Source: Verrucomicrobiia bacterium (lineage in GTDB: Bacteria > Verrucomicrobiota > Verrucomicrobiia > Limisphaerales > UBA11358). Taken from it: a stretch of 64,000 bases of DNA. Of the stretch, positions 1-64,000 are shown one piece after another. The DNA is taken from the NCBI GenBank assembly GCA_049692125.1, contig JBAVOO010000038.1, positions 5,588 through 69,587 on the forward strand, given 5' to 3'. A program made the position numbers and the translations under genes. Each line of letters begins with the position of its first letter. Position 1 is the first letter of the stretch. The notes under the pieces were generated by a model. It did no database searches and was not told the DNA's origin. It saw only the letters and a program-made list of their open reading frames with translations.

Positions 1-136
1 CCCCGGTCTGGGCGTCCTCGAAAAATATCCCGTAAAAATCGCCAGGCCGGAACAGTAACAGCGCGTCCTTGGGCGGTTCGCCTTTGCTGCGGCGATACTG
101 CGTCATCATGGGAGTCCGTTGGGCTTCGGCGGCCAT
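1..136 (-). CDS. mutS: DNA mismatch repair protein MutS, N-terminal end only (gene continues off the left edge)
   Basis: Hand translation of the minus strand from ATG at 136..134 gives [45 protein letters not shown]. This matches the conserved MutS N-terminus (TPMMxQY ... LLFxRxGDFYExFxxDA). It is absent from the ORF track because the window edge truncates it. Confidence 0.75.
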
Positions 137-347
137 CGGCGGAATATTATGCGGGAAATTTCGCCAGGTCGAAATGAAATTTCACGACTTCACCTTCCCA
201 CCGGCCGTCCAGTGCCCGCATCCGGCTCGCCGACAAATTGCCAACAATTCTGCTTTTCATTCCAGCCGAATCGGATACAAAAGCAGATGCTATGGACGAC
301 CAACGGCCAGGCATCATTAACAAACAGCGATCGAACTGGAGGACAGC

Positions 348-824
348 ATGACGGACACGATTTCCTTCAAACTCAACGACCAACCCGTCCGGTTGAAAGT
401 GGACGGCGACCGCCCGCTCCTGTGGGTGCTGCGGACGGACCTGGGGCTGACCGGTACCAAATACGGCTGCGGCGAAGGTCATTGCGGCTCCTGCACCGTC
501 CTGCTCAATCAGCGGGCGACCCGCTCCTGCCTGCTGAAGGTCAGGGACGTCAAAGACAAGGAGGTGGTCACCATCGAGGGCCTGGCTAGGGACGGAAAAC
601 TGCATCCGTTGCAAAAAGCCTTCATGGAGCACGACGGGATGCAATGCGGTTTTTGCACGCCGGGCATGATTCTCACCGGCGTCAGCCTGCTGAAGTTCAA
701 TCCGCAACCGACTGAACAGCAGATCAACCAGGGCCTGGAGCAGAATTTCTGCCGCTGCGGCGCCCAGATGCGCATCGTCCAGGCCATCCAGGCCGCCGCC
801 GCCGAAATGAAAGGTGCCCGATGA
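348..824 (+). CDS. (2Fe-2S)-binding small subunit of a two-component molybdenum hydroxylase (IorA / aldehyde oxidoreductase small-subunit family)
   Basis: 158 aa. Cys clusters CGEGHCGSCTV and CGFCTPGMI...CRCG are typical of XDH-family FeS subunits. ATGA start/stop overlap with the next gene. Confidence 0.9.
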   Translation: MTDTISFKLNDQPVRLKVDGDRPLLWVLRTDLGLTGTKYGCGEGHCGSCTVLLNQRATRSCLLKVRDVKDKEVVTIEGLARDGKLHPLQKAFMEHDGMQCGFCTPGMILTGVSLLKFNPQPTEQQINQGLEQNFCRCGAQMRIVQAIQAAAAEMKGAR

Positions 825-2995
825 ACACGAACGATTATCTGGTCGCCAATTTCAGGGACATTCACGGTTTCGAGGATTTTTACACCCAGAGCCGGCGGGA
901 ATTTTTCAAACGGACAGGCGGCGGCATTCTGGTTTTCATCACCCTGAACGATCTCCTGTTCGGCCAAGAGGAGGCCGGGCGGCCCCGCGGCGGCCGGCCC
1001 GGATTGCCCTCCGACTTCAACGCCTTCCTGCGCATCGACGAGGACGGTCGCGTCACCTGTTTGACCGGTAAAATCGAAATGGGCCAGGGACCGATCACTT
1101 CACTGCCCCAGATGCTGGCCGAGGAACTGGAAACACCACTCGACACCGTGGACATCATCATGGGCGACACTGATCTGTGTCCGTGGGACATGGGCACGTT
1201 CGGTTCGATGACGACTCGCATGTTCGGTCCGGCGCTCCAGGCGGCGGCGGCCGAGGCAAAAGTGGTCCTTTTGGAACTGGCGGCGGATTCACTCAAGGTT
1301 CCGCAAACACAGCTTGTCGCGAAGGACGGCGTCATCTTTGACCCGCAAAACCCCAAAAACCGGCTCACTTATGGACAACTGGCGAAGGGACAAAAAATCG
1401 AGCGGCATCTGCAGACCAAGCCAGCCTTGAAAGATCCCTCCCAGTACAAAATCGCGGGCAAACCGCTTACCCGCCGGGACGGGGAAGCCAAGGTGACAGG
1501 CAAGGCCCAGTACTCGGCCGACATTCGCGTGCCGGGCATGCTTTATGCCAAAATCCTGCGGCCGCCCGCGCACGGCGCCAAATTGAAGAACGTGGACACC
1601 GCACCCGCCAGGGAAATTGCCGGGGCGCAGGTCGTTCAAGACGGCGACCTGGTGGCGGTGTTGCATGAGTCGCCTGATGTGGCGGAGACCGCCCTGGGAA
1701 AAATCAAGGCCGAGTTCGATGTGCCGGAGGCGACCGTGGATGATAAAACAATTTTTGACCATCTGTTGAGCGTCGCGCCCGCGGCGAATGTTTTGAAGCA
1801 GGGGGGCGATCTGGACGAAGGCAAAAAGCTGGCCGCCAAAAAATTCGAGTCAACCTATCTCAACAGCTACGTCGCCCATTCGGCGATGGAAACCCACGCC
1901 GCCCTGGCGCAAATCGAGGGCGACAAAGCCACCGTCTGGGCTTCAACCCAGAACCCCTTTGGCGCCCGCGACCAGATTGCCCAGGCGATTGGGTTTCCCG
2001 CGGAAAAGGTCCGGGTCATCACCCCGTTCGTCGGCGGCGGGTTTGGCGGGAAAACCAACAACGCCGAGGCCGTGGAGGCCGCGCGCCTGGCCAAAGCCGC
2101 CGGCAAGCCGGTACAGGTCATGTGGACCCGCGAGGAGGAATTCTTCTTCGACACCTTCCGTCCCGCGGCCGTCGTCAAAATCAATTCCGGCGTGGAAGCT
2201 TCCGGCAAAATGGCCTTTTGGGATTACGACGTGTTTTTTGCCGGTGACCGGGGCGCCCAGCAATTTTATACCGTGCCGAATCACCGCACCGCCGCGCATG
2301 GTGGCGGCTGGGGCGGGACGAGGGGTTCGCATCCCTTTGCCACCGGCGCCTGGCGCGCGCCGGGCAACAACACCAACACGTTCGCCCGCGAATCGCAAAT
2401 TGACATCATGGCAGCCGGCGCGGGAATGGATCCGGTGGAATTCCGCCTGAACAACCTGGGCGACGCCCGGATGGTTCGCGTGCTCAAAGCCGCCGCGGAG
2501 CACTTCGGGTGGACGCCGGCGAAGGCCACCGGCAAGCGCGGTTACGGCGTGGCGTGCGGCATTGACGCCGGAACCTACGTGGCCGCCATCGCCGAGGTCG
2601 CCGTGAATGCTGCCAAGGGAACCGTGCAGGTCAAACGTGTCGTCTGCGCCCAGGACATGGGCGTCGTCATCAATCCCGAAGGCGCGAAGATCCAGATGGA
2701 AGGCTGCATCACGATGGGTCTGGGCTATGCACTTACGGAAGAGATGCATTTCAAGGGCGGCCGGGTCCTGGACACGAACTACGACACCTACGAAATCCCA
2801 CGGTTCTCCTGGGTGCCGAAAATTGAAACCGTGCTCATTGAGAACAATGAAACCGCGCCGCAGGGCGGCGGCGAACCGGCCATCATCCTGATGGGCGCGC
2901 TGATTGCCAATGCCATCCACGATGCCACCGGCGCCCGGCTGTTCCAGTTGCCCATGACGCCGGACCGGGTCAAGGCCGCGCTTCAGAAGGTCTGA
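821..2995 (+). CDS. Molybdopterin-binding large subunit (IorB / aldehyde dehydrogenase beta-subunit family), probably Tat-exported
   Basis: 724 aa. Twin-arginine motif SRREFFKRTGGG near the N-terminus. XDH-family Mo-domain blocks are present (e.g. PFVGGGFGGK). No FAD subunit is adjacent. Confidence 0.9.
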   Translation: MNTNDYLVANFRDIHGFEDFYTQSRREFFKRTGGGILVFITLNDLLFGQEEAGRPRGGRPGLPSDFNAFLRIDEDGRVTCLTGKIEMGQGPITSLPQMLAEELETPLDTVDIIMGDTDLCPWDMGTFGSMTTRMFGPALQAAAAEAKVVLLELAADSLKVPQTQLVAKDGVIFDPQNPKNRLTYGQLAKGQKIERHLQTKPALKDPSQYKIAGKPLTRRDGEAKVTGKAQYSADIRVPGMLYAKILRPPAHGAKLKNVDTAPAREIAGAQVVQDGDLVAVLHESPDVAETALGKIKAEFDVPEATVDDKTIFDHLLSVAPAANVLKQGGDLDEGKKLAAKKFESTYLNSYVAHSAMETHAALAQIEGDKATVWASTQNPFGARDQIAQAIGFPAEKVRVITPFVGGGFGGKTNNAEAVEAARLAKAAGKPVQVMWTREEEFFFDTFRPAAVVKINSGVEASGKMAFWDYDVFFAGDRGAQQFYTVPNHRTAAHGGGWGGTRGSHPFATGAWRAPGNNTNTFARESQIDIMAAGAGMDPVEFRLNNLGDARMVRVLKAAAEHFGWTPAKATGKRGYGVACGIDAGTYVAAIAEVAVNAAKGTVQVKRVVCAQDMGVVINPEGAKIQMEGCITMGLGYALTEEMHFKGGRVLDTNYDTYEIPRFSWVPKIETVLIENNETAPQGGGEPAIILMGALIANAIHDATGARLFQLPMTPDRVKAALQKV

Positions 2996-3159
2996 GTTAA
3001 AGCGGTTGATTTAATCCACCGCGGATCCGGTTTGACGTGAAGTTCGCGGCCTGGCAGGCGTGTTTCGTCCGTCCGGCCAACCCGTTTCGGCCAAAGGCGG
3101 TGTATTGAACACCGCCCGGGCAAATTAGCGCGGTGCGGCGGGCAAGTCCGGGGACTGTC

Positions 3160-3303
3160 CCCCGTAGCGCAGGTTTCCAAACCTGCTGTATCGCCGATTT
3201 CCAAATCGGCAGCGCACCGAAACTCCTGCGCCCATTGAGCCTTTCCAAGTTCGCGGATTTGGAAATCCGCGACACAGCCGACTTGGAAGTCGGCGCTACG
3301 GGG
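3160..3303. repeat. Family A multi-hairpin palindromic repeat (type copy)
   Basis: Bounded by CCCCGTAGCGC ... GCGCTACGGGG. It contains four short stem-loops: gcaggtttccaaacctgc, gccgatttccaaatcggc, cgcggatttggaaatccgcg, gccgacttggaagtcggc. Related copies lie at 16086, 16708, 21494 and 36277. Confidence 0.8.
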
Positions 3304-3386
3304 GGCAAACTGGTACAGCGGGGCGGTCATATGAAATTTTCGCTATCACCGGGGGTGTTTTCGAGTATCATGCACTCAGTCGTTTT

Positions 3387-6300
3387 ATGGCCGTCGCTTT
3401 ACAATTCATCCTGAACGGCCGGATCGTCAGGGTTGAAAATTGTTCTCCGAACACGACGCTGCTTGAATTCCTGCGTCGCGCCGGCCTGACCGGCGCGAAG
3501 GAAGGTTGCGCCGAGGGCGACTGCGGCGCGTGCGCGGTCGTCATGGTTGACCGTGACGTGCAAGGGCGGCCTTGTTATCGCGCCATCAACAGTTGCCTCG
3601 TGCCGCTCTGCCTGATGGCGGGGCGTGAAATCGTCAGCGTCGAAGGCGTCGCGTCCGGTCAAGGCCTTCATCCCGTGCAGCGGAAAATGGTCGAGTGCCA
3701 CGGGTCCCAATGCGGCTACTGCACGCCGGGGTTCATCATGTCGCTCTTTGAGGGTTATTACCGCGACGACATCCATCAGCACGACGAACTGGACGATCAA
3801 CTCAGCGGCAATCTATGCCGCTGCACCGGCTACCGCCCGATTCGCGACGCAGCCATTGAAGCGTTTTCACTTCGTAGGAGTCGAGGTAACGAGACTCAAA
3901 CTAAAAGCAAAAATGAATTGGAGACTCCTTACGTCGTCTCCTACGGTCAGGATATTTTCGCCAAACGGCTGAAAAAGGCCGGCACCGGGCCGGACGGTGT
4001 CGAGTACGAATTCGGAAATGAGAAATTCTTCCGGCCAACCTCGCTGGTCCGGCTTCTGATGTTGCTTCAGCAGTTTCCCGACGGGCAACTCATCGCCGGG
4101 GCGACGGAACTGGGCCTCGACATCACCAAGCGTTACAAGAAATTCCGGACGCTGATTTCCGTCGAAGCCGTTTCCGAGCTGAATGGCATCCAATCCACTG
4201 AAACCGAATGGCAGATCGGTGCGGCGGCGACGCTGACGCAGATCGAGGAAAAAATGGCGGCAGAATTTCCCGCGCTCGGCGACATGTTGCGCGTGTTCGG
4301 TTCGCGGCTGATTCGCAATCGCGCCACGATGGGCGGCAACCTCGTCACCGCTTCGCCCATTGGCGACAGCGCGCCCGTGCTGCTGGCGTTGGACTCGAAA
4401 GTGGTGCTTGTAGGACAGGCTTCCAGCCTGTCTCCATCTAAAACGGAAAAGTTAGAGACAGGCGCGACGCCTGTCCTCCAGGAGCGCATTTTGCCGATTG
4501 AGCAATTCTTCGTCGCCTACCGCAAAACCGCGCTTCAGCCCGGCGAGATCCTGAAAACCATCATTGTGCCGCGCGGGGTGCCAAAACCGGGACTGGCGCG
4601 TAAATGTTCGTGGTTCAAAGCGTCCAAACGGCGCGAGATGGACATCAGCACGGTGGCCGCCTGCTTCACGGTGGATCTGGACGAACAGAACGTCGTGCGT
4701 TATGCGCGTCTGGCCTACGGGGGCGTGGCGGCGATGCCCGCCCGCGCGAAGAAAACCGAGTCGGCACTGTCCGGCAAAGTCTGGAGCAACGAAACCATTG
4801 CCGGCGTGCTGCCCATTTTGCGGACGGAGTTCAACCCCATCTCCGATGTTCGCGGCTCGGCGGAGTATCGCCGCGGATTGATCACCGGCTTGCTGGAAAA
4901 GTTTTTTCACGATTCGGAGGGGCGAGTTACACGAGTCCTTGACTCAAATGGAATTGATTTGGGGCTCGCAGAGTTCGCCCCTCCGAAACAGTCAAACCGC
5001 CCTCCGCCGCACGAAAGCGGCCACAAGCACGCCACCGGCGAGGCAATCTACACGGATGATTTCGGCGCCCGAAAACAAATGCTCGAAGTCTGGCCGGTGT
5101 GTGCGCCTCATGCTCGCGCGAAAATCTTGAAGCGCGACGCTTCGGCGGCAAAGCAGATGCCGGGAGTCGCCGCGGTTTTGCTGGCGGAAGATGTGCCGGG
5201 GTTGAACGATGTCGGCGCCGTGCGGCGGGACGAAATCCTGCTGGCGGACAAGGAGGTTTTTTATCACGGCCAGATCATTGCGCTGGTTGTCGGCGAAACT
5301 CAGGAAGCCTGCCGCTCCGCCGCGGATAAAATAATTGTCGAATACGAACCGCTGCCGCCCCTTCTGAAAATCGAGGAGGCCATCGCGCACAATAGCTTTC
5401 ACACCGAGCCGAATTTCATCCGGCGCGGCGACGTTCAGGGGGCGTTAAAAAAATCTCCGCAGGTTCTTGATGGGGAATTTTACATGGCCGGGCAGGAACA
5501 TTTTTATCTGGAAATGCAGGCGGCCTGCGCGGAGCCGGGCGAGGATGGCTCGATGTTCGTGATGTCCTCGACGCAGCATCCGTCCGAGGTGCAGCACATC
5601 GTCGCACACCTGTTGCACGTGCCGGTGAATCACGTCGTCGTGCAAAGCCCCCGCATGGGCGGCGGCTTTGGCGGCAAGGAAACGCAGGCTGCCACCTTTG
5701 CCGCGCTGGCGGCGCTGGCGGCGGCGAAAACCAAACACCCCGTGCGCGTGCGCGTGAACCGCGATCTCGACATGATGATTACCGGCAAGCGTCATCCGTT
5801 TCTGGCGAAGTTCAAAGTGGGCTACAATTCCGACGGCGATTTGCTCGCGGCAAAAATCGAATTGATCTCCAACGGCGGCTGGTCCCTCGATTTGTCCGTG
5901 CCGGTGACGGACCGCGCGGTGTTTCATCTGGACAATGCGTATTTTATCCCGGCGGTTGAATTTTCCGGGCAGGTCGCCAAAACCAATCTGGCGTCGAACA
6001 CGGCATTTCGCGGGTTCGGCGGACCGCAAGGCATGCTGGTCATCGAGGAAATTATTGACCGCATTGCGCGGCGGCTCGGCAAAGCGCCGGAGCAAATCCG
6101 CGAGCGGAATCTGTATCGCGGCAATGGCGAAACGAACACGACGCATTACGGACAGGAAATCGAGGACAACCGCATCCAGCGCGTCTGGCACGAATTGAAG
6201 GACAGCACCGGGTTTGAAAAACGTCGGGGGGAAATTGCGAAATGGAATGCGGACCATCCGCATCGCAAGCGCGGACTGGCCATGACGCCGGTGAAATTCG

Positions 6301-7313
6301 GGATTTCGTTTACGATGACGCATTTGAACCAGGCGGGCGCGCTGGTTTTGATTTATCAGGACGGCACGGTGCAGGTGAACCACGGCGCGACGGAAATGGG
6401 CCAGGGGGTTCACACGAACATTGCCATGATTGCGGCCCGGGAGCTTGGAATTTCGTTGGACAACGTTCGCGTCATGCCGACGAGCACGGACAAGGTGCCG
6501 AACACTTCGGCGACAGCCGCGTCGTGCGGCACGGACCTGAACGGGATGGCGGTGAAAAATGCGTGCGAAGTTTTGCGGGCCCGGCTGGCGCCGGTGGCGG
6601 CCAAACTGCTATCCAACGCCAGCGGACGTGAAGTCACGCCGGACAAGGTCGTGTTTGCGGACAATTTTGTTTCCGCCGCTGATGTTGTTTCCGGTGCCGG
6701 ATCGGGAGAGATAAAACTCGCGTTCAAGGAAGTTGTGGTCCCCGCACACATGCAGCGCATCAGCCTGTCTTCCACTGGGTTTTATCGCACGCCGGAAATC
6801 CATTACGACCGCGCAAAGGGCAAGGGCAGACCGTTCCATTATTTCGCGGTCGGCGCGGCAGTCACAGAAGTCGAGGTGGACGGGTTCACGGGCATGACCA
6901 AAATTTTGCGCACGGATATTTTGCACGACGCGGGCGACTCGATTAATCCGGGTATCAATCTTGGCCAGATTGAAGGCGGCTTCGTGCAGGGCGCGGGCTG
7001 GCTGACGTGCGAGGAGTTGGTTTGGAACGACCAGGGCGTTTTGCTGACACACTCGCCGGACACCTACAAAATTCCCGCCGTTGGCGACCGGCCGCTGGAG
7101 TTCAACGTGCAATTCCTCAAGAACGCGACCCAACCCAACACGATTCACGGCAGCAAAGCCGTCGGTGAGCCGCCGTTGATGCTGGCGATTTCCGTGCGCG
7201 AGGCGATCCGCGATGCAGTGGCAGCGTTTGGCTCCGGCCAAGGCGAAATTGCGCTCGCCGTGCCGGCCACCGGTGAGGCGATTTGGATGGCGATTCAGAA
7301 ACAACGAAAATGA
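3387..7313 (+). CDS. xdh: Xanthine dehydrogenase, single polypeptide (2Fe-2S + FAD + molybdopterin domains; XdhA-XdhB fusion)
   Basis: 1308 aa. N-terminal CAEGDCGACAV and CGYCTPGFIMS...CRCTGY FeS motifs; FAD domain (ATMGGNLVTASPIGD); Mo domain (QSPRMGGGFGGKET, GATEMGQG, KAVGEPP). The ORF is continuous. Confidence 0.92.
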   Translation: MAVALQFILNGRIVRVENCSPNTTLLEFLRRAGLTGAKEGCAEGDCGACAVVMVDRDVQGRPCYRAINSCLVPLCLMAGREIVSVEGVASGQGLHPVQRKMVECHGSQCGYCTPGFIMSLFEGYYRDDIHQHDELDDQLSGNLCRCTGYRPIRDAAIEAFSLRRSRGNETQTKSKNELETPYVVSYGQDIFAKRLKKAGTGPDGVEYEFGNEKFFRPTSLVRLLMLLQQFPDGQLIAGATELGLDITKRYKKFRTLISVEAVSELNGIQSTETEWQIGAAATLTQIEEKMAAEFPALGDMLRVFGSRLIRNRATMGGNLVTASPIGDSAPVLLALDSKVVLVGQASSLSPSKTEKLETGATPVLQERILPIEQFFVAYRKTALQPGEILKTIIVPRGVPKPGLARKCSWFKASKRREMDISTVAACFTVDLDEQNVVRYARLAYGGVAAMPARAKKTESALSGKVWSNETIAGVLPILRTEFNPISDVRGSAEYRRGLITGLLEKFFHDSEGRVTRVLDSNGIDLGLAEFAPPKQSNRPPPHESGHKHATGEAIYTDDFGARKQMLEVWPVCAPHARAKILKRDASAAKQMPGVAAVLLAEDVPGLNDVGAVRRDEILLADKEVFYHGQIIALVVGETQEACRSAADKIIVEYEPLPPLLKIEEAIAHNSFHTEPNFIRRGDVQGALKKSPQVLDGEFYMAGQEHFYLEMQAACAEPGEDGSMFVMSSTQHPSEVQHIVAHLLHVPVNHVVVQSPRMGGGFGGKETQAATFAALAALAAAKTKHPVRVRVNRDLDMMITGKRHPFLAKFKVGYNSDGDLLAAKIELISNGGWSLDLSVPVTDRAVFHLDNAYFIPAVEFSGQVAKTNLASNTAFRGFGGPQGMLVIEEIIDRIARRLGKAPEQIRERNLYRGNGETNTTHYGQEIEDNRIQRVWHELKDSTGFEKRRGEIAKWNADHPHRKRGLAMTPVKFGISFTMTHLNQAGALVLIYQDGTVQVNHGATEMGQGVHTNIAMIAARELGISLDNVRVMPTSTDKVPNTSATAASCGTDLNGMAVKNACEVLRARLAPVAAKLLSNASGREVTPDKVVFADNFVSAADVVSGAGSGEIKLAFKEVVVPAHMQRISLSSTGFYRTPEIHYDRAKGKGRPFHYFAVGAAVTEVEVDGFTGMTKILRTDILHDAGDSINPGINLGQIEGGFVQGAGWLTCEELVWNDQGVLLTHSPDTYKIPAVGDRPLEFNVQFLKNATQPNTIHGSKAVGEPPLMLAISVREAIRDAVAAFGSGQGEIALAVPATGEAIWMAIQKQRK
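3874..3944. repeat. Family C palindromic repeat inside xdh (FeS/FAD interdomain region)
   Basis: Termini gtaggagtcgaggtaacgagactc ... gagactccttacgtcgtctcctac. A related copy in opposite orientation lies at 36346-36417. Encodes ...RRSRGNETQTKSKNELETPYVVSY.... Confidence 0.7.
4410..4479. repeat. Family A-like two-hairpin repeat inside the xdh FAD domain
   Basis: Sequence gtaggacaggcttccagcctgtc ... gacaggcgcgacgcctgtcctcc. The caggctttccagcctg-type hairpin resembles the one at 16091. Encodes ...VGQASSLSPSKTEKLETGATPVLQ.... Confidence 0.6.
4916..4984. repeat. Family B repeat (GGAGGGGCGAG ... TTCGCCCCTCC) forming the XdhA/XdhB linker
   Basis: 69 bp. The inverted termini and the internal ggctcgc(a/g)(g/a)g box are shared with the copies at 32665-32770 and 34544-34621. 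Confidence 0.7.
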
Positions 7314-7355
7314 TTTTGTTTTCGCGGTGATCCGTTAGTAACGTGCCAGTCAATT

Positions 7356-8633
7356 ATGAATAAAAGCTTGGCGCACGAACTCGTTTCCAAATTTGTCCAA
7401 AGCTACGATTCGACGGCCAAAGATAAGATTTGGCAGAAGCAAAGTGCTGATTTCAGAGAGTTCTGGTCACAGCGGGTGCTTGCGCCGGGAAAGGAAACAA
7501 TTTCCGATGTCGACTGCGACGCAATCATTCGCATTCTCGACTTTAATGGAAAGGGCAAACCAAAGGGCAGTGAGGTTGTTGCCAAAGTGATGGTTTCCCA
7601 AAACGTCTGGCGGAAACTTTTTAACATTCTTCACTCCGATAAAAAGCTCGCAAGTTTGGTGGATTCGATTTTCAAGGAGGCCAACATTGACCGTAAGGCT
7701 CAATTAATTGATGAGCTTTATGCCGAAAACGCAACCGGGAAAAATTGGCTCACTGGTGAAAGTGGAAATGTACTGAACGCGCTGCTCGCAGCGTATGACC
7801 CAGTTAAGAATTTGTCGGCAGTATCAATCAAGCACCGAAAAGCTCTCGTGGACTTTCTGGAGATAAAGTCGCCTTTTGATTGGACTTCGGCTTCGATTGG
7901 AAAGCGGATTTCACATAGTAATGAATCCATTCAAGAGGCCACTCGTGCTCTTGGTCTGACCGGTTCTGCGCGGACACTATACCGGTTTTTGTATTCGGAA
8001 CCGGTCTCGAATCTCTGGCAAGACACCATCAAGCGAGGAGGCAAACAAGTGATTGTCACTGTTCCTCAAAAAACCGACGCCGAAGAAATGCAACCGGCGA
8101 ACAAAGGCGAGATACGGGAATCGCTGCAAATACAAGCCATCCTAGCAGACATTGGATCAAAAATGGGATTTCAAATCTGGCTGCCTCCTTCAGACCGTGG
8201 CAGAGTGCTGACAAAATGGACACCGAAGCCGGGTATGCTGCTTGAAGAACTTCCGGTCACATTCAATCCGACCACAATGAGAACCATCGAACAGATTGAC
8301 GTGCTTTGGCTCAAAAGAGCAGAAATTGTCAGAGCGTTTGAGGTCGAACACACAACATCAATTTATTCTGGGATTCTCCGCATGGCGGACTTGCTGGCGA
8401 TGCAGCCCAATATCACAATTAAGTTGCACATCGTTGCTCCGGCTTCAAGGCGGGACAAAGTTTTCCAGGAAATTGGCCGGCCTGTTTTCGCCGCGCTGGG
8501 AGGACGTGCGCTGCCGGAAATTTGCACTTTTCTTTCATACGAAAGCCTGACGGATTTACACGAACAAAAACATCTGGAGCGTTTGTCGGACAAGGTGCTT
8601 GAGGATTACGAAGACAAATCACAGGAAGCGTAA
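7356..8633 (+). CDS. Hypothetical protein with a C-terminal PD-(D/E)xK-like nuclease signature; low-GC orphan
   Basis: 425 aa clean ORF. The C-terminal block QIDVLWLKRAEIVRAFEVEHTTSIYSGILRMADL looks like a restriction-endonuclease-fold core (D ... ExE). A hand count of the first 100 nt gives about 42% GC, clearly below the neighbours. Confidence 0.6.
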   Translation: MNKSLAHELVSKFVQSYDSTAKDKIWQKQSADFREFWSQRVLAPGKETISDVDCDAIIRILDFNGKGKPKGSEVVAKVMVSQNVWRKLFNILHSDKKLASLVDSIFKEANIDRKAQLIDELYAENATGKNWLTGESGNVLNALLAAYDPVKNLSAVSIKHRKALVDFLEIKSPFDWTSASIGKRISHSNESIQEATRALGLTGSARTLYRFLYSEPVSNLWQDTIKRGGKQVIVTVPQKTDAEEMQPANKGEIRESLQIQAILADIGSKMGFQIWLPPSDRGRVLTKWTPKPGMLLEELPVTFNPTTMRTIEQIDVLWLKRAEIVRAFEVEHTTSIYSGILRMADLLAMQPNITIKLHIVAPASRRDKVFQEIGRPVFAALGGRALPEICTFLSYESLTDLHEQKHLERLSDKVLEDYEDKSQEA

Positions 8634-8657
8634 CGCATTACCTGTTTTGCCCTACCA

Positions 8658-10058
8658 ATGCTCGAAAGATTTTTCAAGCTTTCGCAAAACCAAACCACGG
8701 CGCGCACGGAAATCCTCGCGGGTGTCACGACGTTCCTGACGATGGCGTACATCATCGTCGTGCAACCGGCGGTGTTGTCGGGCGCCATGTTCGGGGCGCC
8801 GACGGGCATGGACTTTGGCGCGGTAACCACGGCCACGTGTCTTGCCGCCGCGCTGGCCACGGCGCTCATGGCGTTGCTGGCGCGTTATCCCATCGCGCAG
8901 GCGCCGGGCATGGGCGAAAATTTCTTCTTTGTGTTTTCGGCCATCCCCGCCGCCGCCGCCGCCGGTTTCACCAACAGCTGGCAGGTGGCGCTGGGAACAG
9001 TTTTTGTATCGGGGATTTTATTTTTGATTCTGTCGCTCGCCGGTCTGCGCGAAATGATTTTCAACGCCGTCAGCCCCAGCCTGAAATGCGCGATAGCGGC
9101 GGGGATCGGCCTGTTCATTGCGTTCATCGGGCTGCAAAACGCCGGCGTCATCATCAAAGACCCCGGCTCGGCGGTGAAGTTGAACACGCACTTCGCCTCG
9201 CCCGACCTGATTGTGTTTTTCGCCTGCCTGCTGACCACGGCAGTGCTACACGCCCGCAAGGTCCGCGGTTCGATCCTGTGGGGCATCGTCGCGGCCACAG
9301 TGCTGGCGGTCGCACTCAAACTGGCCCTGCCGCCGTCCGGCTCTCCGCTGGTCGCCAATTCGATGCTGGTGAAACAATTTGTTTTTGCGAGGGCCGTCGT
9401 CGCCGTGCCGCCGTCGCTCGCGCCGACATTTTTCCAGATGGACATCCTGCACGCGCTGTCGCCGAAAATGTTGCCGTTCGTTTTTGTGTTTCTGTTCATG
9501 CTCACCTTCGACGCCATCGGCACGCTGATTGGCGTTTGCGAACAGGCCGGCTTCATGCGCGACAACAAGCTGCCGCGCGCGAAGCAGGCGATGGTGTCCG
9601 ATGCCGTGGGCACGGTGGCGGGCGCGGCGCTGGGCACCAGCACGGTGACGAGTTTTGTCGAAAGCGCGGCGGGCGTGGAACAGGGCGGACGCACAGGGCT
9701 GACCGGTCTGATCGTGGCCGCGCTATTTTTGCTGGCGCTGTTTTTCAGTCCGCTGATTGCCATGATCGGCAGCTATCCGCCCATCACCGCGCCCGCGCTC
9801 GTCATCGTCGGCGCCATGATGGCGCAAAATGCCGCCCGGATTGACTGGAAAGATTACACGGAATCCGTGCCCGCGTTCCTGGTGATGATTGGCATTCCGC
9901 TGTCATATTCGATTGCCGACGGCCTCGCGCTGGGTTTCATCAGCTACCCGATCATCAAACTTTTCACCGGACGCGGGCGCGAAGCGGGCTGGCTGACTTA
10001 CCTTCTCGCCATCGTGCTCGTGTTGTATTTCATTTTTGTGCGGAGCCGGATGGGCTGA
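8658..10058 (+). CDS. NCS2/AzgA-family purine permease (adenine/guanine/hypoxanthine)
   Basis: 466 aa. MLERFFKL...TTARTEILAGVTTFLTMAYIIVVQP and ...GTSTVTSFVESAAGVEQGGRTGLT... align closely with my recollection of E. coli GhxP/AdeP-type permeases. Confidence 0.92.
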   Translation: MLERFFKLSQNQTTARTEILAGVTTFLTMAYIIVVQPAVLSGAMFGAPTGMDFGAVTTATCLAAALATALMALLARYPIAQAPGMGENFFFVFSAIPAAAAAGFTNSWQVALGTVFVSGILFLILSLAGLREMIFNAVSPSLKCAIAAGIGLFIAFIGLQNAGVIIKDPGSAVKLNTHFASPDLIVFFACLLTTAVLHARKVRGSILWGIVAATVLAVALKLALPPSGSPLVANSMLVKQFVFARAVVAVPPSLAPTFFQMDILHALSPKMLPFVFVFLFMLTFDAIGTLIGVCEQAGFMRDNKLPRAKQAMVSDAVGTVAGAALGTSTVTSFVESAAGVEQGGRTGLTGLIVAALFLLALFFSPLIAMIGSYPPITAPALVIVGAMMAQNAARIDWKDYTESVPAFLVMIGIPLSYSIADGLALGFISYPIIKLFTGRGREAGWLTYLLAIVLVLYFIFVRSRMG

Positions 10059-10128
10059 GATTCATTGCGTTCGGCTTGCAAATCTGAAACGCGGCGTTAC
10101 GCTGATGTATGGAAGTGTGTTATCGGCC

Positions 10129-10386
10129 ATGACCATTAACATTCCAGATGAGATCGCAAACGAATTGGGAACGGCTGCGCGTGACGTGGAGCGCCACGTG
10201 GTGGAAGCGGTCGCGATCGAAGGCTACCGAAGTGGACGGTTTTCCATCGGCTTCATCGGGAGGATACTGGGCTTGAGTTTATGGGACGTGGAAAAATTTC
10301 TTGATCGGCACGGCGCGCGGCATCCTTACACCGCAGACATGCTGCGGGAAGACCGCAATTCGCTGGGCCGGTCTTCCACTCCATGA
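10129..10386 (+). CDS. UPF0175-family antitoxin-like protein
   Basis: MTINIPDEIANELG...VVEAVAIEGYRSGRFSIGFIGRILGLSLWDVEKFLDRHG fits UPF0175. Alternative starts exist at 10105 and 10036. It overlaps the next gene by 4 nt. Confidence 0.7.
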   Translation: MTINIPDEIANELGTAARDVERHVVEAVAIEGYRSGRFSIGFIGRILGLSLWDVEKFLDRHGARHPYTADMLREDRNSLGRSSTP

Positions 10387-10859
10387 TGCTCGTCGTTGCC
10401 GACACGAGTCCGGTGCGCTACCTCGTTTTAGTCGGAGCGATGGATTGCCTGCCCAAACTTTACGATGCGGTTGTGATTCCACCGGCAGTACGGGCGGAGC
10501 TGGCGCATCCGGCTGCGCCGGAAAAGGTTCGCGCTTGGATTTCAACTCCGCCGGCGTGGCTTTCAATAAAAACTCCCGCGAAAATCCAAACCGATTTGAA
10601 CTTGGGCCTCGGTGAACTGGAAGCCATCGCACTGGCAGCCGAACTTCACGCGGCGGCCTTGCTTCTGGATGATCGTCACGCGAGAGAAGTTGCAATAGCA
10701 CAAGGGTTGTGCGTGGCCGGAACGGTGGGTGTTTTGGAAAAAATGGCCGCTGCCGGTCTGATGGACCTGCGAGTCATCCTGGAGCGATTGCGCCAAACCA
10801 ATTTTCGGGGTGACGAGCGGCTTTTTATTGACGCGCTTGCGCGTTTCGAGAACAAATAA
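10383..10859 (+). CDS. DUF3368 / PIN-like nuclease (toxin partner of UPF0175)
   Basis: 158 aa. N-terminus MMLVVADTSPVRYLVLVG...LPKLY..VVIPPAV..EL is typical of DUF3368 PIN-fold proteins, which are usually paired with UPF0175. Confidence 0.75.
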   Translation: MMLVVADTSPVRYLVLVGAMDCLPKLYDAVVIPPAVRAELAHPAAPEKVRAWISTPPAWLSIKTPAKIQTDLNLGLGELEAIALAAELHAAALLLDDRHAREVAIAQGLCVAGTVGVLEKMAAAGLMDLRVILERLRQTNFRGDERLFIDALARFENK

Positions 10860-10862
10860 TTC

Positions 10863-12575
10863 ATGCGGAATATTCAACAAAAACTCGGCATTGCCCGGGG
10901 CGAACAGCCGGCGGAGCTGCTCTTCAAAAACGCCCGGCTCGTGAATGTCTTGAGCGGCGAGATTCATCCCGCAAACGTGGCGGTGGATGACGGACGGGTC
11001 ATCGGCATCGGCGATTACCGGGCGCGGCGGGTGATTGACCTGCACGGCTCGTATCTGGCGCCGAGTTTGATTGACGGGCATTTTCATGTCGAAAGCTCGA
11101 TGCTGACCGTGCCGGAATTCGCGCGGGCGGTCGTGCCGCATGGCACGGGCGCCGCGGTGATTGACCCGCATGAATACGCCAACGTGCTCGGGCTCGATGG
11201 CATCCGCTACGTTTTGGAGTCGTCAAAAAAACTGCCGCTGGATTTTTTCATCATGTTGCCGTCGTGCGTTCCAGCGACGCCGTTGGAGACGGCGGGCGCG
11301 CGAATCACGGCGGATGATTTGCGATTGATGATCGGCGACGAGCGCGTCGCGGGAGTGGGCGAGATGATGAATTTCCCCGGTGTTTTTCTCGGAGCCAAAA
11401 GCGAGCTGGCCAAGATTGACGCGGGCAAGGGCAAATGCGTGGACGGGCACGCGCCCGGCCTGCGCGGAAAAAATCTCAACGCCTATGTGCTGGCCGGCGT
11501 GCGCTCGGACCACGAATCCGTCGAGGTCGGGGAAGCGAAGGAAAAGCTGCGCCTCGGCATGCACGTTCTGTTGCGCGAAGGCAGCACGGAGCGGAATCTG
11601 GCGCACCTGCTGCCGCTCATCAATGCGCACAACGCGCAAAACTGCTCCTTCGCCACCGACGACAAGCTCGCCGGCGACCTGGTGAACGAAGGTCACATTG
11701 ACCATTGCGTGCGCAAGGCCATCCGGCTCGGCCTGCCGCCCATCAGCGCGCTGCAAATCGCCACCATCAACACCGCGCGGCATTACCGTCTGCAAAACCT
11801 CGGCGCCATCGCCCCGCGCTTCTGGGCGGACTTCATCGTGTTCGACGACCTGAAAAAGTTTTCCGTCCGCCAGGTTTACAAAAAGGGCGCGCTGGTTGCG
11901 GAAGACGGGCGTTATCTGGGCCGGACGCCGGCCAAAATCGGCCTGCCCCGCAGCACCATGAATATGCGCTATCAACCGGGCGACTTTCGCGTCCGGGCCG
12001 GTGGTGGAAAGAAAATCAAGGTCATCGAAATCGTACCGCAGCAGATTGTCACCCGGACCGCCATCGTCACGCCGAAAGTTGAAGGCAGTGAAGTTGTTGC
12101 CGATACGGGGCGCGACATTCTCAAGCTCGTCGTGGTGGAACGGCACCGCGCCACGGGCAACGTCGGCGTCGGCTTCGTGCGCGGTTTCAAGCTCAAGCGC
12201 GGTGCAATTGGCTCAACCGTCGCGCACGACGCGCACAACGTCGTCGTTGCCGGCACAAACGACGCGGATATGCTGTGCGCCCTCCAGCAACTGGAGCGGA
12301 TGCAGGGCGGGCAGGTCGCCGTGGCCAACGGCAAAATCAAAGCGGAGCTGCCTTTGCCCATCGCGGGATTGGTATCCGACCGGCCGTTGGCGGAAGTCAT
12401 CAAAGGCATTGGGGATTTGAACGTCGCGGCCCGCGCGCTGGGCTGTAAGTTGCCTGCGCCCTTCATGAGTCTCTCGTTCCTGAGCCTTTCGCCCATTCCC
12501 GAGTTGAAGCTCACCGATCAAGGGCTGATCGACGCGGTCAAAATGCAGCGCACAGAGCTTTGGGTAAAGGCTTGA
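10863..12575 (+). CDS. ade: Adenine deaminase
   Basis: 570 aa. LIDGHFHVESSML, DPHEYANV, GHAPGLRGKNLNAYVLAGVRSDHES and REGSTERNL match the E. coli Ade family. Confidence 0.92.
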   Translation: MRNIQQKLGIARGEQPAELLFKNARLVNVLSGEIHPANVAVDDGRVIGIGDYRARRVIDLHGSYLAPSLIDGHFHVESSMLTVPEFARAVVPHGTGAAVIDPHEYANVLGLDGIRYVLESSKKLPLDFFIMLPSCVPATPLETAGARITADDLRLMIGDERVAGVGEMMNFPGVFLGAKSELAKIDAGKGKCVDGHAPGLRGKNLNAYVLAGVRSDHESVEVGEAKEKLRLGMHVLLREGSTERNLAHLLPLINAHNAQNCSFATDDKLAGDLVNEGHIDHCVRKAIRLGLPPISALQIATINTARHYRLQNLGAIAPRFWADFIVFDDLKKFSVRQVYKKGALVAEDGRYLGRTPAKIGLPRSTMNMRYQPGDFRVRAGGGKKIKVIEIVPQQIVTRTAIVTPKVEGSEVVADTGRDILKLVVVERHRATGNVGVGFVRGFKLKRGAIGSTVAHDAHNVVVAGTNDADMLCALQQLERMQGGQVAVANGKIKAELPLPIAGLVSDRPLAEVIKGIGDLNVAARALGCKLPAPFMSLSFLSLSPIPELKLTDQGLIDAVKMQRTELWVKA

Positions 12576-12639
12576 GTGCAATTGCAACGCTCCCCTCTCC
12601 GCCAACGGAGTTGGGGGAGAGGACCGAGGAGAGGTGGAG

Positions 12640-12760
12640 TTTTGGACTGCGCCGGCAGAGCACAGCGGCGACGGCGCTTTCGTGCTTGGCGGGGGCGCAA
12701 ATATTCGAAAGGTTCACTCCCAAAGCGGTGTCGCGCTTCGCTTGCCACCGCACTCCAAAA
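12640..12760. repeat. Family E repeat (TTTTGGACTGCG ... GCACTCCAAAA)
   Basis: Intergenic. The inverted termini are related to the copy at 39386-39469 (gtcttggactgcggcag ... ctggcgcactccaagac). A smaller hairpin ctcccctctccgccaacggagttgggggagagg lies just upstream. Confidence 0.6.
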
Positions 12761-12794
12761 CCTGCCGGCAATTCGGACGGTTTGAAGAAAGAAC

Positions 12795-14312
12795 TCAGTC
12801 ACGCGATTCGACCTGTTGGTTGAACTCTTCAATCAACTGGTCGAAATACGCGACTTCGTCCTCGAACAACGCCCGCCAGTATTCCGGATTCCATTGTTCC
12901 GTCAGCTCGGCTGAAGTTTTCCCCTGCTGCTCGACCCAGGTGTAATACTTGAGATTGTGAATCGCCTTGCGCTCCGGATAGGTCAGTTCCTTGAAGTAAT
13001 CCACACTCTGGTGCGCGAGCGGGCCGGCAAAGTCAGCGACCGCGTCCTGCGCGCGATATGCGCCGCGCTCGTGCTTCAATTCCTCGACGCGCGAGCCGTA
13101 AAGCTCGGTGGAGTCGGTGAACACGGTGAAAATCACATCCCGCTCGGTCAGTTCGAAATGTTTTGCGGTCTTGATGGCGGCGAGCAGGTTGCAGATGCTG
13201 GAAATGCCGAGCAGCGGCAACGATTCCAACTCTTTCGCCTTCACCCCGAGCGAGGCGAGATGTTTCTGGCCGGCGGCTTCGTTGAACACGCGGAGAATTC
13301 TCATGCAATCCTCGTCGTCAATTGCGGCGACCGCGTCAGTGTTGCGGACGTTGTGAACCCACGGGACATGTTTGTCGCCGATGCCTTCGATGCGGTGATC
13401 ACCAAAGCCGTTCATCAGCAGAGTGGGGCACTGCAATGCTTCGGTCGCGACGATCTTCAGGGCGGGATGCTGCTTCTTCAGGTAATCGCCTGCCGCGATG
13501 GTGCCGGCGGAACCGGTTGCGGAAATGTAAGCCGCTGCGCGCAACGGAGCGCGGCGTTCACGCCGCTTCACCGTCCTAGCCGAAGCGGCGTAAACGCCGC
13601 GCTCCGACGCATTAAGTTTTTGAAAAACCTCGTCAATGGCCGGGCCGGTCACGTTGTAGTGAAAGATCGGATTACCGAATTCATCGAACTGGTTGAAGAT
13701 GACGTTCAGTGGGTCCTTTTTCAGTTCCCAACATTTGTCGTAAATCTCCTTCACGTTCGATTCGCAGCCAGGCGTGGCGATGATTTCCGCGCCAATCTTC
13801 TTCAGCCACTCGAAGCGTTCACGCGACATGCCCTGCGGCAGAATCGCGATGGCCGTGCAGTCCAGCACGGCACAGTCAAACGCGCCCCCGCGGCAAAAAT
13901 TTCCCGTGGACGGCCATGCGGCCTTGTGCTTCTCGGGATCGAACTCGCCGCTCACCAATCGCGGCACGAGGCAGCCAAACGCCGCGCCGACCTTGTGCGC
14001 GCCGGTCGGGAAATATTTTCCAACCAGCCCGATGACGCGCGCCTTGACGCCGGTGATGGCCGGCGGAATTTCCAGATAATTCACGCCGCCGTAGAAACCT
14101 GTCTTCATGTCGTTCTTCCAGGTGATGCGAAAAAGATTCACTGGATTCACGTCCCACAGCCCGACGCCTTTGAGCTTTCGCTTGATGGCGGGCGGGATGA
14201 GTTCCGGATTCCGCAGTTGCTTGAACGTGGGCAACACGATGCCGCGTTTGCGGCAGCGCGCCGCGGTTTTCCTGATGACCTCCGGATGCAGACGTTTTAT
14301 GATTTTGGACAT
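12795..14312 (-). CDS. Fold-type-II PLP-dependent enzyme (cysteine synthase / Trp-synthase-beta superfamily), 505 aa, function unknown
   Basis: PLP-lysine context FPTGAHKVGAAFG and Gly-rich loop ISATGSAGTIAAG. It is longer than classical CysK/CBS cores. First gene of the yge-like cluster. Confidence 0.85.
   Translation of the reverse strand: MSKIIKRLHPEVIRKTAARCRKRGIVLPTFKQLRNPELIPPAIKRKLKGVGLWDVNPVNLFRITWKNDMKTGFYGGVNYLEIPPAITGVKARVIGLVGKYFPTGAHKVGAAFGCLVPRLVSGEFDPEKHKAAWPSTGNFCRGGAFDCAVLDCTAIAILPQGMSRERFEWLKKIGAEIIATPGCESNVKEIYDKCWELKKDPLNVIFNQFDEFGNPIFHYNVTGPAIDEVFQKLNASERGVYAASARTVKRRERRAPLRAAAYISATGSAGTIAAGDYLKKQHPALKIVATEALQCPTLLMNGFGDHRIEGIGDKHVPWVHNVRNTDAVAAIDDEDCMRILRVFNEAAGQKHLASLGVKAKELESLPLLGISSICNLLAAIKTAKHFELTERDVIFTVFTDSTELYGSRVEELKHERGAYRAQDAVADFAGPLAHQSVDYFKELTYPERKAIHNLKYYTWVEQQGKTSAELTEQWNPEYWRALFEDEVAYFDQLIEEFNQQVESRD
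13546..13605. repeat. 60-bp near-perfect hairpin inserted in frame in the PLP-enzyme gene
   Basis: Arms ggagcgcggcgttcacgccgcttc and gaagcggcgtaaacgccgcgctcc (23/24 complementary) around a 12-nt loop. Encodes roughly ERGVYAASARTVKRRERRAP on the minus strand. Confidence 0.8.
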
Positions 14313-14392
14313 GGCTCGCGAATCTTACTAAGAAACGCGGCAAAAGGGAATTGAAGAAAAGCCCCGCGAGTTTGCCGAAAAGGGAATGAGAT

Positions 14393-14428
14393 TTGCCGAG
14401 CGCGGCCAGCGGCGATTTCACGCGCCAG
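14393..14428. repeat. Direct repeat copy 1 (duplicate of the ygeW 3' end)
   Basis: ttgccgagcgcggccagcggcgatttcacgcgccag versus 14923-14960 ttgcccagcgcggccagcggcgattttacccgcgccag. There are 34 identical positions, 2 mismatches and a 2-nt indel. Confidence 0.8.
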
Positions 14429-14513
14429 TCAGTTTGGGCTTGCCCTGAACCGGCAGACTGTTATATTTGATTAGAACAAAGGCAAACCTCAACCCGCCTC
14501 AAGGCGCATTGCT

Positions 14514-14900
14514 ATGAAACAAACATTCGGACGGTTTTTGAAAACGAAGCGGCTGGCGCTCGATTTGAGCCTGCGCGAGTTCGCGCGGAAGATCGGGATG
14601 CAGCCGTCCAACTACTGCAACATCGAGAGCGACGTCCTGCCGCCGCCGCCAGCCGAAGGGCTGGAGCGCATCGGCAAGGTGCTCGGCCTGAAAAAGGGCA
14701 CGCCGGATTACGCGAAGTTCCACGATCTATCGGCGCAGGGCCGGGACGAGATTCCGGCGGACGTGGAACGGATTGTGAAGGGGAACGAACTCCTGCCGGC
14801 GATGTTGCGCACGGTGGAGTATGAGAAGGTGACAAAGGAGCAGTTGCGCGGCATCATCGAGGACCTCAAAAGTGGGCGATACAAAAAGACCAGCCGTTAA
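14514..14900 (+). CDS. XRE-family helix-turn-helix transcriptional regulator
   Basis: 128 aa. FGRFLKTKRLALDLSLREFARKIGMQPSNYCNIESD is a classical Cro/C1-type HTH. Confidence 0.8.
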   Translation: MKQTFGRFLKTKRLALDLSLREFARKIGMQPSNYCNIESDVLPPPPAEGLERIGKVLGLKKGTPDYAKFHDLSAQGRDEIPADVERIVKGNELLPAMLRTVEYEKVTKEQLRGIIEDLKSGRYKKTSR

Positions 14901-14909
14901 AGTCAGGGA

Positions 14910-16076
14910 TTACTTGATCAACTTGCCCAGCGCGGCCAGCGGCGATTTTACCCGCGCCAGGAAAATCATCGCGGCAATCACGAATGGCTTGAAGCTCGCC
15001 TCGCGGTAGGTCGCGAGGCGGTGTTTCTCAAACACAGTCGCCGACACCTCGCCCTGCGCGCAGCTCACGCCCGAGATGTCCGCGGGCAGACAGTGCAGGT
15101 AGAGCGCCTTGCCGCCTTTGGTGAGTTTCATTTTCTTTTCGTCGCATTCCCAGTTCTTGAAGCGCGCATTGTTCGCGAGACATTCCTTCTCCAGCGCCTT
15201 CAGCCCGTCGAGGTAGCCCTGTTTTAACAAGGGTGTGCGTCTCTGCATCACCGCGTAAGGCGCCCACGATTTCGGATACACTACGTCCGCGTCGCGGAAC
15301 GCGTCCTCCATGTTCGACACCACTTCAAACTTGCCGCCGCACTTCGCCGCGTTTTTTTTCGCCAGTTCAACCACGTCCGGAATCAAACCGTAACCCTCCG
15401 GATGCGCCAGCGTCACGTTCATGCCGAACCGGGTCATCAAACCGATGATGCCCTGCGGCACGGACAGCGGTTTGCCGTAACTCGGCGAATACGCCCAGCT
15501 CATGGCAATCTTTTTGCCACGTAGATTTTCCAGCGAGCCAAAATGATTCTTCAGGTGGACCAGGTCCGCCATCGCCTGCGTCGGATGGTCAATGTCGCAT
15601 TGCAGGTTGATCACGTTGGGCCGCTGATGCAGCACGCCTTTCTCGAATCCCTCCTGCACCGCGGCGGAAAACTCGCGCATGTAACGGTTGCCCTCGCCGA
15701 GATACATGTCGTCGCGGATGCCGATGACCTCCGCCATGAAGGAAATCATGTTCGCCGTCTCGCGCACCGTCTCGCCATGGGCGATCTGGGATTTTTCCTC
15801 GTCCAGGTCCGCCAGGCCCAGGCCCAGCGAATTCGCCGCTGAAGCGAAGCTGAATCGCGTGCGCGTCGAGTTGTCGCGGAAGATGGAAATCGCCAGCCCG
15901 GTGTCAAAGACGCGGAAGGACTTGCCGGCCCGATGCATTTCGGAAAACAGCTCGGCCAGCGCTACCACGGCGCGGAGTTCGTCCTCGGACTTTTCCCGCG
16001 TCAGCAGGAAATCCTTGCCGTAGCTGTTGAATTTGAGCTTTTGCAGTTCAGCCAGTTGTTGTTTCCAGATCTTCAT
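14910..16076 (-). CDS. ygeW: YgeW-type (knotted) carbamoyltransferase
   Basis: Near-collinear with my recollection of E. coli YgeW: FRDNSTRTRFSF, KSQIAHGETVRETANMISF, NLQCDIDHPTQAMADL, WAYSPSYGKPLSVPQGIIGLMTRFGM, HCLPADISGVSC. The start is set at ATG 16076 (MKIWKQQ...). The ORF-track extension to 16154 runs into repeat A2. Confidence 0.92.
   Translation of the reverse strand: MKIWKQQLAELQKLKFNSYGKDFLLTREKSEDELRAVVALAELFSEMHRAGKSFRVFDTGLAISIFRDNSTRTRFSFASAANSLGLGLADLDEEKSQIAHGETVRETANMISFMAEVIGIRDDMYLGEGNRYMREFSAAVQEGFEKGVLHQRPNVINLQCDIDHPTQAMADLVHLKNHFGSLENLRGKKIAMSWAYSPSYGKPLSVPQGIIGLMTRFGMNVTLAHPEGYGLIPDVVELAKKNAAKCGGKFEVVSNMEDAFRDADVVYPKSWAPYAVMQRRTPLLKQGYLDGLKALEKECLANNARFKNWECDEKKMKLTKGGKALYLHCLPADISGVSCAQGEVSATVFEKHRLATYREASFKPFVIAAMIFLARVKSPLAALGKLIK
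14923..14960. repeat. Direct repeat copy 2 (inside the 3' end of ygeW)
   Basis: See 14393-14428. On the minus strand this copy encodes the native YgeW C-terminus ...ARVKSPLAALGKLIK. Confidence 0.8.
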
Positions 16077-16085
16077 GTATTTGAT

Positions 16086-16194
16086 GTGGCGCAGGCTTTC
16101 CAGCCTGCGGGTTCTGGGGACTTTCCAATCCCCAGTCTCTGGAACACGGGACAAGAATGTCCCGTGAACCCGCAGACAGGAATGTCTGCGCTAC
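16086..16194. repeat. Family A multi-hairpin repeat
   Basis: GTGGCGC ... GCGCTAC. Hairpins: gcaggctttccagcctgc, ggggactttccaatcccc, cgggacaagaatgtcccg, gcagacaggaatgtctgc. Confidence 0.8.
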
Positions 16195-16217
16195 CAGAGT
16201 GAGGTTCATGGAAAGGT

Positions 16218-17711
16218 TCATGGATTAGAGGACGCTTTTGCAGACACTTTGGTTCTTTCAGGTTTTGCCGCCGCGGCAATGGCATCAACGATCTGCTGGT
16301 AGCCAGTGCAGCGGCAGAGGTTTCCTGAGATTGCCGTTCGGATTTGTGTTTCGGTCGGATGTGGATTCAGATCCAGCAGTGCTTTTGCGCTCATCAGCAT
16401 TCCCGGGGTGCAGAATCCGCAGTGGACGGCATCGCAGTCCATGAAGGACTCCTGCAAAAGGTGGAGCTTGCCGCGCTGCATGAGTCCCTCCACGGTTAGA
16501 ACGTGTCGCCCGGCGATTTGTGGCGCGAGAACCAGACAGGAGTTCACCGGCTCGCCGTCGAGCAGCACCGTGCACGCCCCACACTCGCCAATCTCGCAAC
16601 CGCTTTTCGTGCCGGTAAAACCGAGCCGGTCACGCAGCAGATCGAGCAACGTCCAATGGGCGGGAATCGCAAGTGTATGGGAGCGCCCGTTGATGGTCGT
16701 GGTAATCGTAGCGCAGACTTCCAAGTCTGCCGTATTGCTGGTTTCTAAACCCGCGAGCCGTTCGACGTGCTCTGGCGTTGCCGATTTGGAAATCGGCGGT
16801 ACAGCAGACCTGGAAGTCTGCGGTACAGCAGGTTTGTCCCGCAAGGCGGGATGCGCTACTGCGGCTTGTTCCAACGCCCGGCGCACCAGCACGGCAATGA
16901 CGGGTTCCTTGTACTCCGACGACCAGCGCCTTCCGGCCTCTTTTATCATTTGCCCGGCAACTTTCTTTCCGGCGGCGGCGAACAGCTTCACCGCCGGCTT
17001 CTCGCCGACGAGCATCGCTTCGGCGTCCGTCACTCGCTTCCACACGGGGAAGACCGAGCCGGGAACGATGCGCGCATCACCGATTCTTCCATCGTCATTC
17101 ATTTGCAGAATGGCGGCAACACTCAGCCGGGAAGTCGAGAGTGCATTGCGGCGGCCGAGCTTGATGAATGCGCTTCGGGCGTTTGCCGGCAGCTTGGAGA
17201 AGCGGACAGCCGTCAGCAGTTCATCCGGTTTCGCCCTGGTTTGATAGGGTTTGAGGAACAGTTCCGCCAGATCCAGCTCGCGGCGCCCGGTCTTCGATTG
17301 CAGGGTCACGATTGCGCCCAGAGCGATCAGGGGCGGGACGGTGTCAGCGCACGTGGCGGCGTTCATGATGTTTCCGCCGATGGTTCCGCGATTTCTGATT
17401 TGCGGTGAACCGATGGTTGAAGCGGCTGAAACGAGGCACGGAGCAAACGTTCGCAATACGTTCGAACGCAGCAACTGGCTGTGCGTCGTAAGCGGCCGGA
17501 TGAGAATGCCGCCGTCGGATTCGATGATGCCGCCCAGTTCGTTCGCGCGGGAGGTGTCGAGAAGAACCTTGGGCGGCTTCGTTGATGGGTGCCGCAACTT
17601 GATCAATAAATCAGTTCCCCCGGCAAGGACAGAAGCATCGGGACCATGCTCGGAAAGGAGGCTGCACGCCTCAGCGATGGTCGCAACCGGGATGTAATCA
17701 AAAGGTTTCAA
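16218..17711 (-). CDS. Fused FAD-binding (CoxM/YgfM-like) and 2Fe-2S (CoxS-like) subunit of a molybdenum hydroxylase
   Basis: The N-terminal part (LKPFDYIPVATIAEA...LAGGTDLL...GTIGGNI) is a FAD subunit. The C-terminal part (INGRSHTL...GTKSGCEIGECGACTV...CGFCTPGM...CRCTGY) is a FeS subunit. The likely TTG start at 17711 overlaps the upstream TGA. The ORF-track start at 17837 lies inside the upstream gene. Confidence 0.85.
   Translation of the reverse strand: MKPFDYIPVATIAEACSLLSEHGPDASVLAGGTDLLIKLRHPSTKPPKVLLDTSRANELGGIIESDGGILIRPLTTHSQLLRSNVLRTFAPCLVSAASTIGSPQIRNRGTIGGNIMNAATCADTVPPLIALGAIVTLQSKTGRRELDLAELFLKPYQTRAKPDELLTAVRFSKLPANARSAFIKLGRRNALSTSRLSVAAILQMNDDGRIGDARIVPGSVFPVWKRVTDAEAMLVGEKPAVKLFAAAGKKVAGQMIKEAGRRWSSEYKEPVIAVLVRRALEQAAVAHPALRDKPAVPQTSRSAVPPISKSATPEHVERLAGLETSNTADLEVCATITTTINGRSHTLAIPAHWTLLDLLRDRLGFTGTKSGCEIGECGACTVLLDGEPVNSCLVLAPQIAGRHVLTVEGLMQRGKLHLLQESFMDCDAVHCGFCTPGMLMSAKALLDLNPHPTETQIRTAISGNLCRCTGYQQIVDAIAAAAKPERTKVSAKASSNP
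16708..16859. repeat. Family A multi-hairpin repeat forming the FAD/FeS linker
   Basis: GTAGCGC ... GCGCTAC. Hairpins: gcagacttccaagtctgc, gccgatttggaaatcggc, gcagacctggaagtctgc, cccgcaaggcggg. Encodes ...HPALRDKPAVPQTSRSAVPPISKSATPEHVERLAGLETSNTADLEVCAT.... Confidence 0.8.
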
Positions 17712-20068
17712 TGCGCACCTCGTCCCAGCTTGCACGAGTCGCCCGCCATCGGGTCCTTCTGGAGCGAGCCGCGCGCGCCTTTCCGCGACAGCTTGTGCCC
17801 CAGCAGCACGCGCTCCAGCGTGGCCGGGATCTCGCAAATGCGTTTGCCGGTCGCGTTGTAGATCGCGTTCACGATGGCCGGCGCAGCGATCTCATTGGTT
17901 GGCTCACCCACCGATTTCGCGCCGAATGGCCCCGCGGCGTCTTCGTTTTCGACGATAATGCCCCGGATCTTCGGAACGTCCAGCGCGGTCGGGATCAGGT
18001 ATTCGTCGAAGTTGAGCTGCTTGGGAACGGCGCCCTCAAAATCGAACTCCTCCAGCAACCCATAGCCGAGTCCCATCGCCACGCCGCCATAAAACTGCCC
18101 GAGCACCGTATTCCGGTTGATCGCTTTCCCAACGTCGTGGCAGGAAACAAAATTGACAACGTTGACCTTGCCGGTTTCGGTGTCCACTTCGACCTCCGCC
18201 ACATTCGCGCCATAGACAAAAGTGAAGTAGGCCTCACCAGTTCCTGCTTTTTCGTGCCAGGAGGCGGGCGGTGCCTTATGCCAGCCAAAGCCATACATCG
18301 GCTTGCCACGGCGGAAGCACTCGGCGGCGACCTCGGCAAACGACGCCATCCGTTTCCCGTTGCTTTTCCTGACGAGGTAATTGTCGGCAAATTCGCACTC
18401 TTGCTGATCAATTTTCAGCATGTTGGATGCAACTCCGAGCAGGGTCGCCCGGACGATTTCCGCCGCTTTCCTGGCCGCCGACCCGCCCATGATCGTTCCC
18501 CGCGAAGCCACGGTCGGTCCCGAGTCCGGTACCCGGCTGGTGTTCGTGTTCAGGAAGCGAATGCGATCCATGGAAACGCCGAGCACTTCGGCAGCGATTT
18601 GCGACATCTGAGTTTGTGCACCCTGTCCCATATCCGTAATGCCGGAGGAAACAATCACGCTGCCGTCAGTCTGCACCGAAACAATCGTCCCCGCGGCGTC
18701 CACACCTTCCGCGCCCAGCGACACGCCGCGGTAGCTGCACGCCAGTCCGATGCCGCGCTTCCGGGGAGCGTCCGCCGCCCGGCGATATTTCCTCCAATTC
18801 GGTTGAAAGTTCGCTGCCGCCGCGGCTTTCGTCAGCACTTCGCTTAAACTCACGTTGTGCGTGAGTCGTTGTCCGGTGGCTGTCACCGCCCCCGACTTGA
18901 AACCGTTCTGTAATCGAATCGCCAGCGGATCTTTTCCGACTTTCTCAGCCAGCTCGTCCATCATCGATTCGATGGCAAAATTCACCTGCGGTGAACCGAA
19001 GCCGCGCATGGCGCCGGTGTAGTTGTTGTTCGTGTAAACGGCGTACACATCGGTTTTCACGTTCTCGCAGCAGTATGGCCCCGTCGCCTGCACCACCGAC
19101 CGCCACGTGACGAACGGACTCATGGAAGCATACGCGCCGCCATCCGCGATGCACCGGACTTCCATGGCCGTAATCGAGCCGTCCTTTTTGGCACCCCACT
19201 TGTAGTAGAGAACATAGGGATGCCGTTTGTACGACTCGAGCATGGACTCCTCGCGGGAGTTGACCATCTTCACCGGTTGGCCGGTCGCGCGGGCCAACAG
19301 CGCGGCGCGGCAACACATCGCCGTCATGACTTCATCTTTTCCGCCGAACGAGCCCCCCAAGGTCGCCTGAATAATCTGAACCTGGTTGAGGTCGAGCTTG
19401 AGCGCGGCCGCAACGGAGCGCCGGCTGGAAAAAAGATTTTGAACGCTGCCGGTGACGATCACTCCGCCGTGCTCATCGGGTTCGGCCAGAACGGCCTCCG
19501 GCTCGAGGTACGAGTGCTCGACAAACTGCGTTTTGAACTTCCGCTCGATGAAGAAATCGGCCCGGGCGAATCCTTTCCCGATGTCTCCTTTGCGCACCTT
19601 GTGATGGACGAACGCGTTTTTGGCGCCGTGGATTCCCGGCGCATTCGCCTTCAGCGCTGCTTCGGGGTCGGAGACGATGGGAAGCGGCTGGTAGTCAACG
19701 TCAATGAGCGAGAGCGCTTGCTCGGCGATTTCTTTCGTGCGCGCCGCGACCAGGGCCACGCCGTCTCCGAGATAGCGGACTTTGTCCACCGCCAGGATTG
19801 CCTGGTTCTTCACCACAATTCCGAAGACCTTTTCGCCGGGAATATCGCGCGCCGTGAGAACCGCTTCGACCCCCGCCAGCCGTCCGGCTTTCGAGGTGTC
19901 GATCCGCAGGATACGCGCATGAGGATGCTTCGAGCGGAGCACTTTCCCGTAGAGTTGGTGGCCGACGGTGTAATCGGCAGCGAACTTTGCCCGTCCGGTC
20001 ACCTTTCCGATGGCATCGACCCGGCGCTCTCCCTTGCCGATGATCCTGGTTTTGCCCCGGCCCTTCAT
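17708..20068 (-). CDS. Molybdopterin-binding subunit of an XDH-family hydroxylase (XdhD/CoxL-like)
   Basis: 786 aa. RVDAIGKVTGRAKFAADY, GGSFGGKDE, TDMGQGAQT and KSVGEPT are hallmark blocks. Confidence 0.92.
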   Translation of the reverse strand: MKGRGKTRIIGKGERRVDAIGKVTGRAKFAADYTVGHQLYGKVLRSKHPHARILRIDTSKAGRLAGVEAVLTARDIPGEKVFGIVVKNQAILAVDKVRYLGDGVALVAARTKEIAEQALSLIDVDYQPLPIVSDPEAALKANAPGIHGAKNAFVHHKVRKGDIGKGFARADFFIERKFKTQFVEHSYLEPEAVLAEPDEHGGVIVTGSVQNLFSSRRSVAAALKLDLNQVQIIQATLGGSFGGKDEVMTAMCCRAALLARATGQPVKMVNSREESMLESYKRHPYVLYYKWGAKKDGSITAMEVRCIADGGAYASMSPFVTWRSVVQATGPYCCENVKTDVYAVYTNNNYTGAMRGFGSPQVNFAIESMMDELAEKVGKDPLAIRLQNGFKSGAVTATGQRLTHNVSLSEVLTKAAAAANFQPNWRKYRRAADAPRKRGIGLACSYRGVSLGAEGVDAAGTIVSVQTDGSVIVSSGITDMGQGAQTQMSQIAAEVLGVSMDRIRFLNTNTSRVPDSGPTVASRGTIMGGSAARKAAEIVRATLLGVASNMLKIDQQECEFADNYLVRKSNGKRMASFAEVAAECFRRGKPMYGFGWHKAPPASWHEKAGTGEAYFTFVYGANVAEVEVDTETGKVNVVNFVSCHDVGKAINRNTVLGQFYGGVAMGLGYGLLEEFDFEGAVPKQLNFDEYLIPTALDVPKIRGIIVENEDAAGPFGAKSVGEPTNEIAAPAIVNAIYNATGKRICEIPATLERVLLGHKLSRKGARGSLQKDPMAGDSCKLGRGAH

Positions 20069-20096
20069 GTCGCCGTCCTTGAGCCAGCTTTTTTGT

Positions 20097-20243
20097 CTAG
20101 TTTCGGCATAAGCACGCTCCGCCGGGCTGGTCGCCCTCGAGCAATTGGTTGTTGGAGACTACCACTTCACCGCGAACAAGAACATGTTTAAAATCCAGCG
20201 TGCGGCTCTGGTCGACCTTTCCGTTGCGAATCAGCACCTTCAT
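20097..20243 (-). pseudogene. 48-codon stub resembling the N-terminus of a cyclic amidohydrolase (hydantoinase/dihydropyrimidinase, HyuA-like)
   Basis: Hand translation gives MKVLIRNGKVDQSRTLDFKHVLVRGEVVVSNNQLLEGDQPGGACLCRN*. Compare E. coli HyuA MRVLIKNGTVVNADGQAKQDLLIESGIV (from memory). ATGA overlap with the stop of the thrC-like gene. Below the ORF-track length cutoff. Confidence 0.45.
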
Positions 20244-21466
20244 GGCCGGGCCGCAAGTGAATCGATTCCTGCCATCGTTGGCTCCACCGAGGCTGGCAGC
20301 GGGACGCCTTTCAGGGCGGCATCCACGTCCTTCAGGCCGTGCCCCGTGATCAGCAGAACGATTTGCTCCTTCCGCCCGAGCAACCGCAATTTTCGGAGTT
20401 TTTTCAACGCAGCAACAGTTGCGGACGCAGCCGGTTCCGCAAACACGCCCGTCCTGGCAGCCAACGTGCGCTGGCCATCGAGAATCTCGTCATCGCTCAC
20501 CGTGATGGAAAAGCCGCCGCTTTCAAGGACCGCCTGGCGCGCCAGGTGCGCGTTCGACGGAATGGAAACCGAAATGGAATCCGCAATCGTATCCGGGTGC
20601 GCGGCGTTTTCGTAAATGCCGGATTCAACATAGCGGTGGATGGCGTTCGATTTCTCGGCCTGCACGCAGACAAGCCGCGGCAGTCGCGAAATCAGCCCTG
20701 CCGCCTTCAAATCGCAAAACGCCTTGTGGACGCCGCTGATGATCACGCCGTCGCCGGTAGGGACAAGAATCGCGTCCGGCACGCGCCGGTTGTTTTGTTG
20801 CCAGATTTCCAAGCCGACGGTTTTCTTGCCTTCGATGGTGAGCGGATGATACGCGGTGTTGCGATTCAGCCCGCCGCGTTTGGCCGTGTATTCAAGAGAA
20901 AGGCGGAATGCGTCGTCATACGTGCCTTTCACCGGAACGACCGTCGCGCCGTAGAGAATCATCTGGACGAGTTTGGCCTTCGGTGCGTTCTCAGGAACGA
21001 AGATGAGCGCGCGTTTGCCGGCAGCCGCGCACACGGCCGCGAGCGCGCTGGCGGCGTTGCCGGTGGAGGCGGTGACGATGGTTTTCTCCTTTAGCCGGTT
21101 CGCCTCTGCCACAACAAGGAACGACGCCCGGTCCTTGAGCGACGCGCTGGGATTCAGCCCGTCGTTCTTGAGCCAGACGTCAGCGAAGCCGAGTTCGTTT
21201 CCGAGCGCAGCGGATTGGAAGAACGGCGTGTTGCCGACTGGAATGGGCGGAAAGAATTTCTCTTCCACCGCCGAGAACAGATTCCAGTCGGGCTTTAGCC
21301 GGTTGAACTTTTTCCGTATCGCGCCGTAATCAAACCGGGCCGACAGCACGCCCACAAGCGGGATACCCGGACGATATTGCTTCGCGCAGGCCGGGCAGAG
21401 GTATCGCACCTCATCCCGCGGATAACTTTTCCCGCAGGTGCTGCACTGGTAAAGGAATTTGGTCAT
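20240..21466 (-). CDS. Threonine-synthase-like PLP enzyme with an N-terminal zinc ribbon
   Basis: YQCSTCGKSYPRDEVRYLCPAC, then NPSASLKDRAS (PLP lysine) and a fold-type-II core. The start is set at ATG 21466 (MTKFLYQ). The ORF-track extension to 21535 reads into repeat A4. Confidence 0.85.
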   Translation of the reverse strand: MTKFLYQCSTCGKSYPRDEVRYLCPACAKQYRPGIPLVGVLSARFDYGAIRKKFNRLKPDWNLFSAVEEKFFPPIPVGNTPFFQSAALGNELGFADVWLKNDGLNPSASLKDRASFLVVAEANRLKEKTIVTASTGNAASALAAVCAAAGKRALIFVPENAPKAKLVQMILYGATVVPVKGTYDDAFRLSLEYTAKRGGLNRNTAYHPLTIEGKKTVGLEIWQQNNRRVPDAILVPTGDGVIISGVHKAFCDLKAAGLISRLPRLVCVQAEKSNAIHRYVESGIYENAAHPDTIADSISVSIPSNAHLARQAVLESGGFSITVSDDEILDGQRTLAARTGVFAEPAASATVAALKKLRKLRLLGRKEQIVLLITGHGLKDVDAALKGVPLPASVEPTMAGIDSLAARP

Positions 21467-21493
21467 ATTCGCAGGACAAACGTCGCGCCTGTC

Positions 21494-21611
21494 GTAGCGC
21501 AGACTTCCAAGTCTGCTGTATCGCGGGTTTCCCAACCCGCAGCCCGCACAACATCGAACGCCCCGCCGATTTGGAAATCGGCGATACAGCAGGTTGGGAA
21601 ACCTGCGCTAC
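21494..21611. repeat. Family A multi-hairpin repeat
   Basis: GTAGCGC ... GCGCTAC. Hairpins: gcagacttccaagtctgc, cgggtttcccaacccg, gccgatttggaaatcggc, gcaggttgggaaacctgc. Confidence 0.8.
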
Positions 21612-21669
21612 GAGCGATTCTATCCGCCGCTCGGGTGTTGATGGACACGCTTTTCATTCTTCCAGTTCG

Positions 21670-22926
21670 CTAAACCTTTCCATTCAGCCTTGCAACGAAT
21701 GCCGCATAAAACGCAACCGCACCACTCAGGTGTTCGACGGGGCACGCCTCGTTGGCCGCATGGGCATGGACTTCGTTGCCCGGACCGAGGCCGAGGCACG
21801 GAATTCCCTTCATGCCGGAAATCGCCACGCCGTTCGTGCTGAACGTCCACTTGTCCACGAACGGCTTTTTGCCGAGCACGCCAGCGTAAGCTGCGACAGC
21901 GCTCTTGAGATACGGAGATTTTTCATCCAGCGCCCAGGTCGGGTAGTATTTTTCCGTCGGATATACCTTGCCCGTGTAAGCTGCTTCTTCGTATTTCAGC
22001 ACGTAAACTTTCGCATCCGGATAACCGGCGCGCCTCGCGGCGTCCTGGACTTCCGCGATGGCGCTCGCCTTCGTCTCTCCGAACGTAAGCCGCCGGTCCA
22101 GGTGAATGCCCGCCCCGTCGGCGACTGCGCACTGCGATGGGGACGAGGATTTCACTTCCGAAATCGTGACCGTACCCTTGCCGAGGAACGGATCGCGCCT
22201 GAGCCGTTCGTTGAGTTTTTCAATTTCAAGCGCAATGCGGGCAATTTTGTAAATCGCGTTGTCGCCGCGCTCCGGCGCCGAACCGTGACAGCTCTTGCCC
22301 TTCACCTCGACGCGGATTTCCATGCGACCGCGATGGCCGCGGTAGATGTTCAGGTTGGTCGGCTCGGTGATGACGACGAGTTCGGGCTTGAGCTTTTCGA
22401 CGTTCAACAGGTATTGCCAACAAAGGCCGTCGCAATCCTCCTCCATGACCGTGCCGGTGAAATAAATCGTGAACTGATCGTTCAGGCCGAGTTCCTTGAT
22501 GATCCGGCCCGCGTGAATCATCGTGGCCACGCCGCCCTTTTGATCCACCGCGCCGCGCCCCCAAATTTTCCCGGCCTTCACGAACGGCTTGAACGGATCG
22601 AAATTCCACTGCGAACGGTCGCCGGGATAAACAATGTCCACGTGGCCGTCGAAGGCGATCACCCGTTTGCCCTTGCCGATGCGGCCGATGATGTTGCCCA
22701 AGCCGTCGATGCGGATGCCATCAAAGCCGATTTTCTGCATCTCCTTTTTGATGACGGCGATGACGTTCTTTTCCTTGGAGGAGAAGGATTGGGTGCGAAC
22801 CAGGTCACACAGAAACCGTGCGGTGTCTTTCTCCATCAGCTTGGCGCGTTTTCGGATCAGGTCGTAGGTGATTGGGGCGGTTGCTTGTTTTTTGGTTTTC
22901 ATTCTCATCGTTACATTCTTTTCCAT
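21670..22926 (-). CDS. ygeY: YgeY-type M20 family metallopeptidase/amidohydrolase
   Basis: EEDCDGLCWQYL, YRGHRGRMEIRVEVKGKSCHGSAPERGDNAI and DKWTFSTNGV match E. coli YgeY almost block for block. Alternative starts lie at M7/M9. Confidence 0.92.
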   Translation of the reverse strand: MEKNVTMRMKTKKQATAPITYDLIRKRAKLMEKDTARFLCDLVRTQSFSSKEKNVIAVIKKEMQKIGFDGIRIDGLGNIIGRIGKGKRVIAFDGHVDIVYPGDRSQWNFDPFKPFVKAGKIWGRGAVDQKGGVATMIHAGRIIKELGLNDQFTIYFTGTVMEEDCDGLCWQYLLNVEKLKPELVVITEPTNLNIYRGHRGRMEIRVEVKGKSCHGSAPERGDNAIYKIARIALEIEKLNERLRRDPFLGKGTVTISEVKSSSPSQCAVADGAGIHLDRRLTFGETKASAIAEVQDAARRAGYPDAKVYVLKYEEAAYTGKVYPTEKYYPTWALDEKSPYLKSAVAAYAGVLGKKPFVDKWTFSTNGVAISGMKGIPCLGLGPGNEVHAHAANEACPVEHLSGAVAFYAAFVARLNGKV

Positions 22927-24242
22927 AAATTTTTTGCCAGCTCGCGGGCGCGGGCGTTCACGCGCCCCTCGTCGAGGTTCAGCGCGAGCTTCCGGTTCTC
23001 CATCAACACGCAGCCGCCGACGATGGTCGTATCTGCTTCCGTCTGGGAAATGCCGAACACGAGATGGCCGAACACGTTTCCACGCTCAAGCGGTGTCGGC
23101 GGGTCGTAATCGAAAATCGCGATGTCTCCGGCAGCACCTGCACAAATCTCGCCGAAGCGCAGACCGAAGATACGCCCGGCAACCTTGGGATTGTTCGCGA
23201 ACAACGCGCTCGTTACTTCGGCGAATCCAACCGACGGATTCTCCGCGCGCAAATGCTGACCCCACAGCGCGACACGCAGCTCCTCGAGCATGTTTGTGGT
23301 CATCGCATCCGTGCCGAGGCCGACGAGCACGCCGCGCTTCGCCAGTCCGATGACGTTCGCCACGCCGACGGCGTTGTTCATGTTTGATTGCGGGTTGTGA
23401 ACGACCGCGGTCCGCGTCTCCGCCAGCAAATCCATTTCGCGCCGGTTGACGTGGATGCAGTGCGCCGCGATGGAGCGCGGGCCGAGGATTTCGAACTTCC
23501 TCAAGCGCTCGACCACGCGTTTGCCACCGTGCCGCAGCGCCCAGTCCTGATCGCTCTGCGCCTCGGCGACGTGGATGTGAAAGCCGGTGTGCAACTCGTG
23601 ACCGAGGGTTGCGGCCTTTTCCATCGTGGCGTCGGAAATCGTGAACGACGCGTGCAAGCCGAAAAGCGCTTTCACGCGGGAGTCATTCTGCCGCTGGCAT
23701 TGGCGGATGAACCGCACGTTCTCCGCCAACCCCTCCTTCGCGATTCGCGCGCCGTCGCGGTCGGACAGCTCGTAGCAGAGGCAGGCACGCAGGCCGGTTT
23801 CACGCACCGCCCGCTCAATCGCGCCCAGCGAGCCGGCCACCGCGCCCGGGCTGGCATGATGATCAATCAGAGTCGTCGTGCCGTGGCGGATTGAATCGAG
23901 CAGCGCGATCAGCGCACTGTAGTAGCAATCTTCCGTGGTCAGCGCGGAATCCAGCCGCCACCAGAGGTTTTTGAGCACTTCGTTGAAATCTTTCGCGGGC
24001 TTCGTTTTTGTTAACCCGCGCGCAAAGCTGCTGTAGAAATGTGTGTGCGCGTTGATGAATCCGGGCAGGACAACCTTGCCCGTCGCATCAATGCGTTTGC
24101 CGCGGAAATTTTTGACCGCCTTCTTCGGTGCGACCTTGGCCACCAGGCCGTTCTCGATGAGAACCGAATGGCCGCGCAGAACCTTGGAGGTTTTTCCCAA
24201 GGTCAGCACCGTTCCGTTTTCGATGAGCAGGGAATTGGACAT
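22911..24242 (-). CDS. ssnA: SsnA-type amidohydrolase (aminohydrolase superfamily)
   Basis: 443 aa. PGFINAHTHFYSSFARG, LKNLWWRLD, IDHHASP, VHNPQSNMNN and LGTDA fit the SsnA family. Confidence 0.9.
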   Translation of the reverse strand: MSNSLLIENGTVLTLGKTSKVLRGHSVLIENGLVAKVAPKKAVKNFRGKRIDATGKVVLPGFINAHTHFYSSFARGLTKTKPAKDFNEVLKNLWWRLDSALTTEDCYYSALIALLDSIRHGTTTLIDHHASPGAVAGSLGAIERAVRETGLRACLCYELSDRDGARIAKEGLAENVRFIRQCQRQNDSRVKALFGLHASFTISDATMEKAATLGHELHTGFHIHVAEAQSDQDWALRHGGKRVVERLRKFEILGPRSIAAHCIHVNRREMDLLAETRTAVVHNPQSNMNNAVGVANVIGLAKRGVLVGLGTDAMTTNMLEELRVALWGQHLRAENPSVGFAEVTSALFANNPKVAGRIFGLRFGEICAGAAGDIAIFDYDPPTPLERGNVFGHLVFGISQTEADTTIVGGCVLMENRKLALNLDEGRVNARARELAKNLWKRM

Positions 24243-24246
24243 GGGT

Positions 24247-26808
24247 TCAACCTTCGTTCAGCGCGGCCAGTTCCTGCGGCGTGCGGTCGCGCATCGAGAT
24301 GGCGCCGGCAAAACATTTCTGCGCGCAGAGCGAACAGCCGACGCAGTGACTGGGGTCAAACGTCGGGACGCCGCGGCGGTCAAGCACGATGGCCTGATAC
24401 GGACAGCGCGTGCAGTTGCCGCAATGCTGGCAAAGGGCGGCGATGACTTGCGGCAGTTGCTTCGTCGGCGACAACGCCCCAAAGTCGGTGATCGGATTCG
24501 GCAGCGCCGAGCCGATGAGTTCCTTGACCGAGCCGAAGCCGCGCTCCGCCATCAGATAACTGAGACCGGAGTGAAGTTCGTCCACGTAACCGAGGCCATA
24601 TTTCATCACGGCGGTGCAGAACTGGACGGTCTGTGCGCCGAGCGCGAGGAAGTTCGCGGCGTCCCGGTAGGTCATCGCGCCGCCGTTGCCCGAGACGGTG
24701 ATGCCCGTGCTGGAAACCTTGGCGAGGGTGAGATTGCTGATCGGCAAAACACCTCCGCCGGACATGCCAATGACCACGCCTTCCTCCCAGCGGCGGTTTT
24801 CCGCTTTGCGGAACGCGAGGGACGGAAAGCTGTTGGCGAGTGTGACACCGGCTTTTTTGCCCGGGTAACGCGCGAAGACTTCCTGAATCGCCTTGATGAT
24901 CGGTTGGATGGCGGTGACTGCGGCGGTGAGCTTGAACAGCTTCGGGTTGTCGTCGTCGCTCGCTTCCATGACCCAATCAACGATCTTCGCGGTCAGGGCG
25001 GCGTTTTGCGAAACAACGTCGCCATGCGTGCCATCGCCGCCTTGCGGACAGGAGAGGCTGTATTCGACCCCCATCGCGCCGGCGTTTTGCAGCTTGCGCG
25101 TGTTGGATTGCCAGACCGCCTTGTCCGCCTTGTCGCTGCCGGTGACCGGGCCGCCGGTCGAGGCGAGCGTCAGGTGATCAGGGAATTCCTTTACGAGCTT
25201 TTTGACTTCGCGACAGACACGGTCGAGCGGATGGCCGGAGACGTTGTCGCAATTGCCGTAGGTCGAGCGCGTGAGCTCGAACATGTAGCCGGCGGGAATG
25301 TGAATCGGCACGTTATCGAACGCGGTCTTCATCACACCACCGGACCAGCCGCGCTCGTAGGCCTTGCGCATCTGCCCGTAGCCATCCGAGTGCGGCGCAG
25401 CGGAGAGCAGGAACGGCGAGAGAATCCTGCGGCCAAAAAAATCGGCAGCGAGTGGCACAGGGCGCAGCGGCACGCCAGCCAGGATGACTCGGCTCTTCGC
25501 GCGATTCTTGAACTTCGGTCGCGCTTCGCCACGAATGAACGCATCGGCTTCTGCGGCGGCGTTCTTGCCGCTGGCGACGGACTCCACCACGGTCGCCGCG
25601 CCGAGCACCACGTCGCCGGCGTGGAAAATTCCCCTGGCTTTCGTGACCGGCAGTTTGGGACGGCTGCCGATGGCGGAAATTACGAGATCGAACTCACGAA
25701 AGACCGGCGATTCCCTTTTGCTGACGATGAAATTCTCCGGTCGCGACTTTTTGCCCGGTGGCAGCATCATGCGCGCAAGGCGGAGGCCGGTGACACGTTT
25801 GCCCCGGTGAACGACGGCCAGCGGCCTGGAGCAACTGGTGATCTCAACGCCGTGTTCGAGCAACATGTCGCGCTCATATTGTGTCAGCGGCATGTCCTGC
25901 TCCCGACGGCGATAAACCAATTCAACCGACGCAGCGCCGAGCCGCCTGGCTGTCGTCGCGCAATCCGCCGCCACCGCGCCGCCGCCGAGGACGGCGACCT
26001 TTTTGCCTTTGAGTTTGAGCTGCTTCTGGTTTTCCAGAAACATCTGCCACGACAGCGTGAGTTCCTCGCCGGGAAGGTTCAGCTTGATCGGTTCAGCCAG
26101 GCCGGCGCATACGATGACGGCATCAAAATTCTCACGGAGACTTTCCAGTGTGATCTTATTCCTGGCAGGGCCGCGCGGCCGCGCGGCCTGGCCGACCGGC
26201 AGGTCGGCCCTGCCATTTTCATTTGGAACGACAATTACCCCATGCTTGAATTCGACGTTACCAAGGCTTTTGAGAAACGCGATGTCCGCGCGAACCACCC
26301 GCTGGTCCAGCCGGAAGTCGGGGATGAGATTCATCGCCCCGCCGGCCCGTTTTTGCTGTTCGAAAATCGCCACCTTGTAGCCGGCTTGCAGGAGCACGCT
26401 CGCCGCGCCCAAACCCGCCGGTCCGGCGCCGATGATGGCGACAGTTTTCCCATTCGGTTCAGCGCGCCGGAATTTCGCCATCCCGGCCTCGCAGGCCTTT
26501 TTAATGACGGTCGCTTGAACAGCGGGAATCTCAATTGGCCGGTCAAAAGTGCGCCGCGAGCATGCTTTCATGCAGAAGTAATCCGGACAGACCACGCCGC
26601 AAACCCAGCCGAGGGGGTTCGCGCCCATGATCGTCGCGGCCGAGCGCCGGAAGTCTGATTTCTCCCCAACCCGCGCCGCCATGATAAAATCCGCGGGCGA
26701 ACAGTGGGCAGGGCAGGCTTCTTGACATGGCTTTTCCTCGCAGTAAATACACCGGTCCAGTTCCGCCCGGAATTGGGCGTCGGTGAGTGAGCCGTCATTC
26801 GTTTTCAT
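24247..26808 (-). CDS. YgfK-like oxidoreductase: GltD/PreT-like FAD/NAD(P) domain fused to a PreA/dihydropyrimidine-dehydrogenase-like TIM barrel with C-terminal 2x[4Fe-4S]
   Basis: N-terminal CIYCEEKPCQEACP; VAIIGAGPAGLGAA; central DHOD/DPD-like barrel; C-terminal CQHCGNCTRCPY...CVGCSLCAQKC. The start is set at ATG 26808 (MKTNDGS). Confidence 0.88.
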   Translation of the reverse strand: MKTNDGSLTDAQFRAELDRCIYCEEKPCQEACPAHCSPADFIMAARVGEKSDFRRSAATIMGANPLGWVCGVVCPDYFCMKACSRRTFDRPIEIPAVQATVIKKACEAGMAKFRRAEPNGKTVAIIGAGPAGLGAASVLLQAGYKVAIFEQQKRAGGAMNLIPDFRLDQRVVRADIAFLKSLGNVEFKHGVIVVPNENGRADLPVGQAARPRGPARNKITLESLRENFDAVIVCAGLAEPIKLNLPGEELTLSWQMFLENQKQLKLKGKKVAVLGGGAVAADCATTARRLGAASVELVYRRREQDMPLTQYERDMLLEHGVEITSCSRPLAVVHRGKRVTGLRLARMMLPPGKKSRPENFIVSKRESPVFREFDLVISAIGSRPKLPVTKARGIFHAGDVVLGAATVVESVASGKNAAAEADAFIRGEARPKFKNRAKSRVILAGVPLRPVPLAADFFGRRILSPFLLSAAPHSDGYGQMRKAYERGWSGGVMKTAFDNVPIHIPAGYMFELTRSTYGNCDNVSGHPLDRVCREVKKLVKEFPDHLTLASTGGPVTGSDKADKAVWQSNTRKLQNAGAMGVEYSLSCPQGGDGTHGDVVSQNAALTAKIVDWVMEASDDDNPKLFKLTAAVTAIQPIIKAIQEVFARYPGKKAGVTLANSFPSLAFRKAENRRWEEGVVIGMSGGGVLPISNLTLAKVSSTGITVSGNGGAMTYRDAANFLALGAQTVQFCTAVMKYGLGYVDELHSGLSYLMAERGFGSVKELIGSALPNPITDFGALSPTKQLPQVIAALCQHCGNCTRCPYQAIVLDRRGVPTFDPSHCVGCSLCAQKCFAGAISMRDRTPQELAALNEG
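26164..26214. repeat. 51-bp GC-rich double hairpin inserted in frame in the ygfK-like gene
   Basis: Sequence ggcagggccgcgcggccgcgcggcctggccgaccggcaggtcggccctgcc, with flanking GGCAGGG/CCCTGCC. Encodes ...GRADLPVGQAARPRGPA.... Confidence 0.6.
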
Positions 26809-27039
26809 AGCCCTGATGCTGATTAACCATTTTATCCTGACATCGCAAGAACATCCCACCCACACACTTATTGCCCTTTGCTTCACTTTTCTTGTCGGTG
26901 ATGGGCGGTTTGCCGTGCCTCAGCCCGATTCGCTCTTTCAACTGCCGTTTGGATGCGGCAAGAACGGTTCCGCTCTCCCGACCGGCAAATCGCCTGCTGC
27001 CGTTGCTCTGTGATTGACAGGACGCTTCCCGAATGATTA

Positions 27040-28260
27040 GTGGTTGGCATGCCGGTCACTTTCCACGATATCCAGGAGGCGGCAAACCGGATCGCCGGCC
27101 AGGTTATTCAATCGCCCTGCCCGCGTTCCATTCCGCTGTCCGAAGCCACGGGATTAAACGTCTATTGCAAGCTGGAATACCTGCAACGCACCGGCAGTTT
27201 CAAGGAACGCGGCGCCCGCAACGCGCTACTGACGCTCCCACCGAAACAGAAAAAACACGGCGTGATCGCCGCATCCGCGGGGAATCATGCCCTCGGCCTG
27301 TCTTATCACGGCCAGTTGCTCGGCATCCCGGTTACGGTCGTGATGCCCCGCTTTGCGCCGCTGACGAAAGTGGTGAATTGCCGGCGCTTGGGAGCCACGG
27401 TCGTGTTGCACGGTGCCGATCTTGCCGAAGCGCGCCTGCGCGCGGATGAAATCGCCGGCGAACAAAGCCTCCGGTACATCAACGGATACGACGATCCCGC
27501 CATCATCGCCGGGCAGGGAACCCTTGGCCTGGAGATTATCGCGCAGGTTCCGGACGTCGAGGCGGTGATTGTTCCCATCGGTGGCGCCGGCTTGGTTGCC
27601 GGGCTGGCACTTGCAGTGAAGACCCTCAAACCACGAGTGCGGATAATCGGAGTGGAACCCGAACGCGCCGCCAGCTTCACTGCGGCTCTGGCTGCCGGCC
27701 GGCCGGTGCCGGTTGAAATTCAACCCACGCTCGCAGACGGATTGGCGGTGCCACAGGTCGGCAAACACGCCTTCGCCATCGCCCGCAAACTCGTGGACAA
27801 AACCCTGCTCGTCGGCGAGCACGAGCTGGCGCTCGCCATATTGCGTCTCTTGGAACTTGAAAAGGCGGTGGTTGAAGGAGCCGGCGCGGCGCCGCTCGCG
27901 GCCTGTCTGGCCGGTCTGGTGCCGGAACTGAAAGGAAAAAATGTCGTGCTGCCATTGTGCGGCGGCAATATTGACACTCCCATTCTCGGCCGGATCCTGG
28001 AACGGGGCCTGGCCTCGGACGGGCGGCTTTGGCGCTTCACGGCAACGATCAGCGATCGTCCGGGCGGGCTGGCGCGCTTCGCCGGACTGCTCGCTGAAAC
28101 CGGCGCGAGCATTCTGGAAATTTCCCACGATCGCGCATTCTCCAGCGATGACATCACGACGGTAAGCGTGCATTGCGTCGTCGAAACCCGGGACGCCGCT
28201 CACATGGCCATCATCCGCAAACGCCTCAATCAGGAAGGGTTTCGGGTGTCGGCGCCATGA
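27040..28260 (+). CDS. Threonine ammonia-lyase-type PLP enzyme with a C-terminal ACT-like domain
   Basis: 406 aa. KLEYLQRTGSFKERGARN, GNHALG and GGAGL fit threonine/serine dehydratases. An alternative start lies at 27049. Confidence 0.88.
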   Translation: MVGMPVTFHDIQEAANRIAGQVIQSPCPRSIPLSEATGLNVYCKLEYLQRTGSFKERGARNALLTLPPKQKKHGVIAASAGNHALGLSYHGQLLGIPVTVVMPRFAPLTKVVNCRRLGATVVLHGADLAEARLRADEIAGEQSLRYINGYDDPAIIAGQGTLGLEIIAQVPDVEAVIVPIGGAGLVAGLALAVKTLKPRVRIIGVEPERAASFTAALAAGRPVPVEIQPTLADGLAVPQVGKHAFAIARKLVDKTLLVGEHELALAILRLLELEKAVVEGAGAAPLAACLAGLVPELKGKNVVLPLCGGNIDTPILGRILERGLASDGRLWRFTATISDRPGGLARFAGLLAETGASILEISHDRAFSSDDITTVSVHCVVETRDAAHMAIIRKRLNQEGFRVSAP

Positions 28261-28308
28261 ATTTTGCGTATGCTTAATGACGTTGGATAAGTTAAAGCTC
28301 GCGGTACC

Positions 28309-29247
28309 GTGAAAACACTCGTCATCGCCATCGGCGGCAACTCGCTCATCACGAATGCGCAACACATGAGCGTGCCTGACCAGTATGCCGCCGTGGTCAA
28401 AACCGCGTATCACATCACCGACCTGCTGGAACATCGCCATCGCATCGTCATCACTCACGGGAACGGACCGCAGGTTGGTTTCATTCTGCTCCGCAGTGAA
28501 CACTCGCGCGGCATCCTGCACCAGGTGCCCCTCGATTCCATTGTCGCCGATACCCAGGGCGCGCTCGGCTACCAGATTCAGCAGGCGCTGGAGAACGAGT
28601 TCCACCGCCGCGGCTTGAAGAAATCGGTGGTGACCGTGGTGACCCAGACGCTGGTGAACCGCGACGACACTGCCTTTGCCAGCCCAGCCAAACCCATCGG
28701 TGAATTTTACACGCGCGAACAGGCGGAGGACCGGATGCGGGTTGAGAAATGGACGATGATTGAGGACGCCGGCCGCGGCTGGCGGCGGGTTGTCGCTTCG
28801 CCCATCCCCATGCGCATTATCGAATCTGGAGTCGTCAGGCACCTGGTCAAGTACGGCTATGTCGTCATCGCGGCGGGCGGTGGCGGCATTCCCGTGGTGG
28901 CAGACGAAAATGACATTCTTAGCGGAGTTGCCGCCGTGATTGACAAAGACCTTGCCTCCGCTGTGCTGGCCAGGGAAATCGGCGCCGACATGTTGGTGAT
29001 TTCTACCGCCGTCGAGAAGGTCTGCCTGAACTTCGGCACCCCCGGGCAACGGGCGCTCGACTCGATGACCGTGGCCGAAGCCAGACGGTACATGGCCGAA
29101 GGTCATTTCAAACCGGGTTCGATGCTTCCCAAAATTGAAGCATGCCTCCAATTCGTCACGAACAGCGGTCATGAAGCTCTGATTACCTGCCCCGAAGCAC
29201 TCCCAGCCGCATTGGATGGCCACACCGGCACCCGCCTGGTCCCTTAG
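28309..29247 (+). CDS. arcC: Carbamate kinase
   Basis: 312 aa with a GTG start. LVIAIGGNSL, THGNGPQVG, GGGGIPV and VIDKDLASA are carbamate-kinase hallmarks. This is the YqeA position in the yge cluster. Confidence 0.92.
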   Translation: MKTLVIAIGGNSLITNAQHMSVPDQYAAVVKTAYHITDLLEHRHRIVITHGNGPQVGFILLRSEHSRGILHQVPLDSIVADTQGALGYQIQQALENEFHRRGLKKSVVTVVTQTLVNRDDTAFASPAKPIGEFYTREQAEDRMRVEKWTMIEDAGRGWRRVVASPIPMRIIESGVVRHLVKYGYVVIAAGGGGIPVVADENDILSGVAAVIDKDLASAVLAREIGADMLVISTAVEKVCLNFGTPGQRALDSMTVAEARRYMAEGHFKPGSMLPKIEACLQFVTNSGHEALITCPEALPAALDGHTGTRLVP

Positions 29248-29462
29248 CGCCGCAACTCAAATGGGTAATTATCCAAGCCATTGTCCCTGCAATCAACGGC
29301 GCAGGATACGCCGGCAAGTTCGCCTGGCCCGATAAGCCGGGAACGGCATTCGTGAAAGACCAACAGGAAATTGCTTTTCGCGCGCCCGCTTTTACTTGAC
29401 GCGGTGCGGGTAATATTCGATTAAACATTGAGCACCATAAACAAACCTCAACCAGAACAACC

Positions 29463-30854
29463 ATGGCACTCTCGACCGCTCTCTCCGGCAATTCCAACGA
29501 TGAAATCTTCGCGTCGGACGACCTGGCCAACCCGCTTCCGAAAAAGCATTTTCCCCGCCATGAGCGGGATCCCCGGCGCATATACCAGGCCGTCCGCGAC
29601 GAACTTCTCCTGGACGGCAACTCGCGCCAAAACCTGGCCACGTTCTGCCAGACCTGGATCGAACCGGAGGTTCACCATCTGCTGGATGATTGCGTTGATA
29701 AAAACATGATTGACAAGGATGAGTATCCCCAGACCGCCGAGATCGAGAACCGCTGTGTCCACATGCTGGCGAATCTTTGGAATTCCCCTGATCCCGTCGC
29801 TTCCATCGGCTGCTCAACCACCGGTTCGAGCGAAGCCGCGATGTTGGGCGGAATGGCCATGAAATGGCGCTGGCGCGAGAAGCGCCGGGCCGCGGGAAAA
29901 TCCGTGGAACGCCCGAATCTGATCTGCGGTCCGGTGCAGATTTGCTGGCATAAATTCGCCCGTTACTGGGACATCGAACTGCGCGAAATTCCGATGGAAC
30001 AGGACCGCCTGCTCATGAGTCCGGCGGAGGTGATTGCCCGCTGCGATGAAAATACCATCGGGGTCGTGCCCACGCTCGGGGTCACTTTCGACGGACGCTA
30101 CGAACCGGTCAAAGCGGTCTCCGCCGCCCTCGATCAATTCCAAAAGGAGTCGGGGCTAGACATTCCGATCCATGTGGACGGCGCCAGCGGCGGCTTTCTG
30201 GCGCCATTCTGCGCCGCCGATCTCGAATGGGATTTCCGCCTGCCCCGGGTGAAGTCCATCAACGCCTCGGGCCATAAATACGGACTCGCCCCGCTGGGAT
30301 GCGGGTGGGTGGTCTGGCGGGAGAAAAGCGATTTGCCGGCGGATCTGGTCTTCAACGTCAATTACCTCGGCGGCAACATGCCGACGTTTGCTTTGAACTT
30401 TTCGCGGCCGGGCGGACAGATCATCGCGCAATATTACAATTTTGTGCGGCTCGGCCGCGAGGGATACACCAAGGTTCACTCCGCCTGCTATCAGACTGCC
30501 CAGTTTCTGGCCAAAGAGATCGCGGCACTCGGTCCCTTTGATATGATCTTCAGCGGCAATCCTGCGGATGGCATTCCGGCTGTCTGCTGGACGATCTCGA
30601 AGGGTAAAAATCCAGGATACACCCTTTACGATCTCGCCGATCGGTTGTGTGTGCGGGGATGGCAGGTTCCCGCCTATTCCATGCCGGCAAACCGGGAAGA
30701 CCTGGTCGTCCAGCGGATTATCGTTCGCCTGGGGGTCAGCCGCGATCTGGCCGGCCTTTTGGTGGCCAACTTCAAGGCGGCCATTGAATACCTGACCAGG
30801 CATCCGGCCAGTGTGACCGCTGGCCAGCCGGACGGCACCGCTTTCCATCACTGA
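29463..30854 (+). CDS. gadB: Glutamate decarboxylase
   Basis: 463 aa. [29 protein letters not shown] and [22 protein letters not shown] (PLP lysine) match GadA/GadB. Confidence 0.93.
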
Positions 30855-30860
30855 TTCACC

Positions 30861-32105
30861 ATGAATCGCCAGTCGAGTCTTCGGCCCTGGTTGATCTGGA
30901 CGCTTTCCGCCCTCTTCGTGGTTTTTAACTACATTCAGCAGGTCGTTCCCAATATTATTGCCGTTGACCTGAGCCAGGCGTTCAAGGCAACTGAAAGCAC
31001 CCTGGGCAACATTGCGGCCTCCTATTTCTACGCTTATGCGATTCTTCAAATTCCCGTGGGGCTGGTCGTTGATCGCTACGGCACACGCCGGCCGCTGGTG
31101 ATTGCCATTCTGGCGGCTGGCCTTGGCACGCTCGCGTTCTCCCGGGCGCAAGGTTCGGGGACTGCACAGCTTGCCCGCTTGGTCATGGGCGCAAGCTCAG
31201 CCTTCTCATTTATCGGCTGCTTGAAGCTGGTGCAGGAATGGTTTCCTCCCGCCCGATTTTCCACCCTGGCCGGGATGACCAATACCGCCGGAATGGTTGG
31301 AGCCGCCAGCGGCGCACCGGTGGCCGTTTTGGTAAATGTGATCGGCTGGCGTGCGGCGGTGGCTTGGATGGGAGGAGCAGAACTGATTCTGGCGGTTCTG
31401 GTTTTTGCGGTGGTTCGCGATCGAACGGAGGCCGTCAGCCATCCTGCGCCCGAGACTCAATCCGGGGGAATGTTTGGCCTGCTGGCCAATCGTCAGGTGT
31501 GGATCAATGCCGTGTATGCCACCAGCATCAGCCTCGTGTTTGTGGCCTTTGGCGGTCTTTGGGGCGAGTGCTATATCCGGAAGGTTTATGATTTGAGCGC
31601 GGTTGCCGCCGCCGGCATCGGGTCGCTGCTGTTCCTGGGCGGCATTGCCGGCAGCCTGTTCTTCGGTTGGTATTCCGATTATCTGGGGCGGCGAAAAACT
31701 CCGATGGTGCTGGCCGGAGTCGGGGCTTTGGCCACCATGGCTGGCTTGCTTTACCTGCCAGGGATCCCGCTGACCGGATTCAAGCTGGGGCTGTTCCTGG
31801 TGGGATTTTTTAGCAGCGCCAACATTATTTCTTACGCCGTTGCCCGTGATCTCTATCCCAAGCTGGCCGGGTTTTCGATCGGTTTCTTGAGCACTTGTTA
31901 TTTTGCCGGCAGCGCGGCGTCCCAGCCCCTGGTCGGGATGTTGCTGGAGCATGGTAACCCCGGCAGCCAAAGGGTTGCGGGGCTTGCCTCCTTGACGGCC
32001 GGCGACTATCGCCATGCCTTGTCTCCCCTCGTGGGCTTCATGCTGGTGGGATTGATTGCATCGTTGCTGGTCAAGGAAACCATGAGCGGCACGGCGCGCC
32101 GATGA
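30861..32105 (+). CDS. MFS transporter
   Basis: 414 aa with about 12 predicted hydrophobic helices. The loop motif VDRYGTRRP is MFS-like. Confidence 0.85.
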   Translation: MNRQSSLRPWLIWTLSALFVVFNYIQQVVPNIIAVDLSQAFKATESTLGNIAASYFYAYAILQIPVGLVVDRYGTRRPLVIAILAAGLGTLAFSRAQGSGTAQLARLVMGASSAFSFIGCLKLVQEWFPPARFSTLAGMTNTAGMVGAASGAPVAVLVNVIGWRAAVAWMGGAELILAVLVFAVVRDRTEAVSHPAPETQSGGMFGLLANRQVWINAVYATSISLVFVAFGGLWGECYIRKVYDLSAVAAAGIGSLLFLGGIAGSLFFGWYSDYLGRRKTPMVLAGVGALATMAGLLYLPGIPLTGFKLGLFLVGFFSSANIISYAVARDLYPKLAGFSIGFLSTCYFAGSAASQPLVGMLLEHGNPGSQRVAGLASLTAGDYRHALSPLVGFMLVGLIASLLVKETMSGTARR

Positions 32106-32288
32106 AACGAAAATATTGGTGGTTGGTGCCTGCCCCAAGACACCCCGCGCGACCGAACTGCGCCATGCTGCACTCCGCCCGGCTTGCCGCTCCATTCCGG
32201 CAGCCAAGTTTCGTCGCTCCGCAAAACTAAATGGCGGACCAACAACAGGTTCATTGACGCGGTGACATCTCCGGCCTACGTTCCGGCC

Positions 32289-32900
32289 ATGTGCGCGCGT
32301 TACACCCTCACGCTCGAACAGGCCAGACTGGTCATCGCCGGACTGGTCCACATCTTCGCCTTTGCGCCGCGCTACAACATCGGTCCCGCCCAGCGCGTGC
32401 CGGTAATTTTGGACACCGCCGAGGGCGTCAAGGCCGTGGAAATGCGCTGGGGCATCCCGTCCGCGTGGTCAAAGACGCTCCACATCAACGCGCAGGCCGA
32501 GAACATCCACCAGACCACCACCTTCAAACCGCTGCCGGGCCAGCGCTGCCTGGCGCCGATGGACGGCTTTTACGAATGGAAACCGGACAAGTCGCCCGTC
32601 CGATTCGTCCGCCGCCGGCGGGAACTCTTTTGCGTGGCTGGCCTGTGGGCGGATGATCCGTACCGGTGGGGCGAGGCTCCTGACGAGCCGCCCAAGGATG
32701 GTGGCCGCAAAGAACGGCTCGCGGGGATCAGCCTTCGCCAGGCTGCGGCGCGACAGGCGCTCGCCCCACCGAAACGGATGGAACGGCACGTTCCTTTGTG
32801 CTGCTTACCACCGCCGCCAATCTCATCATTCGGCGGCAAACGCACTTGGAGAACATCTGATCACATTTTACTGGTGGAAACTTGTGCCATTAAGCGGTGA
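32289..32900 (+). pseudogene. SOS-response-associated peptidase (SRAP/YedK family), apparently disrupted by a repeat insertion
   Basis: N-terminus MCARYTL...PRYNIGP...MRWG...NAQAENI...DGFYEW...FCVAGLW is classical SRAP. After the repeat at 32665-32770, the conserved SFVLLTTAAN block is found only in a different frame and no clear HxRMP motif is found. Confidence 0.55.
32665..32770. repeat. Family B repeat (GGTGGGGCGAG ... CTCGCCCCACC) inside the SRAP gene
   Basis: 106 bp with perfect 11-bp inverted termini. Same family as 34544-34621 and 4916-4984. Confidence 0.75.
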
Positions 32901-32939
32901 GGGAAGTTTGCTGGAAAACTATTTGAACATGGACGGAAC

Positions 32940-34022
32940 ATGCGTTTGGGGACATGTATTGCACTGTGGCTGTTGATAATCGCGCTAAAGGTTTGCGCGG
33001 ATGAAAAATTGCCGGTGCTCAAGGTGGGTAACGATGTGTTCAGCAACGTGACCGTCGTCGCCGTTACGCCCACGGACATTTACTTCACTTACCCCGGCGG
33101 GATGGCCAATGCCAAATTGAAGAAGCTCGACCCGGAGTGGCAAAAGCATTTTAACTACAACACGACCAACGCGCTGGCGGTGGAGAAAAAACAAACTGAG
33201 GCCAACGCCAAATACCATGCCCATCTCGGCAGTCACCCGGCACTGCCTCCGTCCAACGAAGACCGTCCCGCGCCGGCGAACGTCGACGCGCGCGCGACCG
33301 ATTCGACTTCGCCGCGTGTGCTTTTCATCGGCAACAGCTACACCAGCGTCAACAACCTCCCGCAGATTTTCCATGATGTTGCCGCCAGCGCGGGCCACGC
33401 GCCGTCCGAAATCAAGGCCGTCACCCCTGGCGGGGTGACATTGTATCAACACCTCAATTCTCCCGGCACGTTGAAGCTCATTGACGAAGGAAATTGGGAC
33501 ATTGTCATCCTACAGGCGCAAAGTCAGGAAGCCGCCATGTCCGAGCAATTCGAGAACATGCGCTACTATTTTCTCAAGGGTGCAGCCGGCCTTTACGACC
33601 GCATCAAGGCCGGCAGCCCGCGCGCCAAAATCATCCTCTACCAGACCTGGGCGCGTCACGCCGATTACTGGGATGACCTCAAAGCCGACAGAAGCATCGG
33701 CAACAATCCCACTGACATGCAGGCGCGCATCCGCAAATGGCATCAAAACGCCGCTGCGCAGAAAAACGACTTTATCATCGCGCCCGTCGGTGATGCGTGG
33801 GAACTGAATTACAAAAATCCGAACGCCATCCGCCTTCATGCGCACGACAATTCGCACCCTGCCTTCAACGGCTCGTACCTTGCGGCACTCGTGATTTACG
33901 GTGCCATCTATCATCATCCGCTGAACCTGAACGTCTCCTATCACGGCGATCTCAACTCCGCCGAGACGCTTTATCTTCAGACCATCGCAACGCAGACCAT
34001 GCACATAAATTTTTTGCCGTGA
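32940..34022 (+). CDS. Secreted SGNH/GDSL-like hydrolase family protein
   Basis: Signal-peptide-like N-terminus. FIGNSYT (block I-like) and HDNSHP (block V-like DxxH). Confidence 0.65.
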   Translation: MRLGTCIALWLLIIALKVCADEKLPVLKVGNDVFSNVTVVAVTPTDIYFTYPGGMANAKLKKLDPEWQKHFNYNTTNALAVEKKQTEANAKYHAHLGSHPALPPSNEDRPAPANVDARATDSTSPRVLFIGNSYTSVNNLPQIFHDVAASAGHAPSEIKAVTPGGVTLYQHLNSPGTLKLIDEGNWDIVILQAQSQEAAMSEQFENMRYYFLKGAAGLYDRIKAGSPRAKIILYQTWARHADYWDDLKADRSIGNNPTDMQARIRKWHQNAAAQKNDFIIAPVGDAWELNYKNPNAIRLHAHDNSHPAFNGSYLAALVIYGAIYHHPLNLNVSYHGDLNSAETLYLQTIATQTMHINFLP

Positions 34023-34273
34023 CCGAACATTCTCCATCCATCCGGCATTTTCCACCAGTGGTTGCCCGGAATGAAATCGTTGTGGTCGTTCACATACATT
34101 TGCCACGCGAGCTGCAACTGTTTCAAGTTGCCCAGACACTGGATACCCACAGCCCTGGTTTTGGCTCGGGAAAGAACCGGAAGCAGCAGCGCCGCAAGAA
34201 TGGCGCTGATGGCCATGACCACCAGCAATTCCATCAGGGTGAAGGCGCAGTCTTTTGGCCGCACTTTGTCCAT
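33977..34273 (-). CDS. Prepilin-type N-terminal cleavage/methylation domain protein, short (possibly truncated)
   Basis: AFTLMELLVVMAISAILAALLLP followed by the start of a DUF1559-like region. It is only 98 aa and its 3' end overlaps the convergent gene. Confidence 0.45.
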   Translation of the reverse strand: MDKVRPKDCAFTLMELLVVMAISAILAALLLPVLSRAKTRAVGIQCLGNLKQLQLAWQMYVNDHNDFIPGNHWWKMPDGWRMFGHGKKFMCMVCVAMV

Positions 34274-34413
34274 GCGACTCCATCGTATGTCAATAACAAT
34301 GACTTGTGAAGCGAATCAGGGAAATCCGGGTTGCAAACGGCATTGGCGCACTCGAAAGGGCGGTCTTAAACTTTTTCCAGACCTGTCTCCTCGTTCTGCC
34401 TGTCGCTTTCCAA

Positions 34414-34443
34414 TTTCAGCGTTTCAGCTTTCAGGATTTCAGC
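34414..34443. repeat. Degenerate tandem heptamer (N)TTTCAGC x4
   Basis: tttcagc g tttcagc tttcagg a tttcagc, read directly from the sequence. Confidence 0.5.
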
Positions 34444-34543
34444 TTTTCCCGCCCCACGCCCCATTCCTTTTCCCAATCATCCAGCGGCGTATCCCGACTT
34501 GGTTCAGATAGTGGGTCAGTTTGAACCTGGATTGGTGGGGCGA

Positions 34544-34621
34544 GACTCCCGGCGGGCCGATTTTGGCAATAAATCCCATCAACCCCGGCTCGCGAGGACG
34601 CTCGCCCCACCAAATTGACCC
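34544..34621. repeat. Family B repeat (intergenic copy)
   Basis: Sequence ggtggggcgagactcc ... ggctcgcgaggacgctcgccccacc. Confidence 0.75.
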
Positions 34622-34688
34622 ACTACCTTGGTTCATGCTTCGTTGCCATTCGCGCGGAATCGTCTAAATTTGCCGCGAGCAAAACTTT

Positions 34689-35612
34689 ATGACGCGCTTC
34701 TACGAACAACTCGTCGCGGCATTGGCGGAAAACCGGCCGTTCGCGCTGGCGCTGATTTCCGGCACGAAAGGCTCCAGCCCGCAGCGCATCGGCGCCAAGG
34801 CGCTGTTTTTCCCCGACGGAAAAATCGTCGGCACACTCGGCGGCGGCTGTCTCGAAGCCGAAGTCCACGCCCGCGCCAAAAAAGCCCTGAAGTCCGGCCA
34901 GCCCACAACGTTCGAGATGGTGCTTGATCACAATTTCGGCTGGGACGACGGGTTGATTTGCGGCGGCAGCGTGAGCGGCCTGATTTTGCCGCGCGCGGCG
35001 GAAGCGGCGGCACTCTGGCAAAAACTCGCCGCCGTCACCAAACCGGTTTGCTGGGGCGTGAAAAAAGATTTTTCCATCGCACCGGTGGAATGCGGCGGCG
35101 ACGAATGGTTTTACCAGGAAACGGTTTCGCCGCCGACGGCGCTGTGGATTGCCGGTTCCGGCCATGTCGCGCAGGCCGTCGCGCCGCTGGCCTTGCAATT
35201 GGATTTCGCCGTGACGGTTTTTGATGACCGGCCGGAACTGGCGAACCACCGGATTTTTCCGCCCGCCACGCAACTGCAAGTCGGCGGCTGGCATGAACTC
35301 TTGAAAGTGCCGTTGCCGAAATCGCCCACGTTCGGACTCATCGTCACGCGCGGCCACCAGCATGACGCGTTGGTACTGTCGGAGTGGATTCATCTTCCGT
35401 TTGTTTTTCTCGGCATGATTGGCAGCCGCCGCAAGGCGCGCATCATGCGCGAGCAGTTTTTGAAACAAAACATCGCGTCGGCCGAGCAGTTCGACCGGCT
35501 CGCCTGTCCGGTGGGCCTGGAAATCCAGGCCGTGGGCACGCACGAAATCGCCGTGAGCGTGATGGCCCAGTTCATTCAAAAACGCGCAGAATATGTTAAC
35601 CGTGACAAGTGA
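34689..35612 (+). CDS. xdhC: XdhC/CoxI-family molybdenum-hydroxylase maturation chaperone
   Basis: 307 aa. GSSPQRIGAKALF..DG...GTLGGGCLEAEV and IAGSGHVAQA...VTRGHQHD...GMIGSRRK fit the XdhC architecture. Confidence 0.9.
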   Translation: MTRFYEQLVAALAENRPFALALISGTKGSSPQRIGAKALFFPDGKIVGTLGGGCLEAEVHARAKKALKSGQPTTFEMVLDHNFGWDDGLICGGSVSGLILPRAAEAAALWQKLAAVTKPVCWGVKKDFSIAPVECGGDEWFYQETVSPPTALWIAGSGHVAQAVAPLALQLDFAVTVFDDRPELANHRIFPPATQLQVGGWHELLKVPLPKSPTFGLIVTRGHQHDALVLSEWIHLPFVFLGMIGSRRKARIMREQFLKQNIASAEQFDRLACPVGLEIQAVGTHEIAVSVMAQFIQKRAEYVNRDK

Positions 35613-35657
35613 CGAGTGACACGTGACAGGATTTCGTGTCACCTGTCACCTGTCACA
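35602..35657. repeat. Long imperfect hairpin built from GTGAC(A/C) heptad-like repeats, spanning the xdhC stop to the mocA start
   Basis: Left arm gtgacaagtgacgagtgacacg and right arm gtgtcacctgtcacctgtcac, with about 18/21 pairing. The mocA ATG (35657) follows immediately. Confidence 0.6.
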
Positions 35658-36280
35658 TGCCACCGATTAAGGATCAAACGGTATTGGGCGTGGTCATCCT
35701 TGGCGCGGGCGCGTCGTCGCGGATGGGCCGGCCCAAGCTGCTGCTGCCCTGGCGCGACACCACCATCATCGGCCATTTGCTCAAACAATGGCGCGACCTC
35801 GGCGCGGCGCAAATTGGCATCGTCCTGCGTCCACCAGACGCGCCGCTGGCTGCCGAACTGGACCGGCTGGGTTTTCCGCACGCTGACCGCATTGAAAACC
35901 CGCAACCGGAGCGCGGCATGTTCAGCTCGATTCTCTGTGCAGCAAGCTGGCCCGGCTGGAAGGATGAAATCGCCACCTGGGCCATCGTACTGGGCGACCA
36001 GCCGCATTTGCGTATGGAAATGCTGCGCCAACTGCTGGAATTTCATGGCGCGAACGCCGACGCGGTCTGCCAGCTCGAATTTGACGGGCACGCGCGGCAT
36101 CCGGTTTTGCTGCCGCGCCGGGCATTCAAGGCGCTGAAAGTGTCCCAGGCCGAAACGTTGAAGGATTTTTTGAAACGAACTTCCGTCCGCTGCCTCCGCT
36201 GTTCCGTGGATGAACCCGGTCTGGCGCTGGATCTGGATACGCCGGAGGATTACCAACGGGCAAAGGGTGCCGGCTTGTAG
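35657..36280 (+). CDS. mocA: Molybdenum cofactor cytidylyltransferase (MobA-like NTP transferase, MocA family)
   Basis: VVILGAGASSRMGRPKLLLPW, VLGDQP, GHPVLL-like block and LDLDTPEDY fit MocA/YgfJ. The TAG stop lies inside repeat A5. Confidence 0.85.
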   Translation: MPPIKDQTVLGVVILGAGASSRMGRPKLLLPWRDTTIIGHLLKQWRDLGAAQIGIVLRPPDAPLAAELDRLGFPHADRIENPQPERGMFSSILCAASWPGWKDEIATWAIVLGDQPHLRMEMLRQLLEFHGANADAVCQLEFDGHARHPVLLPRRAFKALKVSQAETLKDFLKRTSVRCLRCSVDEPGLALDLDTPEDYQRAKGAGL

Positions 36281-36329
36281 CGCAGGTTTCCAAACCTGCT
36301 GTATTGCCGACTTACAAGTCGGCAAGGCG
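36277..36329. repeat. Family A repeat, half copy
   Basis: Sequence gtagcgcaggtttccaaacctgctgtattgccgacttacaagtcggc. No matching GCGCTAC end is seen. Confidence 0.75.
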
Positions 36330-36345
36330 TTAGGAGCCTGAGATT

Positions 36346-36417
36346 GTAGGAGCCGACGTGAGGAGGCTCTGACTGAAACCCCGAATTGGAAATGAGTCTC
36401 GTTACCTCGTCTCCTAC
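36346..36417. repeat. Family C palindromic repeat (intergenic copy)
   Basis: Termini gtaggagccgacgtgaggaggctc ... gagtctcgttacctcgtctcctac. The right arm's reverse complement differs by 1 nt from the left arm of the 3874 copy. Confidence 0.7.
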
Positions 36418-36432
36418 AAAAAATGACAACGG

Positions 36433-36558
36433 ATGGTACCCGTCTGTGCGCGGGCGCTCGTCCTCGAATGGGCGGCATTGCATCGCGCGGAACTACGGCA
36501 GGCTTGGGAACTGGCCAGTCGCAATCAAGAGCCTTCCAAAATCGCACCGTTGGAGTAA
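36433..36558 (+). pseudogene. C-terminal remnant of a DUF4160-family gene
   Basis: Hand translation gives MVPVCARALVLEWAALHRAELRQAWELASRNQEPSKIAPLE*, which resembles a DUF4160 C-terminus (...EWA..H..EL...W). The expected roughly 50 N-terminal codons are replaced by the repeats at 36277-36417. Confidence 0.45.
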
Positions 36559-36567
36559 TATAAGGCC

Positions 36568-36864
36568 ATGATTCGGATCATTTCTGCCGAACCGCTGCCA
36601 CAATGCCGGTTGAAAGTCACCTTCAATGACGGCGTGAGCGGGATTTTCCCCGTTGAACCCGAACGGCGCGGCGGCGTGTTTCTGAAATTGCTTGATGCAA
36701 AAATTTTCAATGCCGTGACCGTCAATCCCGATTTCGGCTGCGTGGAATGGCCCGGGGGCGTTGACCTTTGCCCGGACACGATGCATCAGGCCATGACCGG
36801 TGCGGCAGCGGAAGCAGAACTCCATTCGCCAATGGCTTTGCGCGAAGAAAAGAAAAAACCGTAG
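36568..36864 (+). CDS. DUF2442 domain protein
   Basis: MIRIISAEPLPQCRLKVTFNDGVSGIFPVEP...FNAVTVNPDFGCVEWPGGVDLCPD fits DUF2442, the usual partner of DUF4160. Confidence 0.75.
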   Translation: MIRIISAEPLPQCRLKVTFNDGVSGIFPVEPERRGGVFLKLLDAKIFNAVTVNPDFGCVEWPGGVDLCPDTMHQAMTGAAAEAELHSPMALREEKKKP

Positions 36865-37013
36865 CTGCCGTCGTGGCGGCGTCTCGGCAGAGCGGCGCAA
36901 ACTGTGACGGGAATTCAAATGGCGGCTTTCTCCCGAAAGCCGCTACGCCGAAGGCGGACTTGTCGCGCCGAAATCGGATGAAGGCGGACGGGGCGCAGCC
37001 GCAAACGGGACGT

Positions 37014-37064
37014 GTAGTGTCGGCGCTGTGCGCCGATACGTTCGAGCCACAGGCTCGACGCTAC
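37014..37064. repeat. Family A-like degenerate copy
   Basis: gtagtg tcggcgctgtgcgccga tacgt tcgagccacaggctcga cgctac. Confidence 0.4.
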
Positions 37065-37172
37065 ATCCGCATTCCGAATTCCGCAGGGGCAACGGACTCT
37101 TTTCCTGAATCCATTTTGGGAGGACGATTGGGGCAAGGAGCGTTTGAATTGATGCAGCCGGAAGATGAGACC

Positions 37173-37572
37173 ATGAGCGACTTTCTCAAATGTGATTGTC
37201 CACACTGCGGACAGCCTATCGAATACCCGGCGGAAGGCGTGGGCCAGACCGTTCCGTGTCCGACTTGTGAAAATCCTTTTGTGTTGTTGCCCTCAAATCC
37301 ACCAACATCACTCGCGCCGGACAGCGACGCGATTTCCCCTGTGATGGCCGTGCGCAAGCACCTTGGGCGTGAACGTCATCGGCATCGTGTCGGCCAAGCT
37401 GGATGCATCGGTGGCGCGGGCGGCGAGTGGGCAGTTGCCGGAGAATGTCAATTACGCGGTAAAGAGTAGTTTTCTGTTGAGCTTCCTCGAATCCGTGCCG
37501 GAAGTTTCCGTCAAGCTGAAAGAACCCATCACGGCTGACCGGAAGTTTGAGGACGTGGTGAAATCGGCATAA
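37173..37572 (+). pseudogene. Frameshifted remnant: zinc-ribbon N-terminus plus the C-terminal tail of a trypsin-like (S1C-type) peptidase
   Basis: MSDFLKCDCPHCGQPIEYPAEGVGQTVPCPTCENPF lies in one frame. From about 37363 a second frame reads GVNVIGIVSAKL...LPENVNYAVKSSFLLSFL, which looks like the end of a serine-protease domain. The catalytic core is absent. Confidence 0.35.
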
Positions 37573-37757
37573 GACGCTGCCGTCCTTGTCCTCGTTTATT
37601 GAATAAGGAAACCAAGAACCCAAGAAGGCGGAAGCGAAGCCAGTTCATGGTTTCATGGATTCCTTATTGAATCCAAAGACGGCGCGCACGGAGTGACGCG
37701 CCCTACCTTCGTGTAGTTCGTGTGTTTCGTGGTTAATGAATTCCTTGTTCTGATCTT

Positions 37758-38732
37758 TCATCCGCCGATGGCGGTCATCGGGCGGCAGGGCTGGTATTGA
37801 TTGCGGAACTGGTGTTCCAGCGGTTTCACTCGCAGCGCGGTTTCCAGCAATTCCCGCAATGCGCCATCGCTGGCGCCGCTCCGCAACGCCGCGCGAAGAT
37901 CCACTTCGACATGGTTGCCGAGACAGGGACGCACCTTGCCGTCGGCGGTCAGCCGCATCTTGTTGCAGTTGTCGCAGAAATGCTCGTTCGTCAGCGCGCC
38001 GACGAAGCCAACCATGGCGCCGGTTTGTTTCAGCCGGAAATACTTCGCCGGCCCGTGGCCGAGACGGCACTCCGGCTGCGGAATCAATTCATCGTGCCGG
38101 GACAGGAATTGCATCACCTCGCCGCAGGGCAGGAAATTTTTCTCCGTCAAAACCTCGGTCGTCGTCAGCGGCATCAATTCGATGAGTCGCAGCGGCAGGC
38201 CGTGTTCCGCGGCGAACCGGACCAGCGGCCAGATTTCCGCCTCGTTCACGCCGCGCATGAGCACACAGTTCAGTTTCACGCGTTCAAAACCAGCGTCCAC
38301 CGCCGCGCGGATGCCGGCCAGCACGCGCGCCACGTCGCCGCCGGTGATGCGGTGGTAAATCGCCGGGTCCAGCGCGTCGAGGCTCACGTTCACCGTGCGC
38401 AAGCCGGCATCGCGCAAGGCTTTCGTGAGCGCGGCCAGCTTCATTCCGTTGGTGGAAAGCCCGATGCATTCCACGCCGGGAATTGCCGACATGGCGCGGA
38501 CGATTTCCGGCACGTCGCCGCGCACGAGCGGTTCGCCGCCGGTCAGCCGGAATTTGCGGAAGCCCAGCCCCGCCGCCACGCGCACGACGCGGACGATTTC
38601 CTCCGCCGTCAGATGGTCGGACTGGCGTTCCCAGCCCTTGTAACCCTCCGGCATGCAGTAGAGACAACGCTCGTTGCACCGGTCGGTGACCGAGATGCGC
38701 AGGTAATCAATTTTTCGTCCAAACGGATCCAT
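37758..38732 (-). CDS. moaA: GTP 3',8-cyclase MoaA (radical SAM)
   Basis: YLRISVTDRCNERCLYCMP; C-terminal CDNCNKMRLTADGKVRPCL. Confidence 0.93.
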   Translation of the reverse strand: MDPFGRKIDYLRISVTDRCNERCLYCMPEGYKGWERQSDHLTAEEIVRVVRVAAGLGFRKFRLTGGEPLVRGDVPEIVRAMSAIPGVECIGLSTNGMKLAALTKALRDAGLRTVNVSLDALDPAIYHRITGGDVARVLAGIRAAVDAGFERVKLNCVLMRGVNEAEIWPLVRFAAEHGLPLRLIELMPLTTTEVLTEKNFLPCGEVMQFLSRHDELIPQPECRLGHGPAKYFRLKQTGAMVGFVGALTNEHFCDNCNKMRLTADGKVRPCLGNHVEVDLRAALRSGASDGALRELLETALRVKPLEHQFRNQYQPCRPMTAIGG

Positions 38733-38770
38733 GCAAATTCATTTTAAACCACGAAACACACGAAAAAATT

Positions 38771-38836
38771 GGAACGCCGAGCACCGTCTCGGCTCGATTC
38801 CAATGATTTTCGTGCCGAGGCAGTGCTCGGCGCTCC
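38771..38836. repeat. Family D repeat (GGAACGCCGAGCACCG ... GTGCTCGGCGCTCC), intergenic copy
   Basis: Nearly identical core to 41225-41296. It is flanked by cacgaaacacacgaa / ttcgtgtttttcgtgg inverted motifs. Confidence 0.75.
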
Positions 38837-38871
38837 GTTCAGTTGCCTTCGTGTTTTTCGTGGTTTCCATT

Positions 38872-39360
38872 TTATTTCTCGTGCGGATCTTCGCCGCGCA
38901 AATGCGCCAGCCCTTCGCGGATGGCCGGCGCGAGAATTTCCAGGCACTCGCGCACTGCCGACGGCCTGCCCGGCAGATTCACAATCAAACACGCGCCGCG
39001 CGTCCCGGCCACGGCGCGCGACAGGATGGCCGTCTTCACCCGCGTCAGCGATTGCATCCGCATTGCCTCGCCGAAACCCGGCAGCTCTTTTTCCAGCACG
39101 GCACTGGTCGCCTCCGGCGTCACATCGCGCGCGGAAATTCCCGTGCCTCCCGTCGTCACCACCATATCACATTTTTGCACGTCGGCGAGCTTTCTCAATG
39201 CCGCCGAAATCAATTCCACCTCATCCGGCACGATAAGCGACTCGAATTTCACGGCGTCGCCGAGAAATTCGCGCAACACGTTCTCAATCTCCGGCCCGCT
39301 GCGGTCGGCGTAAACGCCCGCCGAGGCGCGGTCGCTGACGGTGAGGCGGCCGATTTTCAT
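38872..39360 (-). CDS. mog: Molybdopterin adenylyltransferase MogA
   Basis: VSDRASAGVYADRSGP, TTGGTGISARDVTPEA and PGFGEAMR match E. coli MogA. Confidence 0.88.
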   Translation of the reverse strand: MKIGRLTVSDRASAGVYADRSGPEIENVLREFLGDAVKFESLIVPDEVELISAALRKLADVQKCDMVVTTGGTGISARDVTPEATSAVLEKELPGFGEAMRMQSLTRVKTAILSRAVAGTRGACLIVNLPGRPSAVRECLEILAPAIREGLAHLRGEDPHEK

Positions 39361-39385
39361 GATTGTTCTCGACGCGCGCGATAGC

Positions 39386-39469
39386 GTCTTGGACTGCGGC
39401 AGCCCTCTGCCGCTTTGGAATCACCAGTCCGCGCGCAAAAAGCGCCAGAGGGCTGGCGCACTCCAAGAC
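39386..39469. repeat. Family E repeat (intergenic copy)
   Basis: Sequence gtcttggactgcggcagccctctg ... cagagggctggcgcactccaagac. Confidence 0.65.
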
Positions 39470-39489
39470 CTGGCGGAAGCACGAGCGAT

Positions 39490-39948
39490 TCACTCCAAGT
39501 CATGTTTCTCCTTTGTAACCACGTGTACATTTTCAATCCGCATGGTTTTGTCCACCGCCTTGCACATGTCGTATAGCGCCAGCGCGGCCACGGTCACGCC
39601 TGTCAACGCCTCCATCTCCACACCCGTCTGCGCGCAGGTCTCGGCGATGCAGATAATCTCAATTGCCACCCGTCCAACGCGAAAACTCACCTCGACATGA
39701 TCCAGCCCCAGCGGATGACAAAGCGGAATCAGCTCCGCCGTTCGTTTGGCGGCCTGGATGCCGGCGATTTGCGCCACGGTCAGCACGTCGCCCTTCGGCA
39801 AGACATTCTTTTTGAGGGCGTGAATGGTGGCTGGCGCACAAACCAGCCTGCCCTCAGCCACAGCGCGACGGCGCTGCACCGGCTTGTGGCCGACGTTGAC
39901 CATGCGCGCGCCGCCGTCGGCGTCGAGATGTGAAAATGTCTTTTTCAT
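39490..39948 (-). CDS. moaC: Cyclic pyranopterin monophosphate synthase MoaC
   Basis: MVNVGHKP...KGDVLTVAQIAGIQAAKRTAELIPLCHPL...GVEMEALT. Confidence 0.92.
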   Translation of the reverse strand: MKKTFSHLDADGGARMVNVGHKPVQRRRAVAEGRLVCAPATIHALKKNVLPKGDVLTVAQIAGIQAAKRTAELIPLCHPLGLDHVEVSFRVGRVAIEIICIAETCAQTGVEMEALTGVTVAALALYDMCKAVDKTMRIENVHVVTKEKHDLE

Positions 39949-40016
39949 TCAATTTAGGCGGTTCAGCAGCACCGCCCTGCCAACAAGGGTAGGGCGGCGC
40001 TGCCGCGCGGCCTGAT

Positions 40017-41675
40017 TTATCCGCCGCCAAGCATAGCCGTCACTGGCAAAAAATCCACCCCGGCGAATTTTTCGATTACACCCTGGTTGGCCGGCACGCG
40101 GACCAGCGCATTCGCCGCCGCCAGGCAGGTGATGTCGCCGGAACTCGCCCAGGCCAGCGGGCGCAGGCGCGGCGCGGCATCATTCCATTCCCATCGGGCC
40201 GGCCAGAGCGTATCGCGCGGGCAGGGTTTGTCGTCGAGTTTTTCAGCAAGCTGCCCGCGCAGAAATTCCGGTGGTACACCGCCGGTCAGACCCGCCAGCG
40301 CCGTGGCGACGGCAAAATGGAAACAGACGAAATGCGAGAGCGGGTTGCCCGGCAGCCCGAAGGCCACGCGCGGGCCGTTCACGCCGAAGATCAGCGGCCG
40401 GCCGGGGCGCAGGTCAATCTGGCTGAATACGATTTCAAAGCCGAGCCGCTCAAATAACGCACGGGTAAAATCGGTTTCGCCCACGCTGGCGCCGCCGGAA
40501 ACCAGCAGCACGTCGGCGTTGCCGATAGCCGATAGCCGATAGCCGATAGCCGATTTTGCCCCCTCGAAATCCTCCGGCAAATGGGTTTGCTCCAGGTCGC
40601 ATGGAAAACTCTGGAGCAGGGCGCGGATGAGGATGGAATTGCTGTTGCGAATCTGGCCCGGTTTCGGCGTTCGGTCCGGCGGCACGATTTCATCACCGGT
40701 CGTAAAATGAACGACGCGCAATCGCGGGCTGACGGACGGATTGACATTTCCCGTCGTTGCCAGGATTGCCAGCGCACCGGCATTCAGTTTTGTTCCCGTG
40801 GACACAAGCGGCTGGCCTTGCCGCACCTCCTCGCCGCGCCGCCGGACGTTTGTCGAAATCTCCTGGCGCAAGAGACGGAGTTTGTCGCCGTCGCGTTCGA
40901 CGTATTCCTGCATCACCACGCGCAGGTTGTCGCACGGCAGCGCCGCGCCGGTCGCCACGCGCACGGCTTCGCCAGGTTTGAGCGGGCGCGGTTTCCAGTC
41001 GGCAGCATGAATCGTGTCCACGACGGAAAAAGTTTTCGACTCATCATCGGCGAGGATCGCATAACCGTCGCGCGTCGAGCGGTCCACCGGCGGCAAATCT
41101 TCCGGCGCGCAAACCGTTTCGCGCAGGACGCGCCCCAGCGCCTCGGCCAACGGCGTGCGTACGGCGGGCAACGGTTGGCAACGGGAGCGGATTTCTACAA
41201 TTGCTTCGTCCAGAGAGAGCGGTTGGAGCGCCGAGCACCGGCTCGGCGTGGTTCCAATGATATTTTGATTCGTGCCGAGGCGGTGCTCGGCGTTCCGGGC
41301 GCTTCGTTTCCAAATCGGCACGTCCTGCTTGAGGCGGTCCATGAATTCAGCCAGCAACGCAATGGCCTCGCCGCGATGCGGCGACGCCACGCCGACGTAA
41401 ATGGCCGTTTCGCCGGCGGGAATGACGCCGACGCGATGAATCACCCTGGCCGCCCGGCAGGGATGGCGCGCGGAAATGTCCTGCAGCAGCCGTCGGATTT
41501 CGCGCCCGGCCATTTCGGGATAGGCTTCGTATTCGAGGGCGCGGATGGCCTGGCCGTTTTCCTCACCACGAACCACCCCGCGAAATTCAAGCCACGCGCC
41601 GGCCGTGCCGGGTTGCCCTGGCGGTGAAATATTTTCCGCGATGGGCTGGTCGGTGAATTGGATTTCGATTTCCAT
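40017..41675 (-). CDS. MoaE-MoeA fusion (molybdopterin synthase catalytic subunit + molybdopterin molybdotransferase)
   Basis: Residues 1 to about 135 are MoaE (EYEAYPEMA...HRVGVIPAGE...SPHRGEAI...DVPIWK). From LSLDEAIV...AEALGRVLRE...STRDGYA onward it is MoeA. Single uninterrupted ORF of 552 aa. Confidence 0.9.
   Translation of the reverse strand: MEIEIQFTDQPIAENISPPGQPGTAGAWLEFRGVVRGEENGQAIRALEYEAYPEMAGREIRRLLQDISARHPCRAARVIHRVGVIPAGETAIYVGVASPHRGEAIALLAEFMDRLKQDVPIWKRSARNAEHRLGTNQNIIGTTPSRCSALQPLSLDEAIVEIRSRCQPLPAVRTPLAEALGRVLRETVCAPEDLPPVDRSTRDGYAILADDESKTFSVVDTIHAADWKPRPLKPGEAVRVATGAALPCDNLRVVMQEYVERDGDKLRLLRQEISTNVRRRGEEVRQGQPLVSTGTKLNAGALAILATTGNVNPSVSPRLRVVHFTTGDEIVPPDRTPKPGQIRNSNSILIRALLQSFPCDLEQTHLPEDFEGAKSAIGYRLSAIGNADVLLVSGGASVGETDFTRALFERLGFEIVFSQIDLRPGRPLIFGVNGPRVAFGLPGNPLSHFVCFHFAVATALAGLTGGVPPEFLRGQLAEKLDDKPCPRDTLWPARWEWNDAAPRLRPLAWASSGDITCLAAANALVRVPANQGVIEKFAGVDFLPVTAMLGGG
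40521..40554. repeat. Tandem heptanucleotide GCCGATA x4.8 inside the MoeA-coding part
   Basis: gccgata gccgata gccgata gccgata gccgat, read directly. Encodes ...SAIGYRLSAIG... on the minus strand. Confidence 0.85.
41225..41296. repeat. Family D repeat forming the MoaE/MoeA linker
   Basis: 72 bp, ggagcgccgagcaccggctcggc ... gccgaggcggtgctcggcgttcc. Encodes ...RNAEHRLGTNQNIIGTTPSRCSAL.... Confidence 0.75.
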
Positions 41676-41687
41676 GTGACAAATGGT

Positions 41688-41927
41688 TCAGCCGCCGGAC
41701 ACCGGCGGAATGAGTGCAACCTCGTCGCTATCGGCAAAAATGGCGTCGGGGGCGGCGTACTCCCAATTCCGCGCCAGCCGGACATTCGGGCGATGTGCGG
41801 CCAGTGCCGGAAAACGCTGCAATAACTCGGTCCAGAGCTGCGGGGCATTGAGCGGCGACGCGGCTGCGAGTTCCACGGCATCGCAGCGGGTGGCATCCTT
41901 GAGTTGGGCAAAAAAGAGAACACGCAT
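41688..41927 (-). CDS. moaD: Molybdopterin synthase sulfur-carrier subunit MoaD
   Basis: About 79 aa, ThiS/MoaD-like, ending in ...IPPVSGG. ATG at 41927; the ORF-track TTG at 41942 is less likely. Confidence 0.85.
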   Translation of the reverse strand: MRVLFFAQLKDATRCDAVELAAASPLNAPQLWTELLQRFPALAAHRPNVRLARNWEYAAPDAIFADSDEVALIPPVSGG

Positions 41928-41938
41928 GGCCGGAGAAT

Positions 41939-42700
41939 TCAAGCAGTGGCTTCAATCAACAATTTTCCGCCGGCAAAAATCAGCACGCCCGCCAGCACCC
42001 GGCTGAAGGTGACGCTGCTCCAGCGCCGCGCGCCGAAGTGCGTGCCGAGCAGCGCGCCGATGACGGCCGGCAGCGTGAGCCAGAGCAGCGGCCCGGCGTG
42101 CGTGATTTTTTCCCAGCCCGTGCCGGCGAGTCCGGCGATGGAGTTGAGCACGATGAACCCGGCCGCGATGCCGCCGGTGGTTTTCGGTTTCACCCAGCGG
42201 AACAGATACAGCAGCGGACTTAAAAAAACGCCGCCGCCAATGCCGGTCAGTCCCGCCAGGAATCCCAGCACGGCGCCGATGAGCAGCGCCAGCGGCAGGA
42301 AAAACTCATGCAGCACCACGTCGTCGGTCTGCCAGCGCGAACGCAGGAGCAGGACAAGTCCCGCCGCCGTCAGCACCGCGCCAAGGATGATTTTATAGAC
42401 CTGCGGACTGACGTGGACCCGGCTGCCCAGCCACGCGCACGGCACCGAGACGACCGCGAACGACAGCAGCACGCGCCAGTCGAAATGTCCCGCCCAGCCA
42501 AACCGCCACCACGCGATGCCGGCGACCAGAACATTGGCAATCAACACCGCCACGCGCGCGGACACGGGTGCGACTCCAACCAGCGCCAGTGCGGCGAGAT
42601 AACCCGTTGCGCCGCCGTGGCCGACTGACGAATAAAAAAACGCCACCGCAAAGACGGCGGCGAGCAAGATGGTCCAATTAAATGTCGTCAGGTCGTGCAT
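41939..42700 (-). CDS. TauE/SafE (TSUP, DUF81) family anion permease
   Basis: 253 aa, about 8 TM segments. SSVGHGGATGY and GIGGGVFLSPLL are duplicated TSUP motifs. Confidence 0.88.
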   Translation of the reverse strand: MHDLTTFNWTILLAAVFAVAFFYSSVGHGGATGYLAALALVGVAPVSARVAVLIANVLVAGIAWWRFGWAGHFDWRVLLSFAVVSVPCAWLGSRVHVSPQVYKIILGAVLTAAGLVLLLRSRWQTDDVVLHEFFLPLALLIGAVLGFLAGLTGIGGGVFLSPLLYLFRWVKPKTTGGIAAGFIVLNSIAGLAGTGWEKITHAGPLLWLTLPAVIGALLGTHFGARRWSSVTFSRVLAGVLIFAGGKLLIEATA

Positions 42701-42736
42701 GATGATTTTGAATTATTGATTTTTCACCGTGCCAGT

Positions 42737-43678
42737 TCAACGGGAAAGCCGGTAGAAACGCTGCGGCTGGTTTGTTGTGGTGGTGTCGTCAAACTGAATC
42801 GTTCCTGCGCTGTCGGCTGTCGCCATTCCAATTGTCTGCCAGTTGGTCGTTGTCAAATCGGAACTGGCCTGCACCTGGTATTGCAAGTTCGTTCCGCCGA
42901 TGCCGGTCAAATGGAAAAGGCCATTTGTAAAATAACCGGAAAGAATTTCAAGCGGCACCGTGTTGAGTGTGGCGGTGACATGAATCAGCGGCTCGTTGCC
43001 GCGTCCGTAGCTGTAAGAATTGAACAAGTATGCAATCTGGCCGTCTGCCGCATAGAAAAGAAACGTCACGTCGCCGCCGCCCGACACGTCGGCCACGAGG
43101 TTTGTATTGAGCGGCAACGCGTAAGTGACCGGCACGTTGTTACCGGGCGGCACATAGGTGTTTGTGCAAAGGATTTCGTGCGCGCCGGACAGCAAGCCGG
43201 GAAGTGAATCGTAGGTGACTCCATCCGTTGTGGGCAGGTTCGGCGTTCCGGTTCCTTCCACCCAATCATCATTGGACAGCCATTCGATGACAAAATTACC
43301 ACCGTTGATCACGGGGAAGATCGCATTATTTGGCTGCACATTGCTCGTGCCATAGTTGCTGGTCAATTCGAGCGAAATGTTCGTGATTGTCCAGTTGCCC
43401 GCACCGTAGTTTGTGTTGAACAGGGCAACGGCATTCGAGAGGTTGAATTTGATGACGCTCTGGAATTCACCTTTCACCGACGCGGCCGGAGCGACGACCA
43501 GTGTGCCCGCTCCTCCAAAGTTTAACCCCGTCAAGTCGGCTCCTTCCGGGTTGTTCGGCGAACCGGTGGCAAGAAACGCGTCGGCGTAATCAGTGCCGAT
43601 ATAAGTGACCTGCGCCTTTGAGATCGAACCAAGGCACAGCAGCGTGATGGCAAAAACGATTGCTGGGCGGCGGCTCAT
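42737..43678 (-). CDS. Secreted protein, paralog of the next gene, with a C-terminal beta-sandwich-like tail (...RFYRLSR)
   Basis: Signal peptide. Long blocks are shared with 43675-44448 (DAFL..GSP...GAGTL.VAPA.S.KGEF.SVI.FN...YGAGNWTIT...QPNNAIF...W..EGTG). Confidence 0.7.
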   Translation of the reverse strand: MSRRPAIVFAITLLCLGSISKAQVTYIGTDYADAFLATGSPNNPEGADLTGLNFGGAGTLVVAPAASVKGEFQSVIKFNLSNAVALFNTNYGAGNWTITNISLELTSNYGTSNVQPNNAIFPVINGGNFVIEWLSNDDWVEGTGTPNLPTTDGVTYDSLPGLLSGAHEILCTNTYVPPGNNVPVTYALPLNTNLVADVSGGGDVTFLFYAADGQIAYLFNSYSYGRGNEPLIHVTATLNTVPLEILSGYFTNGLFHLTGIGGTNLQYQVQASSDLTTTNWQTIGMATADSAGTIQFDDTTTTNQPQRFYRLSR

Positions 43679-44448
43679 CTTTTTCTTTTCTGCCTGCGTG
43701 AAAATAGAAACCCGCCGAGCGATGCGGCCAGCAATGCTGCCGCGTTCGGTTCTGGAACCGGGGCTGCCGTGACCGTCAGTTCGGGGTGATTGGATGCAAA
43801 CTCTCTGGAATTGAACAGGTAACTGACCTGATTGTCTGCCGCGTAAAAATAAAGCGAAACGGCTCCTCCGGCAGCGGCGTCGGACACGAGGTTGGCGTCG
43901 AGTGACAGTGAATAATTGGCGTAAACGTTGTTGCCCGGAGGGGTGTAGGTATAAGTGCCCAGCGAGTCATAGCCGGGCGAGAGCAAGCTGGGGATTGAAT
44001 TGAAGCTCACGGCTCCGTTGGCCGCGCCGTTGCCGCCGCCCGTGCCCTCCACCCAACTGTCATTCGCCAGCCAATCAATGCCAAAGCTGCCAGCGTTGAT
44101 GGTGTTGAAGATGGCGTTGTTGGGTTGCGCGCCTTGGGTGCCGAAGTTGCTGGCCAGCGATAACGTCAAACCGGTGATGGTCCAATTTCCTGCGCCGTAG
44201 GTCGTGTTGAACTGGCTGACCGCACTGGCGGTGTTAAACATGATCACGCTGTCAAATTCGCCTTTGGCTGAAGATGCCGGAGCTATGGCGAGAGTGCCGG
44301 CACTGCCGAAATTCAGGGTGGGCGAAGCGCCCGAGAGAAACGCGTCGGCGGTGGTGGTATTGATGGTGAATGACGTGTCCGCCTTGCCGGCGAAGGGGAA
44401 GGCGAGAATTATGCCGCAGGTTGCGGCGATCAATGATTTATGTTTCAT
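43675..44448 (-). CDS. PEP-CTERM-anchored secreted protein (paralog of 42737-43678)
   Basis: Signal peptide. C-terminal VPEPNAAALLAASLGGFLFSRRQKRKR is a PEP-CTERM sorting signal. ATGA overlap with the downstream paralog. Confidence 0.8.
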   Translation of the reverse strand: MKHKSLIAATCGIILAFPFAGKADTSFTINTTTADAFLSGASPTLNFGSAGTLAIAPASSAKGEFDSVIMFNTASAVSQFNTTYGAGNWTITGLTLSLASNFGTQGAQPNNAIFNTINAGSFGIDWLANDSWVEGTGGGNGAANGAVSFNSIPSLLSPGYDSLGTYTYTPPGNNVYANYSLSLDANLVSDAAAGGAVSLYFYAADNQVSYLFNSREFASNHPELTVTAAPVPEPNAAALLAASLGGFLFSRRQKRKR

Positions 44449-44479
44449 GGTGTTTGATTTTGTTGTTGGTTTTAGGGTT

Positions 44480-45328
44480 TCATTCGTGAAGGGTTGCTAT
44501 CGGGAAAAAGAGCGGCCCCGGCCCATTGGTCTGGCAGCCAAATTCGAGCAGAAAATTCTGCACCTGGTCGGAAAGCAGGAAGTCGGACAACGCCCGTGCT
44601 CCGGCGTAATTGGCCTGCGGGAACTTCTTGGGATTGGTTTCCATGACGATGAACGGACGCCGCATGACCGGGTCGCCTTTGACCAGAATTCCCATCCCCT
44701 CCGCAGGCATCCTGCCCGTCTGTGCCGGAATGTAACCGACCACCACGTAGGCGTTGTTGGTGCGCGCAAATTGCAGGATGTTCCACTTGGAAATCGTGTC
44801 GTCCTTGAGAACCCAATCGCCTTTGGGTTCGGTGTCCGCGAGCCGCCACAAGGTATGCACCAGTTCGCGGCTGCCGATGCCTTGAAAATCCACGAAGCGC
44901 GCCTTGGCCTCGGCGATTTTGCGAAGCGCGGCAGCGCCGTTGGTCATGCCCCGGATATGTGCCGGGTCGTCCGGCGGGCCGACAATGCATAATTCATTGC
45001 GGGTCCACGGCCGCATATTGACGCCAAATCCGTCGGCGGCGAGATCGGTGGTGATGTCGCCCGAATGCATCGTGAGCAAATCCACTTTTCCCGCGCGCAT
45101 GGCGGCATCCAGGATGGGCCGCGGGCCGGTCGCCACGACTTCAACCCGATAACCGGTTTGCGCCTCAAACATTCTGGCAATCTCCGGCCACAAACCGGTC
45201 ATGGTCATGCCGCCGATAACCGCACAGCGAACGACATGATTATCAGCCGCCGGTTCAACCTTGCGGCGGCATGAAGCTGCGAGCAGCAAAGAAAATAAAG
45301 CGAAGCAAATCAGGTTTTTATTTTTCAC
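44480..45328 (-). CDS. TupA-like periplasmic oxyanion (tungstate/molybdate-type) binding protein
   Basis: Lipoprotein-like N-terminus. NELCIVGPPDDPAHIRG and RRPFIVMETNPKKFPQANYAGARALSDFLLS parallel TupA blocks as I recall them (NDFVIVGP..DPAGI.G; NPY.VI.VNP.K.P.VN). The TupA TTTS anion motif is replaced by GGMTMTG. Confidence 0.7.
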   Translation of the reverse strand: MKNKNLICFALFSLLLAASCRRKVEPAADNHVVRCAVIGGMTMTGLWPEIARMFEAQTGYRVEVVATGPRPILDAAMRAGKVDLLTMHSGDITTDLAADGFGVNMRPWTRNELCIVGPPDDPAHIRGMTNGAAALRKIAEAKARFVDFQGIGSRELVHTLWRLADTEPKGDWVLKDDTISKWNILQFARTNNAYVVVGYIPAQTGRMPAEGMGILVKGDPVMRRPFIVMETNPKKFPQANYAGARALSDFLLSDQVQNFLLEFGCQTNGPGPLFFPIATLHE

Positions 45329-45346
45329 AGGCGGTTTCTCTTTTCA

Positions 45347-46066
45347 TCAATAATTGTGGGCCGAGGCATCGCTGGCCGTGCCGGTGAGCCAGCGCACATC
45401 GGCAAGCCCCGGATCACCCACACCGCAGCCCACATACGAACCGGCAAAGGATTGCACCTGACCGGCAAGGAACAGCAAATTAATCCGGGCGGCATGGCGC
45501 GCGACGATGCTGTAAGGCTGGGCTGATGGATACGTTGAAGCGTAAGGGCCGGGAGCATCAGCCATCGCAACGACGCACGCCGGCAGCATCACATCACTGA
45601 ACTTTGTGGCCAGCGGCAGGTTCCACGGCGAAAGATTCATGTTCATTCCATAGGGCAAAAAATAAGTTCCGCCGGGATCATTGGCGGTCGGGCAAATGAA
45701 AATGGATTGGGTGTGGGCGGCGGGTTTCACATTGTTCGTGACCATTATTTGAAAAGCAAGGAGGCCAAAATACACGGGCAATGCGTTGAACCAATCATCG
45801 GGCCGGTTGATCTGAGCAAGCACTTGCACGCCTTGACCGCGCCTCGGCAGATAATCATTGTTGTCGTCGGCATACATCCCGTAAGCCAGTCCCCACTGAC
45901 ACAGGTTGCCAACACACTGGGTGGAACCCGCCTTTTCCCTGGCTTTCGCCAACGCCGGCAAAAGCATTGCGGCAAGAATGGCGATGATGGCGATGACCGC
46001 CAGCAGTTCGATGAGCGTGAACGCACGTCGGCGGGCAACTGGTTTTGGGACACACTTGTTTTTCAC
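45347..46066 (-). CDS. Prepilin-type N-terminal cleavage/methylation domain protein (DUF1559/H-X9-DG-like)
   Basis: [32 protein letters not shown]... is typical of the large PVC-clade family. Confidence 0.8.
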
Positions 46067-46087
46067 CCGGCGCGAATTACACCAGAT

Positions 46088-46113
46088 GCGTTATATTTTG
46101 TCAAATATAACGC
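46088..46113. promoter_or_regulatory. Candidate ModE operator: perfect inverted repeat GCGTTATAT-N8-ATATAACGC
   Basis: 9-bp perfect arms, AT-rich TATAT-type half sites. It lies between the modE-like gene and the first gene of the downstream Mo-related operon. Confidence 0.6.
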
Positions 46114-46145
46114 TTTGATTGTGCCTGGGGCAGGCCGGGGCAAGG

Positions 46146-46517
46146 TTATGACTTGAGGTGCGACTGCATTTTGTTCCAGGTCGCCCTTGTTGCCTTTGCG
46201 GCCTTTGCCTCCATTTGCCGGTAAAGCGCTAGCATTCGGCGTCCCGATTCCGTCAATTTGGCGCCGCCGCCGCCTTCACCGCCGTGCGCGGCGAGGACGA
46301 GCGGTTGCTTGAAGCAGCGGTTCATCGTCTGGACGAGCGACCACGCGCGCATGTAGGACATGTCCATCCGTTTTGCCGCCTGGTTGATGGAGCCGGTCTG
46401 CCCGATCAGTGCGAGCAACTCCGCCTTGCCGGGCCCCAGCGCGATGTCGCCGCCACAAACAAGGCGGAAGCGGGGTTGCACCGAACGGGTGCGGATTGAT
46501 TTTGCTTTTTTCCTCAT
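46146..46517 (-). CDS. ModE N-terminal-domain-type winged-helix regulator (no Mop domains)
   Basis: ALGPGKAELLALIGQTGSINQAAKRMDMSYMRAWSLVQTMN...GGGGAKLTESGRRML matches the ModE DNA-binding domain. It is only about 123 aa from ATG 46517. Confidence 0.75.
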   Translation of the reverse strand: MRKKAKSIRTRSVQPRFRLVCGGDIALGPGKAELLALIGQTGSINQAAKRMDMSYMRAWSLVQTMNRCFKQPLVLAAHGGEGGGGAKLTESGRRMLALYRQMEAKAAKATRATWNKMQSHLKS

Positions 46518-46907
46518 GGGCAACGCCGGCAAATTAGAACGGCCATAAATTCCCCGGTTTGCGTCGCGATTGCAAGAATTCAAATGCCGGCAGCTTTTGA
46601 CTGCCGGAACGAACCATTTTCACCTGCATTTGTTGAAACTTTCCCGGAAATAAATGTTGTGGCATCGGTCGCCATTGGCTGGCCGCGATTAAATATTATA
46701 AAAAACAAAACTTGGAGGCGTCAGTTTGCCCCCATTGGGTAAAAGCGCGCCACCTCATCATCCACCTCCACTGCTACGACGAGTCAACCCCTGATCTTCA
46801 AATAACAGATGGGATCAAATCGCGCCCCTTATCCAAGGGAGAAGGTCAGGATGAGGGCGGGCCAAAAATCCATCTTTTTAGTTTTATCTCCATTTCCTAA
46901 ATTCGCG

Positions 46908-48020
46908 TCATGTCCTCTCCATTGCGGCAGTATATGCGCCACGGCGCGCGGCGCGGTTGCATTGGGCACGATGAAGCAGAGCTTGCTGTGCCGCTTTCAC
47001 GTTGGCCTCCTTGCCCTGCCAAATCTCCAAAGCCGGTTGCTGGATGGCGCGGGCAAACGAAAACGCCAGTGCCCAAGGCAATTTCGACTTGAATCGAAGA
47101 TTCATGGTATTCAAACGGGCCGAGGCCAGTTCAGCGGATTGGCCGCCGGACAAAAATGCAATCCCCGGAACCGCCGCGGGGACGGTTCGCCATAGACTCT
47201 TCACCGTGATGTTGGCCACCTCGTCCACATCTTCCATCTCTTCCGGCTGGCGGTCGGTCAATCGCACTTGAAACTGTTGTTCACCGATGGCCGCTTCTTC
47301 CACTTCTTGATGCGGGGGACAGGTGAAGCCCGGCAGCACCATGTTGGGTTTGAGAATCATGCCTTCCAGCATCACGCGCTGTGAATTCAGTTGGTTGAAA
47401 ACGGTTCGCAGGACTTCCTCCGTCACCGCGCGGCACCGCTCCAGGGTATGGTCGCCGTCCATGAGCACTTCCGGCTCGACAACGGGAACCATGCCGGCTT
47501 CCTGGCACAACGCGGCGTAGCGCGCCAGCGCGTGCGCGTTGGCCTCGATGCAACTGCGGCTGGGAATGCCAACCCCGATGGCAATCACCGCGCGCCACTT
47601 GGCAAAACGCGCGCCCATCTGAAAATATTCCTTGAGGCGTTCACGCAATCCGTCCAGACCTTCGGTGATTTTTTCGCCGGGATGAGCCGCCAGGTCCTTG
47701 GCTCCGGTATCTACTTTGATGCCGGGAATGATTCCCGCATCGGTTAGGACTTTGAGAAACGGTGTGCCGTCCTTCTTCTGCTGTCGAATCGTTTCGTCGT
47801 AAAGAATCGCGCCACTGATGCACTCGCCGAGACTGGGTGTGGTCACGATTAACTCCCGATACGCGCGCCGGGCCTCCACCGTTTGCGGGATGTCCAGCTT
47901 CGCGAAGCGTTTGTTGCAGGTGGGATTGCTTTCATCCATCGCCAACAATCCCTTGTCGTCGGCGACCAGCGCCCTCACGTTGTCTATCAACGTTTGCGTG
48001 ATCATTTCGGATTGCTCCAT
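46908..48020 (-). CDS. fba: Class I fructose-bisphosphate aldolase
   Basis: [22 protein letters not shown] (Schiff-base Lys region) and FLSGGQS. An alternative ATG at 48005 would give an ATGA overlap with the xfp stop. Confidence 0.9.
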
Positions 48021-50371
48021 TTCCAGTTGCGGATTTCCGGCAGGTCCTCGCCGTTTTTATCAATGTATTGCTTGTGTTCGATCAGCTTGTCCTTGAGTTG
48101 CTGCTTCAAGTAGATGCCCTTGTCGCCGGTCTGCGGCAGGCGATCAATCGTGTCCATCACGAGGTGGAAGCGGTCCAGTTCGTTCAGCACCGTCATGTCG
48201 AAGGGCGTGGTGATGGTGCCCTCTTCCTTGTAGCCGCGGACGTGAATGTTGTCGTGGTTGGTGCGGCGGTAAGTCAGCCGGTGGATCAACCACGGGTAAG
48301 CATGGTAGGCGAAGATGACCGGCTTGTCCCTGGTGAAGAGCTCGTCGAAATCCATGTCGCTCAATCCGTGCGGGTGCTCGGTTGGCGGCTCCAGCTTCAT
48401 GAGGTCAACGACGTTGACCACCCGGATTTTCAGGTCGGGCAGATGTTCGCGCATGATGGATACGGCAGCCAGCGTCTCCAACGTGGGCACGTCGCCACAA
48501 CAGGCCATGACCACGTCGGGCGCAGCGCCCTGGTCGTTGCTGGCCCATTGCCAGATGCCGATGCCTTCGGTGCAATGCTTGACGGCGGCGTCCATCGTCA
48601 GCCACTGCGGCGCCGGGTGTTTGCCCGCGATCACGACGTTGACGTAATGGCGGCTGCGCAGGCAGTGGTCCATCACCGACAGCAGGCAGTTCGCATCCGG
48701 CGGCAGGTAAACCCGCACAATCTCGGCCTTCTTGTTCACGACATGGTCAATGAAACCGGGATCCTGGTGGGTGAAACCGTTGTGGTCCTGGCGCCAGACA
48801 TGCGAAGCCAGCAGGTAGTTTAACGAGGCGATCTTCCGCCGCCACGGCAGGTGCGCCGTGACCTTCAGCCACTTGGCATGCTGGTTGAACATCGAATCCA
48901 CAATGTGGATGAACGCCTCGTAGCAATTGAAGAGGCCATGCCGCCCGGTGAGCAGATAACCTTCCAACCAGCCTTCGGATTGATGTTCGCTCAACATTTC
49001 CATCACGCGCCCGGCGGGCGCGAGAAATTCGTCGTTCGGCACGGTCGCGGCATCCCATTGGCGTTTGGTCACTTCAAACAGCGCCTCCAAACCGTTGGAG
49101 AGCGTCTCGTCCGGGCCGAAGACGCGGAAATTCCGCTGCTCACTGTTCAACTTCGCCACATCGCGCAGGAAAGGCCCGAGCACATGCGTGTCGCCGATGC
49201 CGCGTATCCCCGGCGTGGGCACGGCTTCCGCGTAGTCGCGGAAATCCGGCATCCGAAGGTCGCGGAGCAGCATGCCGCCGTTGGCGTGGGGATTTGCACC
49301 CATGCGTCGTTTTCCTTTGGGCGCAAGCTCGGCCAGTTCCGGTTTCAATCGGCCTTGCTCATCGAAAAGTTCCTCTGGCCGGTAGCTCCTCAGCCAGTCT
49401 TCCAACAACTTGAGGTGTTCGGGATGGGTGGCCGGGTCGGAGAGCGGCACCTGGTGCGCCCGGAAGGTGCCTTCAACCTGCAGGCCATCAACGACTTTCG
49501 GCCCCGTCCAGCCCTTGGGTGAATTGAGGACGATCATCGGCCAGCGCGGACGCGTGAGATCACCGTGGGCGCGGGCCTTCTCCTGGATTTTTTTTATCTG
49601 CTCCACCGCGGTGTCAAGCGCGGTGGCCATGGCTTCATGCATCAGCACTGGCTCGTGACCCTCGACGAAGATGGGCGTCCATCCGTAGCCGCGGAGCAAC
49701 TGTTCCAATTCCTCGCGGGTGATGCGGGCGAGGACGGTCGGGTTGGAAATCTTGTAACCGTTCAAGTGCAGGATCGGCAGCACTGCGCCGTCGGTGGCCG
49801 GATTGAGAAACTTGTTGGAATGCCACGCCGTGGCCAGCGGTCCGGTTTCCGCCTCACCGTCGCCAACGACGCAGGCGACGACGAGATCAGGATTGTCGAA
49901 CACTGCCCCGAACGAATGGCTGAGCGAATAGCCCAGCTCGCCACCCTCATGGATCGAGCCCGGGCACTCCGGCGATGCGTGGCTGGGAATACCTCCGGGA
50001 AACGAAAACTGGATAAAGAGCTTCCGCAGCCCGGCCTCATCCTGGCTGATGTTGGGATAGATCTCACTATAAGTGCCCTCGAGGTAAGTGTTGCCCACGA
50101 CGGCCGGGCCGCCATGCCCGGGGCCGGAGACGTAAATCATGTTCAGGTCGTATTTCTTGATGACCCGGTTCAGATGCACGTAGATGAAGTTCTGTCCAGG
50201 CGTCGTGCCCCAGTGTCCCAGCAGCATGTGCTTCACGTCCGCGAGCGTGAGCGGCCGCTTCAACAGCGGATTGTCGTAAAGATAAATCTGGCCGACCGAC
50301 AGATAGTTGGCGGCGCGCCAGTAGGCATCCATCTGGTGGAGCAGTTCCGGCGTGAGTGTATTGGTTTTCAT
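48002..50371 (-). CDS. xfp: Xylulose-5-phosphate/fructose-6-phosphate phosphoketolase
   Basis: 789 aa. [37 protein letters not shown] and GDGEAETGP are phosphoketolase signatures. Confidence 0.95.
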
Positions 50372-50374
50372 GAT

Positions 50375-51583
50375 TCAATCCTTTTTGTTCACCGCGCCGG
50401 CTCCGAGAATGCGACATACCGAGCGCGCAATCATCAGTTCTTCGTCCGTGCGAATCACGCGAGCCGTGACCCGGCTGGCGTCCGTGGAAATCACCCCCGC
50501 AGTCTCCGCATTGCGTGACTCATTCAGTTCAATGCCGAGGAAGCCCAGTCCATCACAGATGCGTGCGCGGACGAGCGGCGCATTTTCGCCGATGCCTCCG
50601 GCGAAGACGAGCGTGTCCAGTCCGCCGAGCGCGGCGGCAAAGGAGCCGATCCACTTTTTCGCCTGATAACAAAACAGCGCCACGGCTTCCGCCGCCCGAA
50701 CGTCAGCGGCTTCCCGCGTGAGCAGGTCGCGCATGTCGGAGCTGGTTTCCGAAACGCCGAGCAGTCCCGACTTGTGGTTCACCATTTCGTAAAATTGTTT
50801 GGTGGTCATCTGCTCGGTTCTTGCCAGATACGGCGCCAGGCCGGGATCCAGATCGCCGGAGCGGGTGCTCATCACCAATCCCGCCGTCGGCGTGAAGCCC
50901 ATGCTGGTGTCGATGCTTTTGCCGTCGCGAACGGCAGCCAGACTCGCGCCGTTGCCGAGATGCGCAAGAATCACGCGGCCAGTCGTTGTTGCCGGGTCGC
51001 CAAGCCGCGCGAGCTCTTCCATCAGATAAGCATAGGACAAACCATGGAAACCGTAGCGTTGAATTCCCTTGGCGTCGAAGCGTCGCGGAATCGGAAAGAG
51101 CTTGGCCACGCGCGGCATGGTTTGGTGAAACGCCGTGTCGAAACAGGCCACCTGGGGCAGTTTCGGATGACGCCGGCGGAACGCCTCAATCAGTTCGATC
51201 TCGCGGGGCAGATGATCCGGGTCGTATGGCCTGATACGATGCAGTTCATCCAACAAGTCCTGGGTGACAATCTCAGGCTCGGTGTGTTTCATCCCATGGA
51301 CCACGCGGTGTCCGACAGCCCGGACCGATTCGAAACCATTCTGTTTTTCCAGCCAATCAATCAAGGAATTCGCTGCCGATTTGTGGTCGGCGGCGGCGAG
51401 GCTGAGGCTCCCCTGCCCTTTCCCGGTCGGGTCATTGAAGGTCAGATTTGTCCCGCTCAGTCCGATGCGGTCAACCTTTCCATAAAGCCCTCGCTTCAGC
51501 GGTTCGCCAACTTGATAGAGCGCGAACTTGATGCTCGACGAGCCGCCGTTGATGGTCAGGATGTGTGGGTTAGCGGGTTTCAT
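50375..51583 (-). CDS. ackA: Acetate kinase
   Basis: ILTINGGSSSIKFALY, VGHRVVHG, AHLGNGAS and FAGGIGEN. Confidence 0.95.
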   Translation of the reverse strand: MKPANPHILTINGGSSSIKFALYQVGEPLKRGLYGKVDRIGLSGTNLTFNDPTGKGQGSLSLAAADHKSAANSLIDWLEKQNGFESVRAVGHRVVHGMKHTEPEIVTQDLLDELHRIRPYDPDHLPREIELIEAFRRRHPKLPQVACFDTAFHQTMPRVAKLFPIPRRFDAKGIQRYGFHGLSYAYLMEELARLGDPATTTGRVILAHLGNGASLAAVRDGKSIDTSMGFTPTAGLVMSTRSGDLDPGLAPYLARTEQMTTKQFYEMVNHKSGLLGVSETSSDMRDLLTREAADVRAAEAVALFCYQAKKWIGSFAAALGGLDTLVFAGGIGENAPLVRARICDGLGFLGIELNESRNAETAGVISTDASRVTARVIRTDEELMIARSVCRILGAGAVNKKD

Positions 51584-52217
51584 GGATGACTCCTTCGTTA
51601 TTCTGCAATCCCAACGAAGCCAGTTTAGCGCACGTGGACCTGTAATCCGTGTGCAGAATGCTTCGAATCCCCAAACCTTCCGCGACCTGGACGAACATCG
51701 GGGTGTTTTCGATATAGACTACCTGCCGGGTTGGCGTCTGGGCGATGTCCAGCGCAAGCCGATAGATGTCCGCGTCGGGCTTGCGGACGTGGACGAAGCA
51801 GGAGGAAATAAAAGAATCCACAAACCCGTCCAGTTTGAACTTGCGAGTCCGATACGCATTCAGTTCGCGCCCTTCGTTGCTGACCACGGCGATCTTCAAT
51901 CCATGCTTTGCCTTGAGTTTGCGAACCAACTCGATCATCTGCGGATAAGGCTTGGACTGCGCAAACATGAAGCGCCGGAACTCCGCGCGGGTGAACGGTC
52001 GCTTTTGGTGGAAGACCACCCGACCCAAATATTCTTGCAGCGTGAGCTTACCCTCTTCGTAGGTGTCGAAGGTCAGGTGATGCCGATCCTCCATCTCGGC
52101 CCAGTCGAGCTTGAAATAATTCGCCGTCCGTTTCCGGGCATGATGATCCCACCCGTCGGTGAGCAGGACACCGCCAATGTCCAGGAACAATGTTGTGATC
52201 GGGATTGCTCTTTTCAT
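51570..52217 (-). CDS. HAD-superfamily hydrolase
   Basis: LFLDIGGVLLT (DxG variant of motif I), VSNEG and a C-terminal D-containing motif. 215 aa. Confidence 0.75.
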   Translation of the reverse strand: MKRAIPITTLFLDIGGVLLTDGWDHHARKRTANYFKLDWAEMEDRHHLTFDTYEEGKLTLQEYLGRVVFHQKRPFTRAEFRRFMFAQSKPYPQMIELVRKLKAKHGLKIAVVSNEGRELNAYRTRKFKLDGFVDSFISSCFVHVRKPDADIYRLALDIAQTPTRQVVYIENTPMFVQVAEGLGIRSILHTDYRSTCAKLASLGLQNNEGVIHETR

Positions 52218-52471
52218 GTGGCCGGTGGTTGGGAAGTCTGGAGAATCGGCTTCGTCATGGCCTGGTACATCATTTCCTCGCTGAGGAATGGTGAACCATG
52301 GAGTTCGTACCCGGCGTTTAATTTTTCGTTCACTTTCCGCGCCAGTTCGTCATGGGTTGCGGCATCGGCGTGAAAAGGCACCGCGATGATCATGTATTCG
52401 ATAAGAGTTTTCATGTTATCCGAGATGTAGTCACGCAATTCGCGTTGTGGTGTGTTTATCATCGTTGCCAT
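52214..52471 (-). CDS. Small conserved hypothetical protein (DUF1737-like)
   Basis: 85 aa. The block ELARKVNEKLNAGYELHGSPF resembles DUF1737. It has coupled overlaps with both neighbours. Confidence 0.5.
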   Translation of the reverse strand: MATMINTPQRELRDYISDNMKTLIEYMIIAVPFHADAATHDELARKVNEKLNAGYELHGSPFLSEEMMYQAMTKPILQTSQPPAT

Positions 52472-55005
52472 AAGATTCGTGGATCTTCCAGAGGAATTGC
52501 TACTCCGTCGTAGTGCGGTATCACTCGCGCCGTATAGTCAGTTGGTGGCCGCGCCGCAGACACTGCCGCGCTGTAAAGATAACCGCGCGACTCGCCACCA
52601 AGTTCGCGAGCGCGTTTCATTTCTTGCCGCACCGGAACGCCGCCGTTGACTCCGTCGGCGTAAAGCTCCACCCGCACGACCTTCGGGTCAAGGTCTTTGA
52701 AATAGACTTGGACCTCAAATACATGCTGGTCACCTTTGGTCTCCACTTTTAATTCGCCGAAGCGCAGCGCAGCCCATTTCTGTTCCAGACTGTGCCGCCA
52801 ATCCACCATTTGCCTGCCGACTGCGCCTTTGTTGGCAATGCGTGAAAGATAGGCAGTAGCCGCCGGGAGATAGTGTTGCTCAGTGTATTCGCACACGGCG
52901 CGGTTGGCGGAGAAGCGCGGGGTCAACCGCGCCATGCTTTCACGCATTCGCGCGACCCAGGCCGTGGGAATGCCTTTCTCGTTGCGGTTATAGAAATCGG
53001 GGATCACCTCGCGTTCGAGCCGTTCGTAGAGCGCCTCGGCTTCCGCCGCGTCCCAAGCCGGATCGTCGCCGTGTTCCTGACCGTCACCGAGTGCCCAGCC
53101 CACTTCCGGCGTGTAGGCTTCCGCCCACCAGCCGTCCAATTCCGAAAGATTGATGCCGCCGTTGACCAGCACCTTCATGCCGCTCGTGCCACAGGCCTCC
53201 CACGGTCGCCGGGGCGTGTTGATCCAGACATCCACGCCCTGCACCAGGCGTTCGGTCAAGTGCATGTCGTAGTCGGTGAGGAAAACCGCATGAGGACGAA
53301 CCTCCGGTCGGCGAATGAACTGTATCCATTTCTGAATCAGGGCTTGTCCCGCCAAATCCGCCGGATGGGCCTTGCCCGCAATGATGAGTTGCACCGGGCG
53401 CTGCGGATTGGATAACAAACGCAGCAGTCGCTCCGGGTCGTGCAGCAGCAGATTTGGTCGCTTATAGGTCGCGAAGCGCCGCGCAAAGCCCAGTGTCAAT
53501 GCGTTGGGATCAAACAGATGTTTCGCCTCCTCAACTGTCCCGGACGATGCGCCGGCGGCAGCATAGTGCCAAGCCAGACGCTCGCGGGCGTATTCAACCA
53601 GAGACTTGCTGGTGGCGATGCGAAATTGCCAAAGGCTGTCGTCGGAGACGCGGCGAATGTCCTGCTCCAAGGCTTCCGTCTTTCCCAGCCAGCGGTCTTT
53701 GCCACAGGCCTTGGTCCAAAAATCATCGGCTGCTGCCGAGTCCCACGTCGGCATGTGGATTCCGTTGGTCACATGGCCGACGGGCACTTCGTTCGCTGGC
53801 CAATTGGGAAAAAGAGGCTCAAAAAGATGCCGGCTGACTTGACCATGCAAGCGACTCACGCCATTCACCGAACCGCTGCCGCGGATGGCCAGATAGGCCA
53901 TGTTGAAACTCTCCGACGCGTCGTTCGGATTCTGGCGGCCCAAGGCCAGCAAATCATGGAGGGTGATGCCGAGCTTTTGCGTGGCATAACGACCGAGGTA
54001 TTGTTCGATGAGCGCCGGAGTGAAACGGTCAAACCCGGCGGCCACCGCCGTGTGCGTGGTAAAGAGATTCCCCGCCCGCGTGGCGGCCAGCGCCACTTCA
54101 AAAGGCTGCGCGTTCTCCTGCATGAAACTGCGGGCGCGCTCCAACACGGCAAAGGCCGCATGACCTTCATTCAAGTGACAGACTTCCGGTTTGATGCCCA
54201 GTGCGGCGAGCAGCCGCCAGCCGCCAATCCCAAGCAGCAGTTCCTGCAAGAGGCGCAACTCCGGTCCGCCGCCATACAACTCGCTGGTAATCCCGCGATG
54301 CGCGGGAAAGTTCGCCGCGTCATTGCTGTCCAGCAGGTAAAGTTTCACCCGACCGACCTGGACCTGCCAGGCGCGCAGCCAGACCGAGTATCCGGGTGCG
54401 GCGATCTCCAACCGCAACCATTCGCCGTTCGCCTGGCGTAAAGGCGTGATTGGCAACTGTCCGGGGTCGTTATATGGGTAAAGAGCTTGTTGCGCTCCGT
54501 CCTTGTCAATCACCTGGCGAAAATAGCCTTGTTGGTAGAGCAGCCCCACGCCGACCACCGGCACGCCCAAGTCGCTGGCGGCTTTGAGCTGATCGCCGGC
54601 CACATTGCCGAGACCGCCAGAGTAAATGGGCAGTGCTTCGCTCAACATATATTCCATGCTGAAATAGGCCACACACTTCAAGGGCGACTGCGGATGATTT
54701 TTTTGAAACCACGCGGGCGTTTCCGCCGCCTGATGCTTGGCTCGCAGCAGGTCATCAATGTTCTTGCGAAAGGCAGGATCGGCCAGCACACGCTGGAGTT
54801 TGTCCTTCGAGACAGTCTGCAGGACCACCCAGGGGTTTTGAGTGAACTCCCACAGCGCAGGATCAAGCTGCCGCCACACTTCGTCGGCGCAATGATTCCA
54901 CGACCAGCGCATATCCAGCGCCAGCTCTGCCAGAGAATCGAAGCCTTCAACATCCGTAGTTAATTGACAATAGATCGGCTTTCTGACAGATATTTGTTTA
55001 TTCAT
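52459..55005 (-). CDS. glgP: Alpha-glucan (glycogen/maltodextrin) phosphorylase, GlgP family
   Basis: 848 aa. LALDMRWSWNH, AYFSMEY...IYSGGLGNVAGD, FTTHT, TYKR and GTSGMK (PLP lysine). Confidence 0.92.
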   Translation of the reverse strand: MNKQISVRKPIYCQLTTDVEGFDSLAELALDMRWSWNHCADEVWRQLDPALWEFTQNPWVVLQTVSKDKLQRVLADPAFRKNIDDLLRAKHQAAETPAWFQKNHPQSPLKCVAYFSMEYMLSEALPIYSGGLGNVAGDQLKAASDLGVPVVGVGLLYQQGYFRQVIDKDGAQQALYPYNDPGQLPITPLRQANGEWLRLEIAAPGYSVWLRAWQVQVGRVKLYLLDSNDAANFPAHRGITSELYGGGPELRLLQELLLGIGGWRLLAALGIKPEVCHLNEGHAAFAVLERARSFMQENAQPFEVALAATRAGNLFTTHTAVAAGFDRFTPALIEQYLGRYATQKLGITLHDLLALGRQNPNDASESFNMAYLAIRGSGSVNGVSRLHGQVSRHLFEPLFPNWPANEVPVGHVTNGIHMPTWDSAAADDFWTKACGKDRWLGKTEALEQDIRRVSDDSLWQFRIATSKSLVEYARERLAWHYAAAGASSGTVEEAKHLFDPNALTLGFARRFATYKRPNLLLHDPERLLRLLSNPQRPVQLIIAGKAHPADLAGQALIQKWIQFIRRPEVRPHAVFLTDYDMHLTERLVQGVDVWINTPRRPWEACGTSGMKVLVNGGINLSELDGWWAEAYTPEVGWALGDGQEHGDDPAWDAAEAEALYERLEREVIPDFYNRNEKGIPTAWVARMRESMARLTPRFSANRAVCEYTEQHYLPAATAYLSRIANKGAVGRQMVDWRHSLEQKWAALRFGELKVETKGDQHVFEVQVYFKDLDPKVVRVELYADGVNGGVPVRQEMKRARELGGESRGYLYSAAVSAARPPTDYTARVIPHYDGVAIPLEDPRILWQR

Positions 55006-56696
55006 AGCTTTTTCTTTCGTTTTGGCTTGGACGGAATCCCCGGCTTCGGTCGTGACACCGCCAAAGCAGCATTGATGATTGTCTGGGCTTCCGCCAGGAT
55101 GCGGTGCAGATGCTCCTCCCCTTGGAAGCTCTCGGCGTAAATTTTATAGATGTCCTCGGTGCCGGACGGACGTGCCGCGAACCAGCCGCTTTCGGCAATT
55201 ACTTTCAATCCACCGATGGGCGCATCGTTGCCCGGCGCATGGGTTAGGATGGTCTTGATTTTTTCGCCCGCCAACCCGGTGGGCTTGACCTGCTGCGGTG
55301 AAAGTTTCGCCAGCCGCTCCTTTTGCTCCGGGGTGGCTGGGGCATCAACACGGTCATAGACAGGCTCACCCAACTCGTGCCTGAATCCGCGGTAAATCTC
55401 GCCGGGATCATGGTCCGTCCGCGCGGTGATCTCTGCAGTGAGCAAACATGGAATGAATCCGTCCTTGTCCGTTGTCCAGACGGTGCCATCCAGACGAAGG
55501 AAAACCGAACCGGCGCTTTCCTCGCCGCCAAATCCCAGCGAGCCATTGAGCAAGCCATCCACGAACCACTTGAAACCAACCGGCACCTCGAAGAGCTTCC
55601 GGCCCAGTTTGGCGGTGATCCGGTCAATCATCTGGCTGCTCACGATCGTTTTCCCGACCGCCGTCGATTGGGACCACTTTGGCCGGTTCTGAAAAAGAAA
55701 GAAAATTGCCGCACAAAGGTCGTGATTAGGCGGCAGCAATCCGTCGCCTTTGGTGACAATCCCATGCCGGTCGTGGTCGGTATCGCAGGCGAATGAGAGA
55801 TCAAAACGATCCTTCATTCCGATCAGCCGTTGCATCGCATAGGGCGAGGACGGGTCCATCCGAATCTGGCCATCCCAATCCACCGTCATGAACCGAAAGG
55901 TGGGATCAACCGTCTCGTCAACCACCGTCAGGTTCAAACCATGGCGCTCCGCGATCCGCGCCCAGTAATGAACGCCGGCACCGCCCAGCGGATCAACGCC
56001 CAGATGGATTTTCGCGCTGCGAATGACGTCCAAGTCGATGACATTGCCGAGGTCGTTGACGTAGGCGGTAAGATAGTCATGCCGATGCGTTGTCGAGGCG
56101 CGCAGGGCCTGCTCGTGGGAAATTCGTTTCACCCCTTCGAGCCGGGCTTCGAGCAGCGCATTCGCCTTTGCCTCAATCCAACTGGTAACGATGTTGTCCG
56201 CCGGCCCGCCATTCGGCGGGTTGTATTTGAAGCCACCGTCATGCGGCGGATTGTGTGAGGGCGTGATGACAATCCCGTCGGCCAGTCCCTTTTTGCGCCC
56301 GCGATTGTAAGTCAGAATCGCATGGGAAATCACCGGGGTCGGCGTGTATTCGTCCCCTTCGGCGAGCATCACCTCGACCCCGTTGGCCGCCAGCACCTCA
56401 AGCGCGGTGGCGCAGGCCGGAACGGAAAGCGCATGGGTGTCGATGCCGAGATACAGCGGGCCGGAGATATTTTGCTGCTTGCGATACAGGCAAATCGCCT
56501 GGGTGATCGCGAGGATGTGCCATTCGTTGAAAGCCAGCTTGAACGACGAGCCGCGATGTCCTGAGGTGCCAAACGTCACTCGCTGTTCCAGCACGGAAGG
56601 ATCTGGAACCTCGGTGTAGTAGGCCATGATGAGCCGCGGCACATCGACCAGTATTCCGGGTGGCGCCGGTTTTCCGGCCAGGGGACTTATTTTCAT
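55002..56696 (-). CDS. pgm: Phosphoglucomutase (alpha-D-glucose phosphate-specific)
   Basis: FGTSGHRG, ITPSHNPP, DTDHDR and GGEESAG match Pgm. ATGA overlaps on both sides. Confidence 0.93.
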   Translation of the reverse strand: MKISPLAGKPAPPGILVDVPRLIMAYYTEVPDPSVLEQRVTFGTSGHRGSSFKLAFNEWHILAITQAICLYRKQQNISGPLYLGIDTHALSVPACATALEVLAANGVEVMLAEGDEYTPTPVISHAILTYNRGRKKGLADGIVITPSHNPPHDGGFKYNPPNGGPADNIVTSWIEAKANALLEARLEGVKRISHEQALRASTTHRHDYLTAYVNDLGNVIDLDVIRSAKIHLGVDPLGGAGVHYWARIAERHGLNLTVVDETVDPTFRFMTVDWDGQIRMDPSSPYAMQRLIGMKDRFDLSFACDTDHDRHGIVTKGDGLLPPNHDLCAAIFFLFQNRPKWSQSTAVGKTIVSSQMIDRITAKLGRKLFEVPVGFKWFVDGLLNGSLGFGGEESAGSVFLRLDGTVWTTDKDGFIPCLLTAEITARTDHDPGEIYRGFRHELGEPVYDRVDAPATPEQKERLAKLSPQQVKPTGLAGEKIKTILTHAPGNDAPIGGLKVIAESGWFAARPSGTEDIYKIYAESFQGEEHLHRILAEAQTIINAALAVSRPKPGIPSKPKRKKKL

Positions 56697-57253
56697 GACG
56701 TTTTCTTTGGTGGTTTGCTTTCGAGTTCCGCCACTTTCGCCAGACGGCGACGAAAACGCTCCGCGCCGGTGAATTTCGCGGCGAGAAATGTCTGCACCAA
56801 TTCCCAGGCAAGGGCGTGACCGACCACGAGGCCGCCAAAACAGATCAAGTTCAAATTGTCATCCTCGACGCCTTGATGCGCCGAAAAGTTTTCGTGAATC
56901 AAGCAGGCCCGAACCCCCGCCACTTTGTTCGCGCAGACCGATGCTCCAACCCCGCTTCCGCAGATGCCCACGCCGCGCTCCACCATCCCGGCGGCGACCG
57001 CGCGCGCCAGCGGCACGATAAAATCCGGATAGTCATCGTCCTCTTTCGGCCGGCCATCGCCGAAGTCAACCACTTCATGACCGGCTTCGCGCAATTTCCC
57101 GGCCAGATATTCCTTCAACTCGTAACCACCGTGGTCGGCGGCGATGCCGATGCGTTTCGGTGTCTTAGGCAAGAGGGTCAAGGTATCAGCCTCGTGTGTG
57201 TTCGCATTTTCAATGGTTACGCAAAAAGTTCCTTCAGTTGGATTAAGAATCAT
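56693..57253 (-). CDS. rpiB: Ribose-5-phosphate isomerase B (RpiB/LacAB family)
   Basis: IGIAADHGGYELKEYL, GICGSGVGASVCANK and CFGG. The start is set at ATG 57253; the ORF-track start is 57301. Confidence 0.85.
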   Translation of the reverse strand: MILNPTEGTFCVTIENANTHEADTLTLLPKTPKRIGIAADHGGYELKEYLAGKLREAGHEVVDFGDGRPKEDDDYPDFIVPLARAVAAGMVERGVGICGSGVGASVCANKVAGVRACLIHENFSAHQGVEDDNLNLICFGGLVVGHALAWELVQTFLAAKFTGAERFRRRLAKVAELESKPPKKTS

Positions 57254-57254
57254 T

Positions 57255-58223
57255 TCAGCCTGATTGTTTGCCAGAACTTGATTCCAAACGTGGCTTCGCA
57301 TTTTTGGCGGCGGTCATGGCGCGATAGGTCACGGGCACCTGCCACTCGGCGTAATTCGGACTGAAGGTTTTCATGGCGCTGATGATTTGCTGGCGGAAAG
57401 TTGTTTCAATCAAATTCCCCTGTCCCGGCCAGATCTTGAAATGGACACGGACAAAATCCCAGCCGCCACCCGGCGCCGTTTCCACCGGGCCAATGACCGG
57501 CTCGCTCAAAATGATTGCGCCGAATTGAGCCCACATGCCCCTGGCGGTGTTCCCGATGGCCTGGACGGCCTTGTCCCGGTCCGCGCCCGCCGGAATCTGG
57601 ATGTCCGCATATGCAAACACCCCGCCGTGCGGAAACCGGCTGACGTTGGCAATGGTGCGGTTGGGAATGAACACAATCTGGTTGTAAAAATTGCGGAGCG
57701 TGGTGAAACGCAGGCCGATTTCCTCCACCCGGCCCATGACGACGACGGTGCCTGCAATCTCCACCATGTCACCCACGTCCATCGTGTCCGAAAAAATCAG
57801 CGTGAGGCTGATGACCACGTCCTGCACCAGTCCTTGCGAGCCGAAGCTGATGGCCAGCGCGATGATGGACGCGCTCGCCAGATAACCCGTCAGGTTCACC
57901 CCCAATTCCTCCAGCACCAGTCCCATCGCAAAAAAATACATGACGAACGTCACGCCGTTGGCGACCAGCTGGATAAGCGTGATGAATTTCGGCTGTTGCG
58001 TGACGAAATCGAGCGGGCTTTTCTGCGCGTGGCTTTTGTGGATGAGCCATTCGCTGATGTGCCGGATGGCCTTGACCGTCAGATGCACCAGCACGGCCAG
58101 GGCCACGATGAGCACCAGCCGCGTTCCGGTGGACGACTCGTGGCCGGAGAAATAGGCGTAAAGGCGGCCCATCACCGTTGTATCCGGCAGAGCCGACAAT
58201 AAAACTGGAGACCGATTTGTCAT
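57255..58223 (-). CDS. Mechanosensitive ion channel (MscS family)
   Basis: TM helices followed by GDMVEIAGTVVVMGRVEEIGLRFTTLRNFYNQIVFIPN, the MscS beta-domain signature. ATG at 58223. Confidence 0.85.
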   Translation of the reverse strand: MTNRSPVLLSALPDTTVMGRLYAYFSGHESSTGTRLVLIVALAVLVHLTVKAIRHISEWLIHKSHAQKSPLDFVTQQPKFITLIQLVANGVTFVMYFFAMGLVLEELGVNLTGYLASASIIALAISFGSQGLVQDVVISLTLIFSDTMDVGDMVEIAGTVVVMGRVEEIGLRFTTLRNFYNQIVFIPNRTIANVSRFPHGGVFAYADIQIPAGADRDKAVQAIGNTARGMWAQFGAIILSEPVIGPVETAPGGGWDFVRVHFKIWPGQGNLIETTFRQQIISAMKTFSPNYAEWQVPVTYRAMTAAKNAKPRLESSSGKQSG

Positions 58224-58313
58224 GTTTATCAGCAACCGCGCTTAACTTGCGGCAGAAAACCGGCACCGCGCGGGAATATGCGATTGTGCGGGACTTATCC
58301 CTTCACTTTCTTG

Positions 58314-59051
58314 TTATTTCTGGCCGCTCTCTTTGATCTGTACACCCAACTTTCGCTGAAGTGCCGTTACGACCACCTCTGCTGCCGCCTCGACGCTGAG
58401 CGCGGCTGTGTTGATGATCAAGTCGTGGCTCAAAGGGTCAGTCACATCGTGGCCAAAATGGCGACGGACCGACTTTACCCGCTCACGATCAATTCTTTCG
58501 ACTTCAACCCGGGCGGCCTTCAGACTCAAGCGCGCTTTGTCGGCGATCCGCCGGATGCGCACCTCAATCGGCGCAACCATCCGCACACTCAAACCGAACT
58601 GACCGGGTAAAATAAACCGTGCGGCGTGGCCGACAATGACCACGTCCCCCTGATGACCAAGCGTGAGCACCACTTGCTTCAAATAGACCAGGTAGCCTGA
58701 TGTGCCGATCTCCTGGAGATTCAGCAATTGGCCAATAATGTCCTGGATCGTTGCCTGATCACGCTCATCCAAACTCTCGATTAATTGGCGGCGAATGTGA
58801 GCCTTTTTTGCGATTTCATCCACGATTTCGTTGTCGAAAACCTGCCAGCCCAATCGTCTTCCGACCACTTGGGCAACGGCGTTCCCGCCAGCGCCCTTCT
58901 CGCGAGAAATGATCAAGTAGGGTCCATAGAACAGGTCGCCCTCCTTGCCCCGCCCGGGTCGCCGCTCACGATTTTCCAGGCGATTTTCCAGGAGTTCGTT
59001 GGCTTGAAAAACGGCGATTTGCCTTTTGATATACTCTTCAACGTCAATCAT
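58314..59051 (-). CDS. Cytidylate-kinase-like family protein
   Basis: YLIISREKGAGGNAVAQVVGRRLGWQVFDNEIV fits the cytidylate_kin2 family. The start is set at ATG 59051. The ORF-track N-terminal extension to 59426 overlaps another gene remnant. Confidence 0.7.
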   Translation of the reverse strand: MIDVEEYIKRQIAVFQANELLENRLENRERRPGRGKEGDLFYGPYLIISREKGAGGNAVAQVVGRRLGWQVFDNEIVDEIAKKAHIRRQLIESLDERDQATIQDIIGQLLNLQEIGTSGYLVYLKQVVLTLGHQGDVVIVGHAARFILPGQFGLSVRMVAPIEVRIRRIADKARLSLKAARVEVERIDRERVKSVRRHFGHDVTDPLSHDLIINTAALSVEAAAEVVVTALQRKLGVQIKESGQK

Positions 59052-59215
59052 AACAATTCTTGGAATTCTTAATTTCCGTCTGAAGCTATTATATCCGGCC
59101 GGGCGCTCAATCCAACATTTATTCCCGTGCGTTTTGGCTCTTACTTTTTTAGGCAGGACAATTATGCCGCCTCGATGGAGTACAATGATTCCGCTTTTCT
59201 GGTTGAGCGTGGTGC

Positions 59216-59461
59216 TCAAGGAATGGCCGCTGTCGTTCCCTGCGAAACATCCCAGCCGCCACCCAGCGCTTTGATCAACTGGACGCTCGCCGTCATCTGT
59301 TCCATCCGGAGGTTCATCGCCGTCCGCTGATTGGTCAACAGAGCGGTTTGCGCGGCGATCACATCGAGGTAACTGTCCAGGCTGGATTGGTATCCACGCA
59401 ATAAAATATTCCGCCGCGAACGCCACGATGAGTTAAGCGGTAACGTGTTTTCATAATTCTT
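59216..59461 (-). pseudogene. 3' fragment of an RND-efflux outer-membrane factor (NodT/TolC family)
   Basis: The tail ...LRGYQSSLDSYLDVIAAQTALLTNQRT...VQLIKALGGGW is the conserved OMF C-terminus. The open frame starts right after an in-frame TGA at 59464-59462, so more than 350 N-terminal codons are missing. Confidence 0.5.
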
Positions 59462-59630
59462 TCACGAAACCGCGAGGATAAATAAAACCGCTTCCGAAGA
59501 GGTAGCGTGCAATCAGCGAGTAAGCGCCGAGTAACGCCAAGTTCTTACGGAGTAACCAAAATGGTGTCCGTTTTGGTGTCCGTTACCCACTATCACCTGC
59601 GTAATCCGTTGCTGCACCGACAGTTAGGAG

Positions 59631-59706
<76 letters not shown>

Positions 59707-59800
59707 TAAATTATTGCAAACATTGGATATTTTTCGCTTTTGAAAATCTTATATTTTCGTGTTGCATCCTGTCGTTGCATCCCGTATATTGTTCTCTGCT

Positions 59801-61072
59801 ATGATAACACTATCCGAAACGATAACGGCAGGCGCACAAAGCCCGGTTACGAAACGCACGCCCCGTTCAACCAAGAAATCAATCTGGTGGAAGCGAGGCG
59901 AACATCTAGTCCAGCATACGCCAACGGGGACATTTTATTGCCGGTTGAAGTTCAAAGGCAAGACGATTCGTGCCAGCCTTAATACGGATGTTTTCACCAC
60001 GGCGCGGCTTCGCTTGCCGGACAAGCTCAAAGTTCTACGCAAACCAAAGGCAGAAACCGGCACGTTCGGGGATGGACGGCTCAAATACGAGGCGGAAACG
60101 CGCAACGGTTACACGTCAAAGAAAAACCGATTCGTGAAACTCGCGCCTTTGAGCATCGCCTACCGCTTGCGCTGTCTCGAATGTCTCCGGCGTTCTCTGG
60201 TCGAAACGCTGATTCATCCGGGCAAAACGTGGAAGTCATTGAGCGAACAAACCCGGCACGATGCGTTCGCCAAACTGGACGCGATGAACGCCCGCGCCTT
60301 CACCCAAGAACATTGTGGGGCTTGGCAATCTCGTTTCTCGGATTACGCGCCGTCAGTCTTTAACAACACCGTGAACACGTTTCGCCGCGTTCTCGAATTG
60401 GCCGGATTGCCACATGATGACAACCCGGCTTTCAAAATCGGGCGCAGAGACATTCTCGAAAAACCGATTCGGCTTCCGCGTCCCGAACAGTTTGACCGCA
60501 TATTGGAATTGATTGAAACCAGTGGCGCGGCACAGGCCAAAGATTGCGCCAACCTTGCCCGCTTTTTGGCTTATACCGGGGCAAGAATATCCGAAGCCAA
60601 GCAAGCTGTTTGGGGTGACGTGAACTGGCAGGAAAACACGCTCACCATTCACAGCGTAAAGGTTCGCGGAGCACATGACGGAAGCGTAACCCGCACGTTG
60701 CCGATGAATCCAGCCTTGCGCCAACATTTGGAACAGTTGAGCCAAGGCAAACAACCGGAGCCATCCGACCATATTTGCTCCGTGTTTGAATGTCAAAAGT
60801 CACTGGACAGGGCTTGCCGGTTGGCAGGCTGCAAGCGACTGGTTCATCACGATCTGAGACACTACTTTGTGACCAAGTGCCTGCAAGCCGGGGTTGGCGT
60901 GTTCACGCTGGCAAAGTGGATTGGACACCGGGACAACGGCAAATTGTTGTTAAAGGTTTATGCTCACCTGCAAGCGGAGCACTCACAACAACAAGCCAAC
61001 TTGGTTCAATTCGGGGCGACCCCGTTGCCGGAAAACGTCCCGCAGTTGCCAGCGGCTACAACCGCGAATTAA
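59801..61072 (+). CDS. Tyrosine-type site-specific integrase
   Basis: C-terminal catalytic region ...ARISEA...HHDLRHYFVTKCLQAGV...LAKWIGHRD...LLKVYAHL (R..HxxR..H..Y). ATG at 59801. Confidence 0.85.
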   Translation: MITLSETITAGAQSPVTKRTPRSTKKSIWWKRGEHLVQHTPTGTFYCRLKFKGKTIRASLNTDVFTTARLRLPDKLKVLRKPKAETGTFGDGRLKYEAETRNGYTSKKNRFVKLAPLSIAYRLRCLECLRRSLVETLIHPGKTWKSLSEQTRHDAFAKLDAMNARAFTQEHCGAWQSRFSDYAPSVFNNTVNTFRRVLELAGLPHDDNPAFKIGRRDILEKPIRLPRPEQFDRILELIETSGAAQAKDCANLARFLAYTGARISEAKQAVWGDVNWQENTLTIHSVKVRGAHDGSVTRTLPMNPALRQHLEQLSQGKQPEPSDHICSVFECQKSLDRACRLAGCKRLVHHDLRHYFVTKCLQAGVGVFTLAKWIGHRDNGKLLLKVYAHLQAEHSQQQANLVQFGATPLPENVPQLPAATTAN

Positions 61073-61228
61073 CCCCATATTTAGCATAGCGGACACCCTA
61101 AACAAACGCGCCACTCCCAAACGTGGCGTGATTTTTTGCACTGGGAACATACGAAATTGCAAAAAAAGTTCATCCGCTTCGCCTGACAGCCTTGCTCATT
61201 TTGCCGCGCGTTGCTACGCTCCGCACAG

Positions 61229-61416
61229 ATGCCAGCAACTTTCGAGGATGCTTTCGAGCGGGTGAAAGAATTGGCCGCAACTTTCAAGGCCAACGAGAAA
61301 TTTTATGTTTCGCAGCAGTATGCGCCGCGTTGGATCGCCAGATTGACGCGCTGGTGTATGAGCTTTACGGCCTTACCACCGAAGAAATTAAAATAGTTGA
61401 AGGGCTAGCCGCATGA
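61229..61416 (+). pseudogene. Deletion remnant of a type IIG/Eco57I-like restriction-modification (methyltransferase) gene
   Basis: N-terminal-like MPATFEDAFERVKELAATFKANEKFYVSQQY lies in one frame. C-terminal-like ALDRQIDALVYELYGLTTEEIKIVEG lies in another frame. Nothing lies between them. Confidence 0.45.
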
Positions 61417-62312
61417 AATTCGATTCGAGTATGATTTACGTTTTGCTGGCAGCTTTCGCGCCGATGATTGGTTTGATTGTAGTAATCATTTTTGATCGCG
61501 CATGGCGCAAAAAAAACGAAAAGCCTCCGCAAACGGAAAAACTTTTGCGTCCGCCCAGTCATTCGCTTTCGCTCCGCCTCGACAAAACCATTGACGCAGT
61601 AATGGACAATATAATTGCTGCGTGCAGTCTTTCGGCCTTTGCGGGAGCGTGTTTTGCAGCGTTTCATTCCTTGATCGTCGCCAAAGCTCCGGCTTCTTGG
61701 CTGTCAACTTGCCTTTTTATTCTCGCAGCATTCACAATTTTAAGCGCATGGGCAGCGATCAAGGCGTTTCGCGGTTTTAAGGAAGCGCAAAACATTCGTC
61801 TTGGCATTAGCGGCGAGCGGGCCGTGGCAGAGGCATTGAACGAAGCGGCGGACTCCGGCTTTCGTGCGTTCCACGATCTGCAAACCGATAAAGTTGGAAA
61901 CATTGACCATGTGGCCGTTGGCACACGTGGAGTTTTCCTGATTGAAACCAAAGCCCGGCGCAAGCGCGGCGGTAAAACTGGACAGGCAGCGCATGAAGTT
62001 CTTTACGATGGCGAAGCGTTGCAATTTCCTTTTTTCAGGGATGGCGAGCCAATTGAGCAGGCTAAACGCAACGCCGCATGGCTTTCCAATTATTTGCGGA
62101 ATAAAACCGGGGAGCCGGTGGAAGTTTTTCCGCTGGTGGTTTTGCCGGGCTGGTTTGTGAAAATATCCACCAAAGGGATTTTTCGGGTAAATGTAATGAG
62201 CGCGAATTATTTGCCGGGGTTTTTACAGCGTCAGGGCGAAAAAATTGCACCGGCACAAGCGCGGAGAATCATCACGGCACTGGATGAAAAATGCCGAGAC
62301 GTGGAATTTTAA
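61413..62312 (+). CDS. Membrane-anchored NERD-domain (nuclease-related) protein
   Basis: N-terminal TM helices, then GERAVAEALNEAADSGFRAFHDLQTDKVGNIDHVAVGTRGVFLIETKA, a NERD signature. Confidence 0.75.
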   Translation: MKFDSSMIYVLLAAFAPMIGLIVVIIFDRAWRKKNEKPPQTEKLLRPPSHSLSLRLDKTIDAVMDNIIAACSLSAFAGACFAAFHSLIVAKAPASWLSTCLFILAAFTILSAWAAIKAFRGFKEAQNIRLGISGERAVAEALNEAADSGFRAFHDLQTDKVGNIDHVAVGTRGVFLIETKARRKRGGKTGQAAHEVLYDGEALQFPFFRDGEPIEQAKRNAAWLSNYLRNKTGEPVEVFPLVVLPGWFVKISTKGIFRVNVMSANYLPGFLQRQGEKIAPAQARRIITALDEKCRDVEF

Positions 62313-62669
62313 TGAATTTATAACCGTCCAAACAGGCGGAAACGACCATCTTCCACCTGAAATCTGCGTCGTTAAGGGGAATTATGGCCGTCTTGTTAAG
62401 CCTTGCCGCGCCGGTTTTTTTCATCTAATAACTGACCGTTCGGTAAAAAATTATGTAAAAACAAAAAACTAAAACTTTAGCGCAGCTTTGGCTGCGGTCT
62501 CACTGAAAAACCGCGAACTTTTTTGTCGAGAGACCGACCTAGCGCGCGCCCAACCGGGGCGCGGCTTGGCGTATCTCTCGACGGGCGCTTCGCGGTGCCT
62601 TCAGTGGGGTGCGTTAGGTTCGCGCCCTTTGTGTTCCGTAGCGGAGTTGTGCTGAAAAAAGCACAAACC

Positions 62670-63080
62670 ATGAAAAAAATAATTGCACTCTCGCTTGTCT
62701 TTATTTCGGTAATTATCAGTGGTTGTAAGCCAAATACGCAGCCCATAGACACGCACCCAGCAAACCTTGTTGGAAAATGGAAAGCGGAGTTCACAACGAA
62801 AATCACTCCATTAATGGCTTCAGAAAGAGAAGCGAATGTCACAATCGGAATAACTACAGAAACGAATGGCTCGGCTAACTTTGAGGAAATAGAAGTAGCG
62901 CATAATCTCACTCCTCAAACTGAAACCATATCAGGGTCTTGGAAGCAGACAGGTGATTATCTGATCATTGAGAAATCCAATGGCGGGTTTGTTGCGTTCC
63001 GCATCTCTACTCAATCTACAAACCAATTAACAGTTTTTGCCCGAACGGGAAAGACGATTCAATTCAATCGAATTCCTTAA
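62670..63080 (+). CDS. Small lipoprotein, function unknown
   Basis: MKKIIALSLVFISVIISGC lipobox. 136 aa, lower GC. Confidence 0.6.
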   Translation: MKKIIALSLVFISVIISGCKPNTQPIDTHPANLVGKWKAEFTTKITPLMASEREANVTIGITTETNGSANFEEIEVAHNLTPQTETISGSWKQTGDYLIIEKSNGGFVAFRISTQSTNQLTVFARTGKTIQFNRIP

Positions 63081-63129
63081 ATTATTTGGAAAACCTAATA
63101 GCAGGCCGAGGCTGGAAAGGAATTTCTTT

Positions 63130-64000
63130 ATGAAATTAAAAAAACTGCCGCTTGCCGCATTTGCTTTTTGCGGTTTCTTCAATGCCGTTAATCCCGTCTT
63201 CGCTCAAAACTGGATTGGCACAAGTGCGCCCGGTAAAGGTTGGGTTTCCGTCGCCTGTTCTGCTGATGGAACGAAATTGGTGGCGGTGCCTGACGGTGAC
63301 TTTATTTACACCTCGACTAATTCGGGAGCAACGTGGACGGCGGCGATCACTGCGCCAAACGCCAATTGGCAAGCGGTAGCCTCATCCACGAACGGAAGTA
63401 AATTAGTGGCGGTGGTCTATTCCGGTTTGATTTACACTTCAACCAATTCGGGAGCAACGTGGACGGCGGCCACTGCGCCAAGCACAAATTGGCAAGCAGT
63501 AGCCTCTTCGGCAGACGGAAATAATTTAGTAGCTGCGGTGAGTGGCGGATTGATTTACGTCTCGAACGATTCAGGAACAACTTGGGCAGCAACCAGTGCG
63601 ACCAGCACGAATTGGGCCTCTATCGCCTCGTCAGCGGATGGAACAATGATAATGGCAGCGGTGCATGACGGTTTGATTTACAACTCGACTGATTCAGGGG
63701 CAACTTGGGCAGCAACCAGTGCGCCGAGCGACGGTTGGACTTCCATCGCCTCTTCTGCTGATGGAACCAAACTGATAGCAGCAGCATGGCAATCTGGATA
63801 TGGCGACAATCTGGTTTACACTTCAGCCGATTCGGGAACAACTTGGACAGCAACGAGTCTCGGCAGTGGTGTATGGTCTTCTGTTGCTTCTTCAGCGGAT
63901 GGAACAAAATTGGTGGCAGTATTAGGTGGACTTTATAATTTCGGCGGTCCGATCTTTGCCTCGACAAATTCGGGAGCAACTTGGGTTTTGACCGGTCCGA
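63130..64000 (+). CDS. Secreted BNR/Asp-box repeat beta-propeller protein (partial; runs off the right edge)
   Basis: Hand translation shows a signal peptide MKLKKLPLAAFAFCGFFNAVNPVFAQ. It is followed by at least 7 units of about 40 aa of the type W.S.A.SADG.KL.A....G.IY.S.(N/D)SG.TW (Asp-box SxDxGxTW). Confidence 0.75.
   Translation, partial: MKLKKLPLAAFAFCGFFNAVNPVFAQNWIGTSAPGKGWVSVACSADGTKLVAVPDGDFIYTSTNSGATWTAAITAPNANWQAVASSTNGSKLVAVVYSGLIYTSTNSGATWTAATAPSTNWQAVASSADGNNLVAAVSGGLIYVSNDSGTTWAATSATSTNWASIASSADGTMIMAAVHDGLIYNSTDSGATWAATSAPSDGWTSIASSADGTKLIAAAWQSGYGDNLVYTSADSGTTWTATSLGSGVWSSVASSADGTKLVAVLGGLYNFGGPIFASTNSGATWVLTGP

Follow-up and report, generated by a model that had tools for sequence, protein, structure and literature searches.

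A probable supercluster for purine catabolism to pyruvate in a Limisphaerales-type Verrucomicrobium, with a candidate substitute for the terminal lyase YgeX

Does a Verrucomicrobium that carries relatives of the E. coli yge genes degrade purines by the E. coli route, and which enzyme would end that route when YgeX is missing from the cluster? We examined a stretch of 64,000 nucleotides (the window) from a soil or freshwater Verrucomicrobium, the close homologues of its proteins being labeled as Limisphaerales or Verrucomicrobiota MAGs. The part from 12.8 to 29.2 kb apparently encodes a modified form of the reductive pathway of uric acid degradation through 2,8-dioxopurine. We put at roughly two in three (0.68) the probability that this Limisphaerales-type Verrucomicrobium has, between 3.4 and 36 kb, a supercluster for the catabolism of purines to pyruvate in which a threonine synthase relative, ThrCL, substitutes for YgeX. 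Anaerobic urate degradation and its enzyme order were established biochemically in 2025, with a route from urate through 2,8-dioxopurine and diaminopropionate to pyruvate (PMC12507026; bioRxiv 10.1101/2025.04.24.650524). The overall function of the cluster is therefore of a known kind, and the genetic link to urate degradation mentioned in a preliminary description is now a biochemical one as well. The novelty lies in the version, a widespread undescribed form whose last enzyme would be replaced by a remodeled threonine synthase relative and a cysteine synthase-like enzyme.

Profile comparison with the yge/ygf proteins placed four families above curated cutoffs; the region is a variant of the ygeW/ygeY/ssnA/yqeA purine-catabolic cluster, as first described. 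These genes and a small neighbor are as follows (bit scores against cutoffs).

14910-16076, minus strand: YgeW, knotted carbamoyltransferase (NF005538, 661 against 453; TIGR03316, 637 against 500)
21670-22902, minus strand: YgeY, M20 hydrolase (NF009555, 535 against 321)
22911-24242, minus strand: SsnA, amidohydrolase (NF005540, 545 against 444; TIGR03314, 516 against 455.5)
28309-29247, plus strand: carbamate kinase, YqeA/ArcC (TIGR00746, 380 against 358)
14514-14900, plus strand: small XRE-type HTH gene (HTH_31/HTH_3), between ygeW and the PLP505 gene and on the opposite strand to them

Identities to the E. coli proteins were 65% for YgeW, 52% for YgeY, 34% over the full length for SsnA, and 47% for the carbamate kinase (against YqeA). 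The HTH gene may have a regulatory role or may have arrived as a mobile insertion; two related loci (L003 and L004) have a HEPN/nucleotidyltransferase pair at this place.

The reductase and the molybdenum hydroxylase belong to types other than those first proposed.

24247-26808, minus strand: DPD-type reductase, 853 aa (Fer4_20 and Pyr_redox_2, then DHO_dh, then two 4Fe-4S domains)
17708-20068, minus strand: Mo-binding subunit of an XDH-family hydroxylase, 786 aa (Ald_Xan_dh_C, MoCoBD_1, and MoCoBD_2)
16218-17711, minus strand: FAD/2Fe-2S electron transfer subunit, 497 aa (FAD_binding_5, CO_deh_flav_C, Fer2, and Fer2_2)

The reductase is a fused PreT/PreA protein of the mammalian DPD type, with two 4Fe-4S domains in addition to a PreT-like FAD/NAD(P)H half and a PreA-like FMN barrel. 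The DPD character previously described thus holds, but the YgfK identity was rejected (TIGR03315, 156 against 835); the PreA profile NF006183 gave 194 against 335. Its gene lies directly upstream of ssnA, the position of YgfK; of the related loci, 22 have this DPD type and 11 have a true YgfK. The protein probably reduces 2,8-dioxopurine and would correspond in function to YgfK or UacX. Likewise, Mo hydroxylase subunits are present as described, but the XdhD/YgfM type was rejected (TIGR03313, 333 against 1102; TIGR03312, 30 against 241). The Mo subunit reached no NCBIfam cutoff in the profile search and is about as far from E. coli XdhA (31% identity) as from XdhD (30%). The Fer2 and Fer2_2 domains place the 2Fe-2S centers on the FAD subunit, as noted earlier, and its gene overlaps the Mo gene by 4 nt. 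Homologues of this subunit with more than 86% identity occur in L019, L020, L087, L093, and L094 only, while in most relatives another Mo subunit (about 45 to 46% identity) is paired with a small FeS-only subunit; the pair is a rare, swapped-in type. It is a candidate urate 6-dehydroxylase (2,8-dioxopurine dehydrogenase), a regiospecificity that sequence alone does not give.

The flanks of the cluster (12795-29247) hold genes for the supply of urate and of the molybdenum cofactor.

3387-7313, plus strand: single-chain XDH, 1308 aa, with 2Fe-2S, FAD, and Mo domains by Pfam (TIGR02963, 484.5 against 467; TIGR02965, 1015 against 849.5)
8658-10058, plus strand: purine base permease of the Xan_ur_permease family (PF00860), GhxQ/AzgA-like
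10863-12575, plus strand: adenine deaminase (TIGR01178, 589 against 472.5)
34689-35612, plus strand: XdhC-family maturation factor (tblastn to YqeB residues 13-249; NCBIfam below cutoff)
35636-36280, plus strand: MocA-like cytidylyltransferase (tblastn to MocA; NCBIfam below cutoff)
37758-38732, minus strand: MoaA, Moco biosynthesis (Pfam Radical_SAM and Mob_synth_C)
40017-41675, minus strand: MoaE-MoeA fusion, Moco biosynthesis (Pfam MoaE, MoeA_N, and MoCF_biosynth)

The XDH passes both the XdhA-type and XdhB-type profiles, being a fusion of the two, and the permease is 33% identical to E. coli GhxQ over its full length. The adjoining XDH, deaminase, and permease module and the nearby XdhC and MocA genes were thus correctly recognized. 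Adenine deaminase has kept its place next to the cluster in Verrucomicrobiota relatives. The XdhC/MocA pair probably serves maturation of the Mo enzymes; in loci of Ignavibacteriota, KSB1, and Bacteroidota it comes after PLP505. In seven loci of other phyla (L026, L032, L039, L058, L062, L075, and L078) an XDH homologue lies immediately upstream of the reductase gene, and Holophagae versions of the cluster contain a homologue of the E. coli urate permease UacT (54 to 59% identity). Both observations point to urate as the substrate.

By homology to E. coli and Clostridium enzymes, adenine would first be deaminated by adenine deaminase, and the 1308-aa XDH would oxidize hypoxanthine to xanthine and then urate. 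The Mo/FAD-FeS hydroxylase would dehydroxylate urate to 2,8-dioxopurine, the DPD-type reductase would dearomatize this compound, and SsnA would open the first ring of the reduced product. Opening of the second ring, normally by hydantoinase, would yield 2,3-diureidopropionate. YgeW would then phosphorolyze one ureido group to carbamoyl phosphate, from which carbamate kinase would form ATP, and YgeY would hydrolyze the other to leave 2,3-diaminopropionate. Finally, ThrCL, replacing the absent canonical lyase YgeX, would eliminate ammonia to give pyruvate. Phosphorolysis by E. coli YgeW, and ATP formation by YgeW with carbamate kinase, have been demonstrated (Liu et al.; PMC12507026), which bears out the ATP-yielding end suggested earlier. 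The genes present, their families and order, the active-site substitutions, and the hydantoinase deletion described below are observed; the catalytic roles in the variant are all predictions, most of all for the Mo enzyme, ThrCL, and the 505-aa enzyme.

As previously described, the window has no recognizable YgeX, the E. coli query giving one weak tblastn match of 54 residues inside the 505-aa gene, and it has three other fold-type-II PLP enzymes.

20240-21466, minus strand: ThrCL, 408 aa (PF00291), with an N-terminal four-cysteine zinc ribbon
12795-14312, minus strand: PLP505, 505 aa (PF00291), distantly CysK/CBS-like and extended at both the N and C termini
27049-28260, plus strand: IlvA-type threonine/serine ammonia-lyase with one ACT domain (TIGR01127, 404 against 379; NF005600, 452 against 496)

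The solved structures nearest to ThrCL are threonine synthases. ThrCL keeps the PLP lysine K61 and the carboxylate loop S84-T85-G86-N87. We take the ThrC phosphate pocket to be Thr88, Asn154, Ser155, Arg160, and Asn188, following the T. thermophilus structures reportedly described by Omi and colleagues in 2003; these positions are conserved in all four solved ThrCs. ThrCL has lost this site, with Ala, Thr, Ala, Thr, and Asp instead. The changes T88A, N154T, S155A, R160T, and N188D were observed in 81 to 83 of the 83 family members, and R160T and N188D in all 83 compared with the four solved ThrCs. A second ThrCL-like clade (about 40% identity), which adjoins SsnA, also lacks Arg160 and has Ala88, Lys164, Asp188, and Ser240. 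Evidence for an exchange with YgeX comes from three near-identical, otherwise collinear Acidobacteriota-type clusters, of which L157 has ThrCL without YgeX, L147 has YgeX without ThrCL, and L045 has both. No further fold-type-II PLP gene, as a candidate lyase, was found in any sampled locus. We infer that ThrCL is the 2,3-diaminopropionate ammonia-lyase in place of YgeX.

PLP505 itself could equally well be this lyase. It was kept in all three clusters just compared, and its AlphaFold model, being poor (pLDDT, 56), favors neither PLP505 nor ThrCL in this role. Its top NCBIfam match is CysK (94 bits against 351), and it has the conserved motifs FPTGAHKVGA, WPSTGN, and GSAGT. In 40 of 51 metagenome loci YgeW lies immediately upstream of it, which suggests that PLP505 is tied to YgeW and performs an extra step with no E. 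coli counterpart. Most likely this would be a β-elimination, β-replacement, or stereochemical step on albizziin (the ureido intermediate with a free α-amino group) or diaminopropionate. The enlarged distal pocket of ThrCL, for its part, would suit the small diaminopropionate less well than a substrate with a larger side chain, for example albizziin with its ureido group. Ten of 14 Verrucomicrobiota loci, and none from other phyla, have the IlvA-like gene next to the cluster; here it is co-oriented with the carbamate kinase gene, and in L029 it sits downstream of PLP505 instead. It is a Verrucomicrobiota-specific accessory and may act as a lineage-specific helper.

YgeX, hydantoinase, or a second ThrC might also be encoded beyond the 64-kb window. 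Within it, the hydantoinase stub described earlier proved to be a relic.

20097-20243, minus strand: HyuA-like hydantoinase relic, 48 codons, called as a 48-aa ORF (aligned by tblastn and at the DNA level with the intact L002 and L020 genes)

The first 10 codons and approximately the last 37 correspond to the two ends of the intact gene in relatives (86% and 91% DNA identity to L020), with 82% amino acid identity to residues 417-450 of the intact protein, and an in-frame deletion has removed about 1.2 kb of the interior. E. coli HyuA matched only the SsnA N terminus in tblastn of the window. The hydantoinase gene is absent from 22 of 72 species-level loci with all other genes intact, indicating that a hydantoinase-less cluster is viable. 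In this genome the step must be provided in trans, dispensable, or flux limiting.

Among GTDB species genomes, 539 stretches encode ThrCL relatives, and we fetched 80 loci (57 to 89% identity). ThrCL lies inside the cluster in about 80 species-level loci of Verrucomicrobiota, Acidobacteriota/Holophagae, Ignavibacteriota, Bacteroidota, KSB1, Planctomycetota, and Myxococcota. The order [DPD or YgfK]-SsnA-YgeY-ThrCL-(hydantoinase)-Mo-FeS-YgeW-PLP505 recurs, and its repetition in dozens of species-level genomes rules out chance. The 37 fully covered loci (at least 8 kb on both sides) contained SsnA in 32, YgeW in 33, PLP505 in 33, the Mo subunit in 34, a reductase (DPD or YgfK) in 33, and YgeX in 1. 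E. coli-type YgeX occurred in 2 of 160 sampled loci, a rarity conditional on the presence of ThrCL or PLP505, with which the loci were baited, and not an unbiased census. ThrCL and PLP505 belong to the core of a cluster that spans at least seven phyla, mostly of environmental bacteria. The three PLP enzymes listed in the preliminary description as peculiar to this version are real, but two of them are these conserved core genes. That description had missed their core status, as well as the restriction of the IlvA-like gene and the rarity of the FAD-FeS/Mo pair.

The E. coli pathway ends with YgeX, whereas the cluster in the window lacks YgeX and has ThrCL and PLP505. In C. difficile, YgfK is replaced by the PydA-like UacX, and the reductase described here is closer in kind to UacX than to YgfK.

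Genes in the window (G+C, about 59%) were chosen from the ORF list using Pfam and NCBIfam, and the choices were checked against the gene calls of ENA ERZ25039471 contig_11355 (L086), which matches the window base for base in reverse orientation; L numbers denote loci of relatives that were fetched with either of two PLP enzymes, ThrCL and PLP505, as bait. An operon on the minus strand runs from 26808 down to 12795 and encodes a DPD-type reductase, SsnA, YgeY, ThrCL (a ThrC-like fold-type-II PLP enzyme of 408 aa), the relic of a hydantoinase gene, a Mo hydroxylase subunit, a subunit with FAD and two [2Fe-2S] domains, YgeW, and PLP505 (a CysK-like fold-type-II PLP enzyme of 505 aa). Stop and start codons overlap at several of its junctions, and a small HTH gene lies on the opposite strand between the YgeW and PLP505 genes. 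The genes for an IlvA-type PLP enzyme and carbamate kinase are on the plus strand, divergent from the operon. Upstream are genes for a 1308-aa single-chain XDH, which scores above the cut-offs of two curated models, XdhA and XdhB, a purine permease, and adenine deaminase; downstream are genes for XdhC-like, MocA-like, MoaA, MoaE-MoeA, and ModA-like binding proteins. A promoter and terminator consensus scan of 12 to 31 kb gave nothing above shuffled controls, and an Rfam search at gathering thresholds returned one tRNA only and no riboswitch. The two PLP enzymes and the surrounding features are as follows.

348-2995, plus strand: third Mo hydroxylase, with a 158-aa 2Fe-2S subunit and a 724-aa Mo subunit
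7356-8633, plus strand: 425-aa ORF in a G+C dip between the XDH and permease genes, without a Pfam or NCBIfam match
10036-10859, plus strand: UPF0175 and DUF3368 pair between the permease and adenine deaminase genes (PADLOC PDC-S70, 3.9e-41)
12795-14312, minus strand: PLP505
20240-21466, minus strand: ThrCL
29463-32105, plus strand: glutamate decarboxylase (TIGR01788, 632 against a cut-off of 380) and MFS transporter, directly after the carbamate kinase gene
46908-57301, minus strand: fermentative carbon block of class I aldolase, phosphoketolase, acetate kinase, glycogen-phosphorylase-like protein, phosphoglucomutase, and RpiB
59634-59706, minus strand: tRNA gene
59759-61072: phage-type integrase, followed by a NERD-domain protein (within 59634-64000)

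The 724-aa subunit of the third hydroxylase has an unusual permuted order, with a MoCoBD_2 segment ahead of the hammerhead and MoCoBD_1 domains. The 425-aa ORF was considered as a missing hydrolase and rejected, as a type II restriction endonuclease model (PADLOC REase_II, 1.2e-13) matches the C-terminal half of the protein; the ORF has no methyltransferase gene beside it. The UPF0175 and DUF3368 pair resembles a toxin-antitoxin pair, and other small toxin-antitoxin or HEPN/nucleotidyltransferase pairs occupy intergenic gaps of related clusters (L003/L004). The glutamate decarboxylase and MFS genes have the same placement after carbamate kinase in the related locus L020 and may form an acid-resistance or GABA module cotranscribed with the ammonia-producing pathway. 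The fermentative block fits an organism able to make acetate and ATP from pyruvate or acetyl phosphate. Between 59634 and 64000 the G+C content falls from about 0.58 to 0.48 to 0.53, and an integrated element probably has its border here.

The reductive urate pathway was solved in 2025 by Li et al. (PMC12507026) and Liu et al. (bioRxiv 10.1101/2025.04.24.650524), in work confined to gut Bacillota and E. coli. Urate is converted to 2,8-dioxopurine ("yanthine") by XdhD-YgfM or XdhAC, and 2,8-dioxopurine is dearomatized by YgfK or, in C. difficile, by the PydA-like UacX. SsnA and then HyuA open the rings to give 2,3-diureidopropionate, which YgeW (with ATP gained via carbamate kinase) and YgeY decarbamoylate to 2,3-diaminopropionate, the substrate from which YgeX forms pyruvate (PMC12507026; bioRxiv 10.1101/2025.04.24.650524). 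The order of ureido cleavage and the stereochemistry were left open in both studies and in a commentary. The preliminary description had noted a genetic link of homologous clusters to anaerobic urate or purine degradation in gut bacteria, and this was right; the link has been biochemically grounded since 2025. We read the cluster in the window as a variant of this pathway in which ThrCL takes the place of YgeX, with a probability of about 0.68.

Most of the core proteins had been assigned to the correct families. YgeW (NF005538, 661 against a cut-off of 453; 65% identity to the E. coli protein), YgeY (NF009555, 535 against 321; 52%), SsnA (NF005540, 545 against 444, and TIGR03314, 516 against 455.5; 34%), and the YqeA-type carbamate kinase (TIGR00746, 380 against 358; 47%) all passed their models. 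SsnA served Li et al. as the marker of the cluster. E. coli YgeX found no counterpart in the 64-kb window, in agreement with its reported absence, nor did E. coli HyuA, and the FeS domains do sit on the FAD subunit. The cluster had thus been recognized correctly in outline as a purine-catabolic variant, but two family labels were wrong. The 853-aa reductase, described as YgfK-like, scored 156 against 835 on TIGR03315, and only its GltD-like half aligned with YgfK (27% identity). Its domain order is that of mammalian DPD or PreT plus PreA, the reverse of YgfK, in which the barrel is N-terminal and the GltD-like half C-terminal; the gene, with its PF01180 barrel, lies directly upstream of ssnA. 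The hydroxylase, described as XdhD/YgfM-type, scored 333 against 1102 and 30 against 241 on the XdhD and YgfM models. Its Mo subunit reached no curated threshold (31% identity to XdhA and 30% to XdhD), and its FAD domain is XdhB-like rather than YgfM-like. In an alignment of the Mo subunit with XdhD, Glu606, a proposed determinant of yanthine formation (Li et al., PMC12507026), fell in an XdhD-specific insertion and is therefore uninformative for the enzyme of the window. Since both enzymes fall outside the YgfK and XdhD families, we infer their roles, as 2,8-dioxopurine reductase and urate dehydroxylase, from their position in the cluster and not from family membership.

More than 120 database clusters match ThrCL at 77% identity or higher; all are labelled "threonine synthase," and the same purine genes surround its homologues. 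A scan of one genome per GTDB species returned 539 relatives. The best 80 of the 539 were fetched (57 to 89% identity) and came from Verrucomicrobiota, Holophagae and other Acidobacteriota, Ignavibacteriota, Bacteroidota, KSB1, Planctomycetota, and Myxococcota, mostly as MAGs from peat, lakes, groundwater, and soil. Annotation of the loci by tblastn with the proteins of the window and of E. coli gave a recurring gene order: DPD-type reductase or true YgfK, SsnA, YgeY, ThrCL, hydantoinase (not always present), Mo subunit, FeS subunit, YgeW, and PLP505. Among the 37 loci covered for 8 kb or more to either side, SsnA was found in 32, YgeW in 33, PLP505 in 33, the Mo subunit in 34, a reductase of either type in 33, and YgeX in 1; no locus held another fold-type-II PLP gene. 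YgeX was present in 2/160 related loci baited with ThrCL or PLP505. In a reciprocal PLP505 scan of metagenome contigs (585 relatives), YgeW lay directly upstream of PLP505 in 40 of the 51 evaluable loci.

That ThrCL and PLP505 belong to the cluster is the main new result. The four differences from E. coli that had been presented as peculiar to this cluster are all present, but they are mostly features of a large, undescribed cluster family. The two 2025 pathway papers and a 2022 preprint make no mention of Verrucomicrobiota or of a threonine-synthase-like gene, and a full-text search likewise gave none; a literature search found no link of such a gene, or of these phyla, to the yge/ssnA cluster.

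Two further arrangements were seen. In six loci (L135, L142, L146, L148, L128, and L130), a ThrC-like protein of about 40% identity adjoins an SsnA of about 40% identity. The reductase there is either split (PreT-like plus PreA-like) or a half-length YgfK, and it is followed by PLP505, YgeY (55%), and, in some cases, a YgeW of only 42%. In four Myxococcota loci (L060, L069, L080, and L082), ThrCL and PLP505 are divergent neighbors, with a partial YgfK homologue and XdhC-like and MobA-like genes near; YgeW, YgeY, and (except in L082) SsnA were not found within 10 kb. A Pfam search of L060 gave nothing beyond an FeS protein, a MobA-like domain, and a transposase. The adjacency of ThrCL and PLP505 in Myxococcota without the rest of the cluster indicates that the two PLP genes travel together.

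The AlphaFold model of ThrCL (pLDDT, 84) had threonine synthases as its best structural matches in Foldseek, and we aligned the protein to four solved ThrCs, using T. thermophilus (Tt) numbering. K111 of ThrCL aligns with the PLP lysine, Tt K61, and both K61 and the S84-T85-G86-N87 loop are invariant. In contrast, the residues which we take to bind the phosphate of the substrate, O-phosphohomoserine (Tt Thr88, Asn154, Ser155, Arg160, and Asn188) are replaced throughout the family: R160T and N188D occur in 83/83 sequences, and T88A, N154T, and S155A occur in 81 to 83 of 83. Further changes are Q164K, N157H, and Y275Q. In the second, roughly 40%-identical clade that adjoins SsnA in the six loci with the alternative arrangement, Arg160 is replaced by Leu or Cys, and Ala88, Lys164, Asp188, and Ser240 are common to both groups. 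The phosphate retained by ThrC is reportedly needed for the final addition of water, so an enzyme lacking the phosphate site, as ThrCL appears to from its sequence, should act as a lyase rather than a synthase. A literature search on the phosphate-site residues of ThrC gave nothing usable.

PLP505 has a CysK/CBS-type core with the motifs FPTGAHKVGA, WPSTGN, and GSAGT and is extended by about 80 residues at the N terminus and about 150 at the C terminus. It is below the CysK/CysM cut-offs (TIGR01139, 94 against 351; TIGR01136, 90 against 344), and its AlphaFold model (pLDDT, 56; shallow alignment of 36 sequences at 82% identity or above) was too poor for a fold search. Comparison with E. coli YgeX in hhalign gave the ThrCL family a probability of 66% and the PLP505 family one of 46%; as both matches are weak, the YgeX analogue is not distinguishable in this way. 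Three collinear Acidobacteriota-type loci differ in this respect: L157 has ThrCL without YgeX, L045 has both, and L147 has no ThrCL and carries YgeX (35% identity to the E. coli protein) after the carbamate kinase gene, while PLP505 is kept in all three. Although these loci are few (n = 3), the swap with PLP505 constant suggests that ThrCL is the functional counterpart of YgeX and that PLP505 adds a step tied to YgeW.

A different division of labor seems rather unlikely to us, although several observations fit it. PLP505 would then be the diaminopropionate lyase, or one of the PLP enzymes would act on albizziin from YgeW, by urea or carbamate elimination or by exchange of the beta substituent, with end chemistry and products unlike those of E. 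coli. The YgeW-PLP505 adjacency in the metagenome loci is like that of ygeW and ygeX in E. coli, the Verrucomicrobiota loci L016, L019, and L022 lack YgeY between ssnA and ThrCL, and in many Holophagae loci the only M20 protein is 33% identical. The pocket of ThrCL is also larger than that of ThrC and gains Asp, Lys, and His, so that it could also fit the ureido group of albizziin, whose length is close to that of the O-phospho side chain in the ThrC substrate; for this reason the reading with one PLP enzyme acting on a ureido amino acid was kept. However, PLP505 persists unchanged beside true YgeX in L147 and is thus not simply its equivalent, and 23 of the 37 fully covered loci encode a YgeY orthologue (at least 55% identity), which argues that diaminopropionate is still formed. 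A ureido group is also a poor leaving group, and we know of no PLP-dependent urea-lyase of such a kind. Possible, though doubtful, is a broader proposal in which ThrCL and PLP505 form a terminal branch chemically distinct from that of E. coli. They might, for instance, cleave off or exchange the beta-ureido group of (D-)albizziin by PLP chemistry or process diaminopropionate in an enantiomer-specific way. Free-living anaerobes from at least seven phyla, in peat, lakes, groundwater, and soil, would then mainly use this branch instead of YgeX, perhaps with a selenium-independent Mo enzyme.

The hydantoinase gene of the window had been described as a stub, and it is one. Positions 20243 to 20097 (minus strand) read MKVLIRNGKV|DQSRTLDFKHVLVRGEVVVSNNQLLEGDQPGGACLCRN, a relic of 48 codons. 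In L020 the hydantoinase gene is intact (450 aa), and its two ends are 86% and 91% identical to the DNA flanking the junction of the relic, indicating that about 1.2 kb was lost in frame. The gene is also intact in L002; the L020 protein is 31% identical to E. coli HyuA, with dihydropyrimidinase/D-hydantoinase as its best model (TIGR02033, 308 bits). In L019, only the last eight or so codons are left, the result of a second, independent deletion that is larger than that of the window. Hydantoinase follows ThrCL in 50/72 species-level loci and is missing in the remaining 22, which include a whole Limisphaerales clade in which the genes abut cleanly and the others are well conserved. This conservation indicates that a cluster-encoded hydantoinase is dispensable.

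The relic and the independent loss in L019 might be taken as signs that the cluster of this genome is decaying, with the pathway broken and the rest heading for loss. We regard this as improbable, because the remaining genes are all full length relative to their homologues, and the in-frame deletion spares both the 4-nt ATGA overlap of the ThrCL stop with the relic start and the downstream Mo gene. Moreover, in the hydantoinase-less species the other proteins are 80 to 95% identical across species, which implies purifying selection. The ThrCL gene of the window is a recombinant in comparison with L006 and L014 to L020: residues 1 to 40 and about 360 to 408 match the hydantoinase-bearing Limisphaerales clade (90 to 100%), whereas the core (residues 41 to 340) matches the hydantoinase-less clade (92 to 100%), with which it has 45 of 54 clade-diagnostic positions in common. 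The two genomes whose hydantoinase deletion is visible, those of the window and of L019, have a ThrCL core of the hydantoinase-less type. A functional coupling of ThrCL sequence type to hydantoinase presence was rejected, as the 54 positions are specific to one Limisphaerales clade.

The Mo and FAD-FeS pair of the window recurs at 93 to 98% identity only in L019, L020, L087, L093, and L094, and more distant FAD-bearing relatives (Mo subunit, 73 to 83%) are in L107, L128, L130, and L142. In most other loci the Mo subunit has 763 aa and 45% identity, and its small partner carries FeS domains only; the YgfK-type loci of Holophagae and other Acidobacteriota have a third Mo subunit (about 32 to 34% identity), a few with an FAD domain. 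The occurrence of differing Mo types in one slot indicates that the hydroxylase module was exchanged in place. The Holophagae versions also hold a homologue of UacT, the E. coli urate permease (54 to 59% identity), and sometimes YqeB plus YqeC. In both L147 (6407-7431) and L157 (5231-6191), about 1 kb without annotation (about 300 codons) separates the UacT homologue from the next cluster gene and may hold another conserved gene of the Acidobacteriota version. The selenium-cofactor trait (YqeB, YqeC, and SelD) was reported for all gut strains carrying the cluster. The 64-kb window gave no YqeC match and, for YqeB, only the XdhC-like protein, which matches residues 13 to 249; we infer that selenium dependence may not apply to this cluster.

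The variant cluster might act on a related heterocycle instead of urate, such as xanthine directly, another oxopurine, or a substituted pyrimidine, given that the Mo subunit and reductase are below the XdhD and YgfK thresholds and that two different Mo-enzyme types occupy one slot among close relatives. This has little likelihood in our view. YgeW (65%) and YgeY (52%) are closely orthologous to enzymes whose substrates are diureido- and ureido-aminopropionate, and this fixes the downstream C3 skeleton. A urate-making classical XDH is encoded immediately upstream in the window, as it is in seven loci of other phyla. The urate permease homologues of the Holophagae versions also speak for urate, for which C. 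difficile, too, uses a non-YgfK, PydA-like reductase.

It is highly improbable that the three PLP genes are housekeeping genes for threonine synthase, cysteine synthase, and biosynthetic threonine deaminase lying by chance among purine genes, since the public annotations of the first two and the passing scores of ThrCL on TIGR00260 (185 against 167) and of the IlvA-like protein on TIGR01127 are outweighed by synteny kept across at least seven phyla, the invariant loss of the ThrC phosphate-site residues, including Arg160, from ThrCL, and the low CysK score of PLP505. Such a reading is tenable for the IlvA-like gene only, which is confined to Verrucomicrobiota loci (10/14, with a different position in L029). 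Its 403-aa product has a weak ACT domain match and is above the cut-off on TIGR01127 (404 against 379) and below it on NF005600 (452 against 496).

The pathway itself was already known, and what would be new, and testable as enzymology, is a version with a ThrC-derived lyase and a YgeW-linked 505-aa PLP enzyme. The reach of the pathway is extended to non-host habitats and to Verrucomicrobiota, Acidobacteriota, Ignavibacteriota, Bacteroidota, KSB1, Planctomycetota, and Myxococcota. Public annotation mislabels the two PLP enzymes as threonine synthase and cysteine synthase, and surveys that take any PF00291 protein for "YgeX" would have lumped both with YgeX. ThrCL would be a clear case of a biosynthetic scaffold rebuilt for catabolism, and PLP505 a putative conserved step without an E. 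coli counterpart. The variation of hydantoinase and Mo-enzyme type among relatives bears on the engineering of uricolytic strains.

Reductive pyrimidine degradation (PydA/DPD or PreT-PreA, PydB, and PydC) follows the same logic of reduction, ring opening, and carbamoyl removal; the reductase of the window has the DPD domain order, and the deleted hydantoinase gene is of the dihydropyrimidinase/hydantoinase family. However, all scores are under the PreA and dihydropyrimidinase cut-offs, and the genes sit with SsnA, YgeW, YgeY, and an XDH-family enzyme, which the pyrimidine pathway does not use.

The E. coli clusters (ygeW-ygeX-ygeY-hyuA-yqeA and ygfK-ssnA-ygfM-xdhD) are matched by orthologous YgeW, YgeY, SsnA, and carbamate kinase, by a flavin/FeS reductase gene directly upstream of ssnA, and by an XDH-family Mo hydroxylase with an FAD module. 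In both, MocA, XdhC-type maturation, and purine transport and salvage genes are near, and ATP would be gained via carbamoyl phosphate. In contrast to E. coli, the window has ThrC-derived and CysK-like PLP enzymes instead of YgeX, a fused PreT/PreA DPD-type reductase instead of YgfK, a Mo subunit that is not XdhD-type, FeS domains on the FAD and not the Mo subunit, a deleted hydantoinase, and, in its 64 kb, neither YqeC nor a full-length YqeB, which belong to the selenium-cofactor trait. The sequence comes from an environmental Verrucomicrobium known as an uncultured MAG, not from a gut bacterium. C. difficile and C. sporogenes (UacX, UacY, and XdhAC/DOPDH) demonstrate that a PydA/DPD-family reductase (PF01180) can stand in for YgfK and that Mo-enzyme subunit architecture varies within the pathway; SsnA, YgeY, and hydantoinase are common to the clostridia and the relatives of this cluster. 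The clostridial reductase lacks the FAD/NAD(P)H half and the clostridial Mo enzyme lacks an FAD subunit, with a ferredoxin-type or unknown electron donor, whereas the enzymes of the window have both parts. The clostridia also keep YgeX and depend on selenium, and C. difficile has the hydrolase UacY in place of YgeW and carbamate kinase, both of which are retained here.

ThrCL resembles the ThrC structures (1UIM/1V7C, 2ZSJ, 2D1F, and 6CGQ) in fold (Foldseek TM-score, 0.7 to 0.8; about 31 to 37% identity), in the PLP lysine, in the S-T-G-N carboxylate loop, and in an E-G-x-K-T motif. It differs in that the residues holding the phosphate of substrate and product are all replaced and in that, among the loci seen, its gene is always in a purine-degradation cluster and never in a thr operon. 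YgeX (DAPAL) and ThrCL are both fold-type-II PLP enzymes of the same cluster family, and YgeX fills the role of ThrCL in L147. However, the two are remote in sequence (23% identity over 166 residues), and if their functions match, ThrCL would represent a non-orthologous displacement of YgeX.

Follow-up and report, generated by a model that had tools for sequence, protein, structure and literature searches.

How a palindromic repeat came to lie between the two modules of a fused molybdenum hydroxylase subunit is the question raised by this locus, namely whether the repeat joined two separate genes or came to occupy a protein that was already fused. The original prediction held that a complete element with four hairpins encodes the roughly 50 residues between the FAD and the 2Fe-2S subunits, and this description was borne out in the 64-kb window, by which we mean the whole stretch of DNA that was analysed. 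The repeat, here called family A, is in frame and free of stop codons from V285 through the first two bases of T335 (codons 285-335) and encodes nearly the whole interdomain linker of the fused protein. It consists of four canonical units of 23 or 24 nt, in which GTAnC (GTA[G/T/C]C in the family as a whole) is followed by the hairpin GCNGNNTTCCAANNCNGC, plus one extra small hairpin, and the family has the architecture of an inverted doublet with a variable spacer. A search of the window with the unit pattern gave 11 matches compared to 0.01 expected by chance, and a search with the hairpin only gave 19 compared to 0.39. The calculated fold of the linker RNA reached -83 kcal/mol, compared to -52 ± 7 kcal/mol elsewhere in the gene (z = -4.4), and the minimum-free-energy structure pairs the left arm of the repeat with the right arm. 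Among 45 units from 7 loci, the stems contain three covarying positions (AT/CG/GC, GC/AT and TA/CG). Rfam holds no family for the element.

Five family-A sites were found in the window, four of which are intergenic (Table 1). Three of the latter had been expected near positions 3160, 16086 and 21494 and were located there, and a half copy was added in the present analysis; the TAG within its GTAG is the stop codon of a mocA-like ORF (35636-36280). Further copies are present at two other loci (L005 and L107) and on two contigs of a viral collection. All five linker copies of the family have a length of 2 modulo 3 and share one common reading frame, and the intergenic copies have lengths of 0 or 1 modulo 3; the common frame could stem either from selection acting on the peptide or from a common origin of these copies.

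Table 1 Features of the fused gene, its partner gene and the family-A repeats in the window.
Feature	Coordinates	Strand	Size	Remarks
Fused FAD + 2Fe-2S gene	16218..17711	minus	497 aa	Single ORF
FAD module, residues 1-283	16863..17711	minus		FAD_binding_5 + CO_deh_flav_C
Linker, codons 284-335	16707..16862	minus		
2Fe-2S module, residues 336-497, and stop codon	16218..16706	minus		Fer2 + Fer2_2
Family-A REPIN-like palindromic repeat	16708..16859	minus	152 nt	GTAGCGC...GCGCTAC; in frame
Molybdopterin-binding large subunit	17708..20068	minus	786 aa	Closest to XdhA/PucD; translationally coupled to fused gene
Family-A copy	3164..3299		136 nt	Intergenic, between two other Mo-hydroxylase genes
Divergent family-A copy	16086..16194		109 nt	Between stop of fused gene and start of ygeW-like gene (16076)
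Family-A copy	21494..21611		118 nt	Intergenic, between ygeY-like and PALP genes
Family-A half copy	36277..36323	plus		Two units; absent from the original prediction

The fused gene itself is reliable. Its 1494 nt show no difference across 8 loci from at least 7 samples, including genome assemblies, metagenome assemblies and assemblies of single sequencing runs, and the exact protein was found on 22 contigs or more. This excludes a stop codon hidden by an error of sequencing, and the single continuous frame stands. The TTG start of the gene overlaps the TGA stop of the preceding Mo-subunit gene. Pfam assigned FAD_binding_5 to residues 3-171 (E-value 1.8e-41), CO_deh_flav_C to 184-283 (1.1e-11), Fer2 to 339-391 and Fer2_2 to 406-478. 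The first module therefore has the two-domain fold and the size of about 285 residues of an FAD subunit, and the second has, in addition to the two domains of a 2Fe-2S subunit, the eight cluster cysteines (C372, C377, C380, C392, C431, C434, C466 and C468), all of which are invariant in 117 orthologues. Upon comparison with solved structures (PDB, Foldseek), FAD subunits matched residues 3-284, with target-normalised TM-scores of 0.84-0.90 for FAD chains of the three-subunit type, and FeS subunits matched residues 335-488; the stretch between these matches had no counterpart in a solved structure.

The comparison of orthologues across the junction, which had been proposed as a check of the original prediction, revealed that the fusion is older than the family-A element. 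All 120 best homologues (64-100% identical; 466-542 aa, two cut-off fragments excepted) carry the four domains in one chain, and 12 of the 14 verrucomicrobial reference loci have one uninterrupted ORF. Among 66 loci from other phyla, 61 have separate genes whose stop and start overlap or abut. In a close relative (P0007), each module shares 95-97% identity with that of the window clade, and the two are fused by a linker of 40 aa that lacks the repeat; outside the linker, P0007 is 96.9% identical to P0003, which carries family A. The 40-aa linkers of P0007/L001 and of L008 are repeat-free and show ordinary folding (z about 0). Taken together, these results mean that the fusion predates the family-A element, which in this lineage took over from an earlier linker. 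The claim that the repeat fuses the subunits is therefore not supported: the repeat is tolerated as a passenger and did not bring about the fusion, which is an old and widespread verrucomicrobial architecture, filed in public databases under generic names.

The linker itself is predicted to be disordered and to turn over fast. AlphaFold2 modelling with 117 sequences, used instead of a run with 20 sequences (mean pLDDT 54), gave a mean pLDDT of 79, with residues 293-330 below 50 and devoid of secondary structure. Linkers of close relatives vary by indels of 8-aa units, their lengths cluster in recurrent classes of 39-41 aa and 50-53 aa, and more than half of the 117 still appear to derive from repeats. 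Between relatives with 93-97% identity elsewhere, family A, family B, hairpin C or no repeat are interchanged at this position. Linkers of family A are spread over several separate clades, and two loci (L206 and L207) retain a tail of the old linker behind the repeat. We considered plain insertion into the old linker, which would yield about 90 aa, and rejected it, as the observed length is 53 aa and the old sequence is gone. As a separate observation, neither the recurrent length classes nor replacement rather than addition is predicted by plain neutral insertion.

The inserts that other lineages have in place of family A were characterised as well. Family B is a dispersed REPIN with a modal length of 101 nt that was found in at least 120 metagenome loci, of which, among those listed, only one holds the fused gene; it has in-frame copies in at least 10 unrelated proteins verified with Pfam, including the lipoyl-E3BD linker of an E2 acyltransferase. 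For hairpin C, no copy outside this linker was found in the other loci examined (about 2 Mb). A search of viral contigs with a 22-mer of hairpin C gave no match, but this collection is insensitive, since the dispersed family B itself yields just 2 matches there; the 67 matches to a 15-mer of hairpin C are at chance level by estimate. The idea that the B-type and C-type linkers of 52 aa are inverted forms of one segment was discarded, as no similarity was found on either strand. Three or more unrelated inserts that form hairpins thus occur in this linker, and two or more of them belong to dispersed repeat families.

We consider it probable, at about 0.8, that a GTAG-tagged repeat of the REP/REPIN kind occupies the disordered linker of an already fused XdhB-XdhC-like protein. 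The element is non-autonomous and made of two inverted arms of 24-nt (8-codon) units, each with GTAnC and a 7-bp hairpin, and would be mobilised by a RAYT-type transposase. The XdhB-like and XdhC-like modules were already fused in the common ancestor of the verrucomicrobial clade, and the long disordered linker is the only region of the gene in which nearly any sequence is tolerated. By a presumed mechanism of replacement, the repeat has taken the place of an older linker of about 40 aa almost exactly from the FAD end (...ALEQ) to the FeS start (ITTTING). It may persist there by virtue of the stop-free frame that is used and of the preservation of this frame when 24-nt units are gained or lost; moreover, only in-frame, stop-free variants would survive because the FeS module seems to have no start signal of its own. 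The resulting peptide would be read as a neutral flexible tether. Counting against this reading are the replacement of the old linker and its recurrent length classes, the reading frame common to the five linker copies, the conserved arms of hairpin C described below and the negative outcome of the transposase scan of about 35 ORFs.

A repeat may nevertheless have had a part in the origin of the fusion, although we regard this as unlikely. According to this proposal, the overlapping stop/start junction in the ancestor of the clade was hit by a more ancient GTAG repeat (B- or C-like), which provided in a single step the 35-40 or so open codons required to bridge the modules, and later repeats have kept re-occupying the site. 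The split outgroups fit such a history, as their FAD genes end in ...ALEQC(xx) followed by the stop codon and their FeS genes start with M..I.TTING, with 0-10 nt between them, and the fused forms have an extra 100-120 nt or so, which is the size of these repeats. Apart from 2-5 residues, the shortest A and B linkers consist of repeat, the repeat-like character of so many of the 117 linkers points in the same direction, and one copy in this genome, the half copy described above, has its GTAG exactly on a stop codon. However, the repeat-free linkers of Opitutaceae and P0007, with their ordinary folding, are placed toward the base of a rough neighbour-joining tree. Some outgroup FAD genes have C-terminal tails of 7-22 aa, so that the mere loss of a stop codon could yield a linker of sufficient length, and independent fusions in Bacteroidota and Anaerolineae have linkers of 36-51 aa that are not demonstrably repeats. 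Across all independent fusions, the shortest linkers measure 33-36 aa. A slightly less likely extension is that a GTAG repeat made the XdhB-XdhC fusion and that the site has since served as a preferred landing or gene-conversion site, at which A, B and C replace each other while the arms are kept and the spacer drifts. If the fusion was born from a repeat, REPINs would be a source of ready-made long linkers and of gene fusions, and the locus would be a natural system for studying REPIN insertion and maintenance.

It is also doubtful, more so than an origin from an older repeat, that the hairpins persist because they themselves serve a purpose in mRNA or DNA, such as a ribosome pause between the modules or the stabilisation or processing of the mRNA. 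The stability of the fold is extreme, with z-scores of -3.2 to -8.4 in the linkers of six verrucomicrobial loci, and the stems covary. Orthologues whose DNA identity is only 69-75% retain 92-100% identity in the arms of hairpin C, with a scrambled spacer in between, and in L216 a change of GTAG to GTGG is matched by a complementary change of CTAC to CCAC; this conservation of the arms hints at maintenance beyond neutrality. On the other hand, many orthologues (L001, L008, L009, L011 and L012) have a linker without a hairpin, many C-type linkers contain changes that break the pairing, as read from their peptides, and the exchange of A, B, C or nothing between close relatives does not fit a hairpin retained for its function. 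In addition, the covariation of the stems belongs to the whole dispersed family and not to this site. Separately, the linker of an independent fusion in Anaerolineales (L042) is also strongly folded (z = -4.0), and no second copy of it was found within the 12 kb of that locus.

Far less probable is that insertion of family A between separate coxM-like and coxS-like genes made the fusion in this very lineage. The element does cover the whole junction and eliminates both stop and start, and the outgroup genes are separate and abut exactly at its position. But the verrucomicrobial orthologues are fused regardless of the type of linker, the sisters P0007/L001 and L008, with modules about 90-97% identical, are fused by a repeat-free linker, and the occurrence of family-A linkers in several clades, together with the old linker tail behind the repeat in L206 and L207, argues against it as well. 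Hardly credible, finally, is the production of two polypeptides by a translation restart at the TTG of codon 330 (or 290) that would release a free FeS subunit: the supposed absence of ATG, GTG or TTG at the FeS boundary does not hold, as in-frame TTG codons are present at positions 280, 290 and 330 (the last within the peptide ADLEV), but none of them has a Shine-Dalgarno-like sequence upstream or a preceding stop codon, they are not conserved in orthologous linkers, and the frame is open in more than 100 orthologues across very different linkers, from which we argue that read-through is maintained by selection.

The takeover of an existing linker by a repeat, which we favour, suggests that selfish palindromic repeats survive inside genes by occupying disordered tethers, where only frame and length count. 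It also illustrates that one cannot conclude from the presence of a repeat where two domains meet that the repeat joined them. The linker is a natural experiment in REPIN insertion and replacement, in the linker length of Mo-hydroxylases and in gene fusions made by repeats. For annotation, XdhBC fusions are misleadingly named in public records, REP copies lengthen the N-termini of neighbouring ORF calls, and the GTAG of a REP can furnish the stop codon of a gene.

With regard to known enzymes, the locus is best explained, on the basis of sequence models, as encoding a two-chain XdhA + XdhBC hydroxylase in a reductive purine/urate cluster of the ygeW/ygeY/ssnA/ygfK type. The FAD subunit had been taken to be YgfM-like; the closest NCBIfam models are instead those for XdhB and XdhC (XdhABC/PucCDE type), none of which reaches its cut-off, whereas YgeW, YgeY and SsnA in the window score above theirs. 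The gene order Mo, FAD, FeS is that of E. coli XdhABC and Bacillus PucCDE, but XdhB and XdhC of E. coli are separate chains and the window protein is one chain; its scores and that of the large subunit with the XdhA/PucD models all fall below the equivalog cut-offs. Rhodobacter capsulatus XdhA and eukaryotic XOR/AOX likewise have FeS and FAD in one chain with a long, partly disordered linker, though R. capsulatus XdhA (1jro_A) and eukaryotic XOR have the order FeS then FAD; the model of that fusion, TIGR02963, gave 274 bits in two separate stretches against a cut-off of 467. No solved chain spans FAD then FeS (query-normalised TM-score at most 0.53, Foldseek), so the proposed independence of the domain arrangement holds with respect to solved structures, but the arrangement is not private to this genome and is widespread in Verrucomicrobiota. 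In E. coli, the FeS domains belong to the Mo subunit XdhD, and YgfM carries FAD alone, whereas in the window the FeS domains are attached to the FAD module. The XdhD-YgfM models gave 333 bits for TIGR03313 (cut-off 1102) and 31 bits for TIGR03312 (cut-off 242), and the Mo subunit scores 563 bits with XdhA/PucD models compared to 333 with the XdhD model. What the window shares with the E. coli XdhD-YgfM locus, which functions in a reductive urate pathway (PMC12507026), is the neighbourhood alone (ygeW, ygeY, ssnA, a ygfK-like gene and a PALP enzyme).

With regard to known repeats, family A has a GTAG (or GTRG) tag beside a short imperfect palindrome, dispersed and mainly intergenic copies in the window and a few other loci, and two inverted REP arms around a spacer that form one long hairpin, which are the characteristics of REP elements and REPINs. 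Inverted termini are also a trait of MITEs, but no direct duplication resembling a target-site duplication was seen on either side of the copies at 3164-3299 and 21494-21611. Pfam detected neither a RAYT nor another transposase in the roughly 35 window ORFs that were scanned. As far as they are described through PMC10969869, the Rickettsia palindromic elements (Ogata et al. 2000) are palindromes of about 100-150 bp that are found in frame in unrelated genes and seem compatible with fold and function. According to the same source, they are additions within single proteins, whereas family A replaced a whole linker between two former subunits; they stem from a different host phylum and presumably from an unrelated sequence family, and the likeness concerns the in-frame insertion behaviour only. 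The closest relatives are the GTAG-tagged REP elements and REPINs (Bertels & Rainey 2011, PMC3116915; Di Nocera et al. 2013, PMC3733652), which resemble family A in several respects: GTAG adjoins a short hairpin, there are sub-families whose stems carry complementary changes, doublets are inverted around a variable spacer, most copies are intergenic near the 3' ends of genes, and in-frame copies occasionally lie within real genes. Intragenic copies are most numerous in the verrucomicrobium Opitutus terrae, and in-frame copies that fall in flexible linkers or loops have been suggested to be neutral (PMC3733652); intragenic GTAG repeats are thus already known, and the element in the window is a further example. 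It differs from them in that an arm is built not of a single hairpin but of two to three 24-nt units in tandem, and its 51 codons are at the upper end of what is known, most dimers encoding 20-30 aa and clusters 43-82 aa. Unlike those repeats, family A makes up an entire interdomain linker, and other types of repeat take its place at the same linker in sister lineages.

The exact 497-aa fused protein was found on at least 22 contigs, and the 1494-nt gene was identical to that of the window in eight loci, which come from seven samples or more and from three kinds of public assembly, so that the uninterrupted frame through the repeat, as stated in the original prediction, holds. The further statement that no TTG is available at the FeS-domain boundary was incorrect, since in-frame TTG codons are present at positions 280, 290 and 330; none of them has a preceding stop or a Shine-Dalgarno-like sequence upstream. 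The TTG start of the fused ORF overlaps the TGA stop of the Mo-subunit gene in the shared sequence TTGA. Residues 3-284 of the protein align with solved FAD subunits (CoxM, CutM, NdhF and similar) and residues 335-488 with solved small FeS subunits, and the linker between the two modules had no match among solved structures. A structure search with the predicted model retrieved single-module chains only and no chain with the order FAD-then-FeS. The best NCBIfam models were XdhB for the first half, XdhC for the second half and XdhA/PucD for the large subunit, all below their equivalog cut-offs. In the AlphaFold2 model, derived from a 117-sequence alignment, both modules were confident (mean pLDDT 79), and residues 293-330 had a pLDDT of about 33-43 and were without secondary structure.

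The family-A unit comprises 24 nt, GTAnC plus the 18-nt hairpin GCNGNNTTCCAANNCNGC, and the copy in the fused gene is built from three left units, a spacer and two inverted right units, the first left unit being disrupted by a 16-nt replacement that is itself a small hairpin. The unit pattern matched 11 times in the window (0.01 expected) and the bare hairpin 19 times (0.39 expected). Covariation was seen at three stem positions (AT/CG/GC, GC/AT and TA/CG) among 45 units from the window and six other loci. GTAG-tagged REPs in REPIN arrangement have this layout (PMC3733652, PMC3116915). The additional copies anticipated at 3160, 16086 and 21494 were all recovered, the middle one in divergent form. 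No target-site duplication flanks the two complete intergenic copies, no transposase was found among the window ORFs scanned with Pfam (about 35), and Rfam holds no family matching the repeat. A family-A repeat also separates two further Mo-hydroxylases of the window, a two-subunit FeS + Mo enzyme without FAD (348-824 and 821-2995, +) and a single-chain enzyme of 1308 aa whose modules follow the eukaryote-like order FeS-FAD-Mo (3387-7313, +).

Features of the fused gene and of the repeats, in window coordinates unless a residue range or another locus (L) is indicated.
Feature	Location	Strand	Details
Fused FAD-FeS ORF	16218-17711	minus	497 aa, TTG start
Molybdopterin subunit gene	17708-20068	minus	786 aa
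FAD_binding_5	residues 3-171 of fused protein		Pfam
CO_deh_flav_C	residues 184-283 of fused protein		Pfam
Fer2	residues 339-391 of fused protein		Pfam
Fer2_2	residues 406-478 of fused protein		Pfam
Family-A repeat in fused gene	16708-16859		codons 285-335; starts GTAGCGC, ends GCGCTAC on coding strand
Complete family-A copy	3164-3299
Complete family-A copy	21494-21611
Divergent family-A copy	16086-16194
Half family-A copy	36277-36323	+
Hairpin C in orthologous linker	L013:10859-10934
Hairpin C in orthologous linker	L216:10859-10934
Hairpin C in orthologous linker	L025:3588-3663

All four domains were present in one chain in 120 of the 120 best homologues (identity 64-100%; those with a name are Verrucomicrobiota; 466-542 aa where full-length). 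With one genome per species, the gene was a single uninterrupted ORF in 12 of 14 verrucomicrobial loci, one of the others being cut by a contig end past the linker and one broken by a deletion. In one verrucomicrobial MAG (L051:7400-7560), residues ~271-335 are missing from the gene and its frame is changed, representing either a pseudogene or an assembly error. Two separate genes were found in 61 of 66 loci of other phyla, where the FAD gene ends in ...RRALEQC(xx) directly before its stop and the FeS gene, overlapping or abutting, starts with M..I.TTING; the five loci that are fused outside the clade, two in Bacteroidota and three in Anaerolineae (linkers of 36-51 aa), are independent fusions. 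A 40-aa linker, CAPGSTASS...ASKSCA, joins the modules of P0007/L001 and L008, which belong to the sub-clade of the window; it shows no similarity to the family-A repeat, its RNA folding energy is in line with that of the remaining gene (z about 0), and the coding DNA on either side aligns nearly perfectly. When the linker is set aside, P0003, with family A, and P0007, without a repeat, share 96.9% identity. Taken together, the fused homologues, the split loci of other phyla and these repeat-free linkers show that the FAD-FeS fusion is ancestral to the clade. The observation of an in-frame repeat encoding the linker is confirmed; the claim that the repeat fuses the two subunits is unsupported as a causal statement about this element, the comparison of the junction between orthologues having revealed the fusion with repeat-free linkers.

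By sequence comparison, the family-A repeat took the place of an older linker in the window's lineage. Simple insertion into the old linker was rejected, as it predicted about 90 aa; the 53 aa observed, with the old sequence wholly gone, thus point to replacement. The linkers of L206 and L207, in which the old linker tail persists behind the family-A copy, look like intermediates. Family-A linker copies have a length of 2 mod 3 and one common reading in five of five cases, and intergenic copies are 0 or 1 mod 3. Irrespective of linker type, linker lengths recur in classes of 39-41 aa and 50-53 aa; neither these classes nor replacement in place of addition would be predicted from plain neutral insertion. 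As for the origin of the fusion itself, an older repeat may have produced it in the ancestor of the clade: precisely at the stop/start junction, about 100-120 nt distinguish the fused from the split forms, and the shortest linkers consist of little else than repeat. Against this stand the repeat-free linkers, which in a rough neighbour-joining tree lie toward the base, and the tails of some outgroup FAD genes, whose length would suffice for fusion by simple loss of the stop.

Among 117 orthologues, a hypervariable linker joins two well-conserved modules. Family A provides the linker in about 12 (VAQVSKPAV...GLETCAT), family B, which is GTAGGGCGCGCTGTCCCCAGCGCGCC in inverted pairs, in about 40 or more (KVGRAVPSAP...GALGTARPT) and hairpin C in about 25 (KVGQCVPPA...GQAGRTAL), with no repeat evident in the rest. 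Near-perfect stems of about 22-30 bp were present in the linker DNA of L007, L013, L024, L216 and L217, and the first three of these linkers fold far more stably than other parts of the gene (z = -3.6 to -8.4). Unrelated linkers were found between relatives with 88-97% identical modules (98 B-C pairs, 11 A-none pairs and others), so that turnover or recombination of linker alleles far outpaces the evolution of the enzyme. The added value of the analysis lies in showing that several unrelated repeat types have recurrently occupied and replaced one and the same interdomain linker. One orthologue (P0104) has an 85-aa linker from a tandem duplication of 38 residues that include the end of the FAD module (EQCAS) and a C-type hairpin. 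The C-terminal tails of the orthologues (among them P0023, P0048 and residues 483-497 of the window protein) are as variable as the linker and, by eye, some look like translated repeats extending the ORF beyond the ancestral stop.

Family B is a genuinely dispersed REPIN: at least 120 metagenome stretches, only one of which contains this gene, were matched by a 17-mer from its arm, and 30 of the matches form inverted pairs whose modal length, 101 nt, is exactly that of the L024 copy. It also lies in frame inside ten Pfam-verified proteins (L090, L190, L199, L088, L108, L097, L193, L093, L172 and L176), including IleRS, RlmN, ETF-QO, an FtsX permease and the lipoyl-E3BD linker of an E2 acyltransferase. 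Three of the ten are MqnE/CofH-like radical-SAM orthologues in which differing family-B variants occupy one common site, an apparent second hot spot. The B-type 101-nt copies of L024 and L217 occupy one site with spacers in apparently opposite orientation (by eye, against other family copies), which points either to inversion of the spacer that the arms enclose or to insertions that were independent. The two 25-nt arms of hairpin C are 92-100% identical between orthologues whose gene DNA is 69-75% identical, and its 26-nt spacer is constant in length and unalignable; in L216, both termini carry a complementary change (GTAG>GTGG / CTAC>CCAC). Such arm conservation may stem from selection in place or from a dispersed family acting through re-seeding or gene conversion. 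No copy of hairpin C was found outside the linker in the other loci examined (about 2 Mb), and a 22-mer had no match among viral contigs, an insensitive collection in which dispersed family B gives only 2.

The linker would tolerate the repeat through its disordered residues 293-330, a stop-free frame (frame 2 would hit the TAG inside GTAG) and a unit length of 8 codons, so that unit gain or loss preserves the frame; 8-aa indels occur in the linkers of close relatives. Elements also land right on gene ends, as the stop of the mocA-like ORF (molybdenum cofactor cytidylyltransferase; 35636-36280, +) is the TAG (36278-36280) of the GTAG of the abutting half copy. Mechanical ORF starts run into repeats in the ygeW-like gene (TTG 16154; 16077-16154) and the PALP gene (TTG 21535; 21467-21535), and the called N-termini are thereby inflated; the orthologue lengths of 388 aa and 408 aa place the real starts at 16076 and 21466, respectively.

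The fused gene and the Mo gene sit among ygeW, ygeY and ssnA (each above the NCBIfam cut-off), a ygfK-like flavoprotein, a PALP enzyme, an adenine deaminase and a xanthine/uracil permease. The fused gene and ygeW adjoin directly in the window; defence-type genes (McrBC, RhuM, TIR, Fic, peptidase U49) lie between them in L002 (11497-15548) and just downstream of ygeW in L207 (12936-18936). A remnant of a hyuA-like amidohydrolase gene (20069-20239, minus) forms a 48-codon stub joined in frame, with only about 10 first and 37 last codons left (92% identical). The intact gene of the relatives L002 and L004 encodes 450 aa and lies between the PALP gene and the Mo subunit; compared with it, the urate cluster of the window carries an internal deletion of roughly 1.2 kb. 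Tandem repeats of 123 nt (63-87% identical) form an array at 63215-63996 and probably encode repeats of a large surface protein running off the window end.

Such a gene neighbourhood is known from the reductive urate pathway of E. coli and Clostridioides (PMC12507026). Judged by its sequence, the enzyme differs from XdhD-YgfM in being of the XdhABC type, and its substrate is putative. In-frame intragenic GTAG REPs have already been described; they reach their highest numbers in the verrucomicrobium Opitutus terrae, and the authors propose that they are neutral within flexible linkers or loops (PMC3733652). The Rickettsia RPEs are the classic parallel (PMC10969869). The window repeat thus belongs to an already described kind of feature.

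Follow-up and report, generated by a model that had tools for sequence, protein, structure and literature searches.

How does a palindromic repeat come to encode the linker of an enzyme, and did it play any part in joining the two modules that it now connects? The question is raised by a 64,000-nt stretch of Limisphaerales DNA (the window), in which a single minus-strand frame of 552 amino acids (40017–41675, stop codon at 40017–40019) encodes a MoaE module (approximately residues 1–125, 41675–41301) followed by a MoeA module (residues 153–552, 41219–40020). Pfam places MoaE at residues 24–117 and MoeA_N from residue 153, matched from the first position of the profile, while NCBIfam places MoaE at 22–132 and MoeA at 153–540. 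MoaE and all of the MoeA domains share this one open frame without an internal start, which identifies the gene as a MoaE-MoeA fusion. A preliminary description of the window had considered a separate MoeA start unlikely, and this holds: residues 119–169 contain no in-frame ATG, GTG or TTG, and the sole near-start is a CTG at residue 155. The gene belongs to a minus-strand operon. Directly upstream lies moaD (41688–41942; ThiS fold, C-terminal GG), assigned from its translation and from relatives sharing the gene order with a Pfam ThiS match. Downstream are moaC (39490–39948; relatives L201, L202 and L203 have a Pfam MoaC match in the corresponding place), a mog/moaB-type MoCF_biosynth gene (38872–39360) and, as the final gene, the radical SAM gene moaA (37758–38732), the last two assigned from translation and relatives.

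Between the modules lies a 72-bp palindromic doublet of a repeat family, D (41225–41296), which is translated in frame as residues 127–150 of the fusion (RNAEHRLGTNQNIIGTTPSRCSAL; codons at 41297–41226). Read on the plus strand, it consists of a 23-nt arm (41225–41247; GGAGCGCCGAGCACCGNCTCGGC), a 26-nt spacer (41248–41273) and an inverted 23-nt arm (41274–41296). The arm, GGAGC-GCCGAG-CACCGN-CTCGGC, has an internal stem of 6 bp and is a short imperfect palindrome, a unit of the REP type. The doublet is predicted to form a hairpin of −48 kcal/mol (z −7.3) on the mRNA strand and of −66.5 kcal/mol (z −8.3) on the other, and it shows the layout of a REPIN, with inverted units, a short spacer and a single hairpin. 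Because family D arms are stop-free in all six frames and the frame was kept, the linker copy is simply translated. In an AlphaFold2 model, residues 120–150 have a pLDDT below 50 and secondary structure is nearly absent.

A second D doublet, non-coding and in the same orientation, occupies 38771–38836, where a spacer of 139 nt separates the mog stop (38872) from the moaA start (38732). Four matches to the arm motif GCCGAGCACCGNCTCGGC occur in the window, one for each arm of the two copies, where chance predicts 0.03; the similarity is genuine. Calling the two copies almost identical, as the preliminary description did, was slightly generous: they are true relatives, but share 59 of 66 aligned bases (89%) and differ by a 6-nt gap in the spacer. 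Searches of the 64 kb with blastn-short and fuzzy patterns returned no D copies beyond these two.

In our view the 72-bp element is very probably a REP doublet of the non-autonomous, REPIN type, inserted into the disordered linker of an older fusion. Before its history is considered, the fusion itself has to be real. Repeats are classic sites of mis-assembly, and contigs mis-joined at the doublet, or a sequencing error masking a stop or frameshift, could make two proteins look like one; three of 80 loci (L054, L074 and L078) indeed have a frameshift or stop within the linker. However, all three come from one MAG set (isolate names starting MFD), and a single inserted base separates L054 from its in-frame relative L017, as would result from an indel error. 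Independent assemblies repeat the gene order moaD, moaE-moeA, moaC, mog, moaA together with this junction, with a wide variety of linkers, some of them repeat-free, and the MoeA module lacks a start codon. That the fusion is an artefact is scarcely credible.

The fusion is also far more widespread than the repeat. Relatives had been proposed as a place to look for separate moaE and moeA genes, but the two are fused in 120 of the 120 best protein homologues (514–627 aa), and both modules are present in 80 of 80 species-representative genome loci (51–82% identity), with the common frame open in 77. Clustering at 50% identity gave 13 clusters, reaching down to 34% identity, all of them fusions, and 12 of the 13, among them distant ones at 34–45% identity, carry short P/A/S-rich linkers without repeats; fusions at 34–50% identity have palindrome-free linkers of 8–25 aa. 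Within a clade whose members are all already fused, only a few sub-lineages carry the family D insertion. On the evidence of sequence comparison, the MoaE-MoeA fusion is ancestral and predates the family D repeat.

This bears directly on a role for the repeat in the origin of the fusion, which the preliminary description had implied. A REP doublet in a moaE-moeA spacer, read through after loss of the moaE stop codon, could have created the fused gene: the arms have no stop in any frame, and REP doublets occur in the other intergenic spacers of the operon. An unrelated palindromic doublet with 31-nt arms, 90% complementary, occupies the moaC–mog spacer (39386–39469), and repeats have therefore colonised every junction of the operon. 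The distant non-repeat linkers could in principle be fully decayed repeats, as those of L034 and L076 are partly decayed. However, the homologues and loci examined included no case of separate moaE and moeA genes with a repeat in between, and nothing points to an older, unrelated repeat at the original fusion. Given the distribution described above, an origin of the fusion through family D is already contradicted, and creation of the fusion by a repeat is very improbable. The intergenic D copy is itself lineage-specific, since the mog–moaA gap of relative L201 (83% protein identity) is merely 1 nt. The observation that repeats sit at other fusion junctions in the window does stand: an ORF at 3168–7310 encodes a fused Fe-S/FAD/Mo xanthine-dehydrogenase-type protein with in-frame palindromic doublets at two subunit junctions. 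Repeats are found at module junctions because linkers tolerate insertions, and the present case corrects the inviting conclusion that fusions are caused by the repeats at their junctions.

Where, then, did the element come from? Family D was recovered from metagenome contigs in at least 120 stretches, in which the arms and termini are conserved but the spacers hypervariable. In 122 copies there is no target-site duplication, direct repeats in the flanks being at chance level, and in the flanking pattern Y|GGAGC..GCTCC|R only the Y at −1 and the R at +1 stand out as a target preference. Membership of D among MITEs was considered and rejected, as there is no target-site duplication and the arms are internally palindromic and REP-like. 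A RAYT-like protein is encoded in six stretches among the at least 120 D-bearing matches listed (L123, L141, L143, L162, L172 and L191), and in all six the gene has a D doublet upstream or in frame inside it. The protein matches the NCBIfam model REP_Tyr_transpos (NF047646; E 1e-20) with 74 bits, just under the curated cutoff of 80, and, with the element removed, Pfam Y1_Tnp with 25.1 bits (cutoff 23). A truncated fragment gave no Pfam match because it is incomplete and interrupted by the element, while the full-length sequence gave the matches. With tblastn, no RAYT gene was found in the window or in loci L001–L080, so the RAYT link rests on contigs of other organisms.

REPs and REPINs, together with their RAYT transposases, have been described in Pseudomonas and enterobacteria (Bertels and Rainey, 2011; PMC3116915). 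Family D resembles them in its inverted short imperfect palindromes, its less conserved spacer and the long hairpin formed by the whole element, as well as in being dispersed over metagenome contigs without target-site duplication. In contigs of other organisms, D doublets stand beside or within a RAYT-like HUH/Y1 gene, a putative counterpart of the cognate RAYT. Likeness extends to sub-families with compensatory stem changes, and the linker families F, G and H begin with GTAG and end with CTAC. In contrast, the 5′ end of D is (Y)GGAG or GGAA rather than the GTAG canonical for RAYT-associated REPs, and in several contigs the RAYT-like gene itself bears an in-frame D doublet. Nor does the extragenic location typical of REPs and REPINs apply, as the linker copy and a large share of the others (49 of 123 D copies among the matches listed) lie translated within long open frames. 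Further work on REPs and RAYTs is associated with the names of Nunvar, Ton-Hoang and Messing.

Most of the 20 in-frame D copies that were inspected lie in recognisable real genes, ten of them confirmed with Pfam; MetH, MutS, UvrB and RecQ are among the hosts. Of ten genes other than moaE-moeA that carry an in-frame D copy, six have it between Pfam domains or halves and three in apparent within-domain loops. Such behaviour has precedents. Intragenic GTAG/CGTC REP dimers, in frame and encoding 20–30 aa, are most numerous in Opitutus terrae (Verrucomicrobia) and often found in DNA repair genes, e.g. uvrB (Di Nocera, De Gregorio and Rocco, 2013; PMC3733652). Family D is similar in also being found in UvrB, MutS and RecQ, and differs in coming from another order (Limisphaerales) and in belonging to other repeat families; the passages of that study consulted contain no report of a single orthologous site with successive families or of arm conservation at synonymous sites. 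The palindromic RPEs of Rickettsia also lie in frame in genes (as cited in PMC3733652). In-frame elements of this kind are thus already known, as REP dimers in Verrucomicrobia (Opitutus terrae) and as RPEs in Rickettsia. The likeness of the RPEs to D is one of behaviour, namely in-frame insertion, and not of sequence, the host of D being verrucomicrobial. Work by Ogata and colleagues in 2000 and 2002, and by Claverie and Ogata in 2003, reportedly placed RPEs in frame in functional genes, where they are said to be tolerated in surface or linker segments. RPE-1 is longer (~100–150 bp) and its host is unrelated, and we know of no established association of it with a RAYT.

Insertion of a REP doublet into an existing linker would have proceeded as follows. 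A RAYT-type HUH tyrosine transposase probably mobilised a unit of two inverted 23-nt REP arms, each with a small hairpin of its own, around a variable spacer, and the unit would have entered the DNA for the disordered MoaE-MoeA linker long after the fusion arose. With the frame kept, it would be translated as a flexible tether of ~24 residues, and the fused protein is presumably made and still an active enzyme. The linker is probably one of a small number of operon sites at which an insertion of this kind can persist.

The orthologous site varies among relatives. Palindromic linkers of classes D, D2, E, F, G, H, I, J, L, M and O were found there, so that, by sequence, orthologous MoaE-MoeA linkers hold at least ten different palindromic families; D, D2, F, H, E, M and J also match sites other than linkers. 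Sister species with 90–97% identical flanks hold different linker families, the pairs being taken from a neighbour-joining tree that, as a single-gene distance tree, was used for close sister pairs only. Sister genomes such as L003/L009, L018/L016 and L020/L072 come from peat and soil samples. Over the first 30 nt of MoeA, sister pairs differ at 5–8 positions, compared with 0–3 elsewhere, in part because this stretch includes two linker codons. Distant species with a linker family in common were compared for raised identity beside the linker, the mark expected of a recombination tract. The final part of MoaE proved conserved in every pair, and one pair (L001 and L035) has 0.98 identity over the last 60 nt. 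Spacers are homologous among D, G and some H alleles, while other H alleles differ. Occupants of the linker site would appear to replace each other quickly among related species, and candidate routes are gene conversion of arms, short recombination tracts, and insertion into the hairpin already present with a later deletion.

Most linkers of the repeat-rich clade hold a strong hairpin, regardless of family, with z-scores of −4 to −9 in repeat linkers against ~0 in distant non-repeat linkers. Might the hairpin be retained as an RNA or DNA element, in ribosome pausing for co-translational folding, in mRNA stability or processing, or in protein binding, with families interchangeable? Such a role is compatible with a mobile origin, and orthologous D alleles lend it some weight: third codon positions are identical at 83 of 90 sites (92%) in the arms against 528 of 900 (59%) in flanking codons. 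This conservation at synonymous sites exceeds what is expected of a passively tolerated insertion, which implies some constraint at the level of DNA or RNA. Moreover, orthologous D, D2 and related alleles have a common spacer and arm cores that differ by mirrored changes (7 pairs, 20 cells, both sides); in 500 shuffles, the observed cell count or covariation score was never reached, while the pair count was reached in 91. However, the alignment comprises only nine sequences, and D and D2 form dispersed families distinct from each other. Covariation at the single unconstrained position inside the arm is only weak across 123 D copies (56 Watson-Crick pairs against 47.5 expected). Retention for function is unlikely, if less so than the alternatives above. 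The deep-branching fusions work hairpin-free, truncation or decay of the element is seen in some linkers (L034, L076, L063 and L029), and many unrelated sites hold members of these same families. Gene conversion involving further copies in the genome, or correction inside the hairpin, could equally give rise to the arm conservation and the mirrored changes.

What goes beyond precedent is the presence of at least ten families at orthologous linkers, the family differences between sisters with 90–97% identity and the arm conservation at synonymous sites. Together with insertion of mobile doublets, these suggest, tentatively, that permissive coding linkers of Limisphaerales may act as landing pads for REPINs, with the family exchanged on the time-scale of species divergence (3–10% nucleotide difference in the flanks). 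The arms of orthologous in-frame copies may at the same time be actively maintained or re-templated, because synonymous sites are conserved and arm cores switch sub-family over an unchanged spacer. If so, either coding DNA is routinely edited, by RAYT-type machinery or by hairpin-directed gene conversion, or an mRNA hairpin between modules is under selection. The case illustrates how selfish palindromic DNA can supply protein linkers and repeatedly rewrite them without harm to an essential cofactor pathway, and the relatives offer ~200 natural linker-swap variants of one enzyme. Same-site turnover combined with synonymous-site conservation is a tractable route to studying how REPINs move and persist. 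Gephyrin and plant Cnx1 likewise join two modules of the Moco pathway, one of them MoeA, by a flexible linker of variable length, but their second module is MogA (the G domain) rather than MoaE, and their linkers are not derived from repeats. For annotation, the peptides AEHRLG..RCSAL, VGDDVRSL..ETPHVVSY and GRVTPCAP..GTARPT should be regarded as translated repeats and not as 'hypothetical' motifs.

The intergenic D copy in the window is itself a nested insertion. It lies in the loop of an outer palindrome (38747–38865) with arms AACCACGAAAMACACGAA at 38747–38764 and 38848–38865, and the nested fold is predicted at −41.8 kcal/mol (z −7.8). This outer arm occurs three times in the window against 0.07 expected, the third copy being at 37717–37734.

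The MoaE-MoeA gene occupies 40017-41675 on the minus strand as a single unbroken frame of 552 codons. In the encoded 552-aa protein, Pfam places MoaE at residues 24-117 and MoeA_N from residue 153, the latter profile being matched from position 1 and followed by MoCF_biosynth and MoeA_C, and NCBIfam agrees (MoaE 22-132, MoeA 153-540). Linker residues 127-150 (RNAEHRLGTNQNIIGTTPSRCSAL) are encoded by DNA 41297-41226, the site of a family D doublet whose first arm, GGAGCGCCGAGCACCGGCTCGGC (41225-41247, read on the plus strand), and inverted arm, GCCGAGGCGGTGCTCGGCGTTCC (41274-41296, same strand), enclose a spacer of 26 nt. For the mRNA strand, the predicted folding energy of the element is -48 kcal/mol (z -7.3). 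In the AlphaFold2 model of the protein (mean pLDDT 67.7), residues 120-150 have a pLDDT below 50 and almost wholly lack secondary structure. The single frame, the domain assignments and the arms at 41225-41296 bear out the preliminary description in reading a palindromic repeat as the linker of the fusion. A separate MoeA start, which it held to be unlikely, finds no in-frame ATG, GTG or TTG at residues 119-169. Most likely, a REPIN-type element was inserted in frame into the disordered linker of a MoaE-MoeA fusion that is itself ancestral.

The age of the fusion was assessed in relatives. The best 120 homologues, mostly from soil and peat metagenomes and, where named, from Limisphaerales MAGs, are all MoaE+MoeA fusions (120/120; 514-627 aa). 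A scan limited to a single genome for each species found both modules in 80/80 loci (51-82% identity) and an open frame common to both in 77. The gene order moaD, moaE-moeA, moaC, mog, moaA is conserved in relatives. MoaE and MoeA are split by a frameshift or a stop in just three of the 80 loci, L054, L074 and L078, all from one MAG set with isolate names beginning MFD; L054 is one inserted base apart from its in-frame relative L017, and in L078 a frameshift makes the TAG of a GTAG repeat an in-frame stop. These breaks are probably assembly indel errors or, with less probability, mark real pseudogenes or split genes. Because both searches rank by score and are thus biased towards fusions, sequences representing clusters at 50% identity were searched too. 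Representatives of 13 clusters, the most distant at 34% identity, align over nearly the whole query length, and 12 of them have P/A/S-rich linkers of about 8-25 residues without a palindrome; the remaining one, P0121, is the closest at 66% identity, and its linker is longer. The nearest MoeA-only proteins among the representatives are at no more than 52% identity. The ancestral state is therefore a fusion whose linker is not a repeat, and a role of the repeat in making it, as had been implied, is ruled out by these distant fusions; what stands of the earlier reading is the in-frame repeat within the linker of an older fusion.

Across 120 proteins and 80 loci, the linker is bounded by the conserved flanks PIWKRRA and (L)xSLDEA, and the peptides between them form separate classes: AEHRLG..PSRCSAL (class D), AGLRPGA..RPAL (D2), APLAPSLSPPGGERVAARPGEG (E), VGDDVRSL..ETPHVVSY (F), VAANVNLR..SADSHRRLQ (G), VGRVTPCAP..GGQGTARPT (H), ARLCAEHQPQ..AAAGSATTAALR (I) and ERGSVSRS..AAGHRPALR (M), along with classes J, L and O, and plain non-repeat linkers in more distant species. 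The repeat classes whose DNA was read are palindromes, and families F, G and H begin with GTAG and end with CTAC. Linker DNAs of D, D2, F, H, E, M and J match non-linker sites in other loci and have hairpin z values of -4 to -9, against about 0 for the distant non-repeat linkers. Family F is also found in the window at 36346-36420 and 3871-3944, and family H near 37680-37706. In a distance tree with the linker left out the families are scattered, and four pairs of sister species, with flanks at about 90-97% nucleotide identity, carry unrelated linker families: L003 (H) vs L009 (D2), L018 (H) vs L016 (E), L020 (G) vs L072 (H), and L054 (E) vs L071 (J). The linker site is a hotspot with fast turnover. 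Truncated elements form the linkers of L034 and L076. One homologue of 525 aa, P0044, shares 80% identity with the window protein and has lost the entire I-type element together with the conserved SLDEA start of MoeA; its linker reads PIWKRRAIADGARA, and it is a natural near-linkerless fusion. Locus L005 has a family D linker and a perfect D2-type doublet at 2296-2367, about 1.7 kb upstream, so that D and D2 coexist in one genome.

The D alleles of the window, L005, L067 and L184 have a homologous spacer in common and are hence orthologous. Their third-position identity is 92% in the arms (83/90) vs 59% in flanking codons (528/900), so the constraint bears on the nucleotides of the arms rather than on the peptide. 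In orthologous alleles of D2 and of two other core types, the spacer start GCGAATCAAAA is retained and the arm cores differ by mirrored changes. In an alignment of nine related sequences, with D and D2 both known as dispersed families, 90.6% of arm cells are paired (32-39% in slid controls) and two-sided changes amount to 7 pairs and 20 cells; among 500 shuffles, none reached the observed cell count or covariation score and 91 reached the pair count. Such conservation and mirrored change may stem from selection for the hairpin, but could equally be produced by gene conversion with copies elsewhere in the genome or by a repair of one arm against the other inside the hairpin. The element is not merely passive.

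A metagenome scan for the D doublet returned at least 120 contig stretches, with 123 copies among the matches listed. The 23-nt arms of these copies are fixed by the search pattern itself; their 4-nt termini (GGAG/GGAA, CTCC/TTCC) are conserved though outside it. The copies are 59-78 nt long (mostly 71-72), have hypervariable spacers and show no target-site duplication, and are flanked by a pyrimidine at -1 in 96% and a purine at +1 in 90%. A wider D superfamily has the frame GGAGCGCC-(12-nt core)-GGC..GCC-(core')-GGCGCTCC in at least eight core variants, the arms being complementary to each other in each. This anatomy is that of REP doublets (REPINs) apart from the tag, which is GGAG in D whereas that of REPs is GTAG. 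In six stretches among the matches listed, a RAYT-like HUH/Y1 protein is encoded by a gene that has a D doublet immediately before it or within its reading frame (L162, 1282-2170; also L123, L141, L143, L172 and L191, all with a doublet directly upstream). The protein scores 74 bits against NCBIfam REP-associated tyrosine transposase (E 1e-20; curated cutoff 80 bits) and, with the element removed, 25.1 bits against Pfam Y1_Tnp, above the cutoff of 23. The in-frame site lies between the HUH motif (PNHVHVLV) and WQREYWDTF; L123, L141, L143, L162 and L191 have a second doublet translated here, ahead of the catalytic-tyrosine region, and in L172 the sole doublet found is the upstream one. A RAYT-like gene with D in frame is a transposase gene broken by its own cargo repeat. 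The window holds no RAYT gene. Clusters of GTAG-tagged REP-like units (GTAGCGCAGG..TTCCAA..CCTGC) at 3156-3307, 16086-16194 and 21492-21613 combine into long composite palindromes, the arms measuring 47-55 nt, and are another abundant repeat class in the window.

Palindromes in frame are classically represented by the RPEs of Rickettsia. Di Nocera et al. (2013; PMC3733652) describe intragenic GTAG/CGTC REPs as most numerous in the verrucomicrobium Opitutus terrae, with dimers encoding 20-30 aa making up more than half and many lying in repair genes, and REPIN-RAYT biology has also been described (PMC3116915 and related papers). The MoaE-MoeA linker repeat therefore falls with intragenic REP dimers of known type. 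In the literature searched, no report was found of many families in turn at one orthologous linker, of in-frame arms conserved at synonymous sites, or of a RAYT-like gene with its own doublet in frame.

The family D arm motif has four matches in the window (0.03 expected by chance), and the 64 kb contain no D copies beyond the linker doublet and a second, which occupies 38771-38836 of the 139-nt interval separating mog from moaA. The two are identical at 59/66 positions with a 6-nt gap within the spacer, and their proposed relation is upheld. The intergenic doublet sits in the loop of a palindrome (38747-38865, arms AACCACGAAAMACACGAA); a third copy of this arm, at 37717-37734 downstream of moaA, adjoins the H-family fragment (about 37680-37706). 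The best match for the intergenic spacer is the window's own linker spacer (tied first of 127). The spacer match and the nesting hint at a recent copy arisen within the operon and at a preference for insertion into hairpins, which would account for replacement at the same site.

Family D copies are often in frame: 49 of the 123 among the matches listed have 80 or more codons of stop-free frame on either side, and the arms are read in each of their three frames. Most of 20 in-frame cases inspected are in recognisable genes, and at least two look like spurious frames. The genes, 10 of them named with Pfam backing and the remainder by eye, encode a CusA-like RND pump, MetH, RecQ, the XDH molybdenum subunit, an FtsK-like protein, UvrB (twice), a GH35 enzyme, HypF, ProRS, MutS (twice), CstA, ETF-QO and MoaE-MoeA (twice). 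By Pfam, D lies between domains in MetH (S-methyl_trans / Pterin_bind), XDH (MoCoBD_1 / MoCoBD_2), UvrB, GH35 and MutS (III / V). In the RND pump it is placed where the two halves meet, and in the zinc-binding domain of RecQ, in HypF_C and in the editing domain of ProRS it falls in apparent loops. The window ORF 3168-7310 (plus strand, 1381 aa) is a xanthine-dehydrogenase / CO-dehydrogenase-type fusion of Fe-S (Fer2/Fer2_2), FAD (FAD_binding_5 and CO_deh_flav_C) and Mo (Ald_Xan_dh_C and MoCoBD_1/2) modules. It has in-frame doublets at the Fer2_2 / FAD_binding_5 (Fe-S/FAD) junction (3871-3944, family F), between the two domains of the FAD module (4409-4480) and at the CO_deh_flav_C / Ald_Xan_dh_C (FAD/Mo) junction (4913-4987). 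The doublets at the two module junctions confirm that repeats occupy other fusion junctions in the window, and are presumably the further two cases counted in the preliminary description. Since in-frame copies are mostly at domain boundaries or loops, and the MoaE-MoeA linker is disordered, junction placement is a residue of purifying selection and no evidence for repeats building fusions.

Two MutS orthologues (L183 and L107, 86% identical) have D at the III/V junction in both and different palindromic families at one domain III/IV site (VAADARRLTS..SLLTSAAA vs VGRASPRAE..ARENAPT), so same-site turnover is not special to MoaE-MoeA. In UvrB, the orthologues L086 and L129 (84% identical) have a D doublet at the same site; their two spacers (ASAANLPNQ vs ARTGDSSYR) are unrelated to each other, reflecting either very fast mutation or a site hit twice. 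The HypF gene of L142 combines an F-type element (VGADVRRLKLQKQNESEPPHVGSY) with a D-type doublet, both in frame and from different families. In the window, a palindrome at 13545-13606, whose 25-nt arms are 96% complementary, is read without a stop within ORF 12798-14324 (minus strand), which encodes a PLP-dependent (PALP) enzyme, and probably forms a loop insertion there.
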